This document shows, in pieces, positions 1 to 64,000 of a stretch of 64,000 nt of DNA. Each line of letters begins with the position of its first letter. Positions within the stretch are counted from its first letter, which is position 1. The stretch is from Verrucomicrobiia bacterium (GTDB lineage: Bacteria; Verrucomicrobiota; Verrucomicrobiia; Limisphaerales; UBA1319), in assembly GCA_963664225.1 (NCBI GenBank), contig OY760937.1:1984001-2048000 (forward strand). Direction: 5' to 3'. Position numbers and translations under genes: made by a program. The notes under the pieces are model-generated. The model saw nothing but the letters and a program-made list of their open reading frames with translations. It did not search any database and was not told the DNA's origin.

Positions 1-91
1 CCGCCAGAATGGCGATGATGGCAATGACGACGAGGAGTTCAATGAGGGTGAATCCACTGGAACACAGTTTTTTTGAATTTCGAGTATGCAT
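1..91 (-). CDS. Prepilin-type N-terminal cleavage/methylation domain protein (5' part; runs off window)
   Basis: Minus strand reads MHTRNSKKLCSSG-FTLIELLVVIAIIAILA, the canonical type IV pilin-like GFTLIELLVVIAII motif. Confidence 0.9.
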   Translation of the reverse strand, partial: MHTRNSKKLCSSGFTLIELLVVIAIIAILA

Positions 92-347
92 GGCTACGTA
101 TTTCATCCAGTCCGGGCGGCGATCCATCCAGGCCAGAGCGCCACACAAGTGTAAAAATGGCTTATGGTGCGTATCTACGGCCTTTTTCAGGCTGGGTGCA
201 AGCCGCATTTTGTAATTTCTCCCAGGCAATCCGGCGCCGGGGAAACCCCCGCCTTTGCGGTTGCATGCGATTGATGAGCAGGATGGCGGGCAAAAAACGT
301 TCTCGCAAAAACCAAGGGTTAATCTCAATACTATTTGTTCTGAAATT

Positions 348-932
348 ATGGAAAAGACACTGAAAGCGATAGCCATCAATGGAAGTCCGCGCAAGGGCGG
401 CAATACGGAGATCCTTTTACGGAAGGTGCTCGAGCCATTGGCCGAGGCCAAATGGGAGACGGAACTTTTGCAGGTGGGCGGGAAGCCGCTCCGGGGATGC
501 CTGGCCTGCTACCAGTGTTTCAAGACCAAGGATTCACACTGCAGCCAAAAGGACGAGGTGTTCGACGAGGTCATGGAAAAAATGATCGCGGCGGACGCCA
601 TCATCCTCGGTTCGCCCACCTATTTCGCCGATGTATCCGCGGAGATGAAGGCGTTGATCGACCGGGCCGGATTCGTGGCGGGGGCCAACGGCCGGTTGTT
701 TCGCAGGAAAATCGGGGCCTCCGTGGTGGCGGCCCGGCGCGGCGGCTGCACGCACGCCTTCGATACGATGAATCACCTGTGGCTCATCGCCGGGGCCATT
801 ATTCCGGGCTCCACCTATTGGAACTTCGGATTTGGTCGTGAGAAAGGCGAGGTCAATAACGACGAGGAAGCCTTGCGGAACATGACCGACCTGGGCGAAA
901 CCATTGCCTGGCTGGGCAAATCCATCCGGTAG
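348..932 (+). CDS. Flavodoxin-family / iron-sulfur flavoprotein (NADPH-dependent FMN reductase fold)
   Basis: INGSPRKGGNT N-terminus, CxxCxxC-x6-C cluster, ADAIILGSPTYF motif; ATG at 348. Confidence 0.9.
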   Translation: MEKTLKAIAINGSPRKGGNTEILLRKVLEPLAEAKWETELLQVGGKPLRGCLACYQCFKTKDSHCSQKDEVFDEVMEKMIAADAIILGSPTYFADVSAEMKALIDRAGFVAGANGRLFRRKIGASVVAARRGGCTHAFDTMNHLWLIAGAIIPGSTYWNFGFGREKGEVNNDEEALRNMTDLGETIAWLGKSIR

Positions 933-1027
933 ATTGGTGGAGGCGATGTGGCACGGCATGCGCATCGCCGCATTCGAACGCGCGTGGCGGAGCCAGACTC
1001 CGCCAGCGGCCTCAACACGTTAGCGCC

Positions 1028-2662
1028 TCAAAGCAATCCGCCGCTTCGGAACAGGTAAGCGGGTGTGCAACTCCAGGCGTGGCAATAGCTGTTGATCAGG
1101 GGATCGCCATAGGGCGAGAGCATCGGATTCGCCGGATCGTAAACTTCCCAGAAGGTGTCCGCCCCCGCCTGAACCATGCTGCCCCAGTAGCCTTGCACCA
1201 GTTCGAGCGCCTCGGCCTTCAATCCGCACTTGATGGCTGCCTCCACAAAGTAGTGATACAAATACGGTCCGCCGGGGCGCACGGCATCGGGAAGGTTGCG
1301 CACCGCGCGCACGGCAGCCGCGCCTTCGGACGGAGTGGCGATTTCCGAGAGAATCATCCAGGCCTGCGTGGCCCAGGAAACCTGCTTTTGCGGACCGCTC
1401 ACAAATACCTTTTGTACGGGATCCAAAAAGGCTGAACGGGCGGTGGTTGTCAGTGCCTCAATCCGTTTGGAGTATTCGGCCGCCACCGCATCGGCCCCCA
1501 CTTCGCGGGCCAGCTCAACCGCTTTTCGCAGTGAAAACACAAAAATGGCGTGCATGGCCGCTGTGCGGTCGAGGCCGTCCTTCCAATCGACAAACACCCA
1601 GGATCCTTTCGGCGCCTCGAATACTCCATCCTTCCCGACATATTGAGTGAGGATTTCGATCTGCCTGCGCGCCACCGGCCACAGCTCCCGCGCGGTCCGC
1701 CAATCCTTCGTGGCGCGCGCATAATCGAGCAACAGCACCACATAGAGCGCCGCGTAATCGATGATGTATATATGCCCGCTCTGGGCACTGGGGCGCTCAT
1801 AAATGCAGGATGGCATAAAGCCGTCCTCACGGGGCAGACCGGCGAAAAGATAGAGACAGCGCTTCACCAGATCGTCGTTCTGGAACGTGTCGTAGTTGGC
1901 CAGGGCCTGCAGACGCACATCCCCGATCCAAAGGCGACGGTCGCGCTTCGGACCGTCCTCAAACACCGTCTGCATGCAGTTGCGCAGCGTGTTGAGACTC
2001 ACCTCATCGATCCGACGCAGGGATTCGGGAGTCCCCTGTGGGAGGGGTCGCTGGTTTTTAGCCGCAGAAGATATTGCGGTCGCACGGATGTCATTAATAC
2101 GCACGGTATAACTCGAAGAAATTGCCGCGATTTCGATTTTTACATAGCGGAACGAATATCGGCGCGGCAATTGGATGGTAGCCGGCACTACGTCGATGTT
2201 GATCACCTCGTCCTGCAACCAGGATCGGCTCAGGCCGCCTTTGTAATGATCGAAGGATTCCGCAACTTCGGCGGGCACTTCGCCAAATGTGAACTTGATT
2301 CGCACAGGAGAGTCCACGGTGCCCGCCGCTCCGAGGACGCTGAAAACGAGATGTCCTGTCAGATACTCGCCAAAATCCAGGATGACCGTATCGCCATTGC
2401 GCATAACGCGTTCGCGGAGCGCCGATGCGGGCGAAACCGTGTCCATGCGCCAGCGCAGGAACCGGGCGCTGTCCGCGATGGGGTTGACGATGCTTCGCGG
2501 CATAACCGGCGTCTCGTGGAGTTTGGGTTTGAGTTTGTCGGCAAGCTTGAGCCACCGATTTAGCTGCGCTTCCTTCGTATCCTCGGGTCTCCCCGCACCC
2601 CATGTGAAAGTGGGGGCCAGGGCTGCGATTGAGGCCGTCTGCAAAAAGTGTCGCCGGTTCAT
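1028..2662 (-). CDS. Tat-exported alpha-L-rhamnosidase-like glycoside hydrolase (GH78)
   Basis: MNRRHFL Tat signal; DGPKRDRRLWIGD, TFWE and SYCHAWS motifs. Confidence 0.85.
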   Translation of the reverse strand: MNRRHFLQTASIAALAPTFTWGAGRPEDTKEAQLNRWLKLADKLKPKLHETPVMPRSIVNPIADSARFLRWRMDTVSPASALRERVMRNGDTVILDFGEYLTGHLVFSVLGAAGTVDSPVRIKFTFGEVPAEVAESFDHYKGGLSRSWLQDEVINIDVVPATIQLPRRYSFRYVKIEIAAISSSYTVRINDIRATAISSAAKNQRPLPQGTPESLRRIDEVSLNTLRNCMQTVFEDGPKRDRRLWIGDVRLQALANYDTFQNDDLVKRCLYLFAGLPREDGFMPSCIYERPSAQSGHIYIIDYAALYVVLLLDYARATKDWRTARELWPVARRQIEILTQYVGKDGVFEAPKGSWVFVDWKDGLDRTAAMHAIFVFSLRKAVELAREVGADAVAAEYSKRIEALTTTARSAFLDPVQKVFVSGPQKQVSWATQAWMILSEIATPSEGAAAVRAVRNLPDAVRPGGPYLYHYFVEAAIKCGLKAEALELVQGYWGSMVQAGADTFWEVYDPANPMLSPYGDPLINSYCHAWSCTPAYLFRSGGLL

Positions 2663-2669
2663 GTCGCCA

Positions 2670-2698
2670 AGACTAAAAGACAGCGTGAATCAAGGCAA
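2670..2698 (-). promoter_or_regulatory. sigma70-like promoter, leaderless architecture, for the GH78 gene
   Basis: TTGCCT-N17-TAGTCT then 7 nt to ATG. Confidence 0.5.
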
Positions 2699-2732
2699 TG
2701 GAGTTCTTGCGAATCCATTTGAAAAGGGTTGC

Positions 2733-2798
2733 GTGCTGTTCCGGTTGCAAATCCGTGGCGGGCGATTACGATGCCGACATGAACTCCCTGATTGCAGC
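2733..2798 (+). repeat. ~65-bp duplicated promoter/start segment, copy 1
   Basis: Near-identical to 4498-4562; contains TTGCAA-N16-TACGAT-N6-ATG. Confidence 0.85.
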
Positions 2799-2828
2799 CC
2801 CGCGAATAACCCTGGCTGCGCTCTCACC

Positions 2829-4460
2829 ATGAAAAACCTAATTGCAACCATGCTCCTGCTTGGCGGTCTGCAACTCACCGCGGCTGAAGCCTCGAAGCCG
2901 AGCCTCGTCTCGGAGGGATTGTCGGGCTACATCAGCATGGATGTGCCGGCGCCCCCGGAGGAATACGGTTACGGGGTGAGCCTCTACGCGACCGCCTGGC
3001 CCCTATTGGAACGTCCACTAGGAGATTTTCAGATTGGCCTGGCCTCGATCTGGATCGTGCCCGAGAATCGGAAGATCAACTATTCCCTGCTGCCCACAGG
3101 AACGGTGGCTCGCGACAATTGGCCAGAGCGCGGGCCCAGTTATCGGGATGTTTTTCAAACGATCGAGGGGGGACTTGGCTTCTGGGGTAGCACTCATTTT
3201 GGATCGGTTACAGCCAAGTTTCGGATGAATGGCACCGCCAACGGCTACAATCATGAAATCGCCTCACCGGGCTGGGGCTTTGGCAACACCACTGCGCTCA
3301 AACCTGACGAAATGGGCATCGCGCAACTAAGCTCACGGCTTCTGGTCGCGCCTGACGGACTCACCTTCGCGGACGGAACCTGCGGTGAACTGTTTGGCTA
3401 TGCCTGGATGGTGCTTCCGTTGACTCAAGCCAAAACGACCACAGCGGGACTGCCTGTTACCACAGGCAACCAATCCTGGACGCTTTTCATTAATGCGAAG
3501 AATTTCAGGGGACCGGTCGCCTTTTTTACACCGGCCACCTGGAGTCGCATTTCCCGGAGGCATCCGCCGGCCTTGGGACGGGGACTGGACGCCCGGCCCG
3601 GCCTGGTCACCGGCGGCGCCATCGAAGTCAATACGGTGCCCCGCTTCATCGCCACCGATGCCAGAGGCACCCATTACAGCCGCATCCCGCGTCTGCAATT
3701 CCCCGCCGATGAACAAGGTCGCACCATCCTGATACATAACCTGACGCATTATTCCAAAGACGCACTCTATCGTCAGGTGGAGATCTGGATGGCTGGGGGT
3801 GATGCAGCCTCCGGAAAGTTCGAGGGAAAGGCGTCTATCACTCCAGCCTGCAAAGCTGGGAGGCTATCCTTGCGACAGGGAAAACTGCCAATCCTCGGAC
3901 TTGAGAATTGGGTGGAAACACAGGCCTTTGATCAGGCCACTTTCGGACTGCAATGGAAGCGGTCCGTGCTGGAGCCATGGACCGGTTCAATGCGGCGCGG
4001 CGGTTTTCCAGATTTTGCCCGCCAGGAAGGCAATGAATTGCGGGCCATCACCTCCGCTGGAGTCCCCGAGGAAACCGGCTTGAAGGAGGCGCGTTTCCAG
4101 CCGGCCGTCACAAACCAGTCTTACACCTCGCCTGACAAGGGCGACAACGTGTGGTACAGACCCGGTCCCAAAGCGGGACCTTTTCAGGTGAAACTGGGGG
4201 ATGGCAGTGTGGTCACCTACTGGTGGTATCGGTTCATCGATCAGCCCGCGCTGCAGGACGCGGACCTAAGCCAGGCGGAGAAGGAGCGGCTGCAAACCCT
4301 GGTTGAAAAGATTCACGCCCAATGGACGCCGGACAAGGAATACCTGCCGCCGCCCGCGATGGGAACGCTGGCGACACTCGATGCCTCACTCATAGTCATG
4401 CCACCAAAGGGGCTCGAAGCGGGTTACGTTCCGATTGTGACACGCCAATCACCGCAATAG
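2829..4460 (+). CDS. Secreted hypothetical protein (543 aa)
   Basis: Long ORF; signal peptide MKNLIATMLLLGGLQLTAA at ATG 2829; no family recognised. Confidence 0.8.
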   Translation: MKNLIATMLLLGGLQLTAAEASKPSLVSEGLSGYISMDVPAPPEEYGYGVSLYATAWPLLERPLGDFQIGLASIWIVPENRKINYSLLPTGTVARDNWPERGPSYRDVFQTIEGGLGFWGSTHFGSVTAKFRMNGTANGYNHEIASPGWGFGNTTALKPDEMGIAQLSSRLLVAPDGLTFADGTCGELFGYAWMVLPLTQAKTTTAGLPVTTGNQSWTLFINAKNFRGPVAFFTPATWSRISRRHPPALGRGLDARPGLVTGGAIEVNTVPRFIATDARGTHYSRIPRLQFPADEQGRTILIHNLTHYSKDALYRQVEIWMAGGDAASGKFEGKASITPACKAGRLSLRQGKLPILGLENWVETQAFDQATFGLQWKRSVLEPWTGSMRRGGFPDFARQEGNELRAITSAGVPEETGLKEARFQPAVTNQSYTSPDKGDNVWYRPGPKAGPFQVKLGDGSVVTYWWYRFIDQPALQDADLSQAEKERLQTLVEKIHAQWTPDKEYLPPPAMGTLATLDASLIVMPPKGLEAGYVPIVTRQSPQ

Positions 4461-4497
4461 CGCACCGGCAGTAGTCCCTTGCGAACGATGATTCCCC

Positions 4498-4562
4498 TGC
4501 TGTTCCGGTTGCAAATCCATTGCGGGCGATTACGATGCGGGCATGAACTCCCTGATTGCAGC
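4498..4562 (+). repeat. ~65-bp duplicated promoter/start segment, copy 2
   Basis: Near-identical to 2733-2798; its ATG is the start of the 4543 CDS. Confidence 0.85.
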
Positions 4563-5358
4563 GATCCGAAATTCCTCAGCCTCACGCCGACTCTGGCTGG
4601 TTCGCGCGTCGGCCATTGTCCTGGCCCTGGGACTGGTGCAAAGGGTCTGCGTATCCGCAGCAGATACTCCTGCGGACCCAAAATCCCCTGCCTTGCCGCG
4701 TGTTGTGGTTCCGAAACTGCATGGCGCCATTAAAGTGGATGGCACTTTGCGCGAGGCCGTGTGGTCCAAGGCCGCGGTGATTCAACCTCTTTATCGCAAT
4801 GACGGCTCCGGACGCGAACGGGAACACACCGAAGTGCGGGTTTGGTATGATGACGCGGCGATTTACCTGGGATGGACCTGCCAGGATTCGGACATCCACG
4901 GTACCTTCACCAAGCGCGACAGTAAATTGTGGGAGGAAGAGGAAGTGGTGGAATTCTTTGTCGCCCCGAAAACCCTGACCCGCTATTTCGAGCTACAGTG
5001 GAATCCAGTCGGCGGCATTTTCGACGCCATCATCGAAAACGAACTGGACGAGCGCGGAATGTCGAAAGCCTTTGAGGGCGACTGGACTTTTACCGCCAAG
5101 GGGATGACGAGCGCGGTAAAGGTGAAGGGAACCGTGCAAAAACCGGGCGACCGCGACAGCCTGTGGACGGTTGAAATACGGCTGCCTTTTGCCGATCTGG
5201 GTCTGACCACCCCAAAGGCCGGAGAGGTGTGGCGCGCCAATTTTCACCGATACAACCGCAGCGAAGGCAAGCCCACGGAACTACTGAGCTGGTCGCCAAC
5301 GCTCAATCCGAGTTTTCATCAGCCCAGCCGTTTCGGCACACTGGAATTTGGGAAATGA
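4543..5358 (+). CDS. Carbohydrate-binding family 9-like (DOMON/CBM9-like) secreted protein
   Basis: IKVDG-L-E-W, VWYDD-IYLG, YFELQWNP-G, WTVEIRLPF, WRANFHR and SFHQPSRFG motifs. Confidence 0.85.
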   Translation: MNSLIAAIRNSSASRRLWLVRASAIVLALGLVQRVCVSAADTPADPKSPALPRVVVPKLHGAIKVDGTLREAVWSKAAVIQPLYRNDGSGREREHTEVRVWYDDAAIYLGWTCQDSDIHGTFTKRDSKLWEEEEVVEFFVAPKTLTRYFELQWNPVGGIFDAIIENELDERGMSKAFEGDWTFTAKGMTSAVKVKGTVQKPGDRDSLWTVEIRLPFADLGLTTPKAGEVWRANFHRYNRSEGKPTELLSWSPTLNPSFHQPSRFGTLEFGK

Positions 5359-5451
5359 AGTGGGGCGGGTGCATGACAAAATTCAGGAGTGTGGAAAGCA
5401 GCCATGGCAGTACGCTGATTTTAAATAGGTTTTGCGGCAATGGCAGAACCA

Positions 5452-6468
5452 GCATGCGGGGATCGCGGTGCATTTGAAAACGTTGGGTTCGAGAACACGC
5501 TAAGCCGGTCAGGAGACCGGCGCTCCGAAGACACCGGCATGCGGGGATCGCGGTGCATTTGAAAACGTTGGATTCAAGAACACGCTAAGCCGGTCAGGAG
5601 ACCGGCGCTCCGAAGACACCGGCGTGCGGGAATCGCGGTGCATTTGAAAACGTTGGGTTCGAGAACACGCTAAGCCGGTCAGGAGACCGGCGCTCCGAAG
5701 ACACCGGCGTGCGGGAATCGCGGGGCATTTGAAAACGTTGGGTTCGAGAACACGCTAAGCCGGTCAGGAGACCGGCGCTCCGAAGACACCGGCATGCGGG
5801 GATCACGGTGTGTTTGAAAACGTTGGATTCGAGAACACGCTAAGCCGGTCAGGAGACCGGCGCTCCGAAGACACCGGCGTGCGGGAATCGCGGGGCATTT
5901 GAAAACGTTGGGTTCGAGAACACGCTAAGCCGGTCAGGAGACCGGCGCTCCGAAGACACGGGCGTGCGGGAATCGCGGGGCATTTGAAAACGTTGGGTTC
6001 GAGAACACGCTAAGCCGGTCAGGAGACCGGCGCTCCGAGGACACGGGCGTGCGGGAATCGCGGGGCATTTGAAAACGTTGGGTTCGAGAACACGCTAAGC
6101 CGGTCAGGAGACCGGCGCTCCGAAGACACCGGCGTGCGGGAATCGCGGTGCATTTGAAAACGTTGGGTTCGAGAACACGCTAAGCCGGTCAGGAGACCGG
6201 CGCTCCGAAGACACCGGCATGCGAGGATCACGGTGTGTTTGAAAACGTTGGGTTCGAGAACACGCTAAGCCGGTCAGGAGACCGGCGCTCCGAAGACATC
6301 GGCGTGCGGGAATCGCGGTGCATTTGAAAACGTTGGGTTCGAGAACACCCTAAGCCGGTCAGGAGACCGGCGCTCCGAAGACACCGGCCTGCGGGGATCA
6401 CGGTGTGTTTGAAAACGTTGGGTTCGAGAACACGCTAAGCCGGTCATGAGACCGGCGCTCCGAAGACA
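5452..6468. repeat. Tandem array 1: 12 copies of an 85-bp unit containing a REP-like hairpin
   Basis: GCCGGTC-AGGA-GACCGGC hairpin every 85 bp from 5504 to 6439; on the minus strand it is preceded by GGAG-C. Confidence 0.95.
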
Positions 6469-6577
6469 CAAGTCACCCTATATACTCCACTGGCATTTCT
6501 GGCCTTTTTCTGCGTGCAGTAGAATTTTGTCCTGCACCAAAGTGGTGGCCGTCTGTATGGATAGATAGGAATTGGGG

Positions 6578-7393
6578 TTATTTGGATTTGGGATTGGGAG
6601 TGTCGTCGGAAGGCACACGTCCCGCAACGGCCTTGATGCCGCCGAGGATGTGCCGGAGAAAATCCGGTTCGCTGAAGCTGGATTCGGTATGGCCCATGGC
6701 GGTGTACCACATCCGGCCTTTGCCGATGCGGCGGCACCAGGCGATCGGGTGATCGGCGCCCATCCGGCCCCCCTCGTAGGTGGATTCATCGACTGTGGCG
6801 AGCACCCGGGCGCGACCGCGCGGCGTGCCGGTAAAGTTATACCATTCCTCCGTGCGCTTCCAGTGAGTGGGAAGGCCCATCGTCGAGGGATGTTTGGAAT
6901 CCTCGATGAGTATCGTCCCGGGCACGACGGCCGAGTGATTGGTGAACGCGCAGCAAAACACCTCGCCGTACCAATCCCATTTGTCTTCGCAGGCAAGGGG
7001 TCCAAAGACCGCCCCGTGAATCGCGGCGAACCCGCCTCCATTGACAACGTATTGCTTGAACTCCGCCTCCTGGACTTGATTGAGCACGTCGCCGGTCGCG
7101 CTCAGGAAGACAACGGCCCGGTAGCGCGCGAGGTTGGTCGAAGTGAACGCACTGGAATCCTCGGTGGCGTCCACGGCAAAGTCATTCGTGGTTCCAAGGG
7201 ATCGGATGGCCTCGATGCCGTTGGTGATGGAGGCGTGCCGGTAACCGAGCGTTTTGGAGAAGACCAACACACGATATTCTTCCGCGCGCAAACTGGAGGG
7301 CATGAGCAGCAATAGCGCGGTCAGGACGCAGAGAATCGCGAGCGTGGGAAGAACGGCTGCTCCTTGTGAATTCAATCTCGGTGATGTTTGCAT
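6578..7393 (-). CDS. ThuA-like (trehalose utilisation, GATase-like) domain protein
   Basis: VLVFSKTLGYRHASI, GGGFAAIH, EEWYNF, DHPIAW, GRMWYTAMGH; start uncertain (7393 or 7420). Confidence 0.9.
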   Translation of the reverse strand: MQTSPRLNSQGAAVLPTLAILCVLTALLLLMPSSLRAEEYRVLVFSKTLGYRHASITNGIEAIRSLGTTNDFAVDATEDSSAFTSTNLARYRAVVFLSATGDVLNQVQEAEFKQYVVNGGGFAAIHGAVFGPLACEDKWDWYGEVFCCAFTNHSAVVPGTILIEDSKHPSTMGLPTHWKRTEEWYNFTGTPRGRARVLATVDESTYEGGRMGADHPIAWCRRIGKGRMWYTAMGHTESSFSEPDFLRHILGGIKAVAGRVPSDDTPNPKSK

Positions 7394-7517
7394 GGTTGTG
7401 ACAAGGGTTAGGCCATACACAAGGATGGTGTCAATTCAGAACAAGAATAAAGCGGGTAAGTGGGTTTTGGAAACGATAGCAAGCGTGGCGCTCAAGGAAG
7501 CAGGACGTTAACCCTGC

Positions 7518-9080
7518 TCAGAGCCGGCAAATGCGTTTTGCGGCGAATCCCGAAAAAAGCACGGCCAGGATCAGACCAATCACAACGCTGGCCACGCCCC
7601 AGCCAAAGATATGTTTCACCGTCCACAGGGCCAGTATTTCCAAACCGAAGAATAAGGCTCCAGTAACGTATTGCGAAAAGATGACCCGGCGAATGGTCGT
7701 ATGCGTCAAAGTCGAAAGGGCGATGCAGAGCAGGCAGAAGTCGAGGGAAACCCGAAACACATAAGCGAACGCCGCCCCTTGAATTCCCCAATGAGTCACG
7801 GCGTACCAGAGGACAAGAATATGAATCGGTATCTCGACGAGATGGAGTTTTGCCGTGATATCAGGCCGGCCCAGGGCCTGAATGGTGGTGTAGGGAATAA
7901 AAGCAATCGAGTTGATGAACGCGCCAACAATAATGATCGTCAGCACGGGCCCGCTTTGTTCTCCAATGGTTTTACCAAGCCACAGCGTCATGATTTGATC
8001 GCTGAAGAGGTAGATCGCCGCCGTTAAGAAGCTGACTCCGACCAGCAAAATGCTCATCGCCTTCCCCAGAAGGCGGGCAATATCCTCCTGGTCGTTCTTT
8101 TCGCCCGCGGCGGCAATGACGGGGAACAACGCCAGCACCATGCTGTCTGCAATGATGGTCAATCGAACGCCGGCCTCGTAGGGAATCGTGTAGCACGCCA
8201 CAAGGCCCATCGTCAGCAGGGAGCCAATGACAAACCGATCCGCGTAGATCAACAGGGGGGATAATATGGCGGAAAGCGTCACCCAGCGACCATACTTGAT
8301 CAGCGGCGCGATCTCCTTGAAATCGATGTGAAAACGGTCAAAAAGATTTGGAAAGATCCTGCAGGAGGCGATCAGCAATGCCGCGCAGGAGGCCACCCTT
8401 ACAAGGACCAGACTGAGCATGACTGCGGGGAGAGTCGGTGTATAGGAGGCCACGAGGGCCGGAACAATGACCGCCGCAACGGAGGAAGGCGCGGTGACCC
8501 CGTTCGAGACATCGAATCGCCGGGCCGCCTGAAGCAAACCAACGAACGACAACGAAATGAGAACAACCGGCAGCGATATGCCACAAAGTACGATGCACTG
8601 GCCCACTTCGCTTTCGAGTTCCGCCGGAATGTTGAGCAGCCTGCTCGTAAACAAGGGAATGCTGCAGATGATGATTATGGCGCCCAGGATCCCAAGGGAC
8701 GCCTGCACCGCCACTGCCCCCCAGAATACGCCCGGAACCTTATCATGGGAGTCGGCCGCCAGGTGCCTGGAGATCGAATGCGTCACGGCGCGGCCAAGAC
8801 CAAGATCGAGAATTGAGAAATATCCAACAATGGCCCAAATCAGGGTCAGAATGCCAAACCGTTCCGCGCCCAGCGATTTTACGAGGAACGGAACACAGAC
8901 AACGGTCGCGACGAGTTGAACTCCTTGAGCGCCGAAATTCAAAGTGGCGTTCCATGCCGTAGTCCCTTTTTCATACTTGGGCAGGGCAAGATACAGCCAA
9001 CCGATAAATCCTAGTAATAGGGATTTCACTTTTGTTAAGGAATATGCCTTGCCTTCATGATTCCGAAGAATAAGGCGCAT
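7518..9080 (-). CDS. Polysaccharide flippase (Wzx/MOP superfamily)
   Basis: Multi-pass membrane protein with LG-ERFG, FSILDLGLG, DRFVIG and QALGRPDI motifs. Confidence 0.85.
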   Translation of the reverse strand: MRLILRNHEGKAYSLTKVKSLLLGFIGWLYLALPKYEKGTTAWNATLNFGAQGVQLVATVVCVPFLVKSLGAERFGILTLIWAIVGYFSILDLGLGRAVTHSISRHLAADSHDKVPGVFWGAVAVQASLGILGAIIIICSIPLFTSRLLNIPAELESEVGQCIVLCGISLPVVLISLSFVGLLQAARRFDVSNGVTAPSSVAAVIVPALVASYTPTLPAVMLSLVLVRVASCAALLIASCRIFPNLFDRFHIDFKEIAPLIKYGRWVTLSAILSPLLIYADRFVIGSLLTMGLVACYTIPYEAGVRLTIIADSMVLALFPVIAAAGEKNDQEDIARLLGKAMSILLVGVSFLTAAIYLFSDQIMTLWLGKTIGEQSGPVLTIIIVGAFINSIAFIPYTTIQALGRPDITAKLHLVEIPIHILVLWYAVTHWGIQGAAFAYVFRVSLDFCLLCIALSTLTHTTIRRVIFSQYVTGALFFGLEILALWTVKHIFGWGVASVVIGLILAVLFSGFAAKRICRL

Positions 9081-9298
9081 TCAAGGCCATTGGCTCAATT
9101 TACGATGAATCACTGATTATTAATTATTAATTGCGCGACCATTTTTGACCGAGAATTGAATACCACCGACCACCGTTCATACTCTATCGTTAATGTTAAG
9201 ATTCTTCCAGCCTCATTTTATGCAGAAAAGGCGAATAAAAGCCTTCCCACCAACACAAGCAGAGAAAATTCAGCCACGAGTCCTGCGTTGTCAAATAT

Positions 9299-10057
9299 CT
9301 AACGTTTCAAATACCCGGCACGCGCCTCGGGAGAAAAACGCTCGATCGCATAGCGCAGCATCGTTCGCGGCATGCGCCGACAATGCTTCCCCAGAAATTC
9401 CTCCAGCGCATTCTGATCGCGCTTGCCGATCTCGCGTAACATCCAGCCGCAGGCCTTGTGCATCAGGTCCTGGGTATCGCCCAGCAATTGCCCGGTCAGC
9501 TTGAAAGTGTCCCCATAATCACCGGCGCGAATAAAGGCAAACGAGCCGAGCACGGCAATACGGCGGTCCCAGAGAGACGCGGATTGCGCGAGTTTCCACA
9601 GCGGCGCGCGATCCCCTCGCAGCCAATAGTCACCGGGGATTTGAGGCGCGGAGCAGTCCACCAGGTTCCAGTTATTGATCCGGTGACGGTTATCCATGTA
9701 GTTGCGATACACGGTTTCGCGAGAGGAGGCGTCGCCTTTTTCGTAATGCCTGATCAGCACCAGCAGCCCGAGAAAACGTTCCTCGTTATACGGGGAATCC
9801 AGGAGCTTCGTTCCCTCCTCGAGGGTCAAATCCCCATGGTCTTTGGCAACTTGCCGGACCGCCGGGACCGTGATTCCCAGAAACCGGTCGCCCTCGGCAT
9901 ACTGGCCTTTGCCCGTCTTGAAAAAGCCTGCAAGAAACGCGGCCTTTTCGGGGTTCGCAAGGGCCATCAAAGCCGCATGCGCCCGCGCCAAGCTTGCCGG
10001 CATCGGCCTGCCGGAGGCTTTCATTTTCTGGAGTGGGTTGGTTTTCCTGAGCGCCAT
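9299..10057 (-). CDS. DNA alkylation repair protein (AlkD-like)
   Basis: FFKTGKGQYAEGD-FLG, INNWNLVD, LW-RR, HKACGWMLREIGKRD, MPRTMLRYAIE. Confidence 0.9.
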   Translation of the reverse strand: MALRKTNPLQKMKASGRPMPASLARAHAALMALANPEKAAFLAGFFKTGKGQYAEGDRFLGITVPAVRQVAKDHGDLTLEEGTKLLDSPYNEERFLGLLVLIRHYEKGDASSRETVYRNYMDNRHRINNWNLVDCSAPQIPGDYWLRGDRAPLWKLAQSASLWDRRIAVLGSFAFIRAGDYGDTFKLTGQLLGDTQDLMHKACGWMLREIGKRDQNALEEFLGKHCRRMPRTMLRYAIERFSPEARAGYLKR

Positions 10058-10060
10058 AAA

Positions 10061-13000
10061 TTATTGTTGTTCCACTTTGAGGCGATAAAACCGTTGAGCC
10101 GCCCGTTCGATGTCGGTCAGATCGCGCACGGTGATTTCTTCAGTCGTTCCCAGATCCGCACGTCGGGTTTCGACCAGATAGTTGGTTCCCGAATTCCACA
10201 GGGCCAGGTCACCCGAAACCTCCGGCACACAGAGCACATCGGTCGCTGATTTGGAATGCGTGTAGGTCAGAGTGAAATAATTGAAGGTGTCCAACGCGAT
10301 GCGTCCGGCGGTCAATGTATTGCGTGGCGCAATCACCTTGGGCGACAGGCCCAGCGCGTATTTGAGCAGGTTGGAGATTCCATCGCCAGCCGGTGTGGCC
10401 AAAGGTCCGCTCACGGGATCGTTCATGAGTTCGTCCGCCGTGAATTGCATAAAGCGCCAGCGGTCGAACGCCGTATCCCGGGACATGAGGATTTGATACC
10501 AGATCGTGGCGGTGTTGGTTGAAATTTCGATGACCGCAAGACCGTTTGTGCCGCCCACGGTCAACTCGCCCTTGCGCTGTCCGCGTTCGTCGAGCGCAAA
10601 AACCCGCACCCGCTCAGGCGCAACCGGCAGCGTCAGTGTCAGCGGCACCACTTCCGCCAGCACCGGCGCGTGGCCCCAATTCATCCCCACCGAGGTTCGC
10701 GTGGCGTCCTTCCACTGCATGCCCGTGTTGCTGACCTCCCCGCAAACCACCATCAGGGCCGTGCCGCCATGGGAGAAATCCTCGCCGCTGGTCAGGGTCA
10801 GGCCGACCGTGCACCACCCGAGTTGCGAGGTCCCCGGCTGGATTTTCACATCACCCAAGTCGATGGATTGGCCCGCTGGAAATCCGCTGAAAATGCGCGT
10901 CTTCGGCGTGTTGATCCGCAAGGTCCCCTTCCCTGCCGTGGTCGTGTTCCAGGTCAACTCCCCGGTGTCCGACGCCACCACGCTGCCTGCCGGAGCCGCT
11001 GGCGGCGTGGCCAGGCCGGTGGCGTTTGTGCCCACGGACATGCTCAACCGGCTCGCGAACGCCAGTTTCCCGGGCATCCCCAATTGCTCGCTGCTCATCA
11101 CGCTCCACGAGGTGCCGTGGCTTTTAATCGCATCCAGTTCGGTATCCGGAGTCACAGGCAGTGTGTATTCCTTTTGCGCGGCCTGAACATCGCCCCTGCG
11201 AAAAATCGCCGCAGCCAGCATCAGGTTGGCCATCTTGGTGGGATGCTGCCACAGATCGAAGTAACTGTGAAAATAACCCGCCCCGGCGGTGTCATTTCCC
11301 GCGCCATAATCGAACATCCACAACCCATCCCAATCCTGCAACGCCCCATAGGCCGCGAGCATCACGGGCCCCTCGGCCCCGTAATCGTTGGGCGAGGGAT
11401 GTTGATATTCGGTGACCGTGAACGGCTTTCCACGCACCCGCTGACGCGCGAGTCCGGCGATTGTGTTGTCATCGCCCAGCGTGTTCACCATGGAGGTATT
11501 GGGAATGTACCAATTCACCCCATCCCACGGGATGCCGGGAAATGACGGGTGCTGCCAATACGCATGGCCGTCCACCACGTCCATCTCCGACTGAACACTC
11601 GGGGGACTGTTTGCAATAATGGTCCCAAAGATCAGCCCATGGTAACCGCACGCACTGCGCAGATGCGTCACCATCGCCTGATAATAGCGATGCTCCAGAT
11701 CGCGCAGGAAACAAATCCAGTCCTTGCGGGCCTCCTGGGTAAACTGGCCGGCCGCGTTATTGTAAGTCACGTTGGGCACCGTGCCCTGCGCCAGACTTGC
11801 GCCAGCGGGCAACACGCCGATGCGTCCGCCCGGCTGCAGCGTCACGTTCGCGATCCACACCGCCACTTTCTGTGTGGCAAAACCACCGAAATTCGCCCGC
11901 GCGTTTGTGTCGGAGGATGTGGTCTGAAAAGTGGCCGTGAACTGTTGCCAATTGGTGGTGAGCTTCACCGTTTGCCCAAAGCCCAGCCCCTCCCAATTCG
12001 CATGGGCCTGCATCATGGAGGTGTCCATGGTGGTGTCCTGGCTGGCCTTGGCCCAATAGCTGAACACATACGGCTGCGCATTGGTCAGGCGCAGACCCGG
12101 CTGGTTGAGCTGGATGTACCATCCGGCGGTTCCCACGGTGACCATCTGAATCTTTGCCGCTGGCGCTCCATTAAAATCCTTGGTCACTGTGAACTGCGCA
12201 TCCGCCACATCATGTTTTTCAGTCACCCAGTTATTGTAACCGTTGGTGAACGACCCATTGCGCAGCATCGACGCGCCCAGCGGCTGGTCGATGATTTTCC
12301 AGGTCTGCCGCAAAGTGGCGTCATTGGTGTAACGCGCGCGCAGCCAGTCGTTCCAACGCGTTTGCAGCGGAGTCTGGAACACTGCCGGGAATTTATCCAG
12401 CGAACCTTCGAACCACTTCTGAATCATCCCGTTCTCGTTCATGATCTCCACGAACGCCACCGCCGGATCCGCCGCCAGCGTCAAACCCGTATGCGGATTT
12501 ATGGGAGTCAGCACGCGCGTGGCGTATTCCTGATGCAGGGCCAGCGCGGGATCGTAAAAGAACCCCAGCACGTGCCGGTCCTTCCAGTCCATGGTCTCCA
12601 CTTCCGCAGGCAGGCCGTCCGCCGTATGAAACACCCGGCCCACGAGCAGATTCACATCGGAGTAAATCCCGTGCGCCTTCAGACGCGATACCATGTATTG
12701 CACCCGGTCAAGCTGCTGGGGGTTGATGGGACGGCTGGAACCGCTCTTGTAATCGATCAGACCGCCGTTCGCCGCCCAATCAGAGTCCATGTGATGAAGG
12801 CGGACGCAATTGACGCCAAACTTGGCCAGGCGCGCCGCCATTCCATCCGCGCGATTGGTGGGCGCAAACGGACTGTCTGCCGCAAAGTTGACGCCCAGAA
12901 AACGAATGCGCTGACCGCGCGCCTCGAAATGCCCCTCGGCGTTTACCGTAACCACATCCCCGGTTCCGCCAGGTCCAATCGGTGTGTTCCATTTCGAAAA

Positions 13001-13135
13001 ATCCGCCGGACCGCCCGTCGCGTCGTCCCAGGGCAACACAAAAGGAGTCTGGGCGGCTTCGACGGTGCAAATCCAAGCCATCAACGCGCAAAACACTCCA
13101 AAACCAGGCAATGGCGTGCGTTTTTCAAATTTCAT
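10061..13135 (-). CDS. Secreted glycoside hydrolase (GH-A clan-like TIM barrel) with inserted CBM4/9-like domain and C-terminal appended domain
   Basis: Signal peptide; RFLGVN, GVNCVRLHHMD, EIMNEN acid/base motif, PFTVTEY nucleophile motif; NGSF..W CBM-like insert. Confidence 0.75.
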   Translation of the reverse strand: MKFEKRTPLPGFGVFCALMAWICTVEAAQTPFVLPWDDATGGPADFSKWNTPIGPGGTGDVVTVNAEGHFEARGQRIRFLGVNFAADSPFAPTNRADGMAARLAKFGVNCVRLHHMDSDWAANGGLIDYKSGSSRPINPQQLDRVQYMVSRLKAHGIYSDVNLLVGRVFHTADGLPAEVETMDWKDRHVLGFFYDPALALHQEYATRVLTPINPHTGLTLAADPAVAFVEIMNENGMIQKWFEGSLDKFPAVFQTPLQTRWNDWLRARYTNDATLRQTWKIIDQPLGASMLRNGSFTNGYNNWVTEKHDVADAQFTVTKDFNGAPAAKIQMVTVGTAGWYIQLNQPGLRLTNAQPYVFSYWAKASQDTTMDTSMMQAHANWEGLGFGQTVKLTTNWQQFTATFQTTSSDTNARANFGGFATQKVAVWIANVTLQPGGRIGVLPAGASLAQGTVPNVTYNNAAGQFTQEARKDWICFLRDLEHRYYQAMVTHLRSACGYHGLIFGTIIANSPPSVQSEMDVVDGHAYWQHPSFPGIPWDGVNWYIPNTSMVNTLGDDNTIAGLARQRVRGKPFTVTEYQHPSPNDYGAEGPVMLAAYGALQDWDGLWMFDYGAGNDTAGAGYFHSYFDLWQHPTKMANLMLAAAIFRRGDVQAAQKEYTLPVTPDTELDAIKSHGTSWSVMSSEQLGMPGKLAFASRLSMSVGTNATGLATPPAAPAGSVVASDTGELTWNTTTAGKGTLRINTPKTRIFSGFPAGQSIDLGDVKIQPGTSQLGWCTVGLTLTSGEDFSHGGTALMVVCGEVSNTGMQWKDATRTSVGMNWGHAPVLAEVVPLTLTLPVAPERVRVFALDERGQRKGELTVGGTNGLAVIEISTNTATIWYQILMSRDTAFDRWRFMQFTADELMNDPVSGPLATPAGDGISNLLKYALGLSPKVIAPRNTLTAGRIALDTFNYFTLTYTHSKSATDVLCVPEVSGDLALWNSGTNYLVETRRADLGTTEEITVRDLTDIERAAQRFYRLKVEQQ

Positions 13136-13307
13136 GTCCCCCAGCCTATCAATCCCTGGCTCCGGATACAATCGAACGAATCCAGCAAGAAAGCTCCCGG
13201 GAGCGAGACAAAATTCAGGAGTGCGGGGAGGTTTAACATGGATGGATAGGATGGACAGGATTGGATTTGCGGCAACGGCAGAACCATCGGGCGGGGTTGA
13301 AGACCGG

Positions 13308-13729
13308 CGGGCGGGGATTAAGGCACATTTGAAAACGTTGGATATAGGAACACCGTAAGCCGGTCAGGAGACCGGCGCACCGGGGACACCGCCGGGCGGG
13401 GATTACGGCACATTTGAAAACGTTGGATATAAGAACACCGTAAGCCGGTCAGGAGACCGGCGCACCGGGGACACCGCCGGGCGGGGATTACGGCACATTT
13501 GAAAACGTTGGATACAAGAACACCGTAAGCCGGTCAGGAGACCGGCGCACCGGGGACACCGCCGGGCGGGGATTACGGCACATTTGAAAACGTTGGATAC
13601 AAGAACACCGTAAGCCGGTCAGGAGACCGGCGCACCGGGGACGGCGATGGGCGGGGATCGCGGCACATTTGAAAACGTTGGATATAAGAACACCGTAAGC
13701 CGGTCAGGAGACCGGCGCACCGGGGACGG
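13308..13729. repeat. Tandem array 2: 5 copies of a diverged 85-bp unit, same hairpin family as array 1
   Basis: Identical GCCGGTCAGGAGACCGGC hairpin at 13359 + n*85 (n=0-4); shared CATTTGAAAACGTTGG block. Confidence 0.95.
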
Positions 13730-13836
13730 CGGCGGGCGATCGCGGAGGACCATCGAACGCTTCCATGCGACCCAAATTTGGAGATGGCCCAAAAAAAACA
13801 TGCTTTTCTCTGTGTTTTTTTGCCGCGTGACCCTTC

Positions 13837-13866
13837 TTGCGCAAGTCAGCCATCAACGGTTAAAAT
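13837..13866 (+). promoter_or_regulatory. sigma70-like promoter, leaderless architecture, for dnaE
   Basis: TTGCGC-N18-TAAAAT then 6 nt to ATG; no Shine-Dalgarno. Confidence 0.55.
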
Positions 13867-13872
13867 GTCCCC

Positions 13873-16800
13873 ATGTCGAACGCGGATTTTGTTCACCTGC
13901 ACTTGCACACCGAGTATTCACTGCTCGATGGGGCCTGTCGCCTCGACCGCTTGATGGAGCGGGCGAAGGCGCTGAACTTTCCCGCGCTGGCCATGACCGA
14001 TCACGGCGTCCTCTTTGGCGCGATTGATTTTTACACCGCGGCCAAAAAGAGCGGCATCAAGCCCATCATCGGTTGCGAGATGTATGTGGCGCCCGGCAGC
14101 CGGTTCGACAAAAAATCGAGCCACGGCGGCAAGGACGTTTATCAGCACCTCATTCTCCTGGTCAAAGACGAGGTCGGCTATAAAAACCTGATCCAGCTCG
14201 TCACCGCAGCCCATCTCGAGGGGTATTATTACAAACCACGCATCGACAAGGAGCTGCTCGCCCAAAAGAAGGACGGCCTCATCGTCCTGTCCGCCTGTCT
14301 CGCCGGGGAAATCCCCGACCTCATCATGCGGGGCGAATTGGACAAGGCCCGGGAATCCATCGACTGGTATAAACAGACGTTCGGTCCCGAGAATTATTAT
14401 CTGGAGCTGCAAAACCATCAGCTTCCCGAGCAGGCCACCGTCAACCGCCAGTTGATCGCATGGTCCAAGGAATTCGGGCTGAAGCTCGTGGCGACCAACG
14501 ACGTGCATTACCTCGAGAAAAAGGATTCGCACGCGCACGACTGCCTCATCTGCATCGGCACGCAGACCACGCTCAACGACACCAAGCGGATGCACTACGC
14601 GCCCGAGCAGTTTTATCTGCGCTCGGCGGACGAGATGAAGGCCCTGTTTATCGAAACGCCCGAGGCCATCTCGAACACGCTGGAAATCGCCGAGAAGTGC
14701 AACCTGAAGATCGAGTTTGGCAAGCTCCACTACCCCGTCTTCCAGCCGCCGATCGAACGGTCGCGCGAAAATTATCTCAAGGATCTGGTCGCCGAAGGCT
14801 TGAAAACACGCTACGGAATGAGCGTTCGCGTGGTGGGGGATCAATTTGTCGTAGACGCCATCCAGGACGCGCGCCGTCTGCCCACGTATGTTCCAGACCC
14901 CGCCGACAAGGACGCCAGCAACGCCGCATCGCTGGACAACCCCGCCGTGGCCACCGCCGTTCAACGGATCATGGACCGCGTGGAAATGGAGCTCAAGGTC
15001 ATCGATAAAAGCGGCTTCGTTAGTTACTTCCTGATCGTGGGCGATTTCGTCCGCTACGGCCGCAGCAAGGGCATTTCCTGCGTGGCGCGCGGTTCCGCCG
15101 CAGGTTCCATCGTCACCTACCTGCTGGCCATTTCGAACGTCGATCCCATCCGTTACGCGCTGCTGTTCGAGCGCTTCCTGAATCCCGAGCGCGTCAACCC
15201 GCCCGATATCGACATTGACTTCGCCGACGACCGCCGCGCCGACGTCATCGAATACGTCCGCGAGAAATACGGCCGTGATTCCGTGGCGCAGATTGTCACC
15301 TTCGGCACCATGGGCGCCAAGTCCGTGGTGCGGGATGTCGGTCGCGTCATGAGCCTTTCCTACAGCGACTGCGATCGCCTGGCCAAGATGATCCCCAACG
15401 AATTGAAGATGGATCTGGCCAAGGCGCTCAAGCAATCCCCGGATTTCAAGAACGCCTACGACACCGAGGAGGTCACGCGCGAATTGGTGGATATCGCCTT
15501 CGTGCTCGAGGACCTCACGCGCAACGCCTCGGTCCACGCCGCCGGTGTGGTCATCGGAGATCAACCGCTCGTCAATGTGCTGCCCCTCAAGCAGGACGAG
15601 GACGGCACCATTGTCACGCAATATCCCATGGGGCCGGTCGGCGATCTCGGTTTGCTGAAGATGGACTTTCTGGGTCTCAAGACGCTCACCGTCATTCGCA
15701 ACGCCGTGGAGATGATCAAGGCCACGCGCGGCATCGACCTGCCCATCGACCAGTTGCCGCTGGACGACCCCAAGGCCTTCGCGCTGCTCAACAAGGGCGA
15801 TACCGTCGGCGTGTTCCAGTTGGAATCCGGTGGCATGCGCGATTTGTGCCGAAAATTCAAGATGAGTTCCGTGGAGCACATCACCGCGTTGATCGCGCTC
15901 TACCGGCCCGGCCCCATGGACCTCATCCCTGATTTCATCAAGCGCCGCCATGGCGAGGTCCCCGTGGAATATGAGCATCCGCTGCTCGAACCGATCTGCC
16001 GCGAAACCTACGGCATCATGATTTACCAGGAGCAGGTCATGCAGGCCACGCAGGTCCTGGCGGGATTCACACTGGGCGGCGCCGACCTGTTGCGCCGGGT
16101 GATGAGCAAGAAAAAGGTCGAGGAAATGCAGAAGCACCGCGCGTTGTTCGTCGCGGGTTCCGCCAAAACCAACAACATCCCCGCCGACCGGGCGAACATG
16201 ATTTTCGATCATCTCGAAAAGTTCGCCGGATACGGATTCAACAAATCCCACGCGGCGGCCTACGCCATCGTCTCCTACCAGACCGCGTATCTTAAGGCCA
16301 ATTACCCGGTGGAGTTCCTTTGCGCCATGCTCACCAACGACATGGGCGACACCGCCAAGGTGGCGATCCTGATCGAGGAGGCGCGCGACCTCCACGTCGA
16401 GGTGCTCCCGCCCGATGTCAATGAGAGCCAGGTGGTCTTTGCCCCGGCGCGGGAAGGCACGGTGGTTCGCTTTGGCCTGGCCGCCATCAAGGGCGTTGGC
16501 GAAATCGCCGTGCGCTCCATTCTTGAGGCCCGACAGAAAGGCGGAAAATTCACCTCCCTGAACGACCTCTGCGAACGCGTGGATACCCGCACGGTCAATC
16601 GCAAGGCCCTGGAAGGTCTCATCAAATCCGGCGCGTGCGATACTTACGGACAAACCCGCGCCACGCTTTTCTCGCAGATCGATCACGCCCTGGCCCGCGC
16701 CTCGAGCCTCGCCCAGGACCGCCAGAGCGGTCAGGGCAGCCTGTTTGGTTTGATCGATGACGGCACCACATCAGCTCCCGAATCCGCGATTCAATTGCCC

Positions 16801-17511
16801 GAATGGCCCGAAAGCCAGCGCCTGGCCGCGGAAAAAGAGCTGCTGGGCATCTATGTCACCGGCCATCCCATCAAGCCGTTTCTGCCGTTGATCGAAAAAT
16901 ACTGCACGGCCAACACGGCCGGTCTGGCGGAACTGGCCAACCGCAGCATGGTGCGCCTGGGCGGACTGGTGGCCGCCACCCAGCAGGGCTTCTCCAAGAA
17001 ATCCGGCAAGCCCTACGCCATGACCACTCTCGAGGACATGTATGGCACCGTGCAGGTCCTTTTGATGAACGAGAATTACGACAAATTCCGCCAGTATCTT
17101 GTGGAAGGAAAACCCCTGCTCGTCACGGGTGAAGTGAATAACAGCGAGGACAAGGCCAAGATTTTCCCGCAGGAAATCATGCCTCTCGAGGACACCCCCC
17201 GGCGCTTTACCAAGCAGGTCCAGGTCCGCCTCGATGCCAGCAAAATGTCCGGCCCCCTCCTGATGGAATTGCGCAACATCGTGACCTCGCACGCCGGCAA
17301 ATGCCCGCTGATCCTCTGCATCAAACATTCCAGTGGCGCCTGGGGCATCATCGAGACCAACGAGAAATACAACGTCTCCCCCACCCTCGAATTGCAGCAG
17401 GCCCTGAACAGCAAATTTGGCAAACACGCCTACTTTGCCAAGGCCGACACCGCCCTGCCCGAACGCGCCAAACGCGCCTGGGAGAAGAAAGAAGCCGCGA
17501 CGGAGGAGTAA
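13873..17511 (+). CDS. dnaE: DNA polymerase III alpha subunit
   Basis: FVHLHLHTEYSLLDG PHP motif, RGSAAGS, PDIDIDF, GLLKMDFLGL, YGFNKSH, OB fold. Confidence 0.98.
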   Translation: MSNADFVHLHLHTEYSLLDGACRLDRLMERAKALNFPALAMTDHGVLFGAIDFYTAAKKSGIKPIIGCEMYVAPGSRFDKKSSHGGKDVYQHLILLVKDEVGYKNLIQLVTAAHLEGYYYKPRIDKELLAQKKDGLIVLSACLAGEIPDLIMRGELDKARESIDWYKQTFGPENYYLELQNHQLPEQATVNRQLIAWSKEFGLKLVATNDVHYLEKKDSHAHDCLICIGTQTTLNDTKRMHYAPEQFYLRSADEMKALFIETPEAISNTLEIAEKCNLKIEFGKLHYPVFQPPIERSRENYLKDLVAEGLKTRYGMSVRVVGDQFVVDAIQDARRLPTYVPDPADKDASNAASLDNPAVATAVQRIMDRVEMELKVIDKSGFVSYFLIVGDFVRYGRSKGISCVARGSAAGSIVTYLLAISNVDPIRYALLFERFLNPERVNPPDIDIDFADDRRADVIEYVREKYGRDSVAQIVTFGTMGAKSVVRDVGRVMSLSYSDCDRLAKMIPNELKMDLAKALKQSPDFKNAYDTEEVTRELVDIAFVLEDLTRNASVHAAGVVIGDQPLVNVLPLKQDEDGTIVTQYPMGPVGDLGLLKMDFLGLKTLTVIRNAVEMIKATRGIDLPIDQLPLDDPKAFALLNKGDTVGVFQLESGGMRDLCRKFKMSSVEHITALIALYRPGPMDLIPDFIKRRHGEVPVEYEHPLLEPICRETYGIMIYQEQVMQATQVLAGFTLGGADLLRRVMSKKKVEEMQKHRALFVAGSAKTNNIPADRANMIFDHLEKFAGYGFNKSHAAAYAIVSYQTAYLKANYPVEFLCAMLTNDMGDTAKVAILIEEARDLHVEVLPPDVNESQVVFAPAREGTVVRFGLAAIKGVGEIAVRSILEARQKGGKFTSLNDLCERVDTRTVNRKALEGLIKSGACDTYGQTRATLFSQIDHALARASSLAQDRQSGQGSLFGLIDDGTTSAPESAIQLPEWPESQRLAAEKELLGIYVTGHPIKPFLPLIEKYCTANTAGLAELANRSMVRLGGLVAATQQGFSKKSGKPYAMTTLEDMYGTVQVLLMNENYDKFRQYLVEGKPLLVTGEVNNSEDKAKIFPQEIMPLEDTPRRFTKQVQVRLDASKMSGPLLMELRNIVTSHAGKCPLILCIKHSSGAWGIIETNEKYNVSPTLELQQALNSKFGKHAYFAKADTALPERAKRAWEKKEAATEE

Positions 17512-17697
17512 GGGACGCGCGACAAAAAACCAGAATGGGTTGGGATCACTCGGTAGGACGTAAGACAAAATGCTTTCGTAAGCGAAAAAGGCCTTAAAAT
17601 GGGCATGTGAGTATATTCGAAACAAATATAGCAAGAGTTTCGGGAATGGCCGGGCGCCGATTAAGGGTCCGGCAAAAGCCAGATCTGAAAGGACATA

Positions 17698-17872
17698 CCT
17701 CATCCGGCCTTCTCCCCCCAGGAGAAGGAGAAGTATTGCGAGCCCTGGGTTTATTGCACGGTTTGGAGAATGCCGCCGCGCCGGATTAATTGCCCCACAC
17801 CGCCGACTGGTGTTCTGGCTGGGTTCGTACGGTTTAGGCTTTTACCAGCTTCCTGAGGCTTGTCCTGCGCCC
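17698..17872. repeat. ~175-bp non-coding module homologous to 57043-57216
   Basis: Contains the CCTTCTCC-CCCA-GGAGAAGG hairpin; roughly 85% identical by eye to the right end of the DUF559 repeat cluster. Confidence 0.9.
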
Positions 17873-17951
17873 CACATGATTTTCCATGGGCAAGTGAGGG
17901 AGAATATTCGGAAGAGTGAAAGGGATCTTCGCTTGCGCGTAGCGCTGAAAA

Positions 17952-18344
17952 TCAGACGGTCGGGTGCCATGGCCCCGGGACGAACATTGCTTCATCTTCG
18001 CCCGGCCATGGTGGCATGGTGATGGCGACGACGGATAAGGGTTCGGCTGACGAAGCCCTGAACTGAAATTCAGTACCGAGTGGAATGGTGACGCATACGC
18101 CCGGAACGAGGCTGACGACTTCCTCCCTTGCGGCCTGTCTGCGCCATATTTCGCCCGAGCCAGCGAGGACGTACCAAATCTCCTCGACGGTTCGATGAAC
18201 CACCGCGCGCGCGGTTGTGCCCGCAGGTAATTCGAAGTGGGCCATGCCTCCCCCTTTCAGTCCCAGCAGGACGCGCACATTGGAGCCGTCGGGCGCAACA
18301 ACCGTTGGATCCTGCGGAAGGCGGGTGGTGGAGAAGAGGTTCAT
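17952..18344 (-). CDS. Cupin domain protein
   Basis: APDGS-VR-L, AVVHRTVEEIWYVL-G-G, IPLGTEFQFR, TMPPWPG. Confidence 0.85.
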   Translation of the reverse strand: MNLFSTTRLPQDPTVVAPDGSNVRVLLGLKGGGMAHFELPAGTTARAVVHRTVEEIWYVLAGSGEIWRRQAAREEVVSLVPGVCVTIPLGTEFQFRASSAEPLSVVAITMPPWPGEDEAMFVPGPWHPTV

Positions 18345-18413
18345 GATGACTGCAGTGAAACCATCACTGACTCTGTGGTGATCGTGTTCTTCATGACAAG
18401 AGCATGAAGTCCG

Positions 18414-18707
18414 TCAATTCGAAGCATCGTCAACCTCATAGTCGCAATCACATGAGAGGGCCTGTCCGCCGCATGCAGCACAACGCTCGACGTCACAACT
18501 AAAAACGTGGAACTGCCCCTTAATCACACGGCAATCGTGGCATGGCTGACGGTCAGCACCCCAGTCTTCAGCCTCTTCGCCATAGCGCACACGAATATGC
18601 TTTTTGCCATTAATGATCACTGTCGGCTGCAACTGCGCCGCTTCGATCTGTTCAGGCCAGCCTTTGATCATTCTTTGTCCATTGTAGGTGACGAACTCCT
18701 GGGCCAT
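18414..18707 (-). CDS. Small Cys-rich putative zinc-binding protein (97 aa)
   Basis: MAQEFVTYNG...CHDC...H...CDVERCAACGGQALSCDC. Confidence 0.7.
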   Translation of the reverse strand: MAQEFVTYNGQRMIKGWPEQIEAAQLQPTVIINGKKHIRVRYGEEAEDWGADRQPCHDCRVIKGQFHVFSCDVERCAACGGQALSCDCDYEVDDASN

Positions 18708-18924
18708 ATGAAAACACTGTTGGGAATGCACGCAAATTGAACGGAAATTATCGTTGGATTTTGCATGCGCCCATCTGTCTGCTTCGGATTTCAGATTGAT
18801 TGGCGGCGGCAATGGGGTCAAGAGGGAAATATGGTTTTTGACAGGAGCCACCTTGCCCGCCACATTTCCATTCAATGACATCCCGTTCGAAACGCAATCA
18901 ACCAATGCTGTCATGCGCTTTGAT

Positions 18925-20943
18925 ATGAAAACGACTCGAATTCACTTTGGCCTGTGCCTGCTCCTTGGCGTCACGGTTGCCTTCGCCGCGCCGGATCCAG
19001 TCTGGCAGAATCTTTCCAGCAAACGCGGTGAATTGCCCGCGCCTCCGGGCGGGTCCACGGAGCAAACCGGGGCGGTTGTGGCCGATTTCGACGGCGACGG
19101 CGTGAACGATTTTATCCTGAGTTTCCGTCAGAAGGCGCCTGCGCTGGTCTGGTATCGGCACAATGCCACGGGTTGGGAACAGTATGTGATTGAGAAAGAC
19201 TATCTAACCATCGAGGCCGGTGGCGCGGTCATGGACATCGACGGTGACGGCGACATGGACGTGGTTTTCGGCGGTGACTGGCAGAGCAAGGATGTGTGGT
19301 GGTGGGAGAATCCGTCGCCGAACTTCGACAAGAACACGCCCTGGAAACGGCATCTCATCAAGACCGGCGGCATGACCCAACACCACGATCAGGTCTTCGG
19401 AGATTTCCTGGGCACCGGCAAGCCGCAGCTCGCCTTCTGGAATCAGCAGGCCAAGACCCTGTTCCTGGCGGAAACTCCCGCCGACCCGCGTAACGCTGAG
19501 TCCTGGCCTTTGACTGAAGTGGTTTCGGGAACCAGCAGCGGTTCCACGCCTTATACCGAGGGCATGTCGGCATTTGACATCGACGCGGATGGCAAGGTGG
19601 ATTTGCTCGCCTTCAACACCTGGTACAAGCACACCGGCGGCAAGAGCTTCAAGGCGATCAAACTCTCGGACGTGGGCGGACTCATCTTTGCCGGCTATTT
19701 CAAGCCGTCGAAGTATCCGCAGATCGTCATCTCGCCCGGCGACGGTGACGGTCCCTTGCGTTGGTATGAATGTACAGGCAATCCCGAAAATGCTGCGGAC
19801 TGGAAGTCGCACGATCTGCTCGATCGCGACATCGTTCATGGTCACAGCCTGCAACTCGGCGACATCAACCGCGATGGGCATCTGGATATTTTCGTGGGCG
19901 AGATGGCCAAGTGGCATGAGAAGGAAACCATGCGGGACCATCCTGAGGCCACTGGCTGGGTTTTCTACGGTGACGGCCAGGGGAACTTCACGCGCAAGGA
20001 AGTGGTTGTTGGCCACGGCTGGCATGAAGCCCGGCTGGCGGACCTGGACGGCGACGGCGATCTCGACCTTCTAAATAAACCCTACAATTGGGATGCCCCG
20101 CGCGTGGATGTCTGGCTGAACAATGGCACGCGCGCTGGCGCGAAAGGCGCGGGCACAAGCAAGAGTTTTCACGGGCCGATGGGCATGCAGCTTTACAGCT
20201 TGCGCGATATTCTTGCGACGAACGTGCCCTATGCCCTGCAAATGACCCGCAGCTTTGGGTTTCAAGAAGTTGAACTCGCAGGAACTTATGGACGGACACC
20301 GCAACAATTTCGTGCGGAATTGACCAGGGCCGGGCTCAAACCCGTGTCCTCCATCGTGGATTACAATCTACTGGATACTTCCATGGACCAGGTCATTGCG
20401 GATGCCAAGGCGCTGGGAGTCCAGTATGTCGGCACCGCTGGCATCCCGCACGACGGTCCGTTTACCGAGGCCGATGCGCACAAGACCGCCGCTGATTTTA
20501 ATCGGTTCGGCGAGGCGCTCGCGAAACAGGGCCTCAAATTCTTTTACCATAACCATGGATTCGAATTCGTTCCGAATGGCGACAGCACGCTCTTTGATCT
20601 GATCGTGCAGGAGACGAAGCCGGAATTTGTCAGCTTCGAGATGGACATCTTCTGGACTGTGCATCCGGGTCAGGATCCGGTGAAACTGCTTCAAAAATAC
20701 CCGAATCGCTGGGCATTGATGCATGTGAAAGACATGCGCAAGGGGACCAAGACGGGCCTGCTCACCGGCAGCGAAGACGTGCGGAATGACGTGGCCATCG
20801 GCTTAGGTCAGATCGATACCACGGCGGTGCTTAAGGCCGCTCAGGAAGTTGGCGTGAAGCACTATTTCATCGAGGACGAGTCGCCATCCACGATCGTTCA
20901 GATCCCGCAATCGATGCGGTATTTGGAATCTCTGGCGTGGTGA
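18925..20943 (+). CDS. Secreted FG-GAP/VCBS repeat protein fused to a sugar-phosphate isomerase/epimerase (AP endonuclease 2) TIM barrel
   Basis: Repeated D-DGDG-D loops; C-terminal GMQLYSLR, YHNHGFEF, EMDIFW, HVKD motifs. Confidence 0.85.
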   Translation: MKTTRIHFGLCLLLGVTVAFAAPDPVWQNLSSKRGELPAPPGGSTEQTGAVVADFDGDGVNDFILSFRQKAPALVWYRHNATGWEQYVIEKDYLTIEAGGAVMDIDGDGDMDVVFGGDWQSKDVWWWENPSPNFDKNTPWKRHLIKTGGMTQHHDQVFGDFLGTGKPQLAFWNQQAKTLFLAETPADPRNAESWPLTEVVSGTSSGSTPYTEGMSAFDIDADGKVDLLAFNTWYKHTGGKSFKAIKLSDVGGLIFAGYFKPSKYPQIVISPGDGDGPLRWYECTGNPENAADWKSHDLLDRDIVHGHSLQLGDINRDGHLDIFVGEMAKWHEKETMRDHPEATGWVFYGDGQGNFTRKEVVVGHGWHEARLADLDGDGDLDLLNKPYNWDAPRVDVWLNNGTRAGAKGAGTSKSFHGPMGMQLYSLRDILATNVPYALQMTRSFGFQEVELAGTYGRTPQQFRAELTRAGLKPVSSIVDYNLLDTSMDQVIADAKALGVQYVGTAGIPHDGPFTEADAHKTAADFNRFGEALAKQGLKFFYHNHGFEFVPNGDSTLFDLIVQETKPEFVSFEMDIFWTVHPGQDPVKLLQKYPNRWALMHVKDMRKGTKTGLLTGSEDVRNDVAIGLGQIDTTAVLKAAQEVGVKHYFIEDESPSTIVQIPQSMRYLESLAW

Positions 20944-21033
20944 TGCTGCCGCATGCGAAAGCGATCTCAACAGGGAGATCAAGCACGATGAAACTCCTGT
21001 AGCCGGGCGTAAAGTAAGATTCTGCTGCAAACG

Positions 21034-21058
21034 AAAAATGCCCCTGAAAGGTCAGGGG
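21034..21058 (-). terminator. Probable intrinsic terminator of the blaI-M56 operon
   Basis: Minus strand CCCCTGA-CCTT-TCAGGGG followed by CATTTTT. Confidence 0.55.
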
Positions 21059-21091
21059 AGTATGCAGGTCTGGATGGATCTGTGCGGAGAT

Positions 21092-21159
21092 GGCTCGGCG
21101 GGAGCCTCGCCCTACCGAGTGCAGGGCCGATGACGGCTCGGCGGGAGCCTCGCCCTACC
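21092..21159 (-). repeat. Two GTAG-type REP-like palindromes
   Basis: GGTAGGGCGAGGCTCCCGCCGAGCC (minus strand) at 21092-21116 and 21135-21159. Confidence 0.8.
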
Positions 21160-21166
21160 GGATTAG

Positions 21167-24019
21167 TTACTGTTTTGGAATCTGGTCCCTGGCCGCTGGC
21201 GCATCGTCGTCCGAAGATACCCGATTTCCTGCCGGATCAATGAGCTTTGGCGTAACAAAGACGACCAGTATCTTCTTCCCGTCTCGTTTTTCGATCTGGC
21301 GGATGTAATCGGCCACACGTGCATCCCGTTGTTTGTCCGGCGCGCCGAGTAATACTTGTTCTGGTTTCGGAAACAGAACCTGGGTCTGGCCGTCATACAA
21401 TTGAGTGTGCGCGGCCTTGGTGCGCAATCGGACGGCAGGCATGGAATTGGTGACAGCCTGAGGGGCCATGTTCGTGCCATCGGCGTAACCCAGAAACTCC
21501 GTCACTGAGGCAATGGCTCGCAGATCAATCGTGTAGCCGTCGGATAGGATTTCGGCAATCACGTCCATACCAGCCCCTGTCTTAATTCTTTCATAATGCA
21601 ACGCAGTTGCGATGGACGGGCTGGAATTATCCTTTGTAGGAACTGAATTGGTCAGGGCGGTGTCAATCTGTGTTGACTGTATTTGCGCCTGCATGCCGGC
21701 AAGGGTCGTCACGTTCGGCATGGCCAGCACGTCAACACCTGGTTGCGCCTTGAGGCGTTTTATGAGCGCGCTGGCTTCCACCTCTGTCAAAATGCCCGTT
21801 CCGTTGGTCATGCCCGCAGGCAGGGGATTTCCAGCGACACTGGTGAAAAAGCTTTCCGGCACTTCCACGAACTGGCCGGTTATGTTTATCTGTGGCGGCG
21901 CATAGTTGAGCGTCTGAACCGCTTGTTCGATGGCACCGAGATCAGATGAAGTTGACTTGACCAATAGCAGGCCATTGCGGTCATTGAAGAAAACGGATTT
22001 GCCTGCGGTTGAATTCAAATCGATGCCGAGAAGATCGACCATAAACTTCCGCACCATGGCACTCGTGGCTGCAGGAGAATTTGTAGTCTTAACGCTCCTG
22101 GCTTCGGCATGGTCCATTCGCTCCAGGCTCGAAAGAAAGGTATTGGGATCCACCTTGAATTGCCTGGAATAAAGATTTGTCGTTTCCGAGTCCGTTGCCG
22201 GAGTGGAAACACTTCCCTCGAGCGCATACCCATGCAGCTTTTGCGCGACGCTGTTGACCAGCGCCAGTTGCTCTCCCGTGCCCCGTGCAAACATGAATCC
22301 ATTGTTCAGATAAAGGAAAGCCGTCGGTGGCGTTCTGACGCCGGAATCAAGCATCAATTGATTCAAGCGTTCCTCTGGCACACCGGCATCCAGTCTGAAC
22401 TTCATCGACGTGGCATTCCTGACCGTCTTATCCATCATGATTTGGACGCCGATCACCACCACGATCATTTTGCCGGGGTCGGAACCGCGCAGGTTTTCGT
22501 TGCGGATGACAATGCCTCCCTGATCTTCCGCCGAGGCCTTCGCGTTGAATTGATTTGTGATCGCGCCCGTGGCCGGGGTGTCAACGACGCTGCCTTGAAT
22601 CGCCAGATCGATATTGCCGCCCTTCACGAACGGGCTGCAGGCAAACTCAATGCCGTTGGTCTCGTTGCCGACAAACATTGTGGCGGGAACACCACTCGAA
22701 GTCTGGATGCGCGGTTTGGTCATGGGTTGGAGGCCAGACCTATCCAACTTTTTCAGCAGTTCACCGAATTTCTCCCGTGATGCGGCCCACCATGCGCTGT
22801 TAGTATCGACTCCTTGATTGAATTTGAGGGTCGAAGTCATTTTTTCAAAATCGGCGGAGCGCATCTCGTAGATTCGCGCGTTGATCAAAACAATATCGGA
22901 CTGCGCTTTGCGCGCTGAGGGCTGCGGTTGTCCGGGCCTGGCGGCGGATGGCGTTTGTTTTGCTGCCGGAGTCGGCGCTTCGCCCATTGGAAGGGCCACG
23001 GCGCTGAAGACAAAGATGCCGAACAGGGACGCGAAGGTCAGACCGGCCTTGCGTGGAGCGTGGAAATCCACGAGCCGCTCAATGCGCTGGCGCAGGGCGC
23101 TCCGCGATTCCATGATCCCGACCAGTCCCAGGCTCATCAGGGGACGTTGGAAGGCGAGCTTCGCCACTTCGAGCAACGTCGGCGCATAGGTCTCCGCGTC
23201 CTCGCGCAAGGCCAGCATCACCGCATCGTCCACCGCCTCTTCGCGCAAGCGGCGCATCCGCGCGTTGGCCAACCACAGCAGCGGATGCCACCAGTAGGCA
23301 ATTTGCAGCAACGCCTGCGCGCAGTTCACCCAGACATCCCTGCGGCGCAGGTGAAATAGTTCATGCAAAAGCACGGCCCGTAATTGCGCGGCGGAAATAT
23401 TGTCCAGCAATGTGCGCGGCAACAGAATCACAGGGCGGATCAAACCGCACACTGCGGGGGACATCCGGCCTTCGACAATTTTCAAGCGTGCGGTTGACCG
23501 AAAACCAGCGAGCTGTCGGGCATTTTCGAGTGCGTCTGAATATTCGTTTGAAGCTCCTGCCCCACGAACCTTTCGTGCGACGTGCCACCAATTCTTTGCC
23601 AGCCACAGCAGCAAAGCCAGACTCACCGCGCACGAAACGAGCAGCGCCCAACCCGCACTGCTCAACGGCGCCGGCACGGCTTCTGGAATGGGAATCGTTT
23701 GTGGAGCCAAATCTGGTTGCGGCGTCGCTTTACCGTAAGTCACGACGTATTGGGGCGTGACCGGGGCGTTGACGGCTGGTTTGGTCGGAGTCAGCCACCA
23801 TGCCGCGCCGGTCGGCAGGGCAAGCGTTGGGGGCAACAGCAATTTCACCAACACCGCCATCCAGAGCGCGTAGCGAATGGAGGCGCGCATTTTTCGCGCC
23901 AGTGAGACATCCAGTGCGAAGACAAAAGCGATCAGCAAGCTGGATTGCCAAAACATCGGCCAGGCGAAGTGGAAAAACTGCCCGCCGAAATGGTTCAGGG
24001 TTTCGATGGAGGAATTCAT
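21167..24019 (-). CDS. BlaR1/MecR1-like M56 metallopeptidase with C-terminal secretin-like domain
   Basis: SPAVCGLIRPVILLP, HELFH zincin motif, WWHPLLW, EEAVD; C-terminus QINITGQFVEV...AMPNVTTLAG...VFVTPKLI. Confidence 0.85.
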   Translation of the reverse strand: MNSSIETLNHFGGQFFHFAWPMFWQSSLLIAFVFALDVSLARKMRASIRYALWMAVLVKLLLPPTLALPTGAAWWLTPTKPAVNAPVTPQYVVTYGKATPQPDLAPQTIPIPEAVPAPLSSAGWALLVSCAVSLALLLWLAKNWWHVARKVRGAGASNEYSDALENARQLAGFRSTARLKIVEGRMSPAVCGLIRPVILLPRTLLDNISAAQLRAVLLHELFHLRRRDVWVNCAQALLQIAYWWHPLLWLANARMRRLREEAVDDAVMLALREDAETYAPTLLEVAKLAFQRPLMSLGLVGIMESRSALRQRIERLVDFHAPRKAGLTFASLFGIFVFSAVALPMGEAPTPAAKQTPSAARPGQPQPSARKAQSDIVLINARIYEMRSADFEKMTSTLKFNQGVDTNSAWWAASREKFGELLKKLDRSGLQPMTKPRIQTSSGVPATMFVGNETNGIEFACSPFVKGGNIDLAIQGSVVDTPATGAITNQFNAKASAEDQGGIVIRNENLRGSDPGKMIVVVIGVQIMMDKTVRNATSMKFRLDAGVPEERLNQLMLDSGVRTPPTAFLYLNNGFMFARGTGEQLALVNSVAQKLHGYALEGSVSTPATDSETTNLYSRQFKVDPNTFLSSLERMDHAEARSVKTTNSPAATSAMVRKFMVDLLGIDLNSTAGKSVFFNDRNGLLLVKSTSSDLGAIEQAVQTLNYAPPQINITGQFVEVPESFFTSVAGNPLPAGMTNGTGILTEVEASALIKRLKAQPGVDVLAMPNVTTLAGMQAQIQSTQIDTALTNSVPTKDNSSPSIATALHYERIKTGAGMDVIAEILSDGYTIDLRAIASVTEFLGYADGTNMAPQAVTNSMPAVRLRTKAAHTQLYDGQTQVLFPKPEQVLLGAPDKQRDARVADYIRQIEKRDGKKILVVFVTPKLIDPAGNRVSSDDDAPAARDQIPKQ

Positions 24020-24035
24020 AAGCGCGGTTCGATGA

Positions 24036-24422
24036 TTATTTCGCGGACTTTTTCCTGGCTTCGATCAGCGCCTCCAGTTGGGCCAGTTCCCCGGCGTTGA
24101 TGTCGTTGTTTTCCAGCAGGCACTGCACCATGGGTGTGAGCGCGCCGTTGAAGGCGTTCTTGAGCGCATAGAGCAATTCGCCTTGCTGGGCCTGCGCGCG
24201 CGTGACGATTGAATTGTAAATCGTCATCCTGCCTTCCTTCTTCGCCGCAAGCACGCCCTTGACGACCATGCGATCCATCACCGTGCGCACGGTCGAGTAA
24301 GTCCATTGGGTGGCCTTGAAGAGTTTCTCTTGAATGGTGGGCGCGGTGCAGGGCTCATTCTCCCAAACGGCCTTGATGACGGACCATTCCGCCTGAGTTA
24401 ATTCGACAACGGGCTTGGACAT
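24036..24422 (-). CDS. BlaI/MecI/CopY family transcriptional repressor
   Basis: LTQAEWSVIKAVW, WTYSTVRTVMDRMVVKG; directly upstream of the M56 gene. Confidence 0.92.
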   Translation of the reverse strand: MSKPVVELTQAEWSVIKAVWENEPCTAPTIQEKLFKATQWTYSTVRTVMDRMVVKGVLAAKKEGRMTIYNSIVTRAQAQQGELLYALKNAFNGALTPMVQCLLENNDINAGELAQLEALIEARKKSAK

Positions 24423-24428
24423 GAGGGG

Positions 24429-24480
24429 AGTATCTCTACAAATGTAGATGAGTGCAAGCGCAATCTTTACAAATGTAGAT
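24429..24480 (-). promoter_or_regulatory. blaI promoter with two TACA-N2-TGTA operators
   Basis: TCTACAAATGTAGA (24435-24448) and TTTACAAATGTAGA (24466-24479); minus strand TTGCAC-N17-GATACT-N6-ATG. Confidence 0.85.
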
Positions 24481-24559
24481 ATATGGAAGACACCGGGTGC
24501 GAGCCCCGGACATTTCAAGAGGTGCGGTTGTGACCGAGGGTCACGGCGGTGAGGAGGAA

Positions 24560-24584
24560 GGCTCGGCTGGAGCCTCGCCCTACC
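24560..24584 (-). repeat. GTAG-type REP-like palindrome (third copy)
   Basis: One mismatch to the copies at 21092 and 21135. Confidence 0.8.
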
Positions 24585-24644
24585 GGGTCAGTTCTTGAGA
24601 TGGAACGTGGTCCCTGGGAATTCGTATTTTCTGAGGAGCTGTCA

Positions 24645-24673
24645 TTGACATAGGGCGGGGAGGTTCCTATAAA
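24645..24673 (+). promoter_or_regulatory. sigma70 promoter of the symporter operon
   Basis: TTGACA-N17-TATAAA upstream of ATG 24689. Confidence 0.65.
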
Positions 24674-24688
24674 TTCCCGAAATCTACT

Positions 24689-26632
24689 ATGCAAAGCATA
24701 CAACTGGGCACCATCGATTTTGCCATTTTGGCAATCTATGTCGTTTTTGTGGTCGGGATCGGGTTCGCACTTAAGCGATACATGAAGAGCTCGGCGGACT
24801 TTTTGATGTCCGGCCGGTCGATTCCCGCCTGGGTGACGGGCCTGGCGTTTATTTCCGCCAATCTCGGGGCGCTGGAACTGGTGGGAATGGCCGCCAGCGG
24901 CGCGAAATACGGTATTGCGACCTGCCATTTCTACTGGGTGGGGGCGATTCCGGCGATGATCTTCCTGGCGGTATTCATGATGCCGTTCTATTACGGGTCG
25001 AAGGCGCGATCGGTGCCGGAATACCTGAAGATGCGCTTTGACGAGCGGACGCGATGCTTCAATTCGCTGACGTTTGCGGTGATGACGGTGTTCGCGTCGG
25101 GTATTTCGATGAACGCGCTGTCGAAGCTGCTCAACCAACTCCTGGGCTGGGACTACAATATGAGCCTGTGGATTTGCTCGGCGGTGGTGCTGCTCTATGT
25201 GCTCAAAGGTGGTTTGACTTCAGCCATTTACACGGAAGTGCTTCAGTTCTTCATGATCGTGCTCGGTTTTGCCCCGGTGGTGTTTCTGGGTCTCAAGGAT
25301 GTGGGTGGATGGGATGTGCTGAAGACGAATCTGGCCACGGTGGCGCAAAACCCGGTGGCGCTGGGCCTGGCGGATCATGCGGGCAAGGCGTATGCGAGCG
25401 ATGCCTGGACCAGCGCATGGAAGCCGCTGCTGGGCGGGCCCACGGCGAACCCGATGGGTGTGGATTTGTTCGCGATGATGTTCGGTCTGGGTTTTGTGCT
25501 CTCCTTTGGATATTGGTGCACGAACTTCCTGGTGGTGCAACGGGCCATGGCCGCCAAGAACATGACGGCGGCGCGCCGCACTCCGCTGATTGCCGCGGTG
25601 CCCAAAATGATTTTCCCGGTGCTGGTGATTCTGCCCGGCATGCTCGCGTTGTCGCTGGCCCTGACGGGCAAGGATGGTTATCGCCTGCCTCCCAAACGGA
25701 TGGATACGGCCATGTATCAGAAGGCCATACCGGCCATCAAGGATGCGGCCGCGAAGGAATTGAAGGGTGAGGCGGCGGTGCAGGCGGTTTCGGCCGCGGT
25801 GGGAATGAAAATGCTGCCTGAGAAGGTGGAAGCGCTGATTAAAACCGCGCCGACGATGGCGGATAAGGATTTGAAGGATGGATTGCAGAACGCGGTGGCT
25901 GAAATCGACTACGACGGGGTGATTTTGTCGCTGGTCAAAAAATACTGCCCATCGGGTCTGCTGGGACTGGCGTTGACGGCGCTGCTGGCGTCGTTCATGT
26001 CCGGCATGGCGGGCAACGTGACGGCGTTCAACACGGTATGGACCTACGATCTTTACCAGGCCTACATCGCCAAGAATAAGAGCGATGAGCATTACATGTG
26101 GATGGGCCGGGCGATCACGGTGGTCGGGGTGCTATTGAGTATTGCCTGCGCCTATTTCGCGAGCAATTACTCCAACGCAATGGATATCGTGCAGTTGGTC
26201 TTCGGCTTCGTAAACGCCCCGTTGTTTGCAACGTTCCTGCTGGGAATGTTCTGGGCCCGCACCACAAGCCACGGCGCATTTTTCGGATTGCTGGGCGGCA
26301 CAACGACATCGGCATTGTTCCATGCGCTCACGATCGCCGCAGGCAATGCGCCAGGCGTCAAAGGCGGTTACCTGGGCGTTCAACAGACGTTTCCGAGCGA
26401 GATGGCGCAGAACTTCTGGCTGGCCAGTTGCGCCTTCGGAGTTTGCTTCCTGCTGACGTTTTTCATTTCGCTGGCGACCAAGCGGACCAAGACCAACGAA
26501 GAACTCAAGGGTTTGGTCTATTCGCTGACGCCCAAGATCGTTGTGAGCGAGCAGGCGTGGTATCTGCGTCCGGCGGTGCTGGGCCTGGTGCTGCTTTTCT
26601 GCTGCGTGGTGTTGAACGTTATTTTCTGGTAA
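24689..26632 (+). CDS. Sodium:solute symporter (SSS) family protein, probably a sugar transporter
   Basis: DFLMSGRSIP, SVPEYLKMRF, GGLTSAIYTEVLQ, YWCTNFLVVQRAMAAK. Confidence 0.92.
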   Translation: MQSIQLGTIDFAILAIYVVFVVGIGFALKRYMKSSADFLMSGRSIPAWVTGLAFISANLGALELVGMAASGAKYGIATCHFYWVGAIPAMIFLAVFMMPFYYGSKARSVPEYLKMRFDERTRCFNSLTFAVMTVFASGISMNALSKLLNQLLGWDYNMSLWICSAVVLLYVLKGGLTSAIYTEVLQFFMIVLGFAPVVFLGLKDVGGWDVLKTNLATVAQNPVALGLADHAGKAYASDAWTSAWKPLLGGPTANPMGVDLFAMMFGLGFVLSFGYWCTNFLVVQRAMAAKNMTAARRTPLIAAVPKMIFPVLVILPGMLALSLALTGKDGYRLPPKRMDTAMYQKAIPAIKDAAAKELKGEAAVQAVSAAVGMKMLPEKVEALIKTAPTMADKDLKDGLQNAVAEIDYDGVILSLVKKYCPSGLLGLALTALLASFMSGMAGNVTAFNTVWTYDLYQAYIAKNKSDEHYMWMGRAITVVGVLLSIACAYFASNYSNAMDIVQLVFGFVNAPLFATFLLGMFWARTTSHGAFFGLLGGTTTSALFHALTIAAGNAPGVKGGYLGVQQTFPSEMAQNFWLASCAFGVCFLLTFFISLATKRTKTNEELKGLVYSLTPKIVVSEQAWYLRPAVLGLVLLFCCVVLNVIFW

Positions 26633-26671
26633 TCAGACAGCCAGACAACCTTAAAGAATTGGAATTAATTT

Positions 26672-26908
26672 ATGGGACTCGATATTCGCCTGCCGATAGG
26701 GCTGATGTTTACGCTGATTGGCGTGCTGCTGGTGATTCAGGGATTTATCACGCAGAACGATGCCGAGATGTATAAGCGCTCGCTGGGCTCAAACATCAAT
26801 TTGATCTGGGGCGGTTTTCTGCTGTGCTTCGGCGTGTTCATGCTGGTGCTCGCATGGTTTGGGGCCAAGGCCGCCAAAGAGCAGGCTCCGGACACAAACA
26901 GGAAGTAA
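26672..26908 (+). CDS. Small 2-TM membrane protein (symporter accessory-type)
   Basis: MGLDIRLPIGLMF...NINLIWG; directly downstream of the SSS gene. Confidence 0.8.
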   Translation: MGLDIRLPIGLMFTLIGVLLVIQGFITQNDAEMYKRSLGSNINLIWGGFLLCFGVFMLVLAWFGAKAAKEQAPDTNRK

Positions 26909-27120
26909 TCAGGCAGCCAGTCGCCGTCGCAGAACTCCGGCTGCCCTGAATGCAGGACAAAAGTCTTCTGAAAGGAAGAGGTCAAAAGGCAGACTCTCGC
27001 TTGATCTGGTTGATGGAGGTATGGGGCTGAGGCCCCGCACCCTCTGCTGGCGCTACGAGGAAGGCAAACAACCTGCCCTATCGAACTTTGTGCGCGCCGT
27101 GGTGACAACGGCGGAATGCT

Positions 27121-28140
27121 TCAATACGTCTTCACCGCTTTTTTCAATGTCGTTTCGAGCTGGCGCAGGTCGTTGGGCAGTTCAGCCGTCCAGGTCATGG
27201 GCTTGCCGGGATGATCCGGGTGTTCGAGGCTGATGGTTTGGGCATGCAAAGCCTGACGCGGAAAATCAACCAGCGCGCGGGCGGAATCCGATCCGCGATA
27301 GACCGGATTGTAGGTGCGGTCCCCGACCAGGGGCAGTCCGGCATGGGCGGCCTGGACGCGGATTTGATGTTTCCGGCCGGTCTCCAGCCGGAGACGCAGT
27401 TTGGTGACAAAACCTTTCCCGCCGGCCAGCGGATATTCCGCAAGCACTTCGTAATGCGTGATGGCCTCGCGGACTTCGGCCTCCGGCACCTTCTTGAGCT
27501 GCTCTTCCAAAATCACATGCTGCCGCAATTCGTCCCGGCTCAATTGCAGCCATTGCCGCCAGGTGCCGCTGGGTGTGGACGGACGTCCCTCCACAAACGC
27601 CACATATTCGCGCCGCATGGAATGGACCTTCAACTGCTCGATGAGTTGGCGCCGCGCGGCGGGATTCATGGCCATGCAAAGAACGCCCGTCGTGTATTGG
27701 TCAAGGCGGTGAACCGGCGAGGGGCGCAGCCGTTGATAGGCGGGCGGCAATGACCTTCCCGCGACGCCGCGGGTTTGGGCTTTCATCTTCCCGGCCAGAA
27801 AATCTGCGAGGATGCCCAGCGCGGAAAGATCGCAATTCGATGCCGGCACGGAAATGAGACCCGCCCCCTTGTTGACGATGGCGAGCGCGGAATCCAGATA
27901 CAGCAGCGAAACGCGCGGATGAATCTGCCAGCCGGAATCAAGCGTCAGTGTCGTGGCATGACGATCACGCAGCTCCAGGGTGTCCCCCGGATCCGCCATG
28001 GTTTGATGCGGTTTGCGAATTATGACGCCGTTGACGCTGACCCGCCCGGCCGCAATCCATTGTTTGGCGCGGCTTTTTGGCGTTTCGGGGAATTTCCGCA
28101 ACAACCAATCCAACAGGGGGCTGACCGGGGGTGTATCCAT
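27121..28140 (-). CDS. RluA-family RNA pseudouridine synthase with S4-like domain
   Basis: GRVSVNG, VHRLDQYTTG, LETGRKHQIRVQ, RQALHA. Confidence 0.92.
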   Translation of the reverse strand: MDTPPVSPLLDWLLRKFPETPKSRAKQWIAAGRVSVNGVIIRKPHQTMADPGDTLELRDRHATTLTLDSGWQIHPRVSLLYLDSALAIVNKGAGLISVPASNCDLSALGILADFLAGKMKAQTRGVAGRSLPPAYQRLRPSPVHRLDQYTTGVLCMAMNPAARRQLIEQLKVHSMRREYVAFVEGRPSTPSGTWRQWLQLSRDELRQHVILEEQLKKVPEAEVREAITHYEVLAEYPLAGGKGFVTKLRLRLETGRKHQIRVQAAHAGLPLVGDRTYNPVYRGSDSARALVDFPRQALHAQTISLEHPDHPGKPMTWTAELPNDLRQLETTLKKAVKTY

Positions 28141-28156
28141 GAAGCAAGGCCAAAGG

Positions 28157-28399
28157 CTAAGAAGGCTTCTGGTATTGAGCTTTTTCCCCGATGAACCAGT
28201 CTTCGACTTTTTCACGCGCCCAGGGTGTTTTACGTAAAAACGTGAGACTCGACTTCACTGAAGGATTGAACTGAAAACAGCGGATGGGAATGCGCCGCGC
28301 CATCTCACTCCAGCCATGGCGCTGAACGAGCTGGTTTAGGATGCTCTCCAGCGTGATGCCGTGCAGGGGATCACGGGGATTGGAACCGGGCGATGTCAT
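28157..28399 (-). CDS. VF530/DUF2132-family small protein
   Basis: [34 protein letters not shown]. Confidence 0.88.
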
Positions 28400-28429
28400 A
28401 ATACTTGAGCTTTATGAGAAATCCGCAGG

Positions 28430-29485
28430 TTATCTGGCAGCCGTTCCCGAGTATTTCTTGAACCGGCTGGAAGGAGTGACCTTGGTTCCGGTTGGGGTGA
28501 TTTCGACGACGAGCGCCGCGGCGCCGGGGTGTTTTTCCACGTAAGCCAGGCCGCGACGGGCGCCATATACGCAGATCGCTTTGGCCAGACCGTCGCTTTC
28601 GGTTCCAGTGCGGGCAATGGTGGTCACGCCGATGCGTTCCGTCAGGCCCAGACCGGTCCTTGGATCGACGATGTGCGAATAACGCTGACCGCCAATCTCC
28701 ACGTATTGCTCGGTGTCGCCGGATGTGGAGATACCCACGTTGGCGAGTACCACTTCCCCGGTAAGGCCTTGCAGCGGATGGTCAATGGAGGCGATGCCAA
28801 TCTCCCAGCCATTTTTGCCCGGAGGCGGATCGCCCAATGAAATGTCCCCGCTGGCGGCGGCCATGGCGCGGGTGATTCCCATGCCGCGCAGGAGCTTCAA
28901 GGCCTCTTCCGCAGCGAATCCTTTGCCAATGCCCCCGAGGTCCAGTTTCATTCCGGGAACGGTCAGGGTGGCGGTATGGTTCTTTTCGTCGATCTTGAGT
29001 TTTTTGTAGCCGACAGCCTGACTGGCCATGCGAACGGCTTCGGGGGTTGGGAGCACATGCGTCCTTCTGGCCTGACGCCACAAGGAAACGAATGGGCCCA
29101 CGGTGATGTCGAACGCTCCATCACTTTCCTTCGAGATCTCGTGGGACTTCTTAAGAACCGCAAACAGATCATCGCTGAGCCTGACTGGAACGCCCACGGG
29201 CTGGCGGCAGAGCTGCATCAGTTCGCTCTTGGGATCGTAATCGGTCATGATGTTTTCCAGCGCGTCGATGCGATGGTAAACGGCCTCTGCGGCGTGATCT
29301 GCGGTTTGCCGGTCAGGCGCATAGAGGACGACCCGGAAGATGCTGGCCATGTGCAGTTCGGCATAGGCGAAGCGCTGGAGAGGCGGCTGCGCTTGAGATT
29401 CCAAGTGGCGGCAGCCAAGGGTTCCAAGCAAAAGCAATGCGGTCAGGACACCGGTCCAGGAAAGCAGGGGAAGGCGCAAATTCAT
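28430..29485 (-). CDS. apbE: FAD:protein FMN transferase (lipoprotein)
   Basis: LGC lipobox; GAFDITVGP, LDLGGIGKGF, STSGD, YSHIVDPRTG. Confidence 0.92.
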   Translation of the reverse strand: MNLRLPLLSWTGVLTALLLLGTLGCRHLESQAQPPLQRFAYAELHMASIFRVVLYAPDRQTADHAAEAVYHRIDALENIMTDYDPKSELMQLCRQPVGVPVRLSDDLFAVLKKSHEISKESDGAFDITVGPFVSLWRQARRTHVLPTPEAVRMASQAVGYKKLKIDEKNHTATLTVPGMKLDLGGIGKGFAAEEALKLLRGMGITRAMAAASGDISLGDPPPGKNGWEIGIASIDHPLQGLTGEVVLANVGISTSGDTEQYVEIGGQRYSHIVDPRTGLGLTERIGVTTIARTGTESDGLAKAICVYGARRGLAYVEKHPGAAALVVEITPTGTKVTPSSRFKKYSGTAAR

Positions 29486-29513
29486 GGCACAAATGAGTTA
29501 AGAGGTAGACAAC

Positions 29514-29993
29514 CTAGCACTTGCAGAAGGTGCGATTGATTCTGGCCATCTCGATGGCCGTCAAGGCGGCCTCTGTGCCGCGATTGTGTTCCCTGCCCAG
29601 ACAACGGGCTTTGGCCTGGGCTTCGTTACCGAGTAGAAGCACGCCGTGAATGATCGGCAGGCGATAATCGATTTGGATGCGCGCCAGGGATTGGCTGACG
29701 GCTTCGCTAATCAGTTGGGCATGAGCGGTTTCACCCTGAATGACCACACCCAGGCAGATGATGACTTCGGGGCGGTTTGTTTCACAATGGGCCAGTTGAG
29801 CGGCGATCACCGGGATTTCAAAGGCACCGGGAACTCGCACAATTTGCACGTCTTTGACTCCGGCGGCTGCGAGGGTGGTTTTCGCGGCGCGCAGCATGGA
29901 ATCGACGTAGCGGGCGTTGTATTTGGAGGCGACGATGGCAACGCGTCCGTTGGTCAACCGCGCGCCGGGATTCTTTTTTACAGGTTTAAGCAT
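29514..29993 (-). CDS. ribH: 6,7-dimethyl-8-ribityllumazine synthase
   Basis: VPGAFEIP, ICLGVVIQGETAH, PIIHGVL. Confidence 0.95.
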   Translation of the reverse strand: MLKPVKKNPGARLTNGRVAIVASKYNARYVDSMLRAAKTTLAAAGVKDVQIVRVPGAFEIPVIAAQLAHCETNRPEVIICLGVVIQGETAHAQLISEAVSQSLARIQIDYRLPIIHGVLLLGNEAQAKARCLGREHNRGTEAALTAIEMARINRTFCKC

Positions 29994-30024
29994 GGTCTGT
30001 TATGAGAGTCAGGTTCCGATCAGC

Positions 30025-31224
30025 CTAAAGCAAGTGGCCGAGTTTCACGCGCTTTGTTTCCAAATACTTCTCGTTGTGTGGATTGGATTTAATGCGAATG
30101 GGGACTTGCTGAACGATTTCCAATCCGTAGCCTTCGAGGCCAACCACTTTCTTGGGATTGTTGGTCAGGAGCCGGATGGTCTTCAGGCCCAGATCGGACA
30201 GGATTTGAGCGCCCAAGCCGTATTCGCGCAAGTCCATGGGGTAACCGAGTTTAAGATTGGCCTCCACAGTGTCATAGCCACGTTCCTGCAACTTGTAGGC
30301 GCGGATTTTCGGACCCAGTCCGATCCCCCTGCCCTCCTGGCGCATATAAACGATGACGCCTTTTCCTTCGGCGGCAATCTGACGCATGGCTTGATGAAGC
30401 TGGTGGCCGCAGTCGCAACGTTGAGAGCCGAAAACATCACCGGTAAGGCATTCGCTATGCACGCGCACGAGAACGTTTTTCGCGCCGGCCACTTTGCCAC
30501 GCACCAGGGCAAGGTGATTCTGGCCGTCGGTTTTCGATTCGTAGAGGTAGAGATCGAAATCGCCGTACTCGGTGGGCATGCGCACCACTTCGACGCGTTC
30601 GACGAGTTTTTCGCGCTGGCGGCGGTATTCGATGAGGGCCTCGATGGAGCAAATCTTAAGTTTGTGGCGTTTGGCGAATTTGATCAATTGCGGCAGACGG
30701 GCCATGGTGCCGTCGTCGTTCATGATCTCGCAAATCACACCGACCGGACGGCATCCGGCCAGAATGGCGAGATCGACGGTGGCTTCCGTGTGGCCTGCGC
30801 GTTGGAGAACGCCTCCGGGCTTCGCGCGCAATGGAAATATGTGGCCCGGCTGCACCAGGTCATTGGGCACGGCCGTGGGATCGGCCATGATTTTAATGGT
30901 GAGCGCGCGGTCTGCGGCGCTGATCCCCGTGGTGATGCCATTGGCGGCATCGACGCTGACCTGAAAATCGGTTTTGAAGGTTTCGCGGTTTTGAACCACC
31001 ATTTGCTCGATGCCCAGTTGCTTGAGGCGGTTCGAGTGTGTGGGCACGCAAATGAGGCCGCGGCCAAAGCGGGCCATGAAATTAATCGCCGCCGGAGTCA
31101 CATGCTCCGCCGCCATCAGCAAATCGCCTTCATTCTCCCGATCGGCGTCATCGACCACAATGACCATCCGGCCGGCGCGAATGTCCGCCACCACATCTTC
31201 AATTTCATCAAACAGTTTCTTCAT
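30025..31224 (-). CDS. ribBA: Bifunctional DHBP synthase / GTP cyclohydrolase II
   Basis: [47 protein letters not shown]. Confidence 0.97.
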
Positions 31225-31430
31225 ACTTCACCGAACAAAGTCCGCTTATTCTATGCCGGATTGGCCCAATGTCACCCCTAATGATGGAGGGGGACTGCGG
31301 GTGCAGGACAAAACTCCCGGCAAGCAAGAAAGATCGGGGAACCCGATGAACCCGCAGACGAGGAAGTCCGCACTAAAGGGAAAGGTCCTGCGATCCCTGC
31401 TTTGTTCGCGCATTGCGACGATTGAGCCCG

Positions 31431-33698
31431 TCAGAGGCGGGGCTTTCCCTGTGGATTGCTCACCAAACGCCAGAGGGTCCTGATGATGAAAAAGTCCAGG
31501 ACGACGATGATGATGCCCGTCGCAACCGCGAGGAGGGTTGAACTGGCACCATGATGAGCCAGGTCATTTGCCAGCCGTGTGATGAAATCCAGATGAACAT
31601 GCTCCGGGTCGTTCAGCGCCTGTAGGTACATCGCTTCGTTCGCATGGAGATCCACCAGCAGGCGCTTGGGCAGGACAAATAAAAAGACGATCGATCCATC
31701 GAACGCCAGCAGCGGGAAGAGCACGCCATCGAAAACCGCCAGTCCCAAGCCGCGGAGCTTTCCGCCCGATCGCCGGATTTGGGAGACGGCAATCCACCCG
31801 AGGATCGTCGTGCCGAATGGGGCGCTGCAACCCAGAGGCAGCAACACCAGAATCTCCGCCGTCTGCCACAAGCCGTAGCCGAAGCTGGACTGTTGAATGA
31901 CCCCAGTGAACCGAACCACCAGTATTCCGATAAAAATCAGGAAAGAGAACGGCACCCAGCACGCGCCCGCGATGGCGTTGCGCGAGAGGCGCGACGGTGC
32001 GGGTTTTGTTAATAATTGGAATTTATCCGTACCACTTTTTCCAGTGTCTGAAGCGTTTGAAGCCGAGCCGGGACTATCCGCCGAATCAGCGGAGGATACT
32101 CTGGGTCGGAACAGTCCCATCGCCTTGCGCGCGAGGCTGAATACAACCCCGATGAAAAGAATCGCGATAAGAACATGCAGTATCTCATCCAGATTGGCCA
32201 TAATGGCTGGCCATGGCGCCAAAACAAAGCCCGACGGGAGGATTACCACCAAAAACGCTCCCGCCAGCATCAGTGCCGAAGCGAGCAGCGATTTCGTTTT
32301 CAGACCCAGTCGGTCCACAGGCGTTGAGTCCAGCGCGCGCCCCGTGGAACGGGTGACCGTGTCGCGGATCGCGTCGAACCACTCAGCGACAATGGAGTTC
32401 GTGTCCCAGGTTGGTTTGAACATGCTTTCATTGGGAGTGAAACAAAGACATCGCACCTCTCCGCCCTGATCGAAAGTCACGCGAATGAAATCCAGTCCCG
32501 TTGGCTTGGCAAGTAGCGAGTAACGTCCGATGCTGAGATCGCGGATGGCGGCCAGCGGGATCACCGTTTTTTGGCCGTCCCCGATAAAAGTGAGTTGCTG
32601 CGCGTCGAGCACCAGCCGCCCTTTGCCTGTATAGATGTAGATGACCCTGCCCCAGAAGGTGGCCAGATGCTCCGGCGTGGAAATGTAGCTGCTGGCGGAC
32701 TTGATCGTGGCCGGGTACGCAAGGCCCGGTTGAGCGGACGCTGGTTGTCCAACACCGGGAGTTGCAACCACCGTCTCCACCTGTGTGCGCAAATCGGCGG
32801 CTGTCTGGTAGCGCAATTCGGGCTTCGACTCCAGCGCGCGCAGAACGATTTCATCGAGGCGCACGTCGATCTGCACCTTGCGCGAGGGGGGCTGGATTCT
32901 GTCGGCGGGAAGCTCTCCGGTGAGCAGTTCATAGAGCACCACCCCGAGCGAATAGATGTCCGCGCGATGGTCGGCGCCGCCGTGCGCCTTCTGCTCCGGG
33001 GCCATGTATTGCGGCGTGCCGGCGGGCTGACTTTCCGCAAGGCCGACATCCGATCCTTCCGCATGGAGCATCCCGGCAATGCCAAAGTCAGCGATCTTCA
33101 CCCGTCCATCCTTGTCGAGGAGCAGGTTCTCGGGCTTGATGTCGCGATGCACAATGCCGTGCTCGTGGGCGTATTGCAGGGCCTCGCAGACGGGTGGCAC
33201 GACAGCCAGCGCCTGTTCGGGTGTGAAACGGCCCGCCTTCATCGCCTGGCGCAGATTCACGCCATCCACGAACTCCATGAGCAGAAAGTAAAAACCGCCA
33301 GCCTGGCCGAAATCGTAAATGGTCACGATGTTCGGATGGTTGAGGGCCGCCAGCGCCTGTGCCTCATGCGCGAAGCGTTTTGCAAACTTCGCGTCCGCCA
33401 CCCGCTCCGGGGCGAGCAACTTGATCGCAACCACGCGGTTGAGGGATTTTTGCAGTGCCTTGTAAACCACGCCCATGCCGCCGCGCCCGAGACATTCGAG
33501 GATTTCCAGTTGTGGAAAATGAGGCGCCAGTTCAGCGGGCGTCAGCGTTTTGTGCTGCGGGAAGGATTCCGACTCCGTCTGCGTCGGTTCCATCGCCCCG
33601 GCCATGAGACAGCGCGGGCAAAGTCCGGATGTGGCTGCGTTCGGCAGGCTCGCCCCGCATTTGGGGCAGGTGATCGATGATTGAGATGATTCACTCAT
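31431..33698 (-). CDS. Membrane Ser/Thr protein kinase (Hanks type) with N-terminal zinc ribbon
   Basis: CPKC...[35 protein letters not shown]-terminal TM helices. Confidence 0.95.
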
Positions 33699-33705
33699 GC
33701 CACTG

Positions 33706-33734
33706 TCCTGACGCCCTGTTGTGGTTTGGTTACC
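33706..33734 (-). promoter_or_regulatory. Putative ECF-sigma promoter of the kinase gene
   Basis: GGTAACC-N15-GTCAGGA, 7 nt before the kinase ATG; same motif at 34537-34565. Confidence 0.65.
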
Positions 33735-33746
33735 AAAATATTTTTA

Positions 33747-34508
33747 CTAATTTCCCAGGGCGGCAAATAACGCCCGCATCTCGGCCTCGACTGATCGGGG
33801 ATCATCGAGCGTGCCGGCCACCTCGGCCTTGAGCAAATCGCGGAAACGCCGTTTCAATCGATGCACGGCCACCTTGAGCGCGTTCGCGTTCATGCCGCAA
33901 TCCCTGGCCAGGACCGTCTGGTCCCCATGCGCAGCCTCGCCGGTGAGCCACGGATTGACCTGTTTGAAAAATTCCGCCCGCCCATCGGCCTCGCATTCCC
34001 GACGCAGCGTATCGAGTGACCGCGCCAGAACGATGATCGCCCATTGCCGGTCGAAGGCCGCGTCGGGCGACAACACGCTCGAGTCCGCCACGGATCGCGC
34101 CTCGCCCGCATCGGTGTCCTGAAGCGAAATGTTTTCCACACCGCCGCCGCGCTTGAGACGCCGCGTCGCTTCACGGTGATGCGAGAGAAAGTGCTTCACA
34201 GCGCCGAGCAGATAGGAACGGAACCGACCATGCTCCGCTTCGGCGCGGGCGATGGCTCCACCGGCCAGCATGGATGCGAAGAAGTCGTGCGTCAGGTCGC
34301 GCGCGGCATCCGCATCGCGCAGTTCGCATCGCAAAAAGGCGGCCACCGGTTCATAATAGGCCTCACAAAGCTCAGTCAGGGCCCGCCGCCCCTCTGGCGA
34401 TTCCGCCTTCGCCTGTCTGACTTGCGTCCATCGCGTTGTCCGAAAATCTTCGCCGCGCGCTTCCCGCAGAGGCGGGTCTGGTATTGGTTGAGTCGGTTCA
34501 GTCGTCAT
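33747..34508 (-). CDS. ECF sigma factor (kinase-associated type)
   Basis: FRTTRWTQV, AL-ELCEAYY-P, GRFRSYLLGAVKHFL, FDRQWA, KVAVHRLKRRFRDLL. Confidence 0.9.
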   Translation of the reverse strand: MTTEPTQPIPDPPLREARGEDFRTTRWTQVRQAKAESPEGRRALTELCEAYYEPVAAFLRCELRDADAARDLTHDFFASMLAGGAIARAEAEHGRFRSYLLGAVKHFLSHHREATRRLKRGGGVENISLQDTDAGEARSVADSSVLSPDAAFDRQWAIIVLARSLDTLRRECEADGRAEFFKQVNPWLTGEAAHGDQTVLARDCGMNANALKVAVHRLKRRFRDLLKAEVAGTLDDPRSVEAEMRALFAALGN

Positions 34509-34536
34509 TGGCAGCCAGGCAAATCCTATCACACAT

Positions 34537-34565
34537 TCCTGACCTGCCGGAAGGGAAAGGTTACC
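34537..34565 (-). promoter_or_regulatory. Putative autoregulatory ECF promoter
   Basis: GGTAACC-N15-GTCAGGA upstream of the sigma gene. Confidence 0.65.
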
Positions 34566-34756
34566 GACTTTTTAAACAAGGCTACAGGCCCGGGAAATCC
34601 CGTGTGGACAATTTGGATGGCGGGGATCAAAATCAAATCATCGGGAACGTGGTCCGTGAAATGACAGCGTCCATGCGAGTGCCGGGGTGGATGGCGGGGT
34701 GCCAACAGAAGTTTGCAATGAGAATCAAATCAAAACGCGGGAGTTTGCTTTACGTT

Positions 34757-35587
34757 ATGAAGACATCAACGACCTTTGCATGGTCATGGCTGGTTCTGCT
34801 GATGTGTGGTTTTGCACAAGTGGCGTCCGCCCAGCAGACACCGGCGCAGGCATATAAAACAGACACGAACATCCTCTACCGGACGGACGGCACGCCGACG
34901 GATTACATGCAGCAACGCTGCCGACTGGATGTCTATTACCCGGCGGATAAAAAAGCGTTCACCACCGTGGTCTGGTTCCATGGCGGAGGCCTGACGGGGG
35001 GCGAGAAGTTCATTCCGGCGGAGCTGAAAGAGAAGGGGATCGCGGTCGTTGCCGCCGGATACCGCCTGAGTCCGCAGGCCAAATGCCCTGCGTATATCGA
35101 GGACGCCGCGGCTGCGGTTGCGTGGACCTTTCAAAACATTGAAAAATATGGCGGATCGACCAACCGCATATTCGTAAGCGGGCATTCGGCGGGAGGCTAT
35201 CTCACGTGCATGATCGGGTTGGACAAACACTGGCTGGCCCCATACGGAGTGGATGCGAACCGGATCGCGGGGCTGATTCCCTTCAGCGGTCAGGCCATCA
35301 CGCACTTCACGATCCGAAACGAGCGGGGCATTGATTCGAAACAGCCGGTCATTGATGAAATGGCCCCCTTGTTTCATGTCCGCAAGGACGCGCCCCCACT
35401 CCTGCTCATCACCGGGGATCGTGAGCGGGAACTCTACGGACGCTACGAGGAAAACGCGTATCTGTGGCGCATGATGAAGGAAGTGGGAAACACCAACACC
35501 GTGCTCCACGAACTGGAAGGTTTCGACCACGGCCAAATGGCGGAGCCCGCGCTTTACCTGCTGTTGCGGTTCGTCAAAAAAACATAA
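34757..35587 (+). CDS. Secreted alpha/beta hydrolase (esterase/lipase)
   Basis: LDVYYP, HGGG, GHSAGG nucleophile motif, C-terminal DH. Confidence 0.9.
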   Translation: MKTSTTFAWSWLVLLMCGFAQVASAQQTPAQAYKTDTNILYRTDGTPTDYMQQRCRLDVYYPADKKAFTTVVWFHGGGLTGGEKFIPAELKEKGIAVVAAGYRLSPQAKCPAYIEDAAAAVAWTFQNIEKYGGSTNRIFVSGHSAGGYLTCMIGLDKHWLAPYGVDANRIAGLIPFSGQAITHFTIRNERGIDSKQPVIDEMAPLFHVRKDAPPLLLITGDRERELYGRYEENAYLWRMMKEVGNTNTVLHELEGFDHGQMAEPALYLLLRFVKKT

Positions 35588-35695
35588 ATATCCAATCAGA
35601 CGCAGCGGGAAAGCAATATGAACGGCGGCACTCGAAAACCGTATAAGCTTGCTCCGCATTGACGAAAACAACGCCGGTCGTAGCTTATTTTGCAG

Positions 35696-35902
35696 ATGAA
35701 TAGCAAATATCATGTCACGCTGCTCAAACATTCGGGGGGCGTGTCTGTCAGTTGCCCCGAATTGCCGGGCTGCCATTCCCAGGGCGCAACTGTTGCCGAA
35801 ACCATGGACAACATCTGCGATGCCATTCAAGGCTACCTCGAACTTTACGGCGTGGCGGAGCTGCATTGTGAAATACGCGAGATGGAAGTGACCACCGCGT
35901 GA
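35696..35902 (+). CDS. HicB-like antitoxin (short form)
   Basis: VSCPELPGCHSQGATVAE-MDNI-DAI motif. Confidence 0.85.
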   Translation: MNSKYHVTLLKHSGGVSVSCPELPGCHSQGATVAETMDNICDAIQGYLELYGVAELHCEIREMEVTTA

Positions 35903-35903
35903 T

Positions 35904-36077
35904 ATGCCAAAGCTGCCGGGCGTCAATCATCTTCAGGCCGTAAAGGCGCTGGAAAAAGCGGGCTTCCGGGTTGATCCTCAGAGCAGGCACGTCTTCTTGT
36001 CCAAGGGGATGGATCATGTGGTTGTGCCTCGCAACAATCCGGTGGATGCCTATACCCTGCCCGCTCGTGACTCGTGA
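35904..36077 (+). pseudogene. HicA-like toxin, apparently C-terminally truncated (57 aa)
   Basis: MPKLPGVNHLQAVKALEKAGF...RHVFLSKG...VPRNNPVDAYTL then early stop; 1 nt after the hicB stop. Confidence 0.65.
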
Positions 36078-36253
36078 GGTGAGGAAGAAGACTAGCCAGG
36101 ATCTTTGGCAGGGTCGTAAAGTCTGATAATCTGATTACATGAAAAAGCGGTCCATCCGCTTTCCCAGTTTTGATATCGAACGACCAATGTTGCAATGCAG
36201 CCCTCCCATTTTTTTGTGATTCCCTTATCCGATGAATCGGCTACATCTTGTGC

Positions 36254-37636
36254 ATGCCACACTCTCAAAAACGCCTCCACCAGGGGACTCAGGTCCCGCT
36301 CTTTAACATTTCACGCCGTTCCTTTCTCAGCAAACTGGCCGTAACCGCTGCCGCCACTGGTTTGCCGCTATGGTATCTGGAACAGGAAGTCGCGCTTGCG
36401 GCCCCCGCGCCCAAGGCTCTTGGGCCGAATGATCGCCCCGGCATCGCGCTGATCGGTTGCGGTGGAATGGGGCGCGGAGACGGTGCCAACTCCATGCGTT
36501 TCGGCGATATGATCGCGGTGTGCGATGTGGATTCCACACACGCCGACCAGGCCGCCCAGCAATACACCAAAAACGGAAAGACACCCGAGAAATATTCGGA
36601 TTTCCGCAAATTGCTGGAGCGCGACGACATTCATGTAGTGATCGCCGCCACGCCGGACCACTGGCACACGCTGGTCAGCACGGCGGCCGTCATTGCGCAC
36701 AAGGATGTGTATTGCGAGAAGCCACTGACCCTCACCATTGACGAAGGCAAGCAACTGGTCAAAGCCGTTCGCAAGAACAAGGCCATCCTGCAAACCGGGA
36801 CCCAGCAACGCAGCGACCGGCGCTTTCGACTGGCCTGCGAACTGGTGCGCAATGGCCGTCTGGGCAAACTCAAGAAAGTGACGGTTTATCTGCCTGCGGG
36901 ATTGCGCGAAGGGCCTTTTAAATCCGGTCCCATACCCAGCGGATTGAACTGGGATTTTTGGCAGGGCCAGGCCCCGGCAGTCGATTACGTGGCGCAGCGC
37001 TGCCATACCTACTTCCGCTACTGGTATGAATACTCCGGCGGCACCATGACCGATTGGGGCGCGCACCATAACGATATCGCTCTGTGGGCCATTGGCCTGC
37101 CGGGACCCATCAGCGTCGAAGGCAAACACCTGACGGAGCCAATCCCCGGTGGCTACACCGCCTACAGCGAATATGATGTGACCTACCTGTATTCCAATGG
37201 GGTGGAGGAAAACATCAAGACCACCAAGGATGACAATATCTATGGGGGTTCCGTGAACGACAAAGGCCAGCACAACGGCATTCGATTCGAGGGGACCGAT
37301 GGCTGGCTCTGGGTCAACCGCGCGGAGATCGATGCCAGTGACGAGGCCCTCTTCAAGACACCGCTGCCGGAAAATGCGGAGCATCTCTACGCCAGTTCCG
37401 ATCACATGGGCAACCTGTTCAATTGCGTGCGTTCGCGCAAAGATCCGATCTGCGAAGTGCAGACGGGGCACCGCTCCGCCGCGATCTCGCACCTGGGCGC
37501 CATTGCGCTAAGACTCGGCAAGAAGCTCCAATGGGATCCTGAAAAAGAGGTGTTCGTGGGTGAAAACGCCGGGGAAGGCAACGCCATGGCGGTCCGCGAA
37601 ATGCGCAAGCCTTACGATTACAGCTTCATTAGTTGA
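36254..37636 (+). CDS. Tat-exported Gfo/Idh/MocA family oxidoreductase
   Basis: SRRSFL; IGCGGMG, ATPDHWH, YCEKPL, QTGTQQRS, DWGAHHND. Confidence 0.93.
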   Translation: MPHSQKRLHQGTQVPLFNISRRSFLSKLAVTAAATGLPLWYLEQEVALAAPAPKALGPNDRPGIALIGCGGMGRGDGANSMRFGDMIAVCDVDSTHADQAAQQYTKNGKTPEKYSDFRKLLERDDIHVVIAATPDHWHTLVSTAAVIAHKDVYCEKPLTLTIDEGKQLVKAVRKNKAILQTGTQQRSDRRFRLACELVRNGRLGKLKKVTVYLPAGLREGPFKSGPIPSGLNWDFWQGQAPAVDYVAQRCHTYFRYWYEYSGGTMTDWGAHHNDIALWAIGLPGPISVEGKHLTEPIPGGYTAYSEYDVTYLYSNGVEENIKTTKDDNIYGGSVNDKGQHNGIRFEGTDGWLWVNRAEIDASDEALFKTPLPENAEHLYASSDHMGNLFNCVRSRKDPICEVQTGHRSAAISHLGAIALRLGKKLQWDPEKEVFVGENAGEGNAMAVREMRKPYDYSFIS

Positions 37637-37764
37637 GCCAACTGAGTCGGATCATCAATCCCCCACCCTTCGCGCGAGGAAGTGTGGGGGCTTTGATATT
37701 TGCGAATGGGATTGAAATAGGAGAGAGCCTAAAAGTCCGACACTGCGGATCTGTGGTGGCACCT

Positions 37765-38208
37765 CTATTGATTACCGGTGATATCGGAATTGGATTGGCC
37801 GGCCATAGCTCGTTTATTTGAAAACTGTTGGACGCTGCCATCTCCCATCAAGACGACCTGGCTGCCGTCCTTCAATCGAGCTTGCATCAAAACATCGCCG
37901 GGACGCGTTTCGTCGGCGATGAGAGAAATCGAGACCTCCATGCCATCAAAACCTTTGACGTCCTCGCGGCTTAACAAGTCTTTGGCGACCAGTTCCTTAA
38001 GATCCACAGAAGCTGGAATCGGCAAACCTTTTTTCGCAAGGTCGTGAGCGTAGGTCTGTGCGGCGGCAACAATTTTCTCTGCGGCCACAGAATGAATCCT
38101 GCCGGTGGCTCCCCGGAGTGAATCCGAATGAAAGAGAGCGAAGCAAACGAGGCATGCCACAACCAGCACGCCAGCGACAACCAATATGATTGCGTGTGTG
38201 CGTTTCAT
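37765..38208 (-). CDS. Hypothetical membrane-anchored protein with C-terminal DGSV motif
   Basis: N-terminal TM segment; VLMGDGSVQQ resembles the C-termini of PVC prepilin-like proteins. Confidence 0.65.
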   Translation of the reverse strand: MKRTHAIILVVAGVLVVACLVCFALFHSDSLRGATGRIHSVAAEKIVAAAQTYAHDLAKKGLPIPASVDLKELVAKDLLSREDVKGFDGMEVSISLIADETRPGDVLMQARLKDGSQVVLMGDGSVQQFSNKRAMAGQSNSDITGNQ

Positions 38209-38269
38209 AAGTACAAATTGTATTGGCCACTCTCAAATGTCAAGTAATACGCAATATTTTATACAGCTC

Positions 38270-39355
38270 ATGATCATGCGCTTGCGAATGTTCGCAGCGA
38301 CGCTATTGGCCCTCGCGGCGGTGACGCTGACCGGCCGTGCTGAATTCATCAAGGGCGGAGACCTCTCGCTGCTCCAGTTTATTCAGGATCACGGTGTCGA
38401 ATACAAGGAAACCAACCAGGTCAAAGATCCGCTCCTGATCTTCAAGGACCATGGCTGCAACACGGTTCGCCTGCGCCTGTTCGTGGCGCCCAATGGCAAG
38501 GCCGGCCAGGTCAATTCGCTTTCCTACACGCTGCGGCTGGCAAAGCGGGTCAAAGACGCCGGGCTCAAACTGATGCTGGATTTCCATTACTCGGATGGCT
38601 GGGCGGACCCGGGGCATCAGATCATCCCGGCCGAGTGGAAGGAACTTTCGCACGCGCAATTGGTGGATCGGGTTTACAACTACACCCGTGAGACGATGGC
38701 GGCATTCGCCCGCGAGGGTTGCATGCCGGACATGGTGGCGGTGGGCAACGAGATCAGCAATGGCATCATGTGGCCCGATGGCGGCCCGCTCTCGGACGCC
38801 GCCAAGTGGGACAACCTAACGGATTTGCTCAAGGCGGGCGTCCGGGGCGTGCGCGAGAGCGATCCCAATAGGTTTGCGCGGGTGATGATCCATATCGACA
38901 AGGGCGGAGATACGAAGGCTTCCCGTTGGTTTTATGACAACCTCCAGAGCCGGGATGTTTCGTTCGACGTGATCGGCCTCTCCTATTATCCCTTCTGGCA
39001 TGGCACGCTGGCCAATCTCAAGGAAAACCTGGCGTCGCTCTCCGAAACCTATAAAAAGGATATCATGGTGGTCGAAACCGGTTACGACAGCTGGGGCGGT
39101 CCGCAGGAAAAGCTGCCTTTCGCGATAACGCCCGAGGGACAGAAAGCGTTTCTCGAGGAACTCATCCGCTTGGTTGCAGCAACGCCGGATGGCCATGGAC
39201 AGGGCGTAGTCTATTGGGCTCCGGAATGGATCCTGGGAGAGAAATGGAACGCCTCCGGCTCTGGGGCGTGGGAAAGTCGCGCTTTATTCGATAATTCGGG
39301 AAACATGCGGCCCGCGATGAACGGCTTCCATTCCCCTGAGCCGGACAGGCGCTGA
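38270..39355 (+). CDS. Arabinogalactan endo-beta-1,4-galactanase (GH53)
   Basis: GGDLS, N-VRLRLFV-P, LDFHYSDGWADPG-Q, VGNEI, GLSYYPFWHG, VETGY. Confidence 0.93.
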   Translation: MIMRLRMFAATLLALAAVTLTGRAEFIKGGDLSLLQFIQDHGVEYKETNQVKDPLLIFKDHGCNTVRLRLFVAPNGKAGQVNSLSYTLRLAKRVKDAGLKLMLDFHYSDGWADPGHQIIPAEWKELSHAQLVDRVYNYTRETMAAFAREGCMPDMVAVGNEISNGIMWPDGGPLSDAAKWDNLTDLLKAGVRGVRESDPNRFARVMIHIDKGGDTKASRWFYDNLQSRDVSFDVIGLSYYPFWHGTLANLKENLASLSETYKKDIMVVETGYDSWGGPQEKLPFAITPEGQKAFLEELIRLVAATPDGHGQGVVYWAPEWILGEKWNASGSGAWESRALFDNSGNMRPAMNGFHSPEPDRR

Positions 39356-39473
39356 AAACGACATTAAAAGCCCCAATCCGGCACCCAGCCATCCCAGAGC
39401 AGTAACTATTTGGACGTATTTTGCGTTTTTCGGCGTCAACTCCTGCCTTGTCAAGGCGGGGGCCGGGGGTATC

Positions 39474-40109
39474 ATGCATGAGTTTGTGAAGACGAAGTGG
39501 AATCTCATTCTGCCTGTGGTCATGATGTTCACGCTGGCCCTGACGCGGCTGCCGGGACTCATGCCTCAGAACTTTAGCGCAGTTTATGCCCTGATGTTCT
39601 GCGCGGGTGTTTATTTTCCGGCGCGCATGGCGTGGTGGCTGCCGATGGCGACCCTGGCGGGCACGGACGTCGTTTTAAACCTGTTTTTCTATAAAGGGGC
39701 TGGCACCAGCAATTTATTGGGCATGGTGGCGTTCATCGCCCCCAATTATCTGGCCTACGTGGGGTTGATCTGGCTGGGCCGCAAGTTCACCGCCCGGGCC
39801 TCGTGGCTCTCGCTGCTATGCGGCGGGGTGCTGGGCGCGTTGATGTTTTATTTTGTAACGAATACCAGCTCCTGGATTCAAAATCCCGAATACTCCAAGT
39901 CGCTGGCGGGGTGGATTCAGGCGCTCACGGTGGGGACCACCGGCTGGCCGCACACCTGGGAATTCTTTCGCAACACGTTGATCAGTGGCGGTTTATTTAC
40001 GGGTCTATTCGCCGGAGCCATGAAGGTTTCCGCGAGCATGGAGTCCGAACAGGAGAAGGAATCCCCGGCGGATACCGAGGAAGCCGAGCCGGAGGAAGGC
40101 AAGGCATGA
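39474..40109 (+). CDS. Multi-pass membrane protein, DUF6580-like putative transporter component
   Basis: PQNFS, FYFVTN-SW, FFRNTL motifs; start may be GTG 39486. Confidence 0.7.
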   Translation: MHEFVKTKWNLILPVVMMFTLALTRLPGLMPQNFSAVYALMFCAGVYFPARMAWWLPMATLAGTDVVLNLFFYKGAGTSNLLGMVAFIAPNYLAYVGLIWLGRKFTARASWLSLLCGGVLGALMFYFVTNTSSWIQNPEYSKSLAGWIQALTVGTTGWPHTWEFFRNTLISGGLFTGLFAGAMKVSASMESEQEKESPADTEEAEPEEGKA

Positions 40110-40167
40110 AACCTTTGGATGTGTTTCTGGCGAAGCCCTTGATCACCATTTTGAACCCAAACTGCGC

Positions 40168-40653
40168 ATGATAAAAATTGGCGTGTTGTCCGACACCCAC
40201 GGTTATTTGGATCGCCAGATCGCGGATATTTTCGCGGGTGTGGACCATATTTTCCATGCAGGCGACATTGGTTATCCATCCCTGATTCTGGAATTGGAGG
40301 ATATCGCGCCTGTAACGGCGATCGCTGGCAACAACGATGAAGGCACGGAATTCCGCGAGACGGAATTGATCGTGCTGGACGGCCGGAAATTTCTTTTGCA
40401 TCACCAAATGGATCCGCATTCGCCGCCCGAAAAGATCAAGCGGCGGATCATCCGCGAGAATCCCGATGTGGTGGTGTTCGGGCACACCCATAAGAAGTTT
40501 TGCGAGACGATCGGCCAGACCCTCTTTTTCAATCCGGGTTACGCGGGAAAGCCCCGTTTCGGCCATGGCCGAAGTGTGGCGGTGCTTCTTTGTGACGCCA
40601 CAGGGATCACGGCGGAGTTTCGCGAGTTGACGGGACCGCCCGTAGTCGTTTGA
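40168..40653 (+). CDS. YfcE-like metallophosphoesterase
   Basis: SDTH, HAGD, GNND, FGHTH, NPG. Confidence 0.92.
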   Translation: MIKIGVLSDTHGYLDRQIADIFAGVDHIFHAGDIGYPSLILELEDIAPVTAIAGNNDEGTEFRETELIVLDGRKFLLHHQMDPHSPPEKIKRRIIRENPDVVVFGHTHKKFCETIGQTLFFNPGYAGKPRFGHGRSVAVLLCDATGITAEFRELTGPPVVV

Positions 40654-40717
40654 GGGGCTCTTGACGATTTAAAGCGGGCAGGGTTAACTGGACGATGTTA
40701 GGTTGGTGAATAGTTTT

Positions 40718-41059
40718 ATGCCGACATACGAATATATTTGTGAGAAGTGCGGTCATGAGTTTGAGTTGTTTCAAAGAATTTCCGCGTCTGCGCTGAAGAC
40801 CTGTCCCCAGGAAAAGTGCAGCCAAAAAACATGGGGCAAAGGCCAGGTTAAACGGTTGATTGGAACCGGTTCGGGCATCATTTTCAAAGGCTCGGGCTTC
40901 TACGAAACCGATTACCGCAGCGATAAATACAAGGCTGCGGCACAGAAGGACTCCGTCGCGGTGTCGCCCACGCCTCCGCCGCAAAAAACAGAGAAGGCGG
41001 CCAAGACGAAGCCTGCGACCGAGGCCAAAACCGCTCCAGCCGCCAAGAGCAACGATTAA
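40718..41059 (+). CDS. FmdB-family zinc-ribbon protein
   Basis: MPTYEYICEKCGHEFE...CP...IFKGSGFYETDY. Confidence 0.92.
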   Translation: MPTYEYICEKCGHEFELFQRISASALKTCPQEKCSQKTWGKGQVKRLIGTGSGIIFKGSGFYETDYRSDKYKAAAQKDSVAVSPTPPPQKTEKAAKTKPATEAKTAPAAKSND

Positions 41060-41067
41060 GCCCTCGA

Positions 41068-41754
41068 ATGAACCCCGCCCCAACCTCCATCAAACGAAAG
41101 TTGATCCTGGGGCTGTTCTTTCTGGGGGTGGTGCTGGCCGCAGCGCTGGTTGCGGGAGCCTACCTATACACGCAGCTCACTGTTTACGCCGAACCGGCCA
41201 GCGTGGGAGCCCCAAGCTCGGTCGATGCCTTGGAGGCGGGGCGCAAACTCCTCCAATTCGAGGATTCGTTCAAGAGCAACCGGCGTGGCTTCGTGCGGTT
41301 AAACGAGAGCGAGATCAACTCCCTGTTGAACCAACGCTATTTTCGCGAAAATAAAAAGGCCAGCGCCGCCGCGCCTGCGACCGCCTCGCTGCTTTCCAAC
41401 GCGCGCGTGCGCCTCAAGGACGACAATATCACATGGTTTTCCTGGGTGCGGCGCAATTATATGGGGCGCACCCTTGATTTGATCTGGCAGCGCACGGTCC
41501 AACTTAAACGCACCGGTGACCACTGGACTTTTGAGGTGATCTCCATGCGCGTGGGCCGCCAGACCATCCCCAAGGCCTATTGGGAAACGGTTCAGAATTG
41601 GATGGGGGGTGTGGACGAGAGATTGATCGATCCGTACCAATGGCTAACGCATCTGCCTACAATCGAAATCAAGCCCGGAGAAATCAGCCAGGCGCCCGAA
41701 CTGCTGCTTTACAATTATGTCGCCACTCCGGTGGCCACAACCCAGGACCGGTAG
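41068..41754 (+). CDS. Hypothetical membrane-anchored protein
   Basis: 228-aa ORF with N-terminal TM segment, operonic spacing. Confidence 0.75.
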   Translation: MNPAPTSIKRKLILGLFFLGVVLAAALVAGAYLYTQLTVYAEPASVGAPSSVDALEAGRKLLQFEDSFKSNRRGFVRLNESEINSLLNQRYFRENKKASAAAPATASLLSNARVRLKDDNITWFSWVRRNYMGRTLDLIWQRTVQLKRTGDHWTFEVISMRVGRQTIPKAYWETVQNWMGGVDERLIDPYQWLTHLPTIEIKPGEISQAPELLLYNYVATPVATTQDR

Positions 41755-41779
41755 CCAATGGGGCCGCCATCGCTCTGTC

Positions 41780-43141
41780 ATGATGACTTTGTTGCGTTTA
41801 GTTTTGTGCATTCTTGCCGCTGTTGTTTGTAACAGCCCAAGCCTCCTGGCCCAAACGCCCCGGCTCAATGCCATACTCCCGACCACCAACGACGTGACAG
41901 CGCGAAGCGCCAGCCAGCAATTCATCATTCATGGCAAAAAGCTCCTGAATCGTTCCGTGGCGCCCCTGTCCGGCACCGGCGCAAACCTGATCCGCCTGGA
42001 CCCTCCGCTTCTGGCGGTGACTTGCGAACGGGTGAAGACTGGAATTTTGCGGGAACTGGATGCGACGGACCAATGGCAGGGCAAAATCCATGTCACCATT
42101 CAAAACTTTTCGGATCCGCGCCGCCCGATCGATATTCGTACTGAGCATTTCTCCAACGGCTGGCAATACCATGTTTATGTGCCTGAATCGGTGACGCCCG
42201 AACGCCTGATCCGCGGACTTACCGAGGTGGTTTTGCTGGAAATAGCCAACCGCGAAGGGCAGCCCCACATGGCGGAACTGCCCCTCTGGCTTAGTGAAGG
42301 CTTTACAGGGCTGCTGCTCAGCCACGGCGGCGCCGATTTGGTATTGCGCCCCGAATCGCGCACCGCCCGCCGGGAAATGCCCGGCGATCCCAACCGCAGT
42401 GTGAGCGATTACCTGGCCCATCACCCGGCGTTGACCATCACCCAATTGGGCCTGCCCACGCCCGACCTGTTAAATGGCGAATCGTGGCAAACCTACCAAG
42501 CCTCGTCACAATGGCTGGTCATCGAACTCTTGCGGATGCCCGAGGGGCGCGCACGGCTCCGGCTCTTCCTGAGCCTGCTGCCCAGAAACCTGAACTGGCA
42601 ATTGGGATTCCTCACCGCGTTCAACCCGCAATTCAACAGTCTGCTCGATCTCGAAAAATGGTGGGCGATGTGCCTGCTCGATACGCGGGGTCGCGAGCGA
42701 TGGCAGGGTTGGAGCCGCCAGGCAAGCTGGGATAAACTCCACGCCATCATCCACCTGCCCGCCCAGGAAATCCCGAAACCGGGCGCCACAGCCTCCTGGT
42801 CCGAAGTCACGTTACAGCAAGTCATCGAATGGTGGGATTTCCAGAACCAAAAGGCCATCCTGAACAGCGTTTTGCAAAAGCTCCAGATCTTGCGGATGAA
42901 TAGCTCGCCCGAGATTGTGCCTCTGATTCAGGAGTACCAGCAAACCTTGAGCAACTATCTGGAGCAACGGTCCAAAGCGGGTTACGAAGGAGAAGGAAGA
43001 GGTCGGAAAACCTTCAACGCGAACCTCGTCATCAAGAATGTCATCAAGCGCCTCAACGGCCTGGATGCCCAGTTGGAAGCCTTCCGCCAGAATGCCGGCA
43101 CCGCCAATTCAGCCCCCTCCCCCGCGCGCCGTTCCCGTTAA
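41780..43141 (+). CDS. Secreted hypothetical protein (possible degenerate peptidase-like fold)
   Basis: Signal peptide; PLWLSEG motif but no intact HExxH. Confidence 0.75.
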   Translation: MMTLLRLVLCILAAVVCNSPSLLAQTPRLNAILPTTNDVTARSASQQFIIHGKKLLNRSVAPLSGTGANLIRLDPPLLAVTCERVKTGILRELDATDQWQGKIHVTIQNFSDPRRPIDIRTEHFSNGWQYHVYVPESVTPERLIRGLTEVVLLEIANREGQPHMAELPLWLSEGFTGLLLSHGGADLVLRPESRTARREMPGDPNRSVSDYLAHHPALTITQLGLPTPDLLNGESWQTYQASSQWLVIELLRMPEGRARLRLFLSLLPRNLNWQLGFLTAFNPQFNSLLDLEKWWAMCLLDTRGRERWQGWSRQASWDKLHAIIHLPAQEIPKPGATASWSEVTLQQVIEWWDFQNQKAILNSVLQKLQILRMNSSPEIVPLIQEYQQTLSNYLEQRSKAGYEGEGRGRKTFNANLVIKNVIKRLNGLDAQLEAFRQNAGTANSAPSPARRSR

Positions 43142-43456
43142 ACGCGCGCTCCAATCCATGGCTCGATGGCGAATCCAGAGCCACAGGATTCGCGCATCAA
43201 AATAAAGGGCTTAAGTATTTCCAAGAAAATGCCGATGGAATAACTGTCCGAAATGGTGGGCAGCAATCCGATCATCCCGGACGGGATGGGACCGGGGAAA
43301 GTTTGAGATTTGCCGGCTGCAATATCCTCGTACAGGCAGGTACATCGTATCCGTCAGGCGAAGTGGCAATAGGCAATGTGGGGCTGGCCTGATTAGATTG
43401 GCGGCGTGAAAGGCGAATATGGCAACTTTCAGAAGTCACCCGCAACAAGGCATCGG

Positions 43457-45106
43457 TTACTTGGGCAACTGTGCGAGCGCTTCGGGATGTGCCTTGGCCC
43501 AGGCTTTTGGGGTAATGGTTGGCACCTCACTTTGCTGCATGTTGGGGAGGCGGCTGAGCACATCACGCAAATAGAGGGCCGGATTGATTTTATGGCGATG
43601 ACAACTGCCCAGGATCGAGTAGATCACGGCGCTTCGCCAGCCCGCCTCGGGATGGCCAATGAACAGGAAGTTCTTTTTCCCAATGGCCGTGGGCCGAATT
43701 ATGTTCTCGATCGGATTATTATCAATCGCCACCTCCCCGAACTGGGCATATTGATTCAACTCTGTCCACAAACCCCTGGCATAATGGATGGCCTTGCCCA
43801 GAAGGCTTTGGGGCAAAATCTTGGGCTCGATTTTCTCCAGCGCCCTTCCAATGCGCGCGAGCACGGGCTTGGCCTCCGCAGCCCGCACGGCTTCCCGCAG
43901 GTTGGGCCCGGCCTTCTGCTGGCTCAGACGTCGTTCAATCTCATAGAGCAGGCTGATTTGCTTCAAAAACCAGGCCGCGTGCCGGTCATGATCCTTGGCC
44001 TTATGGAAATATCGCCGGCAATGGGCCCAGCAACCGATCAGGGTCCAATCCTCCCGTTCCCTAGCCAAAGATTGATAGACGCCATAGCCATCGCATTGGA
44101 GCTTGCCCTTGAAAGTCTCCAGAAACGCCTTGGGTCCTTCCCGGCCCCGGCTGGTCTTCCACTCGAAAATCACATCTCCGCCTGGCTGGCCATACACCCA
44201 GAAGTATCCCGTGCAACTGCGCCCGGGCACTTCCCGGTCCAGATATTGAATGGGGGTCTCGTCGGCTTGAAGATATTTGGCGGCGCGCAGTCCAGCGGCC
44301 ATCTCGCGATAGACCGGCAGGAACCAATCGGCCAGGCGTTCGGTCCAATCGACCATTGTCTGCCGGGCGATGGGCACCCTGTGTCGTTCCCGGAAGATCT
44401 TTTCCAGCCGGTAAAAGGGCAGATGATCTTCAAAGCGGCTCAAAATCAAGTGGACCAGCAAGCCCACTCCCGGCAGTCCTTTTTCGATCAGCCGGTTGGG
44501 CAGCTCCGCGATCAGAACCTCCCTGACCTCGGGCAACGAGGTCATTGCCAGGGCCAACGCCAGCGGCGGCAGCTTGCCTTCCGGTGTCGTGAGCGAAATT
44601 TCGGGGGCCGGGGCCGCCGCAGTCCGACGCACAAACTTTGGCCGCGTAATTTCCCTCCAGAAAAACCGGCCCGGCTCATAGTCCAATTCCCGTGTGATCA
44701 GCTGGTCAATCTGGCGGAACTGGTCCGGGTTGGCTTTCACCTCGTCGGGCAGCAGCACCACCTTTTCAATGGGCAGATTCTCCGGAATCCCCGAACGGGC
44801 CGGTTTGCGATTTGTCGTGGCTTTGGAAGCCGGGGCGGATTGGACCGGGGTGGCCGCAACCGGGGCGGAGGTTCCTGCCAGTCCGCTCAAGAGCAGAAGC
44901 AGTTGGTTGGGATCGAGGGTCTCGTTTTTGGGTGAACCAAAATACTGGCGGATCAGGGCATCGATTTTCTGGCGCAGGAGCTTGTTCTCGCTGGACAGAG
45001 ACTGCACCTGACTTTCGAGCTGACCAACGGCCTGGAGGACGACACCGCGGAAGGACTCGGGCATCTGAGCCAGAAGTTCGGGAGTCAGTGACGGTGCTGG
45101 ATTCAT
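43457..45106 (-). CDS. tnpC: IS66 DDE transposase
   Basis: DHLPFYR, ADETP, LQCDGY, CWAHCRRYF, IDNN-IE, GKKNFLF. Confidence 0.95.
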   Translation of the reverse strand: MNPAPSLTPELLAQMPESFRGVVLQAVGQLESQVQSLSSENKLLRQKIDALIRQYFGSPKNETLDPNQLLLLLSGLAGTSAPVAATPVQSAPASKATTNRKPARSGIPENLPIEKVVLLPDEVKANPDQFRQIDQLITRELDYEPGRFFWREITRPKFVRRTAAAPAPEISLTTPEGKLPPLALALAMTSLPEVREVLIAELPNRLIEKGLPGVGLLVHLILSRFEDHLPFYRLEKIFRERHRVPIARQTMVDWTERLADWFLPVYREMAAGLRAAKYLQADETPIQYLDREVPGRSCTGYFWVYGQPGGDVIFEWKTSRGREGPKAFLETFKGKLQCDGYGVYQSLAREREDWTLIGCWAHCRRYFHKAKDHDRHAAWFLKQISLLYEIERRLSQQKAGPNLREAVRAAEAKPVLARIGRALEKIEPKILPQSLLGKAIHYARGLWTELNQYAQFGEVAIDNNPIENIIRPTAIGKKNFLFIGHPEAGWRSAVIYSILGSCHRHKINPALYLRDVLSRLPNMQQSEVPTITPKAWAKAHPEALAQLPK

Positions 45107-45172
45107 TGTTATTACTCATAACAATATAAATTATTATGTCAATAGTTATACGCAATTTATTTTAAGAATCTT

Positions 45173-45508
45173 TCAGTTTCGCCGCCAGTCTTTGCGTGCG
45201 CGGATCTCCAATCCGTTGACTAACGCGCTGAGTTCCTCGGCGCGCAAGTTTGCCTGCAATCCCTCCCCTTGTGGCCAGGTAAATCGACCCCGCTCCAAAC
45301 GTTTTGTGCTGACCCAAAGTCCGCTGCCGTCCCAGTAAAGGGCCTTGAGACGGTTCCGGTGTTTGTTGGTGAACAAAAAAAGATGGCCCGAGAGAGGATC
45401 CTGACGCAAGGACTCCTGGACCCAGGCACACAGCCCGTTAAAGGACTGGCGCAAGTCCATCGGAGCCAGGGCAACGAAGATACGTGTGGCGGCAGTGGGC
45501 GTGATCAT
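45173..45508 (-). CDS. tnpB: IS66 accessory protein TnpB
   Basis: DLRQSFNGL, LFLFTN, LYWDGSGLWV-KRLE-GRF-WP. Confidence 0.93.
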   Translation of the reverse strand: MITPTAATRIFVALAPMDLRQSFNGLCAWVQESLRQDPLSGHLFLFTNKHRNRLKALYWDGSGLWVSTKRLERGRFTWPQGEGLQANLRAEELSALVNGLEIRARKDWRRN

Positions 45509-45852
45509 GAACGCGCCCCAAGCCAGGGTTGCAAAAGTCGGTCGGCCAGGTCCCCAGTCAGGCGCACCGCGGTCCCGTCGGCAAAGGTGATTTCCGCAGC
45601 CCAAGGCGAATTTCCCAGCAGGGAAGCCAGAGGGACTTCCTGCAGGCGTGGCAGTGCGGGTGGTTCCACGGCGGTGGGCACCGGGTCTCTGAGCCACCTC
45701 CCCAATGTGGACAATCCGATGCCATACTCAGAAGCAAAGGCGCGCCGCGTCAATCCACTCTGGTGATAGCGAAGGATCCATTGGGCACGTTGTTCACATG
45801 TGGTTTGCGGAAATCGATTTGAGGATGCAGTTCGGTGCTTCACGCCCCCCAT
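45505..45852 (-). CDS. tnpA: IS66 accessory protein TnpA (HTH)
   Basis: SGLTRRAFASEYGIGLSTLGRW; ATGA overlap with tnpB. Confidence 0.85.
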   Translation of the reverse strand: MGGVKHRTASSNRFPQTTCEQRAQWILRYHQSGLTRRAFASEYGIGLSTLGRWLRDPVPTAVEPPALPRLQEVPLASLLGNSPWAAEITFADGTAVRLTGDLADRLLQPWLGARS

Positions 45853-46041
45853 TTAACCACTTCAGCCCGGCCATTGCCTATAGCCACTTCGCCTGACGGA
45901 TACGGTACATCGATGTTGACGCAGGCGGTTTGACCTCGCCATTGGCATTAAACGGTTTTGTAAAGTTACAGACGTTGCCGGTGACAGGTTGGATCAACTC
46001 GGGCGGCGCTTTGGCGCCGCCCGAGCCATTGCCCGTATCGA

Positions 46042-46755
46042 TCAGGCCATTTTTTGGATTTGGGCCAGGATATTCTCGGCGGCGGCGCGTGGATTTTCCG
46101 CCGCGCAAATCGGACGTCCGATCACCAGCCAGGTGGCCCCCGCTTCAACAGCTTCTTTCGGTCCCAAAGTGCGTTTTTGATCGTTGGCGGCGTCCGTGGT
46201 GGCGCGTATGCCGGGCGTCACAAGGGCCATTTTTTCAGGAATCACCCGGCGCAAGGCGCGAATTTCCAGGGGCGAACAGACCAGGCCGCGCAATCCCGCA
46301 TCCACCGCCAGCCCGGCCAGGCGCTCCACCTGTTTCTCCACAGTTAGTGAAAAACCGATGCGGTTCAATTCGGCTCCGTCCAGGCTGGTCAACACGGTGA
46401 CACCCAACACAATCGGGGCCGGCTTTTTCAATTCAGCCGCCGCTTCCTGCGCTGCGCGCTCCGCCGCCTGCAACATCGCAAGACCCCCGGAAGTATGGAT
46501 GGTGAGCATTTGCACGTCCATCTGCACCGCAGCGCGGACGCCCTTCGCCACGGTATTGGGGATGTCATGGAATTTGAGATCCAGAAACACCGGCGCGCCC
46601 AGTTCGCGGATGCGCCGCACGATGTCCGGTCCCGCCGTCGTAAACAGTTCGTTGCCGATTTTAAAGCAGCCGACCGCCGGAGCCAACTCCCGCGCCAGCT
46701 TCAACGCAGCCCCGGGTTCCGACACGTCCAGAGCGACAATGATAGGATTCCGCAT
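46042..46755 (-). CDS. pyrF: Orotidine-5'-phosphate decarboxylase
   Basis: IVALD, VFLDLKFHDIPNTV, VTVLTS, VTPGIR, DQKR, VIGRPI. Confidence 0.96.
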   Translation of the reverse strand: MRNPIIVALDVSEPGAALKLARELAPAVGCFKIGNELFTTAGPDIVRRIRELGAPVFLDLKFHDIPNTVAKGVRAAVQMDVQMLTIHTSGGLAMLQAAERAAQEAAAELKKPAPIVLGVTVLTSLDGAELNRIGFSLTVEKQVERLAGLAVDAGLRGLVCSPLEIRALRRVIPEKMALVTPGIRATTDAANDQKRTLGPKEAVEAGATWLVIGRPICAAENPRAAAENILAQIQKMA

Positions 46756-46884
46756 GACAACGAGCCTAACGAATTGGGACGAAATGTCAGCAGAAACCAA
46801 CCACCGGTTTGTGGGAAGCAACCCGCTTCTCCAGTTTAACCTGTCTCACCTTATGGAGGAGGCACGAAATCGCACCTTGCGCCT

Positions 46885-47418
46885 TCATCTCTCATTTGGC
46901 CTCGTCGATTTGGCCGAGACACTCCAGCTTGCTGCAAAGATAATAATCGCCGTTGCAATCCAGATTGGGTGCGCGGTTGCAGCAATGAAAGGAATGTCGG
47001 TCATTCCTTCCCGGTCCAGAGTTCTGTTCATGATGGCGCTGACAGTCTGAGGCAGCAGTAAAAACCCCAGCCATCCAATCGGAAACAATAGACCCTGCAT
47101 TGCGAAGAACCACCGGATCCGGGCCAATCCCGGGCCGTCCACTCTGATAATCAACCAGGCTCCCAATCCGTGCATAATCAAAAGAAGTCCGCTATAGGCG
47201 TAGGAAGGCGCCAGTAGTTTGTCGAAGCGGAAATGTGAAAGAATGATCCGGTAATGCTCAGCCGATAGATGGTCGTTGAATCCCATGGTCCGTCCGGCAC
47301 TGTCCGTCGTCTCCGAAGGGGTATTGTGGATGCCAACGTCAGCGATGATTACAAAAGTGCATAGCAAAAAACTGACAATTATGAGAGCCAGAGCCGCTTT
47401 CCTTAGATATCGCTTCAT
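46885..47418 (-). CDS. Hypothetical membrane protein (about 4 TM)
   Basis: 177-aa hydrophobic ORF with GGAG RBS. Confidence 0.7.
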   Translation of the reverse strand: MKRYLRKAALALIIVSFLLCTFVIIADVGIHNTPSETTDSAGRTMGFNDHLSAEHYRIILSHFRFDKLLAPSYAYSGLLLIMHGLGAWLIIRVDGPGLARIRWFFAMQGLLFPIGWLGFLLLPQTVSAIMNRTLDREGMTDIPFIAATAHPIWIATAIIIFAASWSVSAKSTRPNER

Positions 47419-47571
47419 ATGTTAACTCCCTGCTGACGATTTGGAGGAAGGGGTGCGGCATAACCCGCATCCCGAACCTTTATTTATTGTAACCGTCCCG
47501 CCATTTATACCTTCAAGCGCCGCTCGTTGCCGCGGATGGTGGGATCGCACTTCCTGGCCAGCTTCTTCTGT

Positions 47572-47988
47572 TCAGTGGTCATGACCGCCATAAATCCACA
47601 TGGGCTCGGTCTTGCCCGCGCGCTCAAATCCGCACTTGCGATAGAAATCCAGAGCGCGTCCGTCGGCCAGAAGTATGTGCTGGTGAAATCCCTCGTATCG
47701 CGCCAAGAGCCGCCGCATAAGCTCCGCGCCAATGCCGCGCCTCTGATACTCCGGCAGCACCAGCAAGTGCGGGTAGTAAACCACCAGACAACCATCCGAA
47801 ATGGCATTGCCAAGTCCGACAAGCTTCGCCCCATCCCAAGCCGTGACTAAGGAGTGAGACGCCAGCAGCGCCTTATGCAGCAACTCCGGCTTCTCTGCGG
47901 AGGACCACTCGTTCGCACGATAAAGAGCCAGAATGCCCTCCAGTGCCAACTCCCGCCCGTCGCTGTAACGAATGCCGTTGGATTTCAT
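47572..47988 (-). CDS. GNAT family N-acetyltransferase
   Basis: LLVLPEYQRRGIG motif A; FYRKCGF. Confidence 0.92.
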   Translation of the reverse strand: MKSNGIRYSDGRELALEGILALYRANEWSSAEKPELLHKALLASHSLVTAWDGAKLVGLGNAISDGCLVVYYPHLLVLPEYQRRGIGAELMRRLLARYEGFHQHILLADGRALDFYRKCGFERAGKTEPMWIYGGHDH

Positions 47989-48137
47989 GAGTGTGATTCG
48001 GTATTTGTGTCGTGCATTGCGATGAAATCTGCCTTCTGAATGGCATCGACATCAGCATCCAAGTCCTCCTCGCGACGTGGCTGCTGAAAGGCACCAAACG
48101 CGTCCTCAATAATCGCCTGGATTTGCGCCCTGTTCAT
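47985..48137 (-). CDS. Short ORF (50 aa), possibly a gene remnant, coupled to the GNAT gene
   Basis: MNRAQIQAIIEDAFGAF...; its stop overlaps the GNAT start (ATGA). Confidence 0.45.
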   Translation of the reverse strand: MNRAQIQAIIEDAFGAFQQPRREEDLDADVDAIQKADFIAMHDTNTESHS

Positions 48138-48176
48138 TCTGATAACTTTTTGCTTTCCTCAAACACGTCCTATTTA

Positions 48177-50151
48177 GTAGAGTAGGCGAAATGGACGGAT
48201 TGAATGGCCGTGGCCAATGACCGTCGCATTTCGCCCCTCATCGAACCGGACAGGCGGTTTTCCCGCATCCGGCTCTCCGGGGATCATACGTTGCATCGCT
48301 TCGACGTCATCGTTTCCATGCCGCATATTCCGGCATTTGGTATAAACCATAACGCTCATAGAGATCCTCCTTGGGGTATGTGGACCATTGCGCCCGACTA
48401 CATCCGTGTTTGCGCCACAACCATCGTTGTAACTTGCTGCTGACGTATTCGTTCATCTGGCCCATCACCTTGGTGCTGTTCCCGTAGTGAAAGTAACCCT
48501 TCCAACCTTTGAGTTTCTTGTTGAGCTCGGGAATCACCTCTCCGATATCACGCCATAGCGTGCTTCGGTTGAGTTTCTCCCGAATCCCGTCTCGAAACTT
48601 CTTCTGGCTCTTGGGATGGGGTTCCACATGCGGATATTTCCATTTCCCCTTCCCCTGTCGCATTGTTAGCGCGAATCCCAAGAATTTGATGCCATCCTGG
48701 CGGAGGTCCACCAAGCGGGTCTTCTTCTCGTTGAGCACTAACTCGCGTTGCTTCAGCCATCGTTCCAGTCGTTCCATCAGTTCCCGTCCCTGCCCCGGCT
48801 GTCCGAGTATCACGAAATCATCCGCGTATCTCACCATCACGGGTTTGAGTTCGCAGCGTTCGTTGACTTCCCAATCCAACTGGTTGAGGTATGCATTGGC
48901 TAAAATCGGCGATACAACCCCGCCTTGCGGAGTCCCCCGTCGATTCTGACCTTGCCCCCCCTTTGTCCCGCCTTTCCCTGTGTCGCTTTGCGGTTCATTC
49001 ACGGGCGCGCGCAGCCATCCTGCGATCAGCTTGAGAATTGTTCCATCGCTGACCCGCTTGGCCACTATGCGCAACAAACGCCTGTGGGGAATGCTGTCAA
49101 AATACCCGCTTAAGTCCGCGTCTATAACTTCGACGCGTCCTGTCAGCGTAGCCTTCTTGATCGCCTCCATTGCTTGGTGGGCATTGCGTTTGGGATGATA
49201 GGCGTAACTGTTCGGATGACTATCGGCTTCCAGAATCGGCAGCAATACAATCACCACCGCTGTCTGCACCACCCGGTCTTTCACTGTCGGGATGCCCAGG
49301 GGTCGCAGCTTCCCGTCTCCTTTTGGTATATACACACGCTTCACCGGGCTTGGCCGATACTTCTTCGTGCGTAACTCCTCCAGCAGTTGGTTCCGCCATT
49401 GGTCCCAGGCTTCGTCGCTGGCAAGATAGACGTCGCATGTCTGCCCGTCGATCCCAGCCGCGCCATTGTTGTGCGCCACGGAGGCCATTGCCGTTTCCAG
49501 CACGTCCTTCCGCAGCAGTTCTCCGTAGAGGCTGTAAAACCGATACTTCGGCTCAGCCTTGGCTTTGCAATATAGCGCTCGCTGCAGCTTTTGAACTTTT
49601 ATCGGGGTTGTTATCCGTTGAAAAAGTGTTTCCACTCCCTCAAGGCCATCTCCCTGTCCCTCGCTGTTTTGATTCGCTTCGATCCAAGTGCCTTCCCTTG
49701 GCTCCGCCGGGGTTTTGGTCGCCCCAGCTTCTTCGCTACTATGGAAGACTCCGACTTCTCTGGCTGCCCGTGCGGCCTCGGAGGGTGTTCCTCCTTGCAC
49801 CGGCGGTTGAGGCTTTATCGCCCCGCCTCCAGAGATCTCCCAGCTTACCTTGGTTTCCCTTCCTGTCGTGTCGCCCTCGCTGACTCCGCCGGAATCAACA
49901 GCGCCCATTTGACGATTTGATGACGCCGCGTTTCTGCCTTCGCCGTTCGGGTAGCGGCTCGGCTTACCGGTTATTTCGGTTTCGGAGCTCATTTGATGAG
50001 GTTTACTTTCGTTACGACCCGACAGTTCTTTCAGCGTCCCGCTTGTGGTTCGGCCTCACGGCCTCGTCCCGGACGCTGCATTTCGGTCGTGAACCGTCTA
50101 ATTCGACCGGCGGGACTTTCACCCACGAGGCTACCAATTTCACTGGCGCAC
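48177..50151 (-). mobile_element. Group II intron (1975 nt) with EBS1/EBS2, IIB-like
   Basis: 5' GTGCG at 50151; domain V GAGCCGGATGCGGGAAAACCGCCTGTCCGGTTC; domain VI ending CCTACTCTAC at 48177. Confidence 0.95.
48307..49635 (-). CDS. ltrA: Group II intron reverse transcriptase/maturase, no HNH endonuclease domain
   Basis: RPLGIPTVKDRVVQ, DADLSGYFDSI, GTPQGG, RYADD, FLGF, domain X; probable start GTG 49635. Confidence 0.93.
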   Translation of the reverse strand: METLFQRITTPIKVQKLQRALYCKAKAEPKYRFYSLYGELLRKDVLETAMASVAHNNGAAGIDGQTCDVYLASDEAWDQWRNQLLEELRTKKYRPSPVKRVYIPKGDGKLRPLGIPTVKDRVVQTAVVIVLLPILEADSHPNSYAYHPKRNAHQAMEAIKKATLTGRVEVIDADLSGYFDSIPHRRLLRIVAKRVSDGTILKLIAGWLRAPVNEPQSDTGKGGTKGGQGQNRRGTPQGGVVSPILANAYLNQLDWEVNERCELKPVMVRYADDFVILGQPGQGRELMERLERWLKQRELVLNEKKTRLVDLRQDGIKFLGFALTMRQGKGKWKYPHVEPHPKSQKKFRDGIREKLNRSTLWRDIGEVIPELNKKLKGWKGYFHYGNSTKVMGQMNEYVSSKLQRWLWRKHGCSRAQWSTYPKEDLYERYGLYQMPEYAAWKR

Positions 50152-50152
50152 A

Positions 50153-51684
50153 CCCGAACTCCGAGATAGAAAAAGAGGTCGCAATGCGCAACCTTCTGAG
50201 GCAATAGGGTTTGATGCTAAACAAGCCCGCTTCAGACTCGCACAAAACGACCCCAGTCGAAATTAGCGCTCTTTTCGGCCAAGCCAAGCTCTATCTGGAT
50301 GAGACTCCCAAGGCCATAACCCCCTTCGGCGGTCTGGCTTCATTCATAACCTTTTTGGGTCAGATCGGCTATGCGCAGGCGGTGCAGCGGTGCTTGCCGT
50401 TTGCCGCGCCCACTTCACCTAATGCCATTCCTCTAGCCCATACGCTGACCAGTTTTATCGTATCTGTGGTGGCGGGAGCACGCCGCTTTGCCCACTGTCA
50501 GTGGCTGCGTGCCGATCATGTTCTGCACGCCATGCTGGGGATGGAACGTTTCCCGGGCGATGACACCATCCGCAACTTCTTCCTGCACTTTGGCCAGGGC
50601 CACATCGAAGCGTTCTGGCGACCGCTCTGGCGATGGCTGCTCAATCTGCTGGCCTGCCCCAAGGCAGGCTTCTCGTTGGATCTGGATTCGACCGTGTTCT
50701 GCCGGGAGGGTTCGCAGGAGGGGGCTGCCAAGGGGTACAATCCACGCCGCAAGGGGCGCAAGAGCCATCATCCGCTCCTGGCGGTGCTGGCCGAAGCGCC
50801 GTTTATCCTGCATGGATGGTTGCGCAGCGGCAACACCGGAGCCGCGCGCGGGGTGGTGCCGTTTTTGCAGGAGGCATTGGCCCTGTTGCCCGAGGGAACG
50901 TGGATTCGGTGCGTGCGTGCCGACAGCGGGTTCTTCGATGAGGCGTTAGTGACGTTTTTGGAAATGCGCAAATTAACCTACATTGTGGTGGCGCGCATGA
51001 CCTCCACGATCAAATACCATTGCGTGGGAATCCAGAACTGGAAAGCCATCGATGAAAATCATGCCGTGGGGGAGTTTAGAGCCCAACTCTTTGGCTGGTC
51101 CACTGCCCGGCGATTCGTGGTGCTGCGGGAGCGGATCAGGGAAGACAAGGAGGCTCTGGGTCGCAAGCTCATTGATGTGCCCGGTTACACCTTTCGAGTG
51201 TGCGTCACCAACCGAAGTGAAGGCGCGCTGGAACTGTGGAGGGACTACAACGGAAGGGCCACCATCGAGCAGCGGATCGAGGAGCTGAAGAATGATCTGG
51301 CTGCCAACGGTTTTTGCCTGAAATCGTTTTTCGCCACCGAGTCGGCGTTTCTGGCGGTGCTCTTCACATTCAACCTGCTGAGTCTTTACCAGCATCAGAC
51401 CACTCCAACCCAGCCATACCGCCAGCCAGGAACATTGCGGACGACGGTTTTTCTGGCGGGAGCCCTCTTGGGAACGATGGGGCGTGATGTGGTGGTGAGG
51501 CTCTCGGCGGCCTGGGGTGGACTGGCTAAACACAAGCCGTTGATAGAAACCACGTTGAACTGGTTGAAAAGCGCGTCGCCGAAGTTGGTGCCACCGGAAG
51601 CCCGGCAAGCTTTCGGAGGGGGCGGAATATGACCGGAGGGGTTAGCGGTTCCCTAAAAAAACCGACCTAACTTCGGAGTTCGGG
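50153..51684 (+). mobile_element. IS1380-family insertion sequence (1532 bp)
   Basis: 12-bp perfect IRs CCCGAACTCCGA / TCGGAGTTCGGG; 5-bp TSD TTTAA restored on removing the intron. Confidence 0.92.
50211..51632 (+). CDS. IS1380-family DDE transposase
   Basis: TPFGGL, LDLDST, GYNP, HPLLA, LRSGN, VRADSGF, YNGRATIEQRIEELK. Confidence 0.93.
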   Translation: MMLNKPASDSHKTTPVEISALFGQAKLYLDETPKAITPFGGLASFITFLGQIGYAQAVQRCLPFAAPTSPNAIPLAHTLTSFIVSVVAGARRFAHCQWLRADHVLHAMLGMERFPGDDTIRNFFLHFGQGHIEAFWRPLWRWLLNLLACPKAGFSLDLDSTVFCREGSQEGAAKGYNPRRKGRKSHHPLLAVLAEAPFILHGWLRSGNTGAARGVVPFLQEALALLPEGTWIRCVRADSGFFDEALVTFLEMRKLTYIVVARMTSTIKYHCVGIQNWKAIDENHAVGEFRAQLFGWSTARRFVVLRERIREDKEALGRKLIDVPGYTFRVCVTNRSEGALELWRDYNGRATIEQRIEELKNDLAANGFCLKSFFATESAFLAVLFTFNLLSLYQHQTTPTQPYRQPGTLRTTVFLAGALLGTMGRDVVVRLSAAWGGLAKHKPLIETTLNWLKSASPKLVPPEARQAFGGGGI

Positions 51685-51797
51685 TTTAAAACATACAAAT
51701 CCAACAGATAACAGGCTAGTTTTGTCTGTGTTTGCTCTCGATCAAGTTTTGCATTTCAGATTGAAGGTTTTTCCAGGTTCCTGCATCTAAAGGAGAT

Positions 51798-53132
51798 ATG
51801 AACAACTCGTTGGGATTGTCGCCCTGGCGCCGGGCCGCCGCCGGAATTTTGTCGTGTTCCCTATTTTTGGGACTGTCCTCATATCTTCAAGCGGAGAATT
51901 GGCCGCAATGGCGGGGTCCGCTCCTCAATGGGGCCACCACGGAGACCAATCTTCCCTCGCAGATCGATAAGACGAACGCCTTGTGGACCGTGCCGATGCC
52001 GGGAAAAAGCGGCGCCACGCCGATCATCTGGCAGGACCGTGTGTTCATCTCCAGCCCGGATTCGGAAAAAAATATCCACTTGATTTGCATCAACCGCGTG
52101 GACGGCAAAGTGCTTTGGGACAATCGCCTGGCTACGGGCGATCTGCAGGTGGGCAAAAACAACGCCGCATCGCCGTCCCCCGTGACCGATGGCAAAACGG
52201 TCTGGTTGATTTGCGCCACGGGAGACATTGCCGCTTATGATTTCACCGGACGCGAACTCTGGAAGCGGAACCTGGCCAGGGAATACGGCGCATTTTCCTA
52301 TATGTGGCTCTACGGCAGCTCGCCGCTGCTGCTCGATGGAAGACTCTATATCCCTGTATTACAACGTGATACGCCAGCCTATGCGCATGCCAAGGATGAC
52401 AAGCCGGAGCGTGAGTCCTACCTGCTCTGCCTGGATGCGGCCACAGGCAAGAATCTCTGGCGCCACATCCGCCCGACCGATGCCATCGAGGAATCACAAG
52501 AGTCTTATGCCACGCCAGTTCCATTCGAATTCGAGGGGCGCAAGGAAATCCTGCTGGTGGGCGGGGATTATGTGACCGGGCACGATCCGGAAACCGGCGC
52601 GGAACTCTGGCGTTGTGGTGGATTGAATCCCAAGAAGTCGCACTGGGGCCGCACTATTACGTCGGTATCAACTTCGCCTGGAATGATTTATGCGTGCAGC
52701 GCCAAACGCGAAGTCATGCTGGCCGTGAAGGCTGGCGGCAAGGGACTGGTTACCGGCACGCATGTGGCGTGGACTTATACGGAGAACGTGCCGGACGTGT
52801 GTACCCCGCTCTATTATCAAGGCCAACTCTTTGTGCTGGATGGGGATAAGCAGATGATGACCTGCATGGATCCACGGTCCGGCGAGATCAAATGGCAGGG
52901 CAAGCTCGGCGTGCGCGAGATCTTTAGCGCGTCGCCGATGGGCGCGGATGGCAAAATCTATTGCTTCAGCGAGGATGGTTCCGTGGTGGTGCTGGCCGCC
53001 GGGAACGAGTTCAAAATACTGAGCACCAGTAACTTGGGCGAAGGCCCCAGCATGTCCACGATTGCCGCCGCACAAGGCCAGGTCTTTGTCCGCACCGCAA
53101 AGAACCTCTACTGCTTCGGTCTTAAGAAGTAA
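51798..53132 (+). CDS. PQQ-binding-like beta-propeller repeat protein (secreted)
   Basis: ENWPQWRGP, repeated G-LW/SP motifs, C-terminal VRT-LYC. Confidence 0.9.
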   Translation: MNNSLGLSPWRRAAAGILSCSLFLGLSSYLQAENWPQWRGPLLNGATTETNLPSQIDKTNALWTVPMPGKSGATPIIWQDRVFISSPDSEKNIHLICINRVDGKVLWDNRLATGDLQVGKNNAASPSPVTDGKTVWLICATGDIAAYDFTGRELWKRNLAREYGAFSYMWLYGSSPLLLDGRLYIPVLQRDTPAYAHAKDDKPERESYLLCLDAATGKNLWRHIRPTDAIEESQESYATPVPFEFEGRKEILLVGGDYVTGHDPETGAELWRCGGLNPKKSHWGRTITSVSTSPGMIYACSAKREVMLAVKAGGKGLVTGTHVAWTYTENVPDVCTPLYYQGQLFVLDGDKQMMTCMDPRSGEIKWQGKLGVREIFSASPMGADGKIYCFSEDGSVVVLAAGNEFKILSTSNLGEGPSMSTIAAAQGQVFVRTAKNLYCFGLKK

Positions 53133-53143
53133 GCGTTCAACCG

Positions 53144-53181
53144 GTTGACCGTGGGTTGACCAGAGTTGACCGCGGTTGACC
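53144..53181. repeat. Four direct GTTGACC repeats with 10-11 bp spacing
   Basis: Copies at 53144, 53155, 53165 and 53175. Confidence 0.75.
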
Positions 53182-53426
53182 GAATTGGGGTCTGGCACGC
53201 GATTGTAACAATTCGCCGCCTGACAAGCCGCCAGTTTTTCATTAGGATTCACACCGCGATTTTGGGCGCACGCAACTCCCAGGGAGTGTCCATAAGGATT
53301 GGATTGCCGGGTTGTAAAAAACGTTCTGCCGGGCGATACTGACCGCGTTAGAGCGACGCACCGGGGACTAATTCCACGGGACGGGCGGCCGCAAAAAATA
53401 TTGCAGCAAACACGGCGACATGGATT

Positions 53427-55571
53427 ATGCCTAAATTGGCGGACGAACCCTTTTTGAATCGGGAGTTAAGCTGGCTGGCCTTTAACCGCCGGGTGCTGGC
53501 GGAGGCGCAGAATCCGGAGAATCCACTTTTGGAGCGCCTGAAATTCTTCACGATTTTCAGTTCGAACCTCGATGAATATTTCGAGGTGCGCGTGGCGGGG
53601 CTCAAGCAGCAGATCGAAAGCGGCGTGGTCGAACGCAGCGACGAAGGGATGACCCCGGCGGAAACCTTCCAGGCCATTGTCAAAATGGTGCGTGAACTGG
53701 TCGATTTCCAATACAAATGCTGGAGGAAGGAGATCGCCCCCGCACTCGCCAAAAACGGCATCCGGCTGCTGGAGTTCAACCAACTCAGCGCCACGGACTC
53801 GCAGTGGGTGGATGTCTATTACAAGGCCGAGGTGCGGCCTGTGCTCACGCCGCTGGCGATCGATCCATCGCATCCATTCCCGCAGTTGTTCAATAAATCG
53901 CTCAACCTGATTGTCGAGCTGGAAACGGACCAGCCGGGCGACAAAAAGCTCCGACTGGCGATTGTTCAAGTGCCACGGATTCTGCCCCGGCTCATTCGAC
54001 TCCCGCGGCCGGACAAGGCGCAGGATTACCTGCCGCTGGGACGCCTGATCAGCCATTACCTGGGCGATCTTTTTGCGGGAATGACCATTCGCGGCTACTG
54101 GCTTTTCCGCGTGACGCGAAACAGCGAACTCTACATCGACGGCGAAGAGACCGCCAACCTGCTCAAGGCGGTGGAGAACGAACTGAAGAATCGTCGGCGC
54201 GGTGCGGCGGTGCGTCTCGAAGTCGAGGGGAATTGCCCGGAACCGATCCTCAACCAACTGCTCAAGAATCTCAATCTCACTCCCGACGATTTGTATCGCA
54301 TCGATGGTCCTTTGAGTCCGGGACGGTTGATGCTCATTTATAGCGAGAACCACGCGCCGGAGTTGCGCGATCCCTCCTTTTTCGCGCCCACGCCACGGAC
54401 GCTGAGCCACCCCGCGGATATTTTTGCCTCCATCAAAAAACAGGATATTCTGCTCCACCACCCCTACGATAATTTCGAGGGGGTGGCGGCCTTTCTGGAA
54501 CGCGCCGCCGAGGATCCCAAGGTGCTGGCCATCAAGCAGACGCTCTACCGCACCGGAGGGGATCCGCGCATCGTCGGCGCGCTGATGCGGGCGGTCAACA
54601 ACGGCAAACAAGTCACCGCGGTGGTGGAACTCAAGGCGCGGTTCGATGAGGCCAACAATATCGAATGGGCGCGACGACTTGAGGAGGCCGGGGTTCATGT
54701 GGTCTATGGTTTGGTGCGCTACAAAATCCACGGGAAGATTTGTTTGGTGGTGCGCCGCGAGGATTTGGGCATTCGCCGTTATGTCCATGTGAGCACAGGC
54801 AATTACAACCCCATCACCTCGCGCATTTACACGGACTTGGGGTTGCTGACGTGCCATCCGGATTTCGGCGAGGACGCCACCAACCTGTTCAATCTTTTGA
54901 CGGGCATCTGCCAGTTTCAAGGGATGCGCCAGTTCATGGTCGCGCCATTCCAACTGCACGAGCGGATCCTGGCCCTGATCGAACGGGAAATTCCCAACGC
55001 CGCCCAGGGACTGCCGGCGCGCATCATTGCCAAGATGAATTCGCTGGTGGACCCCCAGATCATCAAGGCTCTTTACCGGGCCTCGGCCGCAGGGGTGAAA
55101 ATCGATCTGATCGTGCGGGGAATCTGCTGCCTGCGCCCCGGCGTGAAGGGTCTGAGCGAAAACATCACCGTGCGTGGTGTGGTGGATCGCTTTCTGGAAC
55201 ACAGCCGCATTTTCTATTTCGAAAACGCCTGCCAGCCCGAGGTCTATCTGGGCAGCGCGGATTGGATGCCCCGGAATTTCTTCGGACGCGTGGAAATCGT
55301 GTTCCCCATTTTGGACGGCATGCTGTGCGAAAGAATCCGGGAGGAGATTCTGGAAACAAGCCTCAAAGACAACGTCAAGACCTGGTATTTGAACGAGAGC
55401 GGAGCCTACTCCCGGGTGGTTCGCAAGAAGGGCGAGAAGCCGTTCCGCAGCCAGTCTGAATTCATCGCCATGGCCATTGCCTCCCAGGTGCCGCCTGAGA
55501 AGGCCAAAGATAAATTCCCCCAAGTCCAAACTAACAAGACGCCAGACCTGTCGGCCACGAAGTTGCAGTAG
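53427..55571 (+). CDS. ppk1: Polyphosphate kinase 1
   Basis: NRELSWLAFNRRVL, LLHHPY, IKQTLYR, ELKARFDE, TGNYN, RFLEHSR, SADWM. Confidence 0.97.
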   Translation: MPKLADEPFLNRELSWLAFNRRVLAEAQNPENPLLERLKFFTIFSSNLDEYFEVRVAGLKQQIESGVVERSDEGMTPAETFQAIVKMVRELVDFQYKCWRKEIAPALAKNGIRLLEFNQLSATDSQWVDVYYKAEVRPVLTPLAIDPSHPFPQLFNKSLNLIVELETDQPGDKKLRLAIVQVPRILPRLIRLPRPDKAQDYLPLGRLISHYLGDLFAGMTIRGYWLFRVTRNSELYIDGEETANLLKAVENELKNRRRGAAVRLEVEGNCPEPILNQLLKNLNLTPDDLYRIDGPLSPGRLMLIYSENHAPELRDPSFFAPTPRTLSHPADIFASIKKQDILLHHPYDNFEGVAAFLERAAEDPKVLAIKQTLYRTGGDPRIVGALMRAVNNGKQVTAVVELKARFDEANNIEWARRLEEAGVHVVYGLVRYKIHGKICLVVRREDLGIRRYVHVSTGNYNPITSRIYTDLGLLTCHPDFGEDATNLFNLLTGICQFQGMRQFMVAPFQLHERILALIEREIPNAAQGLPARIIAKMNSLVDPQIIKALYRASAAGVKIDLIVRGICCLRPGVKGLSENITVRGVVDRFLEHSRIFYFENACQPEVYLGSADWMPRNFFGRVEIVFPILDGMLCERIREEILETSLKDNVKTWYLNESGAYSRVVRKKGEKPFRSQSEFIAMAIASQVPPEKAKDKFPQVQTNKTPDLSATKLQ

Positions 55572-55620
55572 TAAGCCACGGTGAATGCGGAGGAGCGCAG
55601 ATTTTAAAACGCCAATGGGC

Positions 55621-57217
55621 GCGGGTGTATGACAGAATTCTTCGGCAAGCGAAAAAGGGTGGTTTGAGTGGTGCCGCCGCGTGGGGTTGACGGGCGAAGA
55701 AGTGGGGCGCGAATAAAGCATCACGCGGAGGCGCGGAGAACGCGGAGAATTAGAGTGGATGGGATCCGAAAAGCCACCTCACCCCGGCCCAATGGCTTCC
55801 CAAGCCCGCCACGAGTTGGTGGCCCAATAAGGGACGTGCGCTTCGCGCATCGTGGTCCCCTGAGCGGAGAGGGAGGAGTGTTGGGCGGCTCTGGTGAGAT
55901 TGGATGGTTGGGAAGGTGCCGCCGCGTGGGGTCGGTTCAGGAGGAAAATATCAGTTGGATGGTGAAATAGGGCACGCCCTCATCCCGCCTTCTCCCCCAG
56001 GAGAAGGAGAAGTTTCGCAAGTTGCGGGTTGAATTGAGTGGTCTGGAAGGTGGCGGCGCGTGGGGTTGGTTGAGGACAGAATGGATAATGGACAATTGAT
56101 AATGGACAATCAAAGAAATTGAAGTTTCGAAAGTCGCGGGGTGAAGGGTGGTTTGAGTGGTGCCGCCGCGTGGGGTTGGTTCGTGAAGAAATAATTAGTT
56201 GGAGGGTGAAATAGGGCACGCCCTCATCCCGGCCTTCTCCCCCAGGAGAAGGAGGAGTTTTGGGAGCCTTGGGTTTATTGCACGGTTTGGAGGTGCCGCC
56301 GCGTGGGGTTGGTTCATAAAAGAAGGTCCAACGAAGCGGCGCATTCGTCGCCATTACGCGCGTCCAATTGGTTCTCGCTCGCGAGCGGGGGAGGCGTATT
56401 TGCTCTTCCAAAGTCATCGAGTTCATGCCAGAAACGTCTCATGTTCCACGTTGCCAGCGCGCGTTCTTTGCGCAAGAGGCCCAGTTGGGCCGAAAAGCTC
56501 GTTTGGAAGTGGCTGCGGGATCGGCGATTCAGTGCTTTCAAATTCCGTCGGCAGCATCCCGTGGGTACTTACTGCCTTGATTTTTACTGCGTGGAGGCGC
56601 GGCTTTCCATTGAACTGGATGGCAGGCAGCACGGACATCCAGACCAGAAGGCTCACGATGCAGAACGCGCGAAATTCCTCGCTTCGATGGGCATAAAAGA
56701 ATTGCGCTTCTGGAACTCCCGTTTGAAGCGGGAGCAACAAGCGATTCGGGACATGATTTTCCTGGAGTTGCAGGAACGTTCTCCCCATCCATTGCCTCGT
56801 TACACGAGGCCGATGACACCATGCGATTCTCGGCCATTGGGAGATGGAATTTGCCTTCCGTGATTGAGTGCCGTCTATTGAAAGTGAGAAAAATGGATTG
56901 ACGCACGCCCTCATCCCTCCTTCTCCCCCAGGAGAAGGAGGAGTTTTGCGAGGTGTCGGTGTATTTGGATGGTTTGGGAGCTGCCACCGCGTGGGGTTGG
57001 CTCGTGAAGGAAACTTTAGTTGGAGTGTGAAATAGGGCACGCCCTCATCCCGCCTTCTCCCCCAGGAGAAGGGGGAGTTTTGGGAGCCTTGGGTTTATTG
57101 CACGGTTTGGAGGATGCCGCCGCGTCGGATTACATGCTCCACACCGGAGCCTGGATTCCATGCTGGGTTCGCACGGTTTAGGTTTCTACCCGCTTCCTGT
57201 TTTTTGTCCTGCGCCCG
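55621..57217. repeat. Mosaic repeat cluster surrounding a DUF559 gene
   Basis: CCTTCTCC-CCCA-GGAGAAGG hairpin at 55988, 56233, 56919 and 57053; GGTGCCGCCGCGTGGGGTTGG-like motif about 6 times. Confidence 0.9.
56441..56863 (+). CDS. DUF559 / Vsr-like endonuclease domain protein
   Basis: ARSLRK...AEKLVWKWLR, FKFRRQHPVG-Y-LDFYC, IELDG-QH, D-ER, LRFWN. Confidence 0.9.
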   Translation: MFHVASARSLRKRPSWAEKLVWKWLRDRRFSAFKFRRQHPVGTYCLDFYCVEARLSIELDGRQHGHPDQKAHDAERAKFLASMGIKELRFWNSRLKREQQAIRDMIFLELQERSPHPLPRYTRPMTPCDSRPLGDGICLP

Positions 57218-57279
57218 AGTTTATTAGCGTTCACAAATTGTATTTGTCAGGCAGTCTGTCGAGTGTTCTAATCCATCCT

Positions 57280-60200
57280 ATGAACATCGTGGCCATTCTT
57301 CGGGGGGAAGTTGCATTAAATGATCGATCTACGAACCGCCGTCTCGAGTGGTCGCGCGCGCTCGTCTTACTTACAGCGCTCTTTCTGCTGGGTTCCGTCG
57401 CCGCACAAGCCCGGGTGATTTACGTCAATGGCGCGCTTCAGACCGATCCGGTTCCCACGGGCCAAACATGGGCCACGGCATGGAACACCATCGGGGACGC
57501 TGTGAACGAAGCGAGCGAGGGGGACGAGATCTGGGTGGCACAAGGAACCTACAAGGAATTTGTGGTCATCACAAACGCCGTGGCCCTGTATGGCGGCTTT
57601 GTGGGGACGGAGACGAATCGCGAAGAGCGCAACTTCACCTGGAATACGACGACCATTTATGGGGATGGGGGCGGGGTTGTTATTCGCCAAAACGTGGTCA
57701 ACATTTTTGGTTTTACCAATGAATTGGCGCGTCTGGATGGTTTTACAGTCGGAAAGGATCCAATGGTTTTGGGCAGCGCCATCTGCAGTAGTAACGCATC
57801 CCCTGTAATTGCCAATAACCGCGTCTGCGGTCTGACGAATTTTACCACTGGAGTCATTCTTTGCACGGGAGGCGCCCCACTGGTCAGCAGTAACTACATT
57901 GCAAATAATTGGACCACTCATAGCGACCTCATTGGTACCAACTACAGCGGTGCGGGTGGTATGTATGTTCATAATAGCGATGCGCATATTGTGGAAAACC
58001 GGATTATTGGGAACAAATCGGATCATGGTGCCGGTATTACGGTTAGTTATGGCTCGCCCTTGATTGAATTTAATGACATCATGGGCAATTCTGCCGATAA
58101 TTTTTCTGGAGGTGTGGATTGCTGGAAAACTTCCGCTAGGATCTCGAACAACAGGATCATTGGAAATTCAGTGGCACACTTTTTTTCGAATGAGGCAGGC
58201 GGGGGCCTTTCTTTTTCGTCATGCGATAATATTATTGTGGCCAATAACCTGGTTATGGCGAACTATATTGTTCCATCAGCGCCACTTGCATATGGTTCTT
58301 CCGGGGGAATTAACACGATGGGTGGCAGTGGAACGATCATCAATAATACCGTACTCTATAATAGGGGAGGCCAAGCCGCAGGTATTTGGGGCACCTTTAA
58401 TGTATCGATTCTAAACAACATAATTGCCTTCGGCTCCACGAGCGTTGGATTGGATGGAGCCGCAAAATCTGCAAATAATTGTATTTATGGGTTCAAAACG
58501 AATATTTACGTTCCAATGTTCGAGCAGACTGGAACCAACGGCAATATCGATCGCGATCCGATGCTGGATGGCGACGCGCGGAATCCCGGATGGCATTTAA
58601 TGCCGGGATCTCCCTGCATCGGTGCCGGAGATATCAGCCAGGTCTCGCCTGACTGGCAGGATATCGACGGAGAGCCTCGCATGCGGGGATCAAATGTCGA
58701 TATCGGCGCAGATGCGTTTCAGGCGAATTATTCCACTCCAGCCCGACTCGTTTGTTTTGTTAGTCCAGCGGGTGACGACCGCAACGATGGATTGAGCTGG
58801 GCGACCGCCAAGCACACGGTGCAGGCTGGCCTGGACCGCGCGGTTCTGGCATGTGGCGAGGTTTGGGTGGCCGCGGGTTTTTACCCGGAACGAATCACGA
58901 TGCGGCCGTATGTTGATTTGTACGGAGGATTCTCAGGCGTGGAGACCAACCGGGATCAGCGGGATTGGAAACGCAACGGGACCATTTTGGATGGCCAGGG
59001 TTTGGGAAGTGTGGTTCTGATTGAGAATTTAGGTACAACAAATTGTCTGGATGGATTTACGATTCAAAATGGTTTTTCTGAAAATGGCGGCGGGATTTAT
59101 GCAAAGTATAGTTATCCAATCATTGCCAATAATATCATCCAAAATAACACCACAACGAATAAGGCCCGTTCCTACGCCGGTGGAGGCGTCTATTCCGCGC
59201 AGTGCGTGCTGGTCTTGTCCAATAATATTATCCAAAATAACATTTCAGCCTTTGGAGGCGGAATCTACCTGAAAGATGACCGGGGGGATATGATTGTCCG
59301 AAACACGTTCAAAGCGAACACAGCCTTCCCGTTTATTCTGGAATCTGGCGGTGGGGGGATATATGTGTTGCATAGCCTTGTGAAGATTCTCAATAATGTC
59401 TTCGTCTCCAATGTTTTCACCAATCTAAAATCTTTGCCTTTGCAATTCGCTCACGGGAGTGCCATTTGCTTAAATGAAAAACTCAGTTTGAATTCTCCCG
59501 CCAATGAAATCCGGAATAATACATTCATCGGTAACAGAACCTTTGAAGCTACAGAATCGGGCGCGATTGCGCTACTATCGTCTAAAAACACCCTGTGTTT
59601 AAACAACCTGCTCGCCTATAATTCTTCCGGGCTATTCACCATGACGAGCAGCAACATTCAATGGCTAAATAACTGTGTTTATTCGAATGTTTCATTCAAC
59701 TATAAAGGGATTAACGAACAGACAGGTTCCAATGGAAACATCAATGCAAGTCCACTTCTCGCAATGCCTCCGCAACCTTATCTTTCGTCCAAATCGCCTT
59801 GCATCGATGCTGGATTGTTCCGGCCTGAGGCAACCAACGAATTGGATTGGGCGGGGAATCCGCGATTGGTTGGAAGCTCGGTTGATATTGGCGCGGTTGA
59901 GTATTCCAGTTCGCTGCCGCTATTGGAGCGACCCGTGTATTTCGTCAGCACCAACGGTTCGGATACGAACGGCGGACGTTCCTGGCTGGATGCCAAACAA
60001 ACGGTCCAGGCGGGAATTAATGCCGCATCAGAGGACGGCGGAGAAGTCTGGGTGGCGGCGGGGACGTATGTTGAAAACTTGAAGATGCCTTCGTTTGTTT
60101 CGCTCTACGGTGGATTCAAGGGCGGCGAAACCATGCTGAACGAGCGCGATTGGAACGCCAACCCAACTATTCTTGACGGAGGCAGCATCACGAATGTGAT

Positions 60201-61419
60201 CCAAATAGCCAATGCGTGGGAGAGTTCTGTCCTGTCCGGGTTCACCATTCAGAACGGCAATGCGTGGAATGGCTCTGGAATTCAATGTGGAAACGGTGCG
60301 ATGCGCATTTCGGACAATCGACTCATCATGAACAACGGCAGCCCTGCCATAGTGAGTTTATACGCCGCACCGTTGATTTGTAATAACCTGATTGCCTTCA
60401 ACACAAATAACAATATCAGCCTGATTCTCGATCAACGTGGCGGCAGCGCGCTCGGTCTAATCTCCTCACCCAAGGCGAAAGTTATCAATAATACAATTGT
60501 ATCCAATTATGTGGATAGGACGACTCGTTATAACGGCATTTATGCGGCCGTTTACAGCAACCCGGGAGGGATTTTCATCAATAATATCATCGCCTGGAAT
60601 AACGATAGCGGCATACAATCCAACTATTCTCAGCCCGGTCCTGCGTTGACCAACAACTGTTTCTATGGAAACAACCGGACCAATTACTTATACGCGTATC
60701 CCGGCCGCACCGATATCTCGGTGGATCCTTTGTTTATTCCGGGAACGTCCCAGCTTTCGGCCAACTCGCCCTGCATCGATGCGGGGAACGATTCAATGAT
60801 CACGCCGGACATGCTGGACCTGGCGGGGGCGGCGCGGTTGCAGGGCATGCATGTGGATATCGGGGCTTTCGAATATGCGGCGGCGGGGGATTGGGTGAGT
60901 TTTGTGCCCGGTGGCGAATCGGTCCAAGCCACGCCGGTAACCATCGGCGGCATCACGTATGTGCCGTGGCGTTTTGAATTCGCGGATTCGAAGTATCGGA
61001 TGGTGGAACCGGGAACCTCAACCATGGACGGGACAAATATCACCTGCCGTTTTGATATTGAACAATGGTCGGGCGCGGAAACTCCGGGGACCAACGTCAT
61101 CGCGGGAACGTTCGTTCTGGGCGCGTTGAATCCGGGCGATTACGCAATGGTGGTGAACGTGAGCAGCAATGACGTGAAGACCGTGCCGTTCAGCGTCTCA
61201 GCGGGGAAGGCGTCCACGCTGGCCTGGCAGCCGCGCAGTGAGGGGGCGTTGAAGTTGCAGGTGCTCGGTGTGGCGGATGTGACGTATCGGCTGCTCTGCG
61301 CGACGAATCTGGTGAATTGGGAGATTCTTTCGACGCATCATGGGGCGCCGTTTGAGTTGGAGGTGACCAATAACACGGAAATCCCCACGTTGTTTTACCG
61401 GGTGGAGATCGAGAAATAG
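57280..61419 (+). CDS. Large secreted protein with three pectin-lyase-like beta-helix modules (choice-of-anchor-Q-like motifs)
   Basis: Three repeats of G-SW-A...EVWVAAG-Y-E...LYGGF-G-ET and SPCI-AG...VDIGA. Confidence 0.85.
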   Translation: MNIVAILRGEVALNDRSTNRRLEWSRALVLLTALFLLGSVAAQARVIYVNGALQTDPVPTGQTWATAWNTIGDAVNEASEGDEIWVAQGTYKEFVVITNAVALYGGFVGTETNREERNFTWNTTTIYGDGGGVVIRQNVVNIFGFTNELARLDGFTVGKDPMVLGSAICSSNASPVIANNRVCGLTNFTTGVILCTGGAPLVSSNYIANNWTTHSDLIGTNYSGAGGMYVHNSDAHIVENRIIGNKSDHGAGITVSYGSPLIEFNDIMGNSADNFSGGVDCWKTSARISNNRIIGNSVAHFFSNEAGGGLSFSSCDNIIVANNLVMANYIVPSAPLAYGSSGGINTMGGSGTIINNTVLYNRGGQAAGIWGTFNVSILNNIIAFGSTSVGLDGAAKSANNCIYGFKTNIYVPMFEQTGTNGNIDRDPMLDGDARNPGWHLMPGSPCIGAGDISQVSPDWQDIDGEPRMRGSNVDIGADAFQANYSTPARLVCFVSPAGDDRNDGLSWATAKHTVQAGLDRAVLACGEVWVAAGFYPERITMRPYVDLYGGFSGVETNRDQRDWKRNGTILDGQGLGSVVLIENLGTTNCLDGFTIQNGFSENGGGIYAKYSYPIIANNIIQNNTTTNKARSYAGGGVYSAQCVLVLSNNIIQNNISAFGGGIYLKDDRGDMIVRNTFKANTAFPFILESGGGGIYVLHSLVKILNNVFVSNVFTNLKSLPLQFAHGSAICLNEKLSLNSPANEIRNNTFIGNRTFEATESGAIALLSSKNTLCLNNLLAYNSSGLFTMTSSNIQWLNNCVYSNVSFNYKGINEQTGSNGNINASPLLAMPPQPYLSSKSPCIDAGLFRPEATNELDWAGNPRLVGSSVDIGAVEYSSSLPLLERPVYFVSTNGSDTNGGRSWLDAKQTVQAGINAASEDGGEVWVAAGTYVENLKMPSFVSLYGGFKGGETMLNERDWNANPTILDGGSITNVIQIANAWESSVLSGFTIQNGNAWNGSGIQCGNGAMRISDNRLIMNNGSPAIVSLYAAPLICNNLIAFNTNNNISLILDQRGGSALGLISSPKAKVINNTIVSNYVDRTTRYNGIYAAVYSNPGGIFINNIIAWNNDSGIQSNYSQPGPALTNNCFYGNNRTNYLYAYPGRTDISVDPLFIPGTSQLSANSPCIDAGNDSMITPDMLDLAGAARLQGMHVDIGAFEYAAAGDWVSFVPGGESVQATPVTIGGITYVPWRFEFADSKYRMVEPGTSTMDGTNITCRFDIEQWSGAETPGTNVIAGTFVLGALNPGDYAMVVNVSSNDVKTVPFSVSAGKASTLAWQPRSEGALKLQVLGVADVTYRLLCATNLVNWEILSTHHGAPFELEVTNNTEIPTLFYRVEIEK

Positions 61420-61504
61420 GGACGCAAATCACGCTTGCCAGCGGGGGGCGGGTCGGGCTTAACTTTAGCGAGTTTGGCGGCCCGCACGGCCCGCCTACCT
61501 GTGC

Positions 61505-63346
61505 ATGAATTTTGAACTGTTAGCCAAAGCCAAAGCGCTCGGATTTTCCGACCGCCAGATCGCCCATCTCACGGGTCAGACCGAGGACGCCGTACGCGCT
61601 GAGCGCAAACGGGTTGGGCTGATTCCAAGCTATCGTCTGGTGGACACCTGCGCCGCCGAGTTTGAGGCTTATACGCCGTATTATTATTCGACTTACGACC
61701 GTGGGGATGACGAATCCACGCCTTCGGACAAGCGCAAGGTGATGATCCTGGGGGGCGGTCCCAACCGCATCGGCCAGGGTATCGAGTTCGATTATTGCTG
61801 CGTTCATGCCGCCTTCGCACTCAAAGAGGATGGTTTCGAGACCTTGATGGTCAATTCCAATCCCGAGACTGTTTCGACCGATTACGACACGAGCGATAAA
61901 CTTTATTTCGAGCCGCTGACGCTCGAGGACGTGCTGCACATTTACGAGCGGGAGAAGTGCTGGGGAGCCATCGCCCAGTTCGGCGGGCAGACGCCGCTGA
62001 ATCTGGCGCTGGGCTTGCAGCGCAACGGGGTGAACATCATCGGCACCTCGCCCCAAAGCATCGAAATCGCGGAGGATCGCAAATTGTTCGCGGCGATGCT
62101 TCGCAAGTTGAATATTCCCCAACCGCCCAACGGTCTGGCCACCAACGAGGCCGAGGCCCTGGAAGCCGCCCACAAATTGACCTACCCGGTTTTGGTGCGG
62201 CCCTCGTTCGTTCTGGGCGGGCGCGCCATGCAGATTGTCTATTCGGACAACGAACTGGCGCATTACATGCGTTTTGCGGTGGAAGCCTCGCCGGAGCGTC
62301 CGGTGCTGGTGGATAAATTTCTCGAAGACGCCACGGAAGTGGATGTGGATTGCATTGCGGATGTGGGCCTGTTCTCCGATCCCAGCCAGGGGACGGTGGT
62401 GATGGGCGCGCTGCTGGAGCACATTGAGTATGCCGGGGTGCATTCGGGCGACGCGGCCATGGTGCTGCCGCCGCACACGCTGGCGCCGAAAATCATCGAG
62501 GTGATCCGGGAATATACGCATGCGATGGCCCGCGAACTGAAGGTGACCGGCCTGATGAATGTGCAATACGCGGTCAAGGACGGCATCGTGTATGTGCTGG
62601 AAGTGAACCCCCGCGCCTCGCGGACGGTGCCGTTTGTCAGCAAGGCGATCGGAGTGCCCCTGGCGAAACTGGCCGCGCGGGTCATGACCGGCAAGACGCT
62701 GGTGGAACTGGGTTTCACGGCGGAAAAATGGCCCAAATACTGGGCGGTCAAGGAGTCCGTGTTCCCCTTCAATCGTTTTCACGGGCAGGATATTCTGCTT
62801 TCCCCGGAAATGCGGTCCACGGGCGAAGTCATGGGATTGGACGCGGACCTGGGTGTGGCCTATGCCAAGTCCCAGATGGCGGCGGGCGGTCCCCTGCCCC
62901 TCTCCGGCAAGGTATTCATCAGCGTGAGCGATCATGACAAAAAGGAAGTGGTGGCTGTGGCGAAAAAGTTCAGCGACCTGGGCTTCCAATTGGTTTCGAC
63001 CGGCGGCACGGCGGCTGTTCTGCAAAAAGCCGGTCTGAAGGTGGAAACGATTTTCAAACTCGCGGAAGGCCGTCCCAATGCCATCGATTTGCTGAAGAAC
63101 CGCGAAATCCAGCTCGTCATCAACACGCCTTCCGGCCAGGTGCCGAGGGCGGACGAAGTCAAAATCCGCACGACGGCGGTTTACACGGGCACACCGATCA
63201 TGACCACGTTGAGTGGCGCCAAGGCGGCCGTTCTGGGCATTGCCGCGCTGAAGAAAAGCGGTTACGGCGTGAAGGCGCTCCAGGAATTTTCCAAGAAGAA
63301 GAAGCCTTCCACCACCGCTGCCAAAGCGGGAAGCGCGAAGGCGTAG
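61505..63346 (+). CDS. carB: Carbamoyl-phosphate synthase large subunit, C-terminal half only
   Basis: Begins at the oligomerisation domain (AKALGFSDRQIA); LGGGPNRIGQGIEFDYC, ATP-grasp, EMRSTGEVMG, MGS domain. Confidence 0.93.
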   Translation: MNFELLAKAKALGFSDRQIAHLTGQTEDAVRAERKRVGLIPSYRLVDTCAAEFEAYTPYYYSTYDRGDDESTPSDKRKVMILGGGPNRIGQGIEFDYCCVHAAFALKEDGFETLMVNSNPETVSTDYDTSDKLYFEPLTLEDVLHIYEREKCWGAIAQFGGQTPLNLALGLQRNGVNIIGTSPQSIEIAEDRKLFAAMLRKLNIPQPPNGLATNEAEALEAAHKLTYPVLVRPSFVLGGRAMQIVYSDNELAHYMRFAVEASPERPVLVDKFLEDATEVDVDCIADVGLFSDPSQGTVVMGALLEHIEYAGVHSGDAAMVLPPHTLAPKIIEVIREYTHAMARELKVTGLMNVQYAVKDGIVYVLEVNPRASRTVPFVSKAIGVPLAKLAARVMTGKTLVELGFTAEKWPKYWAVKESVFPFNRFHGQDILLSPEMRSTGEVMGLDADLGVAYAKSQMAAGGPLPLSGKVFISVSDHDKKEVVAVAKKFSDLGFQLVSTGGTAAVLQKAGLKVETIFKLAEGRPNAIDLLKNREIQLVINTPSGQVPRADEVKIRTTAVYTGTPIMTTLSGAKAAVLGIAALKKSGYGVKALQEFSKKKKPSTTAAKAGSAKA

Positions 63347-63365
63347 ATTGTTCCCTGCGAAGTTC

Positions 63366-63402
63366 ACTCCCGACCAGTTTTTTCTGATCGGGAGTTTTTT
63401 TT
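63366..63402 (+). terminator. Intrinsic terminator after carB
   Basis: ACTCCCGACCAG-loop-CTGATCGGGAGT followed by a T run. Confidence 0.8.
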
Positions 63403-63439
63403 GTTTTCAGATCCCGGGCACGCTGGCCGGACCGCCGAT

Positions 63440-64000
63440 TCAAGCGGTTCGTGGTTGGTATGAAACCGCGTGGCGCGTGGCGCCATCCAGCGCCTGTATG
63501 GTGATTTTCATTTCCTTGTTTGTCGCGAAGCCCCGGATCACGGTGGCGCCTGCAAGGTCCGGACCGCCGCCGACAAGCTGGTCATAAGGAAATTCAGGGG
63601 TTCCCTTCAGGCACGCCGCCTGGTGCATGTGACCGGAAATGACCGCCTGCACGCCCCATCGCACCAGGGATTCATTCCATGCCTCGCGGCCCCGTTTGCT
63701 GAACCAGTCGAAACCGCCCTTATCATAATCCACTTCCTTTTCCATGCTCCAACGCAGGGGAATGTGGCAGAACATCAATCGGTAGGGCGCGTTCCTGATC
63801 TCCGGGCGCTGGATCACGCGCGCCAGCCATTGCTTCTCCGCCTGGATTAACGGCTCGAACGCGGCAACGCCACGGAAGGTCGGATGTTTGTCCGGCTTGT
63901 CCTCACCGGTGTCCAACACGATGACCGCCAGAGGACCGCTGCGGAAGGCGTAATAGGGACGGCCTGCGGGATAATCGATGAAATCGGGCACCTGGCTGGC
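63440..64000 (-). CDS. Metallophosphoesterase (purple acid phosphatase-like), 3' part
   Basis: LDTGEDKPD, FCHIPL, ISGHMH; ORF open to the window edge. Confidence 0.8.
   Translation of the reverse strand, partial: ASQVPDFIDYPAGRPYYAFRSGPLAVIVLDTGEDKPDKHPTFRGVAAFEPLIQAEKQWLARVIQRPEIRNAPYRLMFCHIPLRWSMEKEVDYDKGGFDWFSKRGREAWNESLVRWGVQAVISGHMHQAACLKGTPEFPYDQLVGGGPDLAGATVIRGFATNKEMKITIQALDGATRHAVSYQPRTA

Follow-up and report, generated by a model that had tools for sequence, protein, structure and literature searches.

Why should the same short motif stand at the edges of intergenic spacers whose interiors are quite different from one another? The question is raised by a stretch of 64,000 nucleotides (hereafter, the window) of contig OY760937.1, from a Verrucomicrobiia bacterium, in which a first-pass annotation, made from the letters alone, had noticed an intergenic motif bracketing different repeat clusters as inverted pairs. 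The answer that we favour, with a probability of roughly one half, is that the motif is the terminal module of a lineage-specific, non-coding, mosaic BIME/REP/MITE-like intergenic repeat family of this verrucomicrobial genome, which belongs to subdivision 3 and has Pedosphaera/Limisphaerales-like relatives; this kind of family is already known from other bacteria, and we would most likely be dealing here with a local new one. One has to keep in mind that the sample is small, with ten copies in a single 64-kb window.

The motif is real. The pattern GGGYGCAKGACAAAAWTC has nine matches with three mismatches or fewer in the window versus 0.49 ± 0.64 expected, and none of 100 shuffled windows contained as many as nine; eight of the nine matches fall in non-coding DNA, which represents about 17% of the window. 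The intergenic motif described initially is borne out. Its conserved core is an 18-mer, GGGTGCAGGACAAAATTC, often followed by GCAAGCGAAAAAGG; the consensus of the copies is CGGGTGCAGGACAAAATTC, and three end subtypes, I-a, I-b, and II, occur among them. Each position proposed for the motif at first pass does hold motif-type sequence, with copies confirmed on the plus strand at 5365-5384, 13197-13216, 26946-26965, 31297-31316, and 55621-55640, and on the minus strand at 6522-6541, 17855-17874, and 57199-57218. Two further copies had been overlooked, a better match at 17552-17591 and a degenerate one at 21009-21040. Our working set of ten copies consists of the eight intergenic pattern matches and these two, the match at 51844 being left out. 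The cassettes, the solo copies, and the motif-like match are as follows.

5365-5384, plus strand: end motif I-a, left end of cassette A, 0 mismatches; the stop codon of the CBM9 gene (4543-5358) precedes its edge by 7 nt.
5448-6469, plus strand: cargo filling cassette A, an 85-bp unit repeated 12.0 times in tandem (94% matches), with the hairpin GCCGGTC-AGGA-GACCGGC in each unit.
6502-6541, minus strand: end motif I-b closing cassette A on the right, made of the 18-mer and GCAGAAAAAGG, 1 mismatch; 37 nt separate its edge from the stop codon of ThuA (gene at 6578-7420, minus strand).
13197-13216 (copy 13199), plus strand: end motif I-a, left end of cassette B, by pattern match and alignment; it is upstream of a divergent CBM4_9 gene, 62 nt from the likely ATG (13135).
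13303-13738, plus strand: cargo of cassette B, in which a variant of the 85-bp unit is repeated 5.1 times.
17552-17591, plus strand: end motif I-b, left end of cassette C (nhmmer E 4.7e-4), 41 nt after the dnaE stop.
17700-17874, minus strand: subtype II terminal module closing cassette C on the right; the 18-mer occupies 17855-17874, and 78 nt separate the edge from the stop codon of a cupin gene (17952-18344, minus strand; Cupin_2).
21009-21058, plus strand: degenerate I-b copy plus hairpin (66% repeat match, alignment); on the minus strand, a canonical hairpin then a T-tract, downstream of a BlaR1-like gene.
26946-26965 (copy 26948), plus strand: solo copy; a membrane ORF of 78 aa (26672-26908) stops 38 nt before it, and a small hairpin comes immediately after it.
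31297-31347 (copy 31299), plus strand: solo I-b copy plus hairpin, by pattern match; 73 nt upstream of ribBA.
31371-31390, minus strand: possible degenerate partner of 31297, with the inverted 7-nt core GCAGGAC; weak, one 7-mer match.
51844-51861, minus strand: motif-like match, 3 mismatches, PWM score 18.6, in the signal-peptide codons of a PQQ-repeat protein gene (start 51798); probably a chance match and no family member.
55621-55660, plus strand: end motif I-b opening cassette D on the left; the stop codon of ppk lies 50 nt before it.
55661-57058, plus strand: cargo of cassette D; a DUF559 gene (likely 56441-56863) is surrounded by direct repeats of two modules, one forming a hairpin, CCTTCTCC-CCA-GGAGAAGG, the other GC-rich, GGTGCCGCCGCGTGGGGTTGG.
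57059-57218, minus strand: subtype II terminal module closing cassette D on the right; the 18-mer occupies 57199-57218 (copy 57216), upstream of a gene for a beta-helix protein and 62 nt from its likely ATG (57280).

Two of the initial assignments had to be revised. The copy at 13207 had been labelled “partial”, a label that we do not retain: a second 85-bp array, of 5.1 copies (13303-13738), follows it, and the copy is therefore a paralogue of the 5365 end. No clear motif was found at the right end of cassette B, the stretch 13826-13851 being at best a decayed relic. As for the copy placed at 17512-17528, it is motif-like, as had been proposed, and scores weakly (10.9 with the PWM built here; nhmmer E 6.3), but the true left end of that spacer is 17552-17591; the weak motif-like stretch (17512-17530) precedes it.

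The copies are oriented. In all ten, the outer edge points to the nearer gene boundary, 7-78 nt away, and the three spacers with two copies, both strong, all have inward-facing pairs. The three such pairs and their interiors reported at first pass, i.e., the array of 12 85-bp units, the module of about 175 nt, and the DUF559 cluster, were all found again. Over the first 18 nt, the inverted ends are identical at 16/18 positions in cassette A, 12/18 in cassette D, and 11/18 in cassette C; four of the ten copies (13199, 21009, 26948, and 31299) have no convincing partner. Pairing 31297 with 31371-31390 would give a 94-nt mini-pair.

Regarding the neighbouring genes, nine copies lie in spacers between convergent or co-directional genes and one (13199) between divergent genes. 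The initial statement that the cassettes begin just after a stop codon is right for seven of the ten copies, 7-78 nt downstream of a co-oriented stop, and wrong for 13199, 31299, and 57216. This placement lends some weight to another explanation, which we consider rather unlikely overall: the motif could be a resident host signal at transcription-unit boundaries, i.e., a terminator family or a site for a DNA- or RNA-binding protein, where unrelated repeats gather, and the inward pairs would result from convergent genes each having their own copy. A DNA-binding-protein site had already been named as the alternative at first pass. Two of the three pairs do lie between convergent genes (CBM9/ThuA and dnaE/cupin), but the third does not, three copies are away from co-oriented 3′ ends (seven versus three being indistinguishable from an even split), and most of the other gene ends in the window are devoid of the motif.

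Similarity between copies starts and stops at the outer edge of the motif. Mean identity over all 36 pairs of nine copies is 29% in the 30 nt outside the edge versus 75% in the first 18 nt inside; the motif does behave as a shared end, in keeping with the “conserved ends” proposed at first pass. Between the left ends of cassettes A and B, 9/30 positions are identical outside the edge and 24/30 inside, the similarity opening exactly at CGGG; the corresponding values are 9/30 and 22/30 for the left ends of cassettes C and D, and 12/30 and 25/30 for their right ends. The module of about 175 nt is common to 17715-17881 and 57059-57225, and the right module of cassette C aligns with 57024-57255 at 83% mean column identity, with a similarity that stops at GCGCCC. 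No conserved sequence was found beyond the edges in the 30-nt flanks.

Inward of the motif, similarity within subtypes runs on for 30-190 nt, as expected for copied units and not for independently selected sites, which again speaks against a host signal. Cassettes A and B, for example, have an I-a end and a common leader ahead of both arrays. The same end is nevertheless joined to three unrelated interiors (the 85-bp arrays, the 175-nt module, and the DUF559 hairpin cluster), and across cassettes A-D the three subtypes combine with arrays, hairpin modules, and GC-rich modules. The “interchangeable palindromic cargo” suggested earlier fits in part; palindromic does not suit cassette C, as the folding of 17545-17880 is no better than that of shuffled sequences (z +0.39).

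Three unrelated interiors adjoining one 18-mer could also be taken to mean that the motif is an attachment or target site beside which different repeat elements insert in one orientation, and the low-cargo copies 26948 and 31299 could then be near-empty sites. The outer flanks of cassette D, which are inverted-repeat-like (15/30 versus a mean of 8.7/30), would fit an insertion into an older palindrome, but this likeness is one case in 36 comparisons. We hold this explanation to be improbable: among copies of one subtype, the motif and the interior next to it have diverged to a similar degree (15/18 in the motif for A versus B, against 24/30 overall), so that nothing marks it as older, and no integrase or site-specific recombinase was found among the ORFs of the window.

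We then come to structure, where the hairpins fit both the repeat family and the host signal. The motif itself has no shared hairpin (fold z-scores from −1.98 to +0.75 for the ten copies). In two of the five I-b copies, outward-reading terminator-like sites (21058-21041 and 31347-31333) abut the A-rich block, on the strand opposite to the motif, the hairpins of the remaining copies being weak or absent. At both 21009 and 31299, a terminator-like hairpin and T-tract directly adjoin the module, as a terminator family would have it. In copy 31299, read on the minus strand, the hairpin (31347-31333) and a T-rich tract come ahead of the 18-mer, and a promoter-like site for ribBA (31275-31248, 10/12) stands just beyond the edge; the module is located exactly between the two, which also favours a host signal. 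The ribBA gene, on the minus strand, encodes DHBP_synthase and GTP_cyclohydro2 domains; the ORF 29917-31281 (plus strand), which ends before this copy, was discarded as spurious, being antisense of ribBA. Across the whole window, a terminator scan gave no enrichment over shuffles (22 versus 20.6; 9 versus 6.1).

The arrays deserve a separate mention: 16 of their 17 85-bp units retain a perfect hairpin with an AGGA loop. Both arrays open with an I-a end and the common leader, as one would expect if the motif were a promoter driving non-coding RNAs such as these arrays. A related possibility is that it bounds an invertible segment switching a neighbouring surface-protein gene; cassette D ends 62 nt upstream of a gene for a secreted beta-helix protein. 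We find either version very improbable. No sigma-70-like promoter coincides with the motif, and its two blocks are not known to match any sigma-54 or ECF consensus. Rfam matched no family to the motif: at gathering level, the whole window contains only a group II intron, and relaxing the search to E ≤ 1 on cassettes A and D yielded no more than two whalefall-1 matches (E about 0.7, far under the family threshold). Inverted repeats are present, but no recombinase gene is found nearby in the window, and a switch would have nothing to control at cassettes A and C, which are flanked by the 3′ ends of genes.

The nuclease gene of cassette D belongs to DUF559 (Pfam E 2.5e-32), a Vsr-like PD-(D/E)XK nuclease, and this cassette alone carries one, in agreement with the initial reading. 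It is an ordinary member, with 1501 relatives at E ≤ 1e-10 among 1516 candidates and best non-self matches 62-79% identical. Seven of eleven longer homologues, chosen for their extra length and hence biased towards read-through tails, continue into a PHPxPLPxGEGE-type tail, and the hairpin module of the window translates similarly, as HALIPPSPPGEGG. This association of DUF559 genes with a downstream G/C-rich hairpin is far wider than the end motif, which is therefore no general property of DUF559 loci. Our literature search, combining DUF559 with repeat or homing endonuclease, found no account of repeat-flanked DUF559 loci.

Other mobile elements of the window did not provide a parent. No transposase with motif-type ends was found in it, and no gene for a RAYT, a Y1 transposase of the IS200/IS605 type, among its ORFs. 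The IS66 element has 33-nt inverted repeats (43346/45904) that are unrelated to the motif, as are the ends of an IS1380-like element (ACCCGAACTCCGA at about 50151 and 51693); the transposase of the latter, beside a motif-like 7-mer (51720), was considered as parent element and rejected because its own inverted ends differ from the motif. No direct repeat that could be a target-site duplication abuts the edges of A, C, or D in the 30-nt flanks; AGTGG occurs near both edges of cassette A, offset and non-adjacent. A 53-aa ORF spans the subtype II module, and a protein search with it returned no match at all, not even itself.

To look at relatives, we ran a DnaE search of genome contigs, taking 10-kb flanks (at least 599 stretches), and compared the 80 dnaE loci listed (1.44 Mb); in the window, such flanks around dnaE span seven motif sites. 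The best relatives among the matches listed have a DnaE 63-79% identical. In these 80 loci, nhmmer found nothing better than E 7 for the motif; among the relatives' loci examined, blastn found no similarity to the cassettes, and no DUF559 gene was found; a relaxed pattern had no match in the 28 closest loci listed (440 kb) versus six in the 64-kb window. Gene order was not kept either, as none of 13 neighbouring proteins of the window was beside dnaE in the 33 loci examined among the matches listed. The motif missing from all 80 listed loci argues against a conserved regulatory signal of the order, and, as far as these comparisons go, it suggests that the motif is lineage-specific. Elsewhere, blastn against a plasmid collection gave no match to cassette D or to the start of cassette A, and a literature search with the motif string returned only unrelated primers.

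How does this compare with known systems? REPs, as described in PMC3733652, are intergenic, lie close to 3′ ends, and mostly occupy spacers whose genes are convergent or co-directional; they are dense and lineage-restricted, and are found singly, in head-to-head pairs, or in larger clusters that include other short motifs; and they are defined as short imperfect palindromes with an unpaired GTAG or CGTC tag at one end. Our motif family is likewise intergenic, near gene 3′ ends, and lineage-restricted, with about ten copies in 64 kb that are solo, in head-to-head pairs, or in mixed clusters. Unlike REPs, the 18-mer is non-palindromic, CGGGTGCAGGACAAAATTC contains neither tag (GTAG or CGTC), the copies do not consistently form a stem-loop, and the window has no RAYT gene. 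A separate REP ending in CTAC is present in the window (21089-21163 and 24557-24588), unrelated to the motif.

BIME clusters combine a small set of short motifs in varying ways, with particular motifs at cluster edges, much as the three end subtypes here combine with arrays, hairpin modules, and GC-rich modules. MITEs such as Correia/NEMIS are short non-coding elements with inverted terminal sequences, located beside genes, that can carry terminator or promoter activity; the resemblance lies in short non-coding units beside genes and, for cassette A, in ends identical at 16/18 positions, whereas the absence of a target-site duplication and of a parent IS in the window, the many one-ended copies, and the poorly matched ends of two of the three pairs set our family apart. 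The BOX elements of Streptococcus pneumoniae are organised as boxA-boxB(n)-boxC, and here too the two ends are distinct and enclose a middle unit repeated in tandem a variable number of times (12 and 5). The middle unit is however 85 bp long, the same end is also joined to quite different interiors, and the two families are not known to be related in sequence.

In the repeat-family reading that we prefer, the terminal module would consist of the 18-mer GGGTGCAGGACAAAATTC, often with GCAAGCGAAAAAGG and a hairpin after it, and units beginning or ending with this module would have been copied around the genome, presumably by transposition or recombination and with an enzyme responsible for it. 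Different interiors (85-bp arrays, the 175-nt module, hairpin clusters around a DUF559 gene) would have become joined to it, and a spacer filled by one or several units would consequently show the motif at both edges, pointing inwards. Read outward, the module would give a hairpin, a T-rich tract, and then the 18-mer. It is probable that some copies, at least, serve as intrinsic terminators shielding the neighbouring gene, which would explain why copies are tolerated at gene ends. A bolder version, to which we give little credit, is that the 18-mer is the recognition end for a trans-acting enzyme, possibly one that works with the abundant DUF559 nucleases instead of a RAYT or DDE transposase, that moves or copies exchangeable-cargo cassettes behind genes, the 85-bp array being a functional RNA that could sponge a CsrA-type GGA-binding regulator; if so, we would have a counterpart of REP/RAYT that relies on another nuclease and delivers RNA arrays with a regulatory role.

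The finding alone reveals no new kind of system. In a full-text literature search, intergenic repeat families of this kind appeared to be little described in Verrucomicrobiota. If the repeat-family reading is right, several hundred copies would be expected in the 5.78-Mb contig, a figure that was extrapolated from ten per 64 kb, not counted. Repeat families of this sort affect operon boundaries, fragment short-read assemblies, and create spurious ORFs, and a defined end motif lets annotators mask these regions and seek the enzyme that spreads them. In the window, repeats misled the reading of ORFs at 29917-31281 and at 57160.

Scanning the window with GGGYGCAKGACAAAAWTC, the 18-mer found at the outer edges of intergenic repeat clusters, gave 9 matches at no more than 3 mismatches, when 0.49 ± 0.64 were expected, a count reached in 0 of 100 dinucleotide shuffles; eight of the nine are intergenic, in a window about 83% coding by the gene list. 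The occurrence of the motif is real and beyond chance. The ninth match, at 51844–51861 (minus), falls where a gene with its start at 51798 encodes its signal peptide, and was treated as chance. Alignment of the copies yielded the consensus CGGGTGCAGGACAAAATTC-n2-G-n-AAGCGGAAAAG, whose 5′ edge is sharp, and two copies, 17552–17591 and the degenerate 21009–21040, were added with a repeat finder and further alignment. Our working set thus holds ten copies: 5367+, 6539−, 13199+, 17552+, 17872−, 21009+, 26948+, 31299+, 55623+, and 57216−; with a self-trained PWM, no other intergenic site in the window was convincing. Inspection verified all the sites located by the first-pass annotation; the one at 17512 is weak (PWM 10.9; nhmmer E 6.3), and 17552 is the better copy. 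The surrounding genes were mapped by Pfam matches.

Cassettes (repeat clusters with motif ends) and single motif copies, with their neighbouring genes.
Cassette A, 5365–6541, tandem array: CBM9 gene 4543–5358 (+) on the left, ThuA 6578–7420 (−) on the right (Pfam)
Cassette B, left end at 13197, tandem array 13303–13738: CBM4_9 protein 10061–13171 (−), likely ATG 13135; dnaE 13873–17511 (+) (Pfam)
Cassette C, 17552–17874: dnaE on the left, cupin 17952–18344 (−) on the right (Pfam)
Copy 21009: FG-GAP protein 18754–20943 (+); BlaR1-like gene 21167–24019 (−) (Pfam)
Copy 26948: 78-aa membrane ORF 26672–26908 (+); rluD-like gene 27121–28215 (−) (gene map)
Copy 31299: ribBA 30025–31224 (−); Ser/Thr kinase 31431–33698 (−) (Pfam)
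Cassette D, 55621–57218, with a DUF559 gene: ppk 53427–55571 (+); beta-helix protein, likely ATG 57280 (gene map)

An ORF at 29917–31281 (+), apparently ending just before 31297, was rejected as spurious, being the antisense of ribBA. It had been proposed that each cassette begins just after a stop codon; this is only partly true, since a co-oriented stop codon lies 7–78 nt before 7 of the 10 copies, while 13199, 31299, and 57216 lie instead 62–73 nt upstream of a start codon, a split indistinguishable from an even one.

Inward of the 18-mer, the sequence is of three kinds. Subtype I-a (5367, 13199) reads CAGGAGTGYGG, then a common leader and a tandem array of an 85-bp unit (12.0 and 5.1 copies, respectively); subtype I-b (6539, 17552, 55623, 31299, 21009) reads TTC-n-GCAAGCGAAAAAGG, three of its copies carrying on in the alignment into a hairpin position and GAGTAT; subtype II (17872, 57216), CAGGAAGC-GGTA-AA-CCTAAACCGT..., is the end of a 175–190-nt module with a mean column identity of 83% between its two aligned copies. 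Wherever copies were compared, the outer, gene-facing edge of the motif is the point at which similarity sets in or breaks off: in 30 nt, 24 positions are identical inside and 9 outside for A left versus B left, 25 and 12 for C right versus D right, and 22 and 9 for C left versus D left. When nine copies are compared in all 36 pairings, they agree at 75% of positions over the first 18 nt inside and at 29% outside, so that the breakpoint test suggested at first pass, run here on paralogues rather than strains, favours the reading that a copied unit ends here. In 10/10 copies, it is the outer edge that points to the nearer gene boundary, and the inward-facing pairs reported earlier hold in all three spacers with two strong copies (probability under random orientation, (1/4)^3), both of which also fit such an end. 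A possible fourth mini-pair, 31297 (+) with 31371–31390 (−), has only the core GCAGGAC in common. The best available reading, to which we give a probability of about one half, is that the motif is an end which cassettes with interchangeable cargo have in common. The flanks outside cassette D, 55591–55620 and 57219–57248, are inverted-repeat-like (ATTTTAAAACGCCAAT and ATTAGCGTTCACAAAT), being identical at 15/30 positions versus a mean of 8.7/30 for other pairs; cassette D either has longer ends or is seated inside an older hairpin behind ppk.

In the main rival reading, which we regard as rather unlikely, the motif is a signal resident at boundaries or terminators, and repeats accumulate next to it. 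On the opposite strand, the I-b module runs from a hairpin to a T-rich tract and GAATTTTGTCCTGCACCC. The scan placed terminator-like sites at just this position in two I-b copies, downstream of the BlaR1-like gene (21058–21041) and of the kinase gene (31347–31333); a promoter-like sequence for ribBA (31275–31248, score 10/12) lies just outside the edge of the 31299 copy, whose module sits between it and the kinase terminator-like site. Hairpins are weaker at the remaining copies and the scan totals are not above shuffles, so that we infer a putative terminator activity for part of the family. No hairpin common to the motif copies was found, nor any Rfam match to the motif.

Several features argue against a simple transposon. 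The two ends match well in cassette A only (16/18, versus 12/18 in D and 11/18 in C), 4 of the 10 copies are without a convincing partner, and the right side of B aligns weakly with the right end of A. No direct duplication abuts the edges of any pair, no conservation was seen in the 30-nt flanks outside the motif edges, Pfam found no RAYT, integrase, or invertase among the window genes, and cassette C as a whole folds no better than shuffles (z +0.39). The IS66-family element (43346–45904; TnpB-like ORF and DDE transposase) has 33-nt inverted repeats, 97% complementary, and the IS1380-like element (50151–51693; DDE_Tnp_1_4 transposase at 50211–51632) has ends ACCCGAACTCCGA; the ends of both are unrelated to the motif. 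A group II intron (48177–50150, minus; Rfam D1-D4 and domain V-VI matches, RT/maturase ORF 48307–49992) directly abuts the left inverted repeat of the latter.

The nearest known elements are REP/BIME elements and MITEs, and, by architecture, BOX elements. According to PMC3733652, most REPs occur where neighbouring genes are convergent or co-directional, often ≤20 bp from 3′ ends, as singletons, head-to-head dimers, or clusters with bits of flanking DNA; O. terrae, a verrucomicrobium, is rich in them. The end-motif family has the same distribution and mosaic habit, but lacks the palindromic unit and the GTAG or CGTC tag that define REPs; of the features that define MITEs, it shows no target duplication and no parent IS in the window. 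It behaves like REPs and MITEs and is a member of neither, a new local family of an already known kind of element; mobility, an enzyme, and any function of the cassettes are what we infer. A separate short palindromic repeat, GGCTCGGCGGGAGCCTCGCCCTAC (21089–21120, 21132–21163, 24557–24588), has no relation to the end motif; its last bases are CTAC, which reads GTAG on the complementary strand, and it looks like a GTAG-tagged REP of the sort described in PMC3733652.

A DnaE search of genome contigs with 10-kb flanks gave at least 80 loci, mostly from uncultured Verrucomicrobiota, the closest among the matches listed (subdivision 3, Limisphaerales, and Pedos- included) having DnaE 63–79% identical. 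Among these matches, the 33 loci examined have none of 13 neighbouring window proteins beside dnaE, nhmmer found no motif in 80 loci (best E 7.1), and blastn detected no cassette; a relaxed pattern had 0 matches in the 28 closest loci listed (440 kb) and 1 in all 1.44 Mb listed, versus 6 in the window. With motif, cassettes, and neighbouring genes not found at the dnaE loci listed, the family appears lineage-specific among these matches.

The DUF559 gene of cassette D (likely 56441–56863, on a 5,783,426-bp contig) belongs to a very large family, in which it is nothing unusual: of 1516 candidates, 1501 are relatives at E ≤ 1e-10, the best non-self ones 62–79% identical. In a sample of 11 homologues, biased by selection for above-usual size, 7 enter a PHPxPLPxGEGE-type C-terminal tail, and the hairpin module of cassette D, CCTTCTCC-CCA-GGAGAAGG, translates to a similar HALIPPSPPGEGG; given this resemblance, the association of hairpin and DUF559 extends well beyond the end motif, and nuclease and motif are tied by co-location in one cassette and nothing else. 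Four of the 11 (P0009, P0013, P0041, and P0057) have a common N-terminal extension, …SVHTILFFTP..LY.LAMPD…, which suggests that other Verrucomicrobiota may have a conserved sequence immediately before their DUF559 start codons; the DNA preceding the window's gene lacks it. Full-text searches turned up no account of DUF559 loci flanked by repeats. PMC9881135 reports an enrichment of DUF559 proteins among predicted inversion targets, and PMC3424549 groups DUF559 with Vsr and the homing endonuclease of a group I intron.

Each 85-bp unit (5448–6469, 13303–13738) has a hairpin GCCGGTC-AGGA-GACCGGC, perfect in 16 of 17 units, with an ATGA loop in one; its invariant stem makes a covariation test impossible. 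Further occurrences of CAGGA are in the 18-mer, the hairpin module, and the ends of subtypes I-a and II. The repeated GGA loops presumably recall CsrB/Rsm-type decoy RNAs; the array has no Rfam match. The boldest reading, a copying system that is linked to a nuclease and delivers RNA arrays, seems to us very improbable.

Elsewhere, a 65-nt stretch (2734–2798 versus 4498–4562, 94% identical) precedes and spans the start codon in each of two neighbouring genes, an unknown ORF of 723 aa and the gene for the CBM9 protein, and would be a shared leader or regulatory region; from its position across both start codons, the 723-aa ORF probably starts at the ATG at about 2779, not 2289. Finally, a GNAT acetyltransferase (47572–48140, minus) has its start overlapped by the preceding small ORF, a layout that resembles a GNAT toxin with its antitoxin.

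Follow-up and report, generated by a model that had tools for sequence, protein, structure and literature searches.

Class C (IIC) group II introns, which lack an endonuclease, insert downstream of transcription terminators or within attC sites, recognise a stem-loop together with a short IBS1 and do so without an EBS2, and they land just outside a repeated palindromic feature in intergenic DNA. The intron described here resembles them in being endonuclease-less and in landing just outside repeated palindromic DNA; unlike them, its target appears to be recognised through 13 nt of sequence or more, its domain I is of IIB-like form and includes an EBS2-type loop, and some of its sites have no hairpin partner. 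Two other described introns have their homes in insertion sequences (ISs). RmInt1 (class D / IIB3), which is also endonuclease-less, is native to ISRm2011-2 and undergoes replication-fork-dependent retrohoming with a bias to the lagging-strand template (PMC4615759), and a review states that its insertion inside the IS blocks the spread of that IS (PMC5894124). PMC4615759 also describes RmInt2 as homing to both terminal inverted repeats (IRs) of ISRm17, an element annotated as belonging to the ISNCY/ISDol1 group (PMC10194956).

Compared with RmInt1, the present intron shares the lack of an endonuclease, an IS as natural home and the bias to lagging-template retrohoming, but RmInt1 lies inside its IS and has one site per IS, whereas here the ends of the element are used. 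The likeness to RmInt2 goes further: an endonuclease-less protein, multiple copies in one genome, IRs at both IS ends that serve as targets, one of them always on the lagging-strand template, a strand bias to that template, a 2-nt linker (-9, -8) that parts the predicted IBS2 from IBS1, A paired with U at +1, and predicted EBS2 pairing that may be as short as about 4 bp. RmInt2 copies, however, lie within the IR, and its authors discuss the control of IS mobility there, whereas here the intron sits 1 nt outside and the element is intact; the host IS belongs to the IS1380 family rather than to the ISNCY/ISDol1 group of ISRm17; and most of the sites are the ends of a MITE. Homing to IR ends thus has a published precedent in RmInt2, and the novelty suggested in a preliminary description of this DNA was overstated; relative to RmInt2, what is new is the landing outside the IR, the IS1380 host and the use of MITE ends.

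The intron was found in a window of 64,000 nucleotides, by which we mean the whole stretch of DNA analysed, and the main features of the locus are as follows.

48173..48176, no strand: remaining bases of the left target duplication, TTTA, parted from 50152 by the intron (from the sequence)
48177..50151, minus strand: complete group II intron, 1975 nt, GTGCG...CTAC (RF02005 and RF00029 matches; boundaries common to all copies)
48177..48277, minus strand: domains V and VI, with catalytic core and intron 3' end (RF00029 model positions 1-77 of 77)
48307..49992, minus strand: longest reading frame for the intron-encoded protein (IEP), 561 aa (RT and maturase/X domain matches)
49874..50119, minus strand: domain I segment, with the EBS1 hairpin and the internal loop of the putative EBS2 (Rfam D1-D4-6 model)
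50152, minus strand: T in the intron's orientation, exon position -1; opens the left duplication copy and is the sole base separating intron from IS
50153..51684, plus strand: IS1380-family insertion sequence, 1532 bp (NF033539 transposase; five identical genome copies)
50153..50164, plus strand: left terminal IR, 12 bp, CCCGAACTCCGA (inverted-repeat pair, 100% complementary)
50211..51632, plus strand: IS1380-family DDE transposase gene, 473 aa (NF033539 227.2 bits, cut-off 180; PF13701 95.7 bits)
51673..51684, plus strand: right terminal IR, 12 bp, TCGGAGTTCGGG (inverted-repeat pair; no intron here)
51685..51689, no strand: right copy of the target duplication, TTTAA (from the sequence)

On the minus strand the 5' junction reads ...CTATCTCGGAGTTCGGG-T|GTGCGCCAGTGA, with the intron 5' end at 50151, and the intron 3' end at 48177 reads ...CTACTCTAC. 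Rfam models matched above their gathering scores, with 54.9 bits (gathering score 49) for RF02005 (D1-D4-6) over 49874-50119(-) and 49.3 bits (gathering score 40) for RF00029 (DV/DVI) over 48177-48277(-); with these covariance-model matches and ends that conform to 5' GUGYG and 3' AY, the element has the ribozyme core of a mobile bacterial group II intron, and its domain I is IIB-like with an EBS2-type loop. An EBS3 was not located in the intron, and contigs assembled from four public runs ended at the intron borders and contained no exon joints. The preliminary description had placed a group II intron at the end of an IS1380 element, and the Rfam matches, NF033539 and a 5' exon that consists of the left IR read outward plus one base all bear this out. 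The IS itself shows nothing unusual for the IS1380 family: its IRs begin with CC (the pair was reported as 13 nt, 100% complementary, when the flanking A/T is counted in), its transposase scores above the NCBIfam cut-off and 5-bp duplications flank 5/5 copies; a tblastn search of the genome with the transposase matched these five and no others (E <= 1e-3). Four of the five have an intron at one end, 1 nt beyond it. When the intron is taken out at this locus, TTTA (48173-48176) joined to A (50152) gives TTTAA, identical to 51685-51689.

The IEP carries an RT domain at aa 222-441 in which YADD is present (RVT_1, 1.8e-34) and a maturase/X domain at aa 464-536 (GIIM, 1e-13), and TIGR04416 matches aa 162-529 with 356 bits (cut-off 300); the translation contains ...VMVRYADDFVIL... 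The domain search returned RVT_1 and GIIM alone, and so no DNA-binding or endonuclease domain, the C-terminal end lying about 25 aa past the GIIM match. Because the N-terminal 130-160 aa or so overlap ribozyme domains, the true start of the IEP is probably further downstream than that of the longest open frame.

The genome holds 19 copies of the intron, 100% identical over positions 1-1975, and all 19 have a 5' exon ...TCGGA(G/T)TTCGGG-T and a 3' exon beginning T(T/A)AA. Since the same 13-nt 5' exon motif stands at every copy, the match is not due to chance, and the proposed targeting, to the terminal IR and a single T beside it, is supported. Four copies are at IS ends (three left, one right), 13 at MITE ends (eight at one end type and five at the other) and two at solo IR-like sites, with flanking DNA that differs at every site. 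The MITE is a non-coding element of 162 bp, present in about 22 genome copies of 92.6-100% identity and about 73% self-complementary over its full length; its termini have 11 of 12 bases in common with the IS IR, both elements have the TTWAA duplication, and a 5-bp duplication was seen at 17 of 21 MITE rows. The IS1380-family transposase presumably mobilises the MITE.

In 17/17 occupied elements the insertion point is 1 nt past the last IR base, within the duplication, which agrees with the earlier view that IRs and transposase are left intact. Removal of the intron restores a perfect 5-bp duplication (TTTAA or TTAAA, i.e. TTWAA) in 16 of the 17, and the intron therefore came after the transposon, having split the duplication as had been suggested for this one locus. 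The introns are identical while the MITE copies are 92.6-100% alike, and thus the intron spread later; the order of events is transposon first, intron second. The proposal that new IS insertions create new homing sites is supported as well: because the duplication is TTWAA, a flank that reads outward begins with TT, and of the 51 ends, IS or MITE, that bear the IR 12-mer, 50 have such a flank.

Within domain I, three segments bear on how this target might be read.

49946..49952, minus strand: EBS1, ACCCGAA, within a 9-nt loop on a GCCG/CGGC stem (exon covariation; model and folds)
49971..49979, minus strand: candidate EBS2, CCGAAAUAA, the variable part of a 12-nt asymmetric internal loop at 49982-49971 (unpaired, hypervariable)
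49983..49988, minus strand: 5' strand of a helix, GCUCCG, which includes CUCCG, with partner CGGAGU at 49888-49883 (covariance-model alignment; minimum-free-energy fold; RNAalifold)

EBS1, at 49952-49946 as first proposed, lies in a hairpin loop and is complementary to exon positions -7 to -1, TTCGGGT, which comprise six IR bases and the flanking T. This pairing is 7/7 in five introns of differing sequence (our own, L058, L059, L061 and L033) and 6/7 in L063 and L064, and such covariation among relatives confirms the identity of EBS1 at the level of sequence. The internal loop next to it lies between conserved helices, is unpaired and is hypervariable among relatives, and its place corresponds to a variable loop in the family model. 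It is complementary over 9 nt to TTATTTCGG at -18 to -10 of MITE-type exons and forms just 4-5 bp with IS-type exons (predicted duplexes of -9.8 kcal/mol with MITE exons versus -6.1 with the IS exon). This loop is the likelier EBS2, a better candidate than the CUCCGA segment that overlaps the helix, its position being predicted from these complementarities. In the relatives whose exon pairing was compared, neither the internal loop nor the CUCCGA segment pairs convincingly with the exons of the relative concerned.

The distribution of copies over the genome has a strong strand component. The IR 12-mer occurs 56 times, 26 of them TT-flanked on the strand that is used in the region, 24 on the other strand and 6 without a TT flank, and the occupancy of these classes is 19/26, 0/24 and 0/6, a contrast between 19/26 and 0/24 that is partly circular, since it was the introns that served to define the 'permissive strand'. 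Seven apparently suitable ends are empty, one of them on an IS copy that has neither end occupied, and none of the 17 occupied elements has both ends occupied. At the locus in the window, the right IR is unoccupied because the target there faces the non-permissive strand. Minus-strand copies (n=6) lie at 1.66-2.19 Mb and plus-strand copies (n=13) at 2.99-5.61 and 0.05-0.95 Mb, with dnaA at 2.990 Mb, a change in the sign of the GC skew near 1.3 Mb and a flat skew over 1.3-3.7 Mb. Insertion into the lagging-strand template fits 18 of the 19 copies if dnaA is taken as the origin and about 1.3 Mb as the point at which the skew switches, an origin that is inferred from dnaA alone and implies unequal replichores of about 4.1 and 1.7 Mb; the copy at 2,986,270 (plus), 3.8 kb from dnaA, may be on the 'wrong' side. 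Each chromosome arm uses a single strand, a pattern that fits replication-fork-primed retrohoming.

The observations are very probably explained by a ribozyme of an endonuclease-less intron that reads the terminal IR of an IS1380-family transposon and of a MITE with almost the same ends. EBS1 would pair with the last six IR bases and the first T of the TTWAA duplication, while EBS2, most likely the internal loop, would pair with IR bases from -10 upstream, with a 2-nt linker between the two and the second duplication base, T, at +1. The intron RNA would reverse-splice between duplication bases 1 and 2 and so land 1 nt outside the element, in a manner that would leave the IRs and the transposase untouched. 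Since an IR stands at either end of an element, and TTWAA is read outward in the same way from each, every element would offer one site per strand. As the IEP is without an endonuclease, the lagging-strand-template site alone would be used, with the cDNA primed at the replication fork, presumably by the nascent lagging strand, and this restriction would produce both the single occupied end per element and the switch of intron strand between the arms. On this explanation the intron is probably active or was so until very recently, for which the 19 identical copies at a single target motif are indirect evidence.

A rival reading, which we consider unlikely, takes the IS as the cognate target and CUCCGA(A), 49987-49981, as EBS2, which with EBS1 would give 13 contiguous bp over the 12-bp IR and the T. 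The segment is indeed present where the preliminary description had it; it can pair without mismatch to TCGGAG at -13 to -8 in the IS exon, next to IBS1 (-9.0 kcal/mol), with 6 contiguous bp on the IS-type exon against 4-5 for the internal loop, and as UCCGAAA it could pair with TTTCGGA of the MITE exon too (-8.3 kcal/mol). Four of the five IS copies are occupied, and the U that completes the match is found in this intron alone, the relatives having C. Five of the six bases, however, are within the GCUCCG/CGGAGU helix, which is present alike in the Rfam model, in the fold of the single sequence and in the RNAalifold consensus of six sequences. In columns 24-28/123-127 of that helix a pair that is C-G in five sequences is U-A in this copy, a compensatory change in which the C-to-U is mirrored by a G-to-A on the partner strand, and this argues for a helix that is kept rather than a strand that is exposed. 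CUCCGA is moreover conserved in relatives whose exons differ, unlike EBS1, which covaries with the exon, and unlike the neighbouring loop, so that of the two segments originally expected to lie in loops and to covary, only EBS1 does so. Nor does the IS emerge as the main target, as had been supposed, given the 13 of 19 copies at MITE ends and an internal loop that fits these (9 bp) better than it fits IS ends.

Targeting by shape in the manner of class C (IIC) introns, with a single-stranded MITE hairpin recognised, insertion at its foot and a sequence match that is secondary, would suit the self-complementarity of the MITE over its entire length and the 13 copies placed where such a hairpin, if formed, would have its foot. 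We regard it as very improbable, since four copies are at the ends of a 1.5-kb IS and two at solo sites without a partner arm, all 19 sites have in common 13 nt complementary to EBS1, and domain I resembles that of IIB introns, EBS2-type loop included. The perfect adjacency at 17/17 elements might also arise if the IS and the MITE inserted preferentially beside the intron 5' end, or if intron and transposon moved as one unit, and IS1380-family elements are reported to mobilise adjacent DNA by one-ended transposition. Such reverse causality or hitch-hiking is contradicted by the duplication pattern: in 16 of 17 cases the intron splits the 5-bp duplication, and in no case does that duplication enclose either the element by itself or element and intron together. 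The intron, moreover, is located beyond the IR, the surrounding sequence is unlike at each site, and seven permissive-strand element ends have no intron, one of them on the wholly unoccupied IS copy. We give this last reading almost no weight and retain recognition of the terminal IR by the ribozyme.

Because the intron lies just outside and the IS and MITE are intact, unlike in RmInt1 and RmInt2, which are found inside the IS, the relationship of intron to transposon is commensal rather than suppressive. The arrangement would amount to a layered parasitism among mobile elements, in which the IR provides IBS2 and most of IBS1 and the TTWAA duplication provides -1 and +1, and, given that one end is used in each element and that the strand changes between the arms, the 19 identical copies would be a genome-scale record of fork-direction-dependent, endonuclease-independent retrohoming. 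A broader and more tentative idea, which we hold to be somewhat less than evenly probable, is that the lineage as a whole is a commensal 'hyperparasite' of IS1380-family transposons that retunes EBS1/EBS2, as it moves between phyla, to the IR of the family member or MITE it meets there and always lands between duplication bases 1 and 2, never inactivating its host element, with each transposition seeding two sites, one per replication direction. Two independent cases point this way, the present genome and the metagenome contig L063, whose transposases are 30% identical and whose introns are 65-70% identical. If true across the lineage, it would imply long-term co-adaptation of a retroelement to a family of DNA transposons and provide a ready set of natural EBS-to-target pairs for studies of retargeting rules.

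In L063 the intron, whose IEP is 65% identical, begins a single nucleotide beyond the right IR of another, distinct IS1380-family element, for which IS1380 is the best family although NF033539 gave 175.5 bits, just under the cut-off of 180; no recognisable duplication was seen around this IS. Among the homologues, L063 is the one at an IS1380-family end; some others are not visibly at IS ends. The intron described here is probably not a close relative of RmInt2, to judge by the genera of plasmid records: the 118 plasmid records at E <= 1e-60 name ten genera from which Sinorhizobium is absent, and 108 records at E <= 1e-25 are from Sinorhizobium. The nearest plasmid IEPs are 38-40% identical, and their introns match RF02003, not RF02005. 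Three relatives, L058, L059 and L064, also speak for the lineage-wide idea, in that their exons terminate in the manner of IS1380-type IRs (CCTGAAAAC... and CCTGGAAAAAGCAG..., read on the reverse strand).

The preliminary description had reported an intron abutting the end of an insertion sequence, two domain I segments complementary to its 5' exon, and a target-site duplication divided by the intron, and all three observations were correct in position. The locus is made up of the following features:

50151 down to 48177, minus strand: complete group II intron, 1975 nt, GTGCG...CTAC
48307-49992, minus strand: open frame of the intron-encoded protein (IEP), with a reverse transcriptase (RT) domain containing YADD, a maturase domain and no other domain
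50152: single base between the intron and the insertion sequence
50153-51684: insertion sequence (IS), 1532 bp

The domain I-IV region of the intron matches Rfam family RF02005 (54.9 bits; gathering threshold 49) and its domain V/VI matches RF00029 (49.3 bits; gathering threshold 40). Since the IEP consists of RT and maturase domains alone, it has no DNA endonuclease. The IS is bounded by perfect 12-bp terminal inverted repeats (IR), and its transposase scores 227.2 bits against the NCBIfam IS1380 model (cut-off 180). TTTA at 48173-48176 joined to the A at 50152 gives TTTAA, as is found at 51685-51689. Directly downstream of the intron insertion site, on the minus strand, lie two small neighbouring ORFs (47572-48140), one of 138 aa (47572-47988) and one of about 50 aa whose end adjoins it, which from their arrangement look like a candidate toxin-antitoxin pair.

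In the genome, a single contig of 5.78 Mb, the intron is present 19 times, with 100% identity over 1975 nt, and the IS in five identical copies, which are the sole matches to its transposase in the genome (tblastn, E <= 1e-3). All 19 introns have a 5' exon ending in TCGGA(G/T)TTCGGG-T and a 3' exon starting with T(T/A)AA. Four of them lie 1 nt outside an IS end (left end in three cases, right end in one), and 13 lie at the same distance outside the ends of a 162-bp element (eight at one end type, five at the other). This element is a MITE: it is present in about 22 copies that are 92.6-100% identical and too short for a gene, and its termini (CCCGAAATCCGAAATA...) have 11 of 12 bases in common with the IS repeat. 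The IS had initially been taken as the intron's target; its ends are indeed occupied, but that target was too narrow, because the MITE is the main home of the intron. The remaining two introns, at 2065438 (minus strand) and 3974267 (plus strand), sit at lone 13-16-nt sequences that match the MITE terminus exactly, and no element could be recognised behind either of them. At 2065438 the 3' exon (TAAATCAAT...) is similar to the MITE interior beside its central TTAAA, which points to the decayed remains of a nested element rather than to ectopic insertion by chance.

To establish the order of insertion, the 5 bp on either side were compared for 26 elements. In 22 the two sides matched perfectly, the 5-bp duplication being TTTAA or TTAAA in almost every case. 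Of the 17 elements with an intron, 16 show this duplication only after in silico excision of the intron, and the other one matches at four of five bases. It follows that the intron entered a duplication that was already there, splitting it between bases 1 and 2, which upholds the proposal that it arrived after the IS. Two alternatives, namely that transposons inserted beside pre-existing introns, or that intron and transposon moved as one unit, are both ruled out by the split duplications taken together with the identity of the introns and the divergence of the MITEs. Read outward, TTWAA is the same at either end of an element, and thus a T at both -1 and +1 (exon positions counted upstream and downstream of the intron) comes automatically with almost every transposition event; the suggestion that insertion into T-flanked sites creates homing sites for the intron thereby stands in a stronger form.

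Recognition of the 5' exon through EBS1 could be followed across relatives of the intron at other loci. The segment ACCCGAA, proposed earlier as EBS1, lies at 49952-49946 within a 9-nt hairpin loop, and in an alignment the loop is complementary to exon positions -7 to -1 at seven of seven bases in the studied intron and four relatives, despite their differing sequences; in two more relatives the pairing is 6/7.

EBS1 loops and 5' exon positions -7 to -1 in the studied intron and four related loci
Studied intron: loop ACCCGAA, exon TTCGGGT
L058: loop ACCTGAA, exon TTCAGGT
L059: loop TCCTGAA, exon TTCAGGA
L061: loop GCATCCA, exon TGGATGC
L033: loop GCCGTAA, exon TTACGGC

Loop and covariation confirm the placement of EBS1. 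The central claim, that the intron is targeted to the terminal IR, is right. EBS3 was not located in the studied intron. The assignment of EBS2 to CUCCGA (49987-49981) did not survive, as five of its six bases fall in the 5' strand of a helix in which GCUCCG pairs with CGGAGU (49888-49883). This helix is drawn alike by the Rfam model, the minimum-free-energy fold and a six-sequence RNAalifold consensus, and the one base of the segment at which the studied intron differs from its relatives, a U where they have C, is offset by an A in place of G in the opposite strand (consensus columns 25/126). Directly 3' of the GCUCCG strand is a 12-nt asymmetric internal loop (49982-49971), which is hypervariable among relatives and flanked by conserved helices. 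In MITE-type exons, positions -18 to -10 read TTATTTCGG and are complementary to the variable part of the loop, CCGAAAUAA; with IS-type exons this part forms 4-5 bp. Because the helix holds most of CUCCGA, and because the loop is hypervariable and complementary to MITE-type exons, EBS2 is probably this internal loop, with a 2-nt linker (-9, -8), rather than the CUCCGA segment. Neither candidate pairs convincingly with the exons of relatives. The IR is read by the intron whichever of them holds.

Occupancy of the IR ends depends on strand. The IR 12-mer occurs 56 times in the genome, and no element is occupied at both ends.

Intron occupancy of IR ends, the used strand in each chromosome region being defined from the introns themselves, so that the contrast of 19/26 with 0/24 is partly circular
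IR ends followed by TT, strand used by introns in that region: 19/26 occupied
IR ends followed by TT, opposite strand: 0/24 occupied
IR ends without a following TT: 0/6 occupied

The six minus-strand introns all lie between 1.66 and 2.19 Mb, and the 13 plus-strand introns extend from 2.99 Mb across the numbering origin to 0.95 Mb. The minus strand carries dnaA at 2.990 Mb. GC skew is clearly above zero on the arc that runs from 3.7 Mb past the numbering origin to 1.3 Mb, and over 1.3-3.7 Mb it is near zero or slightly negative. If replication is taken to start near dnaA and to end near 1.3 Mb, both positions being inferred and implying unequal replichores, the intron sense strand is on the lagging-strand template in 18 of 19 cases; the 19th intron is 3.8 kb from dnaA and may lie on either side of the origin. 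The chromosome looks to have either very unequal replichores or a recent rearrangement. In PMC4615759, a lagging-template bias is reported for endonuclease-less introns that prime with nascent lagging strands, and the studied intron has the same strand pattern as the introns described there.

The closest known system is RmInt2 of Sinorhizobium meliloti GR4, whose seven copies, according to PMC4615759, are all within the inverted repeats of ISRm17, the two repeats constituting two sites on opposite strands. The strategy itself is thus already published, and the studied intron is a well-documented variation on it, not a new kind of system. It differs from RmInt2 in inserting 1 nt outside the repeat, within the duplication, so that the host element is uninterrupted and the transposon's own duplication is part of the target; in having MITE ends as its main sites; and in using an IS of the IS1380 family, whereas ISRm17 is annotated as ISNCY (PMC10194956). 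The intron lineage also appears to be different, as judged from plasmid records rather than by direct comparison with RmInt1: among 118 plasmid records matching at E <= 1e-60, none of the ten genera named is Sinorhizobium, which comes in, with 108 records, only after the limit is relaxed to 1e-25. The nearest plasmid IEPs are 38-42% identical, and their introns match a different Rfam D1-D4 family; an IS1380 transposase was absent beside the nearest plasmid introns in all three cases inspected among the 118 records. In the literature, no paper was found linking Rfam D1D4-6 to a Zimmerly/Toro class, and full-text searches of openly accessible papers found no description of an intron homing to IS1380-family or MITE ends.

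Relatives of the IEP at 65-79% identity were found on only a few short contigs, which come from unrelated phyla. Scans yielded four loci in genome contigs, five in metagenomes (one a duplicate of L061) and none in viral contigs. Across 400 genomes from the same phylum there was a single match, 49% identical (in genome G097), and 40 more closely related genomes gave an ORF-less derivative and fragments, and nothing else. At L063, whose IEP is 65% identical and whose intron starts at 3029, a transposase gene lies upstream (1519-3006; PF13701 at 1e-34, NF033539 at 175.5 bits), its product 30% identical to the IS transposase studied here. On one side this IS is bounded by CCCAATCTCCGCAGTTGAAG (1459-1478), and on the other by its imperfect repeat at 3008-3027 (read in reverse); the two are identical at 15 of 20 positions with an 11-nt exact core. 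The IS ends at 3027 and is followed by one T and then the intron. The geometry thus matches that of the studied intron at a different IS1380-family member; no recognisable duplication was seen around the L063 IS.

The exon ends of L058, L059 and L064 resemble such IS repeats when read in reverse; the DNA 5' of the L059 intron is an ordinary gene end, that of a phosphatase-like gene 65 nt away. In the L058-L061 MAGs, exon motifs and the intron 5' motif were found only at the known single copies, and two of these MAGs have IS1380-family transposases with no matching ends at those loci; these three exons are therefore not demonstrable as IS ends, a judgement limited for L058 and L064 by short contigs. 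A query of annotated plasmids with the L064 exon and the L063 IS gave nothing useful. Neither L061 nor the G097 intron is at a recognisable IS end. With L063 as the sole informative relative, these sequences are suggestive of a whole lineage tied to IS1380-family ends, and the finding would gain importance if this association proves general.

The ORF-less derivative, L033 (G034:C102, a genome of the same order; ~697 nt), keeps domains I-III and V-VI and has the IEP deleted; its EBS1 still pairs with its own exon at 7/7, so mobilisation in trans may be possible. On the 1996-nt metagenome contig L065, the intron 3' end (…CTACTCTAC) runs directly into the intron 5' end (GTGCGCC…), a junction explained either by a head-to-tail tandem of the kind described for RmInt2 or by an assembly in which a multi-copy repeat was circularly permuted. 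A near-identical intron occurs in the metagenome runs X6 and X7 (seven differences over 1911 nt on the X6 contig); the contigs of runs X3, X5, X6 and X7 break off at the intron borders, none with joints across.

Other elements were observed in the same genome. A second group II intron family has four copies of ~1.97 kb that are 99.2-100% alike; their similarity to the studied intron is only 74-79% and confined to short segments:

5161411-5163379, plus strand: second-family intron
1676532-1678500, plus strand: second-family intron
2329490-2331457, minus strand: second-family intron
5604130-5606098, minus strand: second-family intron

A conserved flank resembling ...TCTTTGAG..CT(T/C) precedes all four, their 5' boundary being approximate, so this family has a distinct target of its own. 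Two MITE copies (828002-831675 and 2984655-2988328) are split by the 1532-bp IS at the same central TTWAA site and in the same relative orientation, each composite with its own 5-bp duplication (TTGAG and TTTAA); either the IS inserted site-specifically more than once or the composite transposed as a whole. The two composites have the intron at opposite IS ends, yet on the plus strand in both. In a further MITE copy (264554-266580) the centre is interrupted by an element other than the IS, ~1.86 kb long and bounded by ACGCACTTTACCCC... / ...GGGGTAAAGTGCGT, and the MITE centre seems to be an insertion hot spot.
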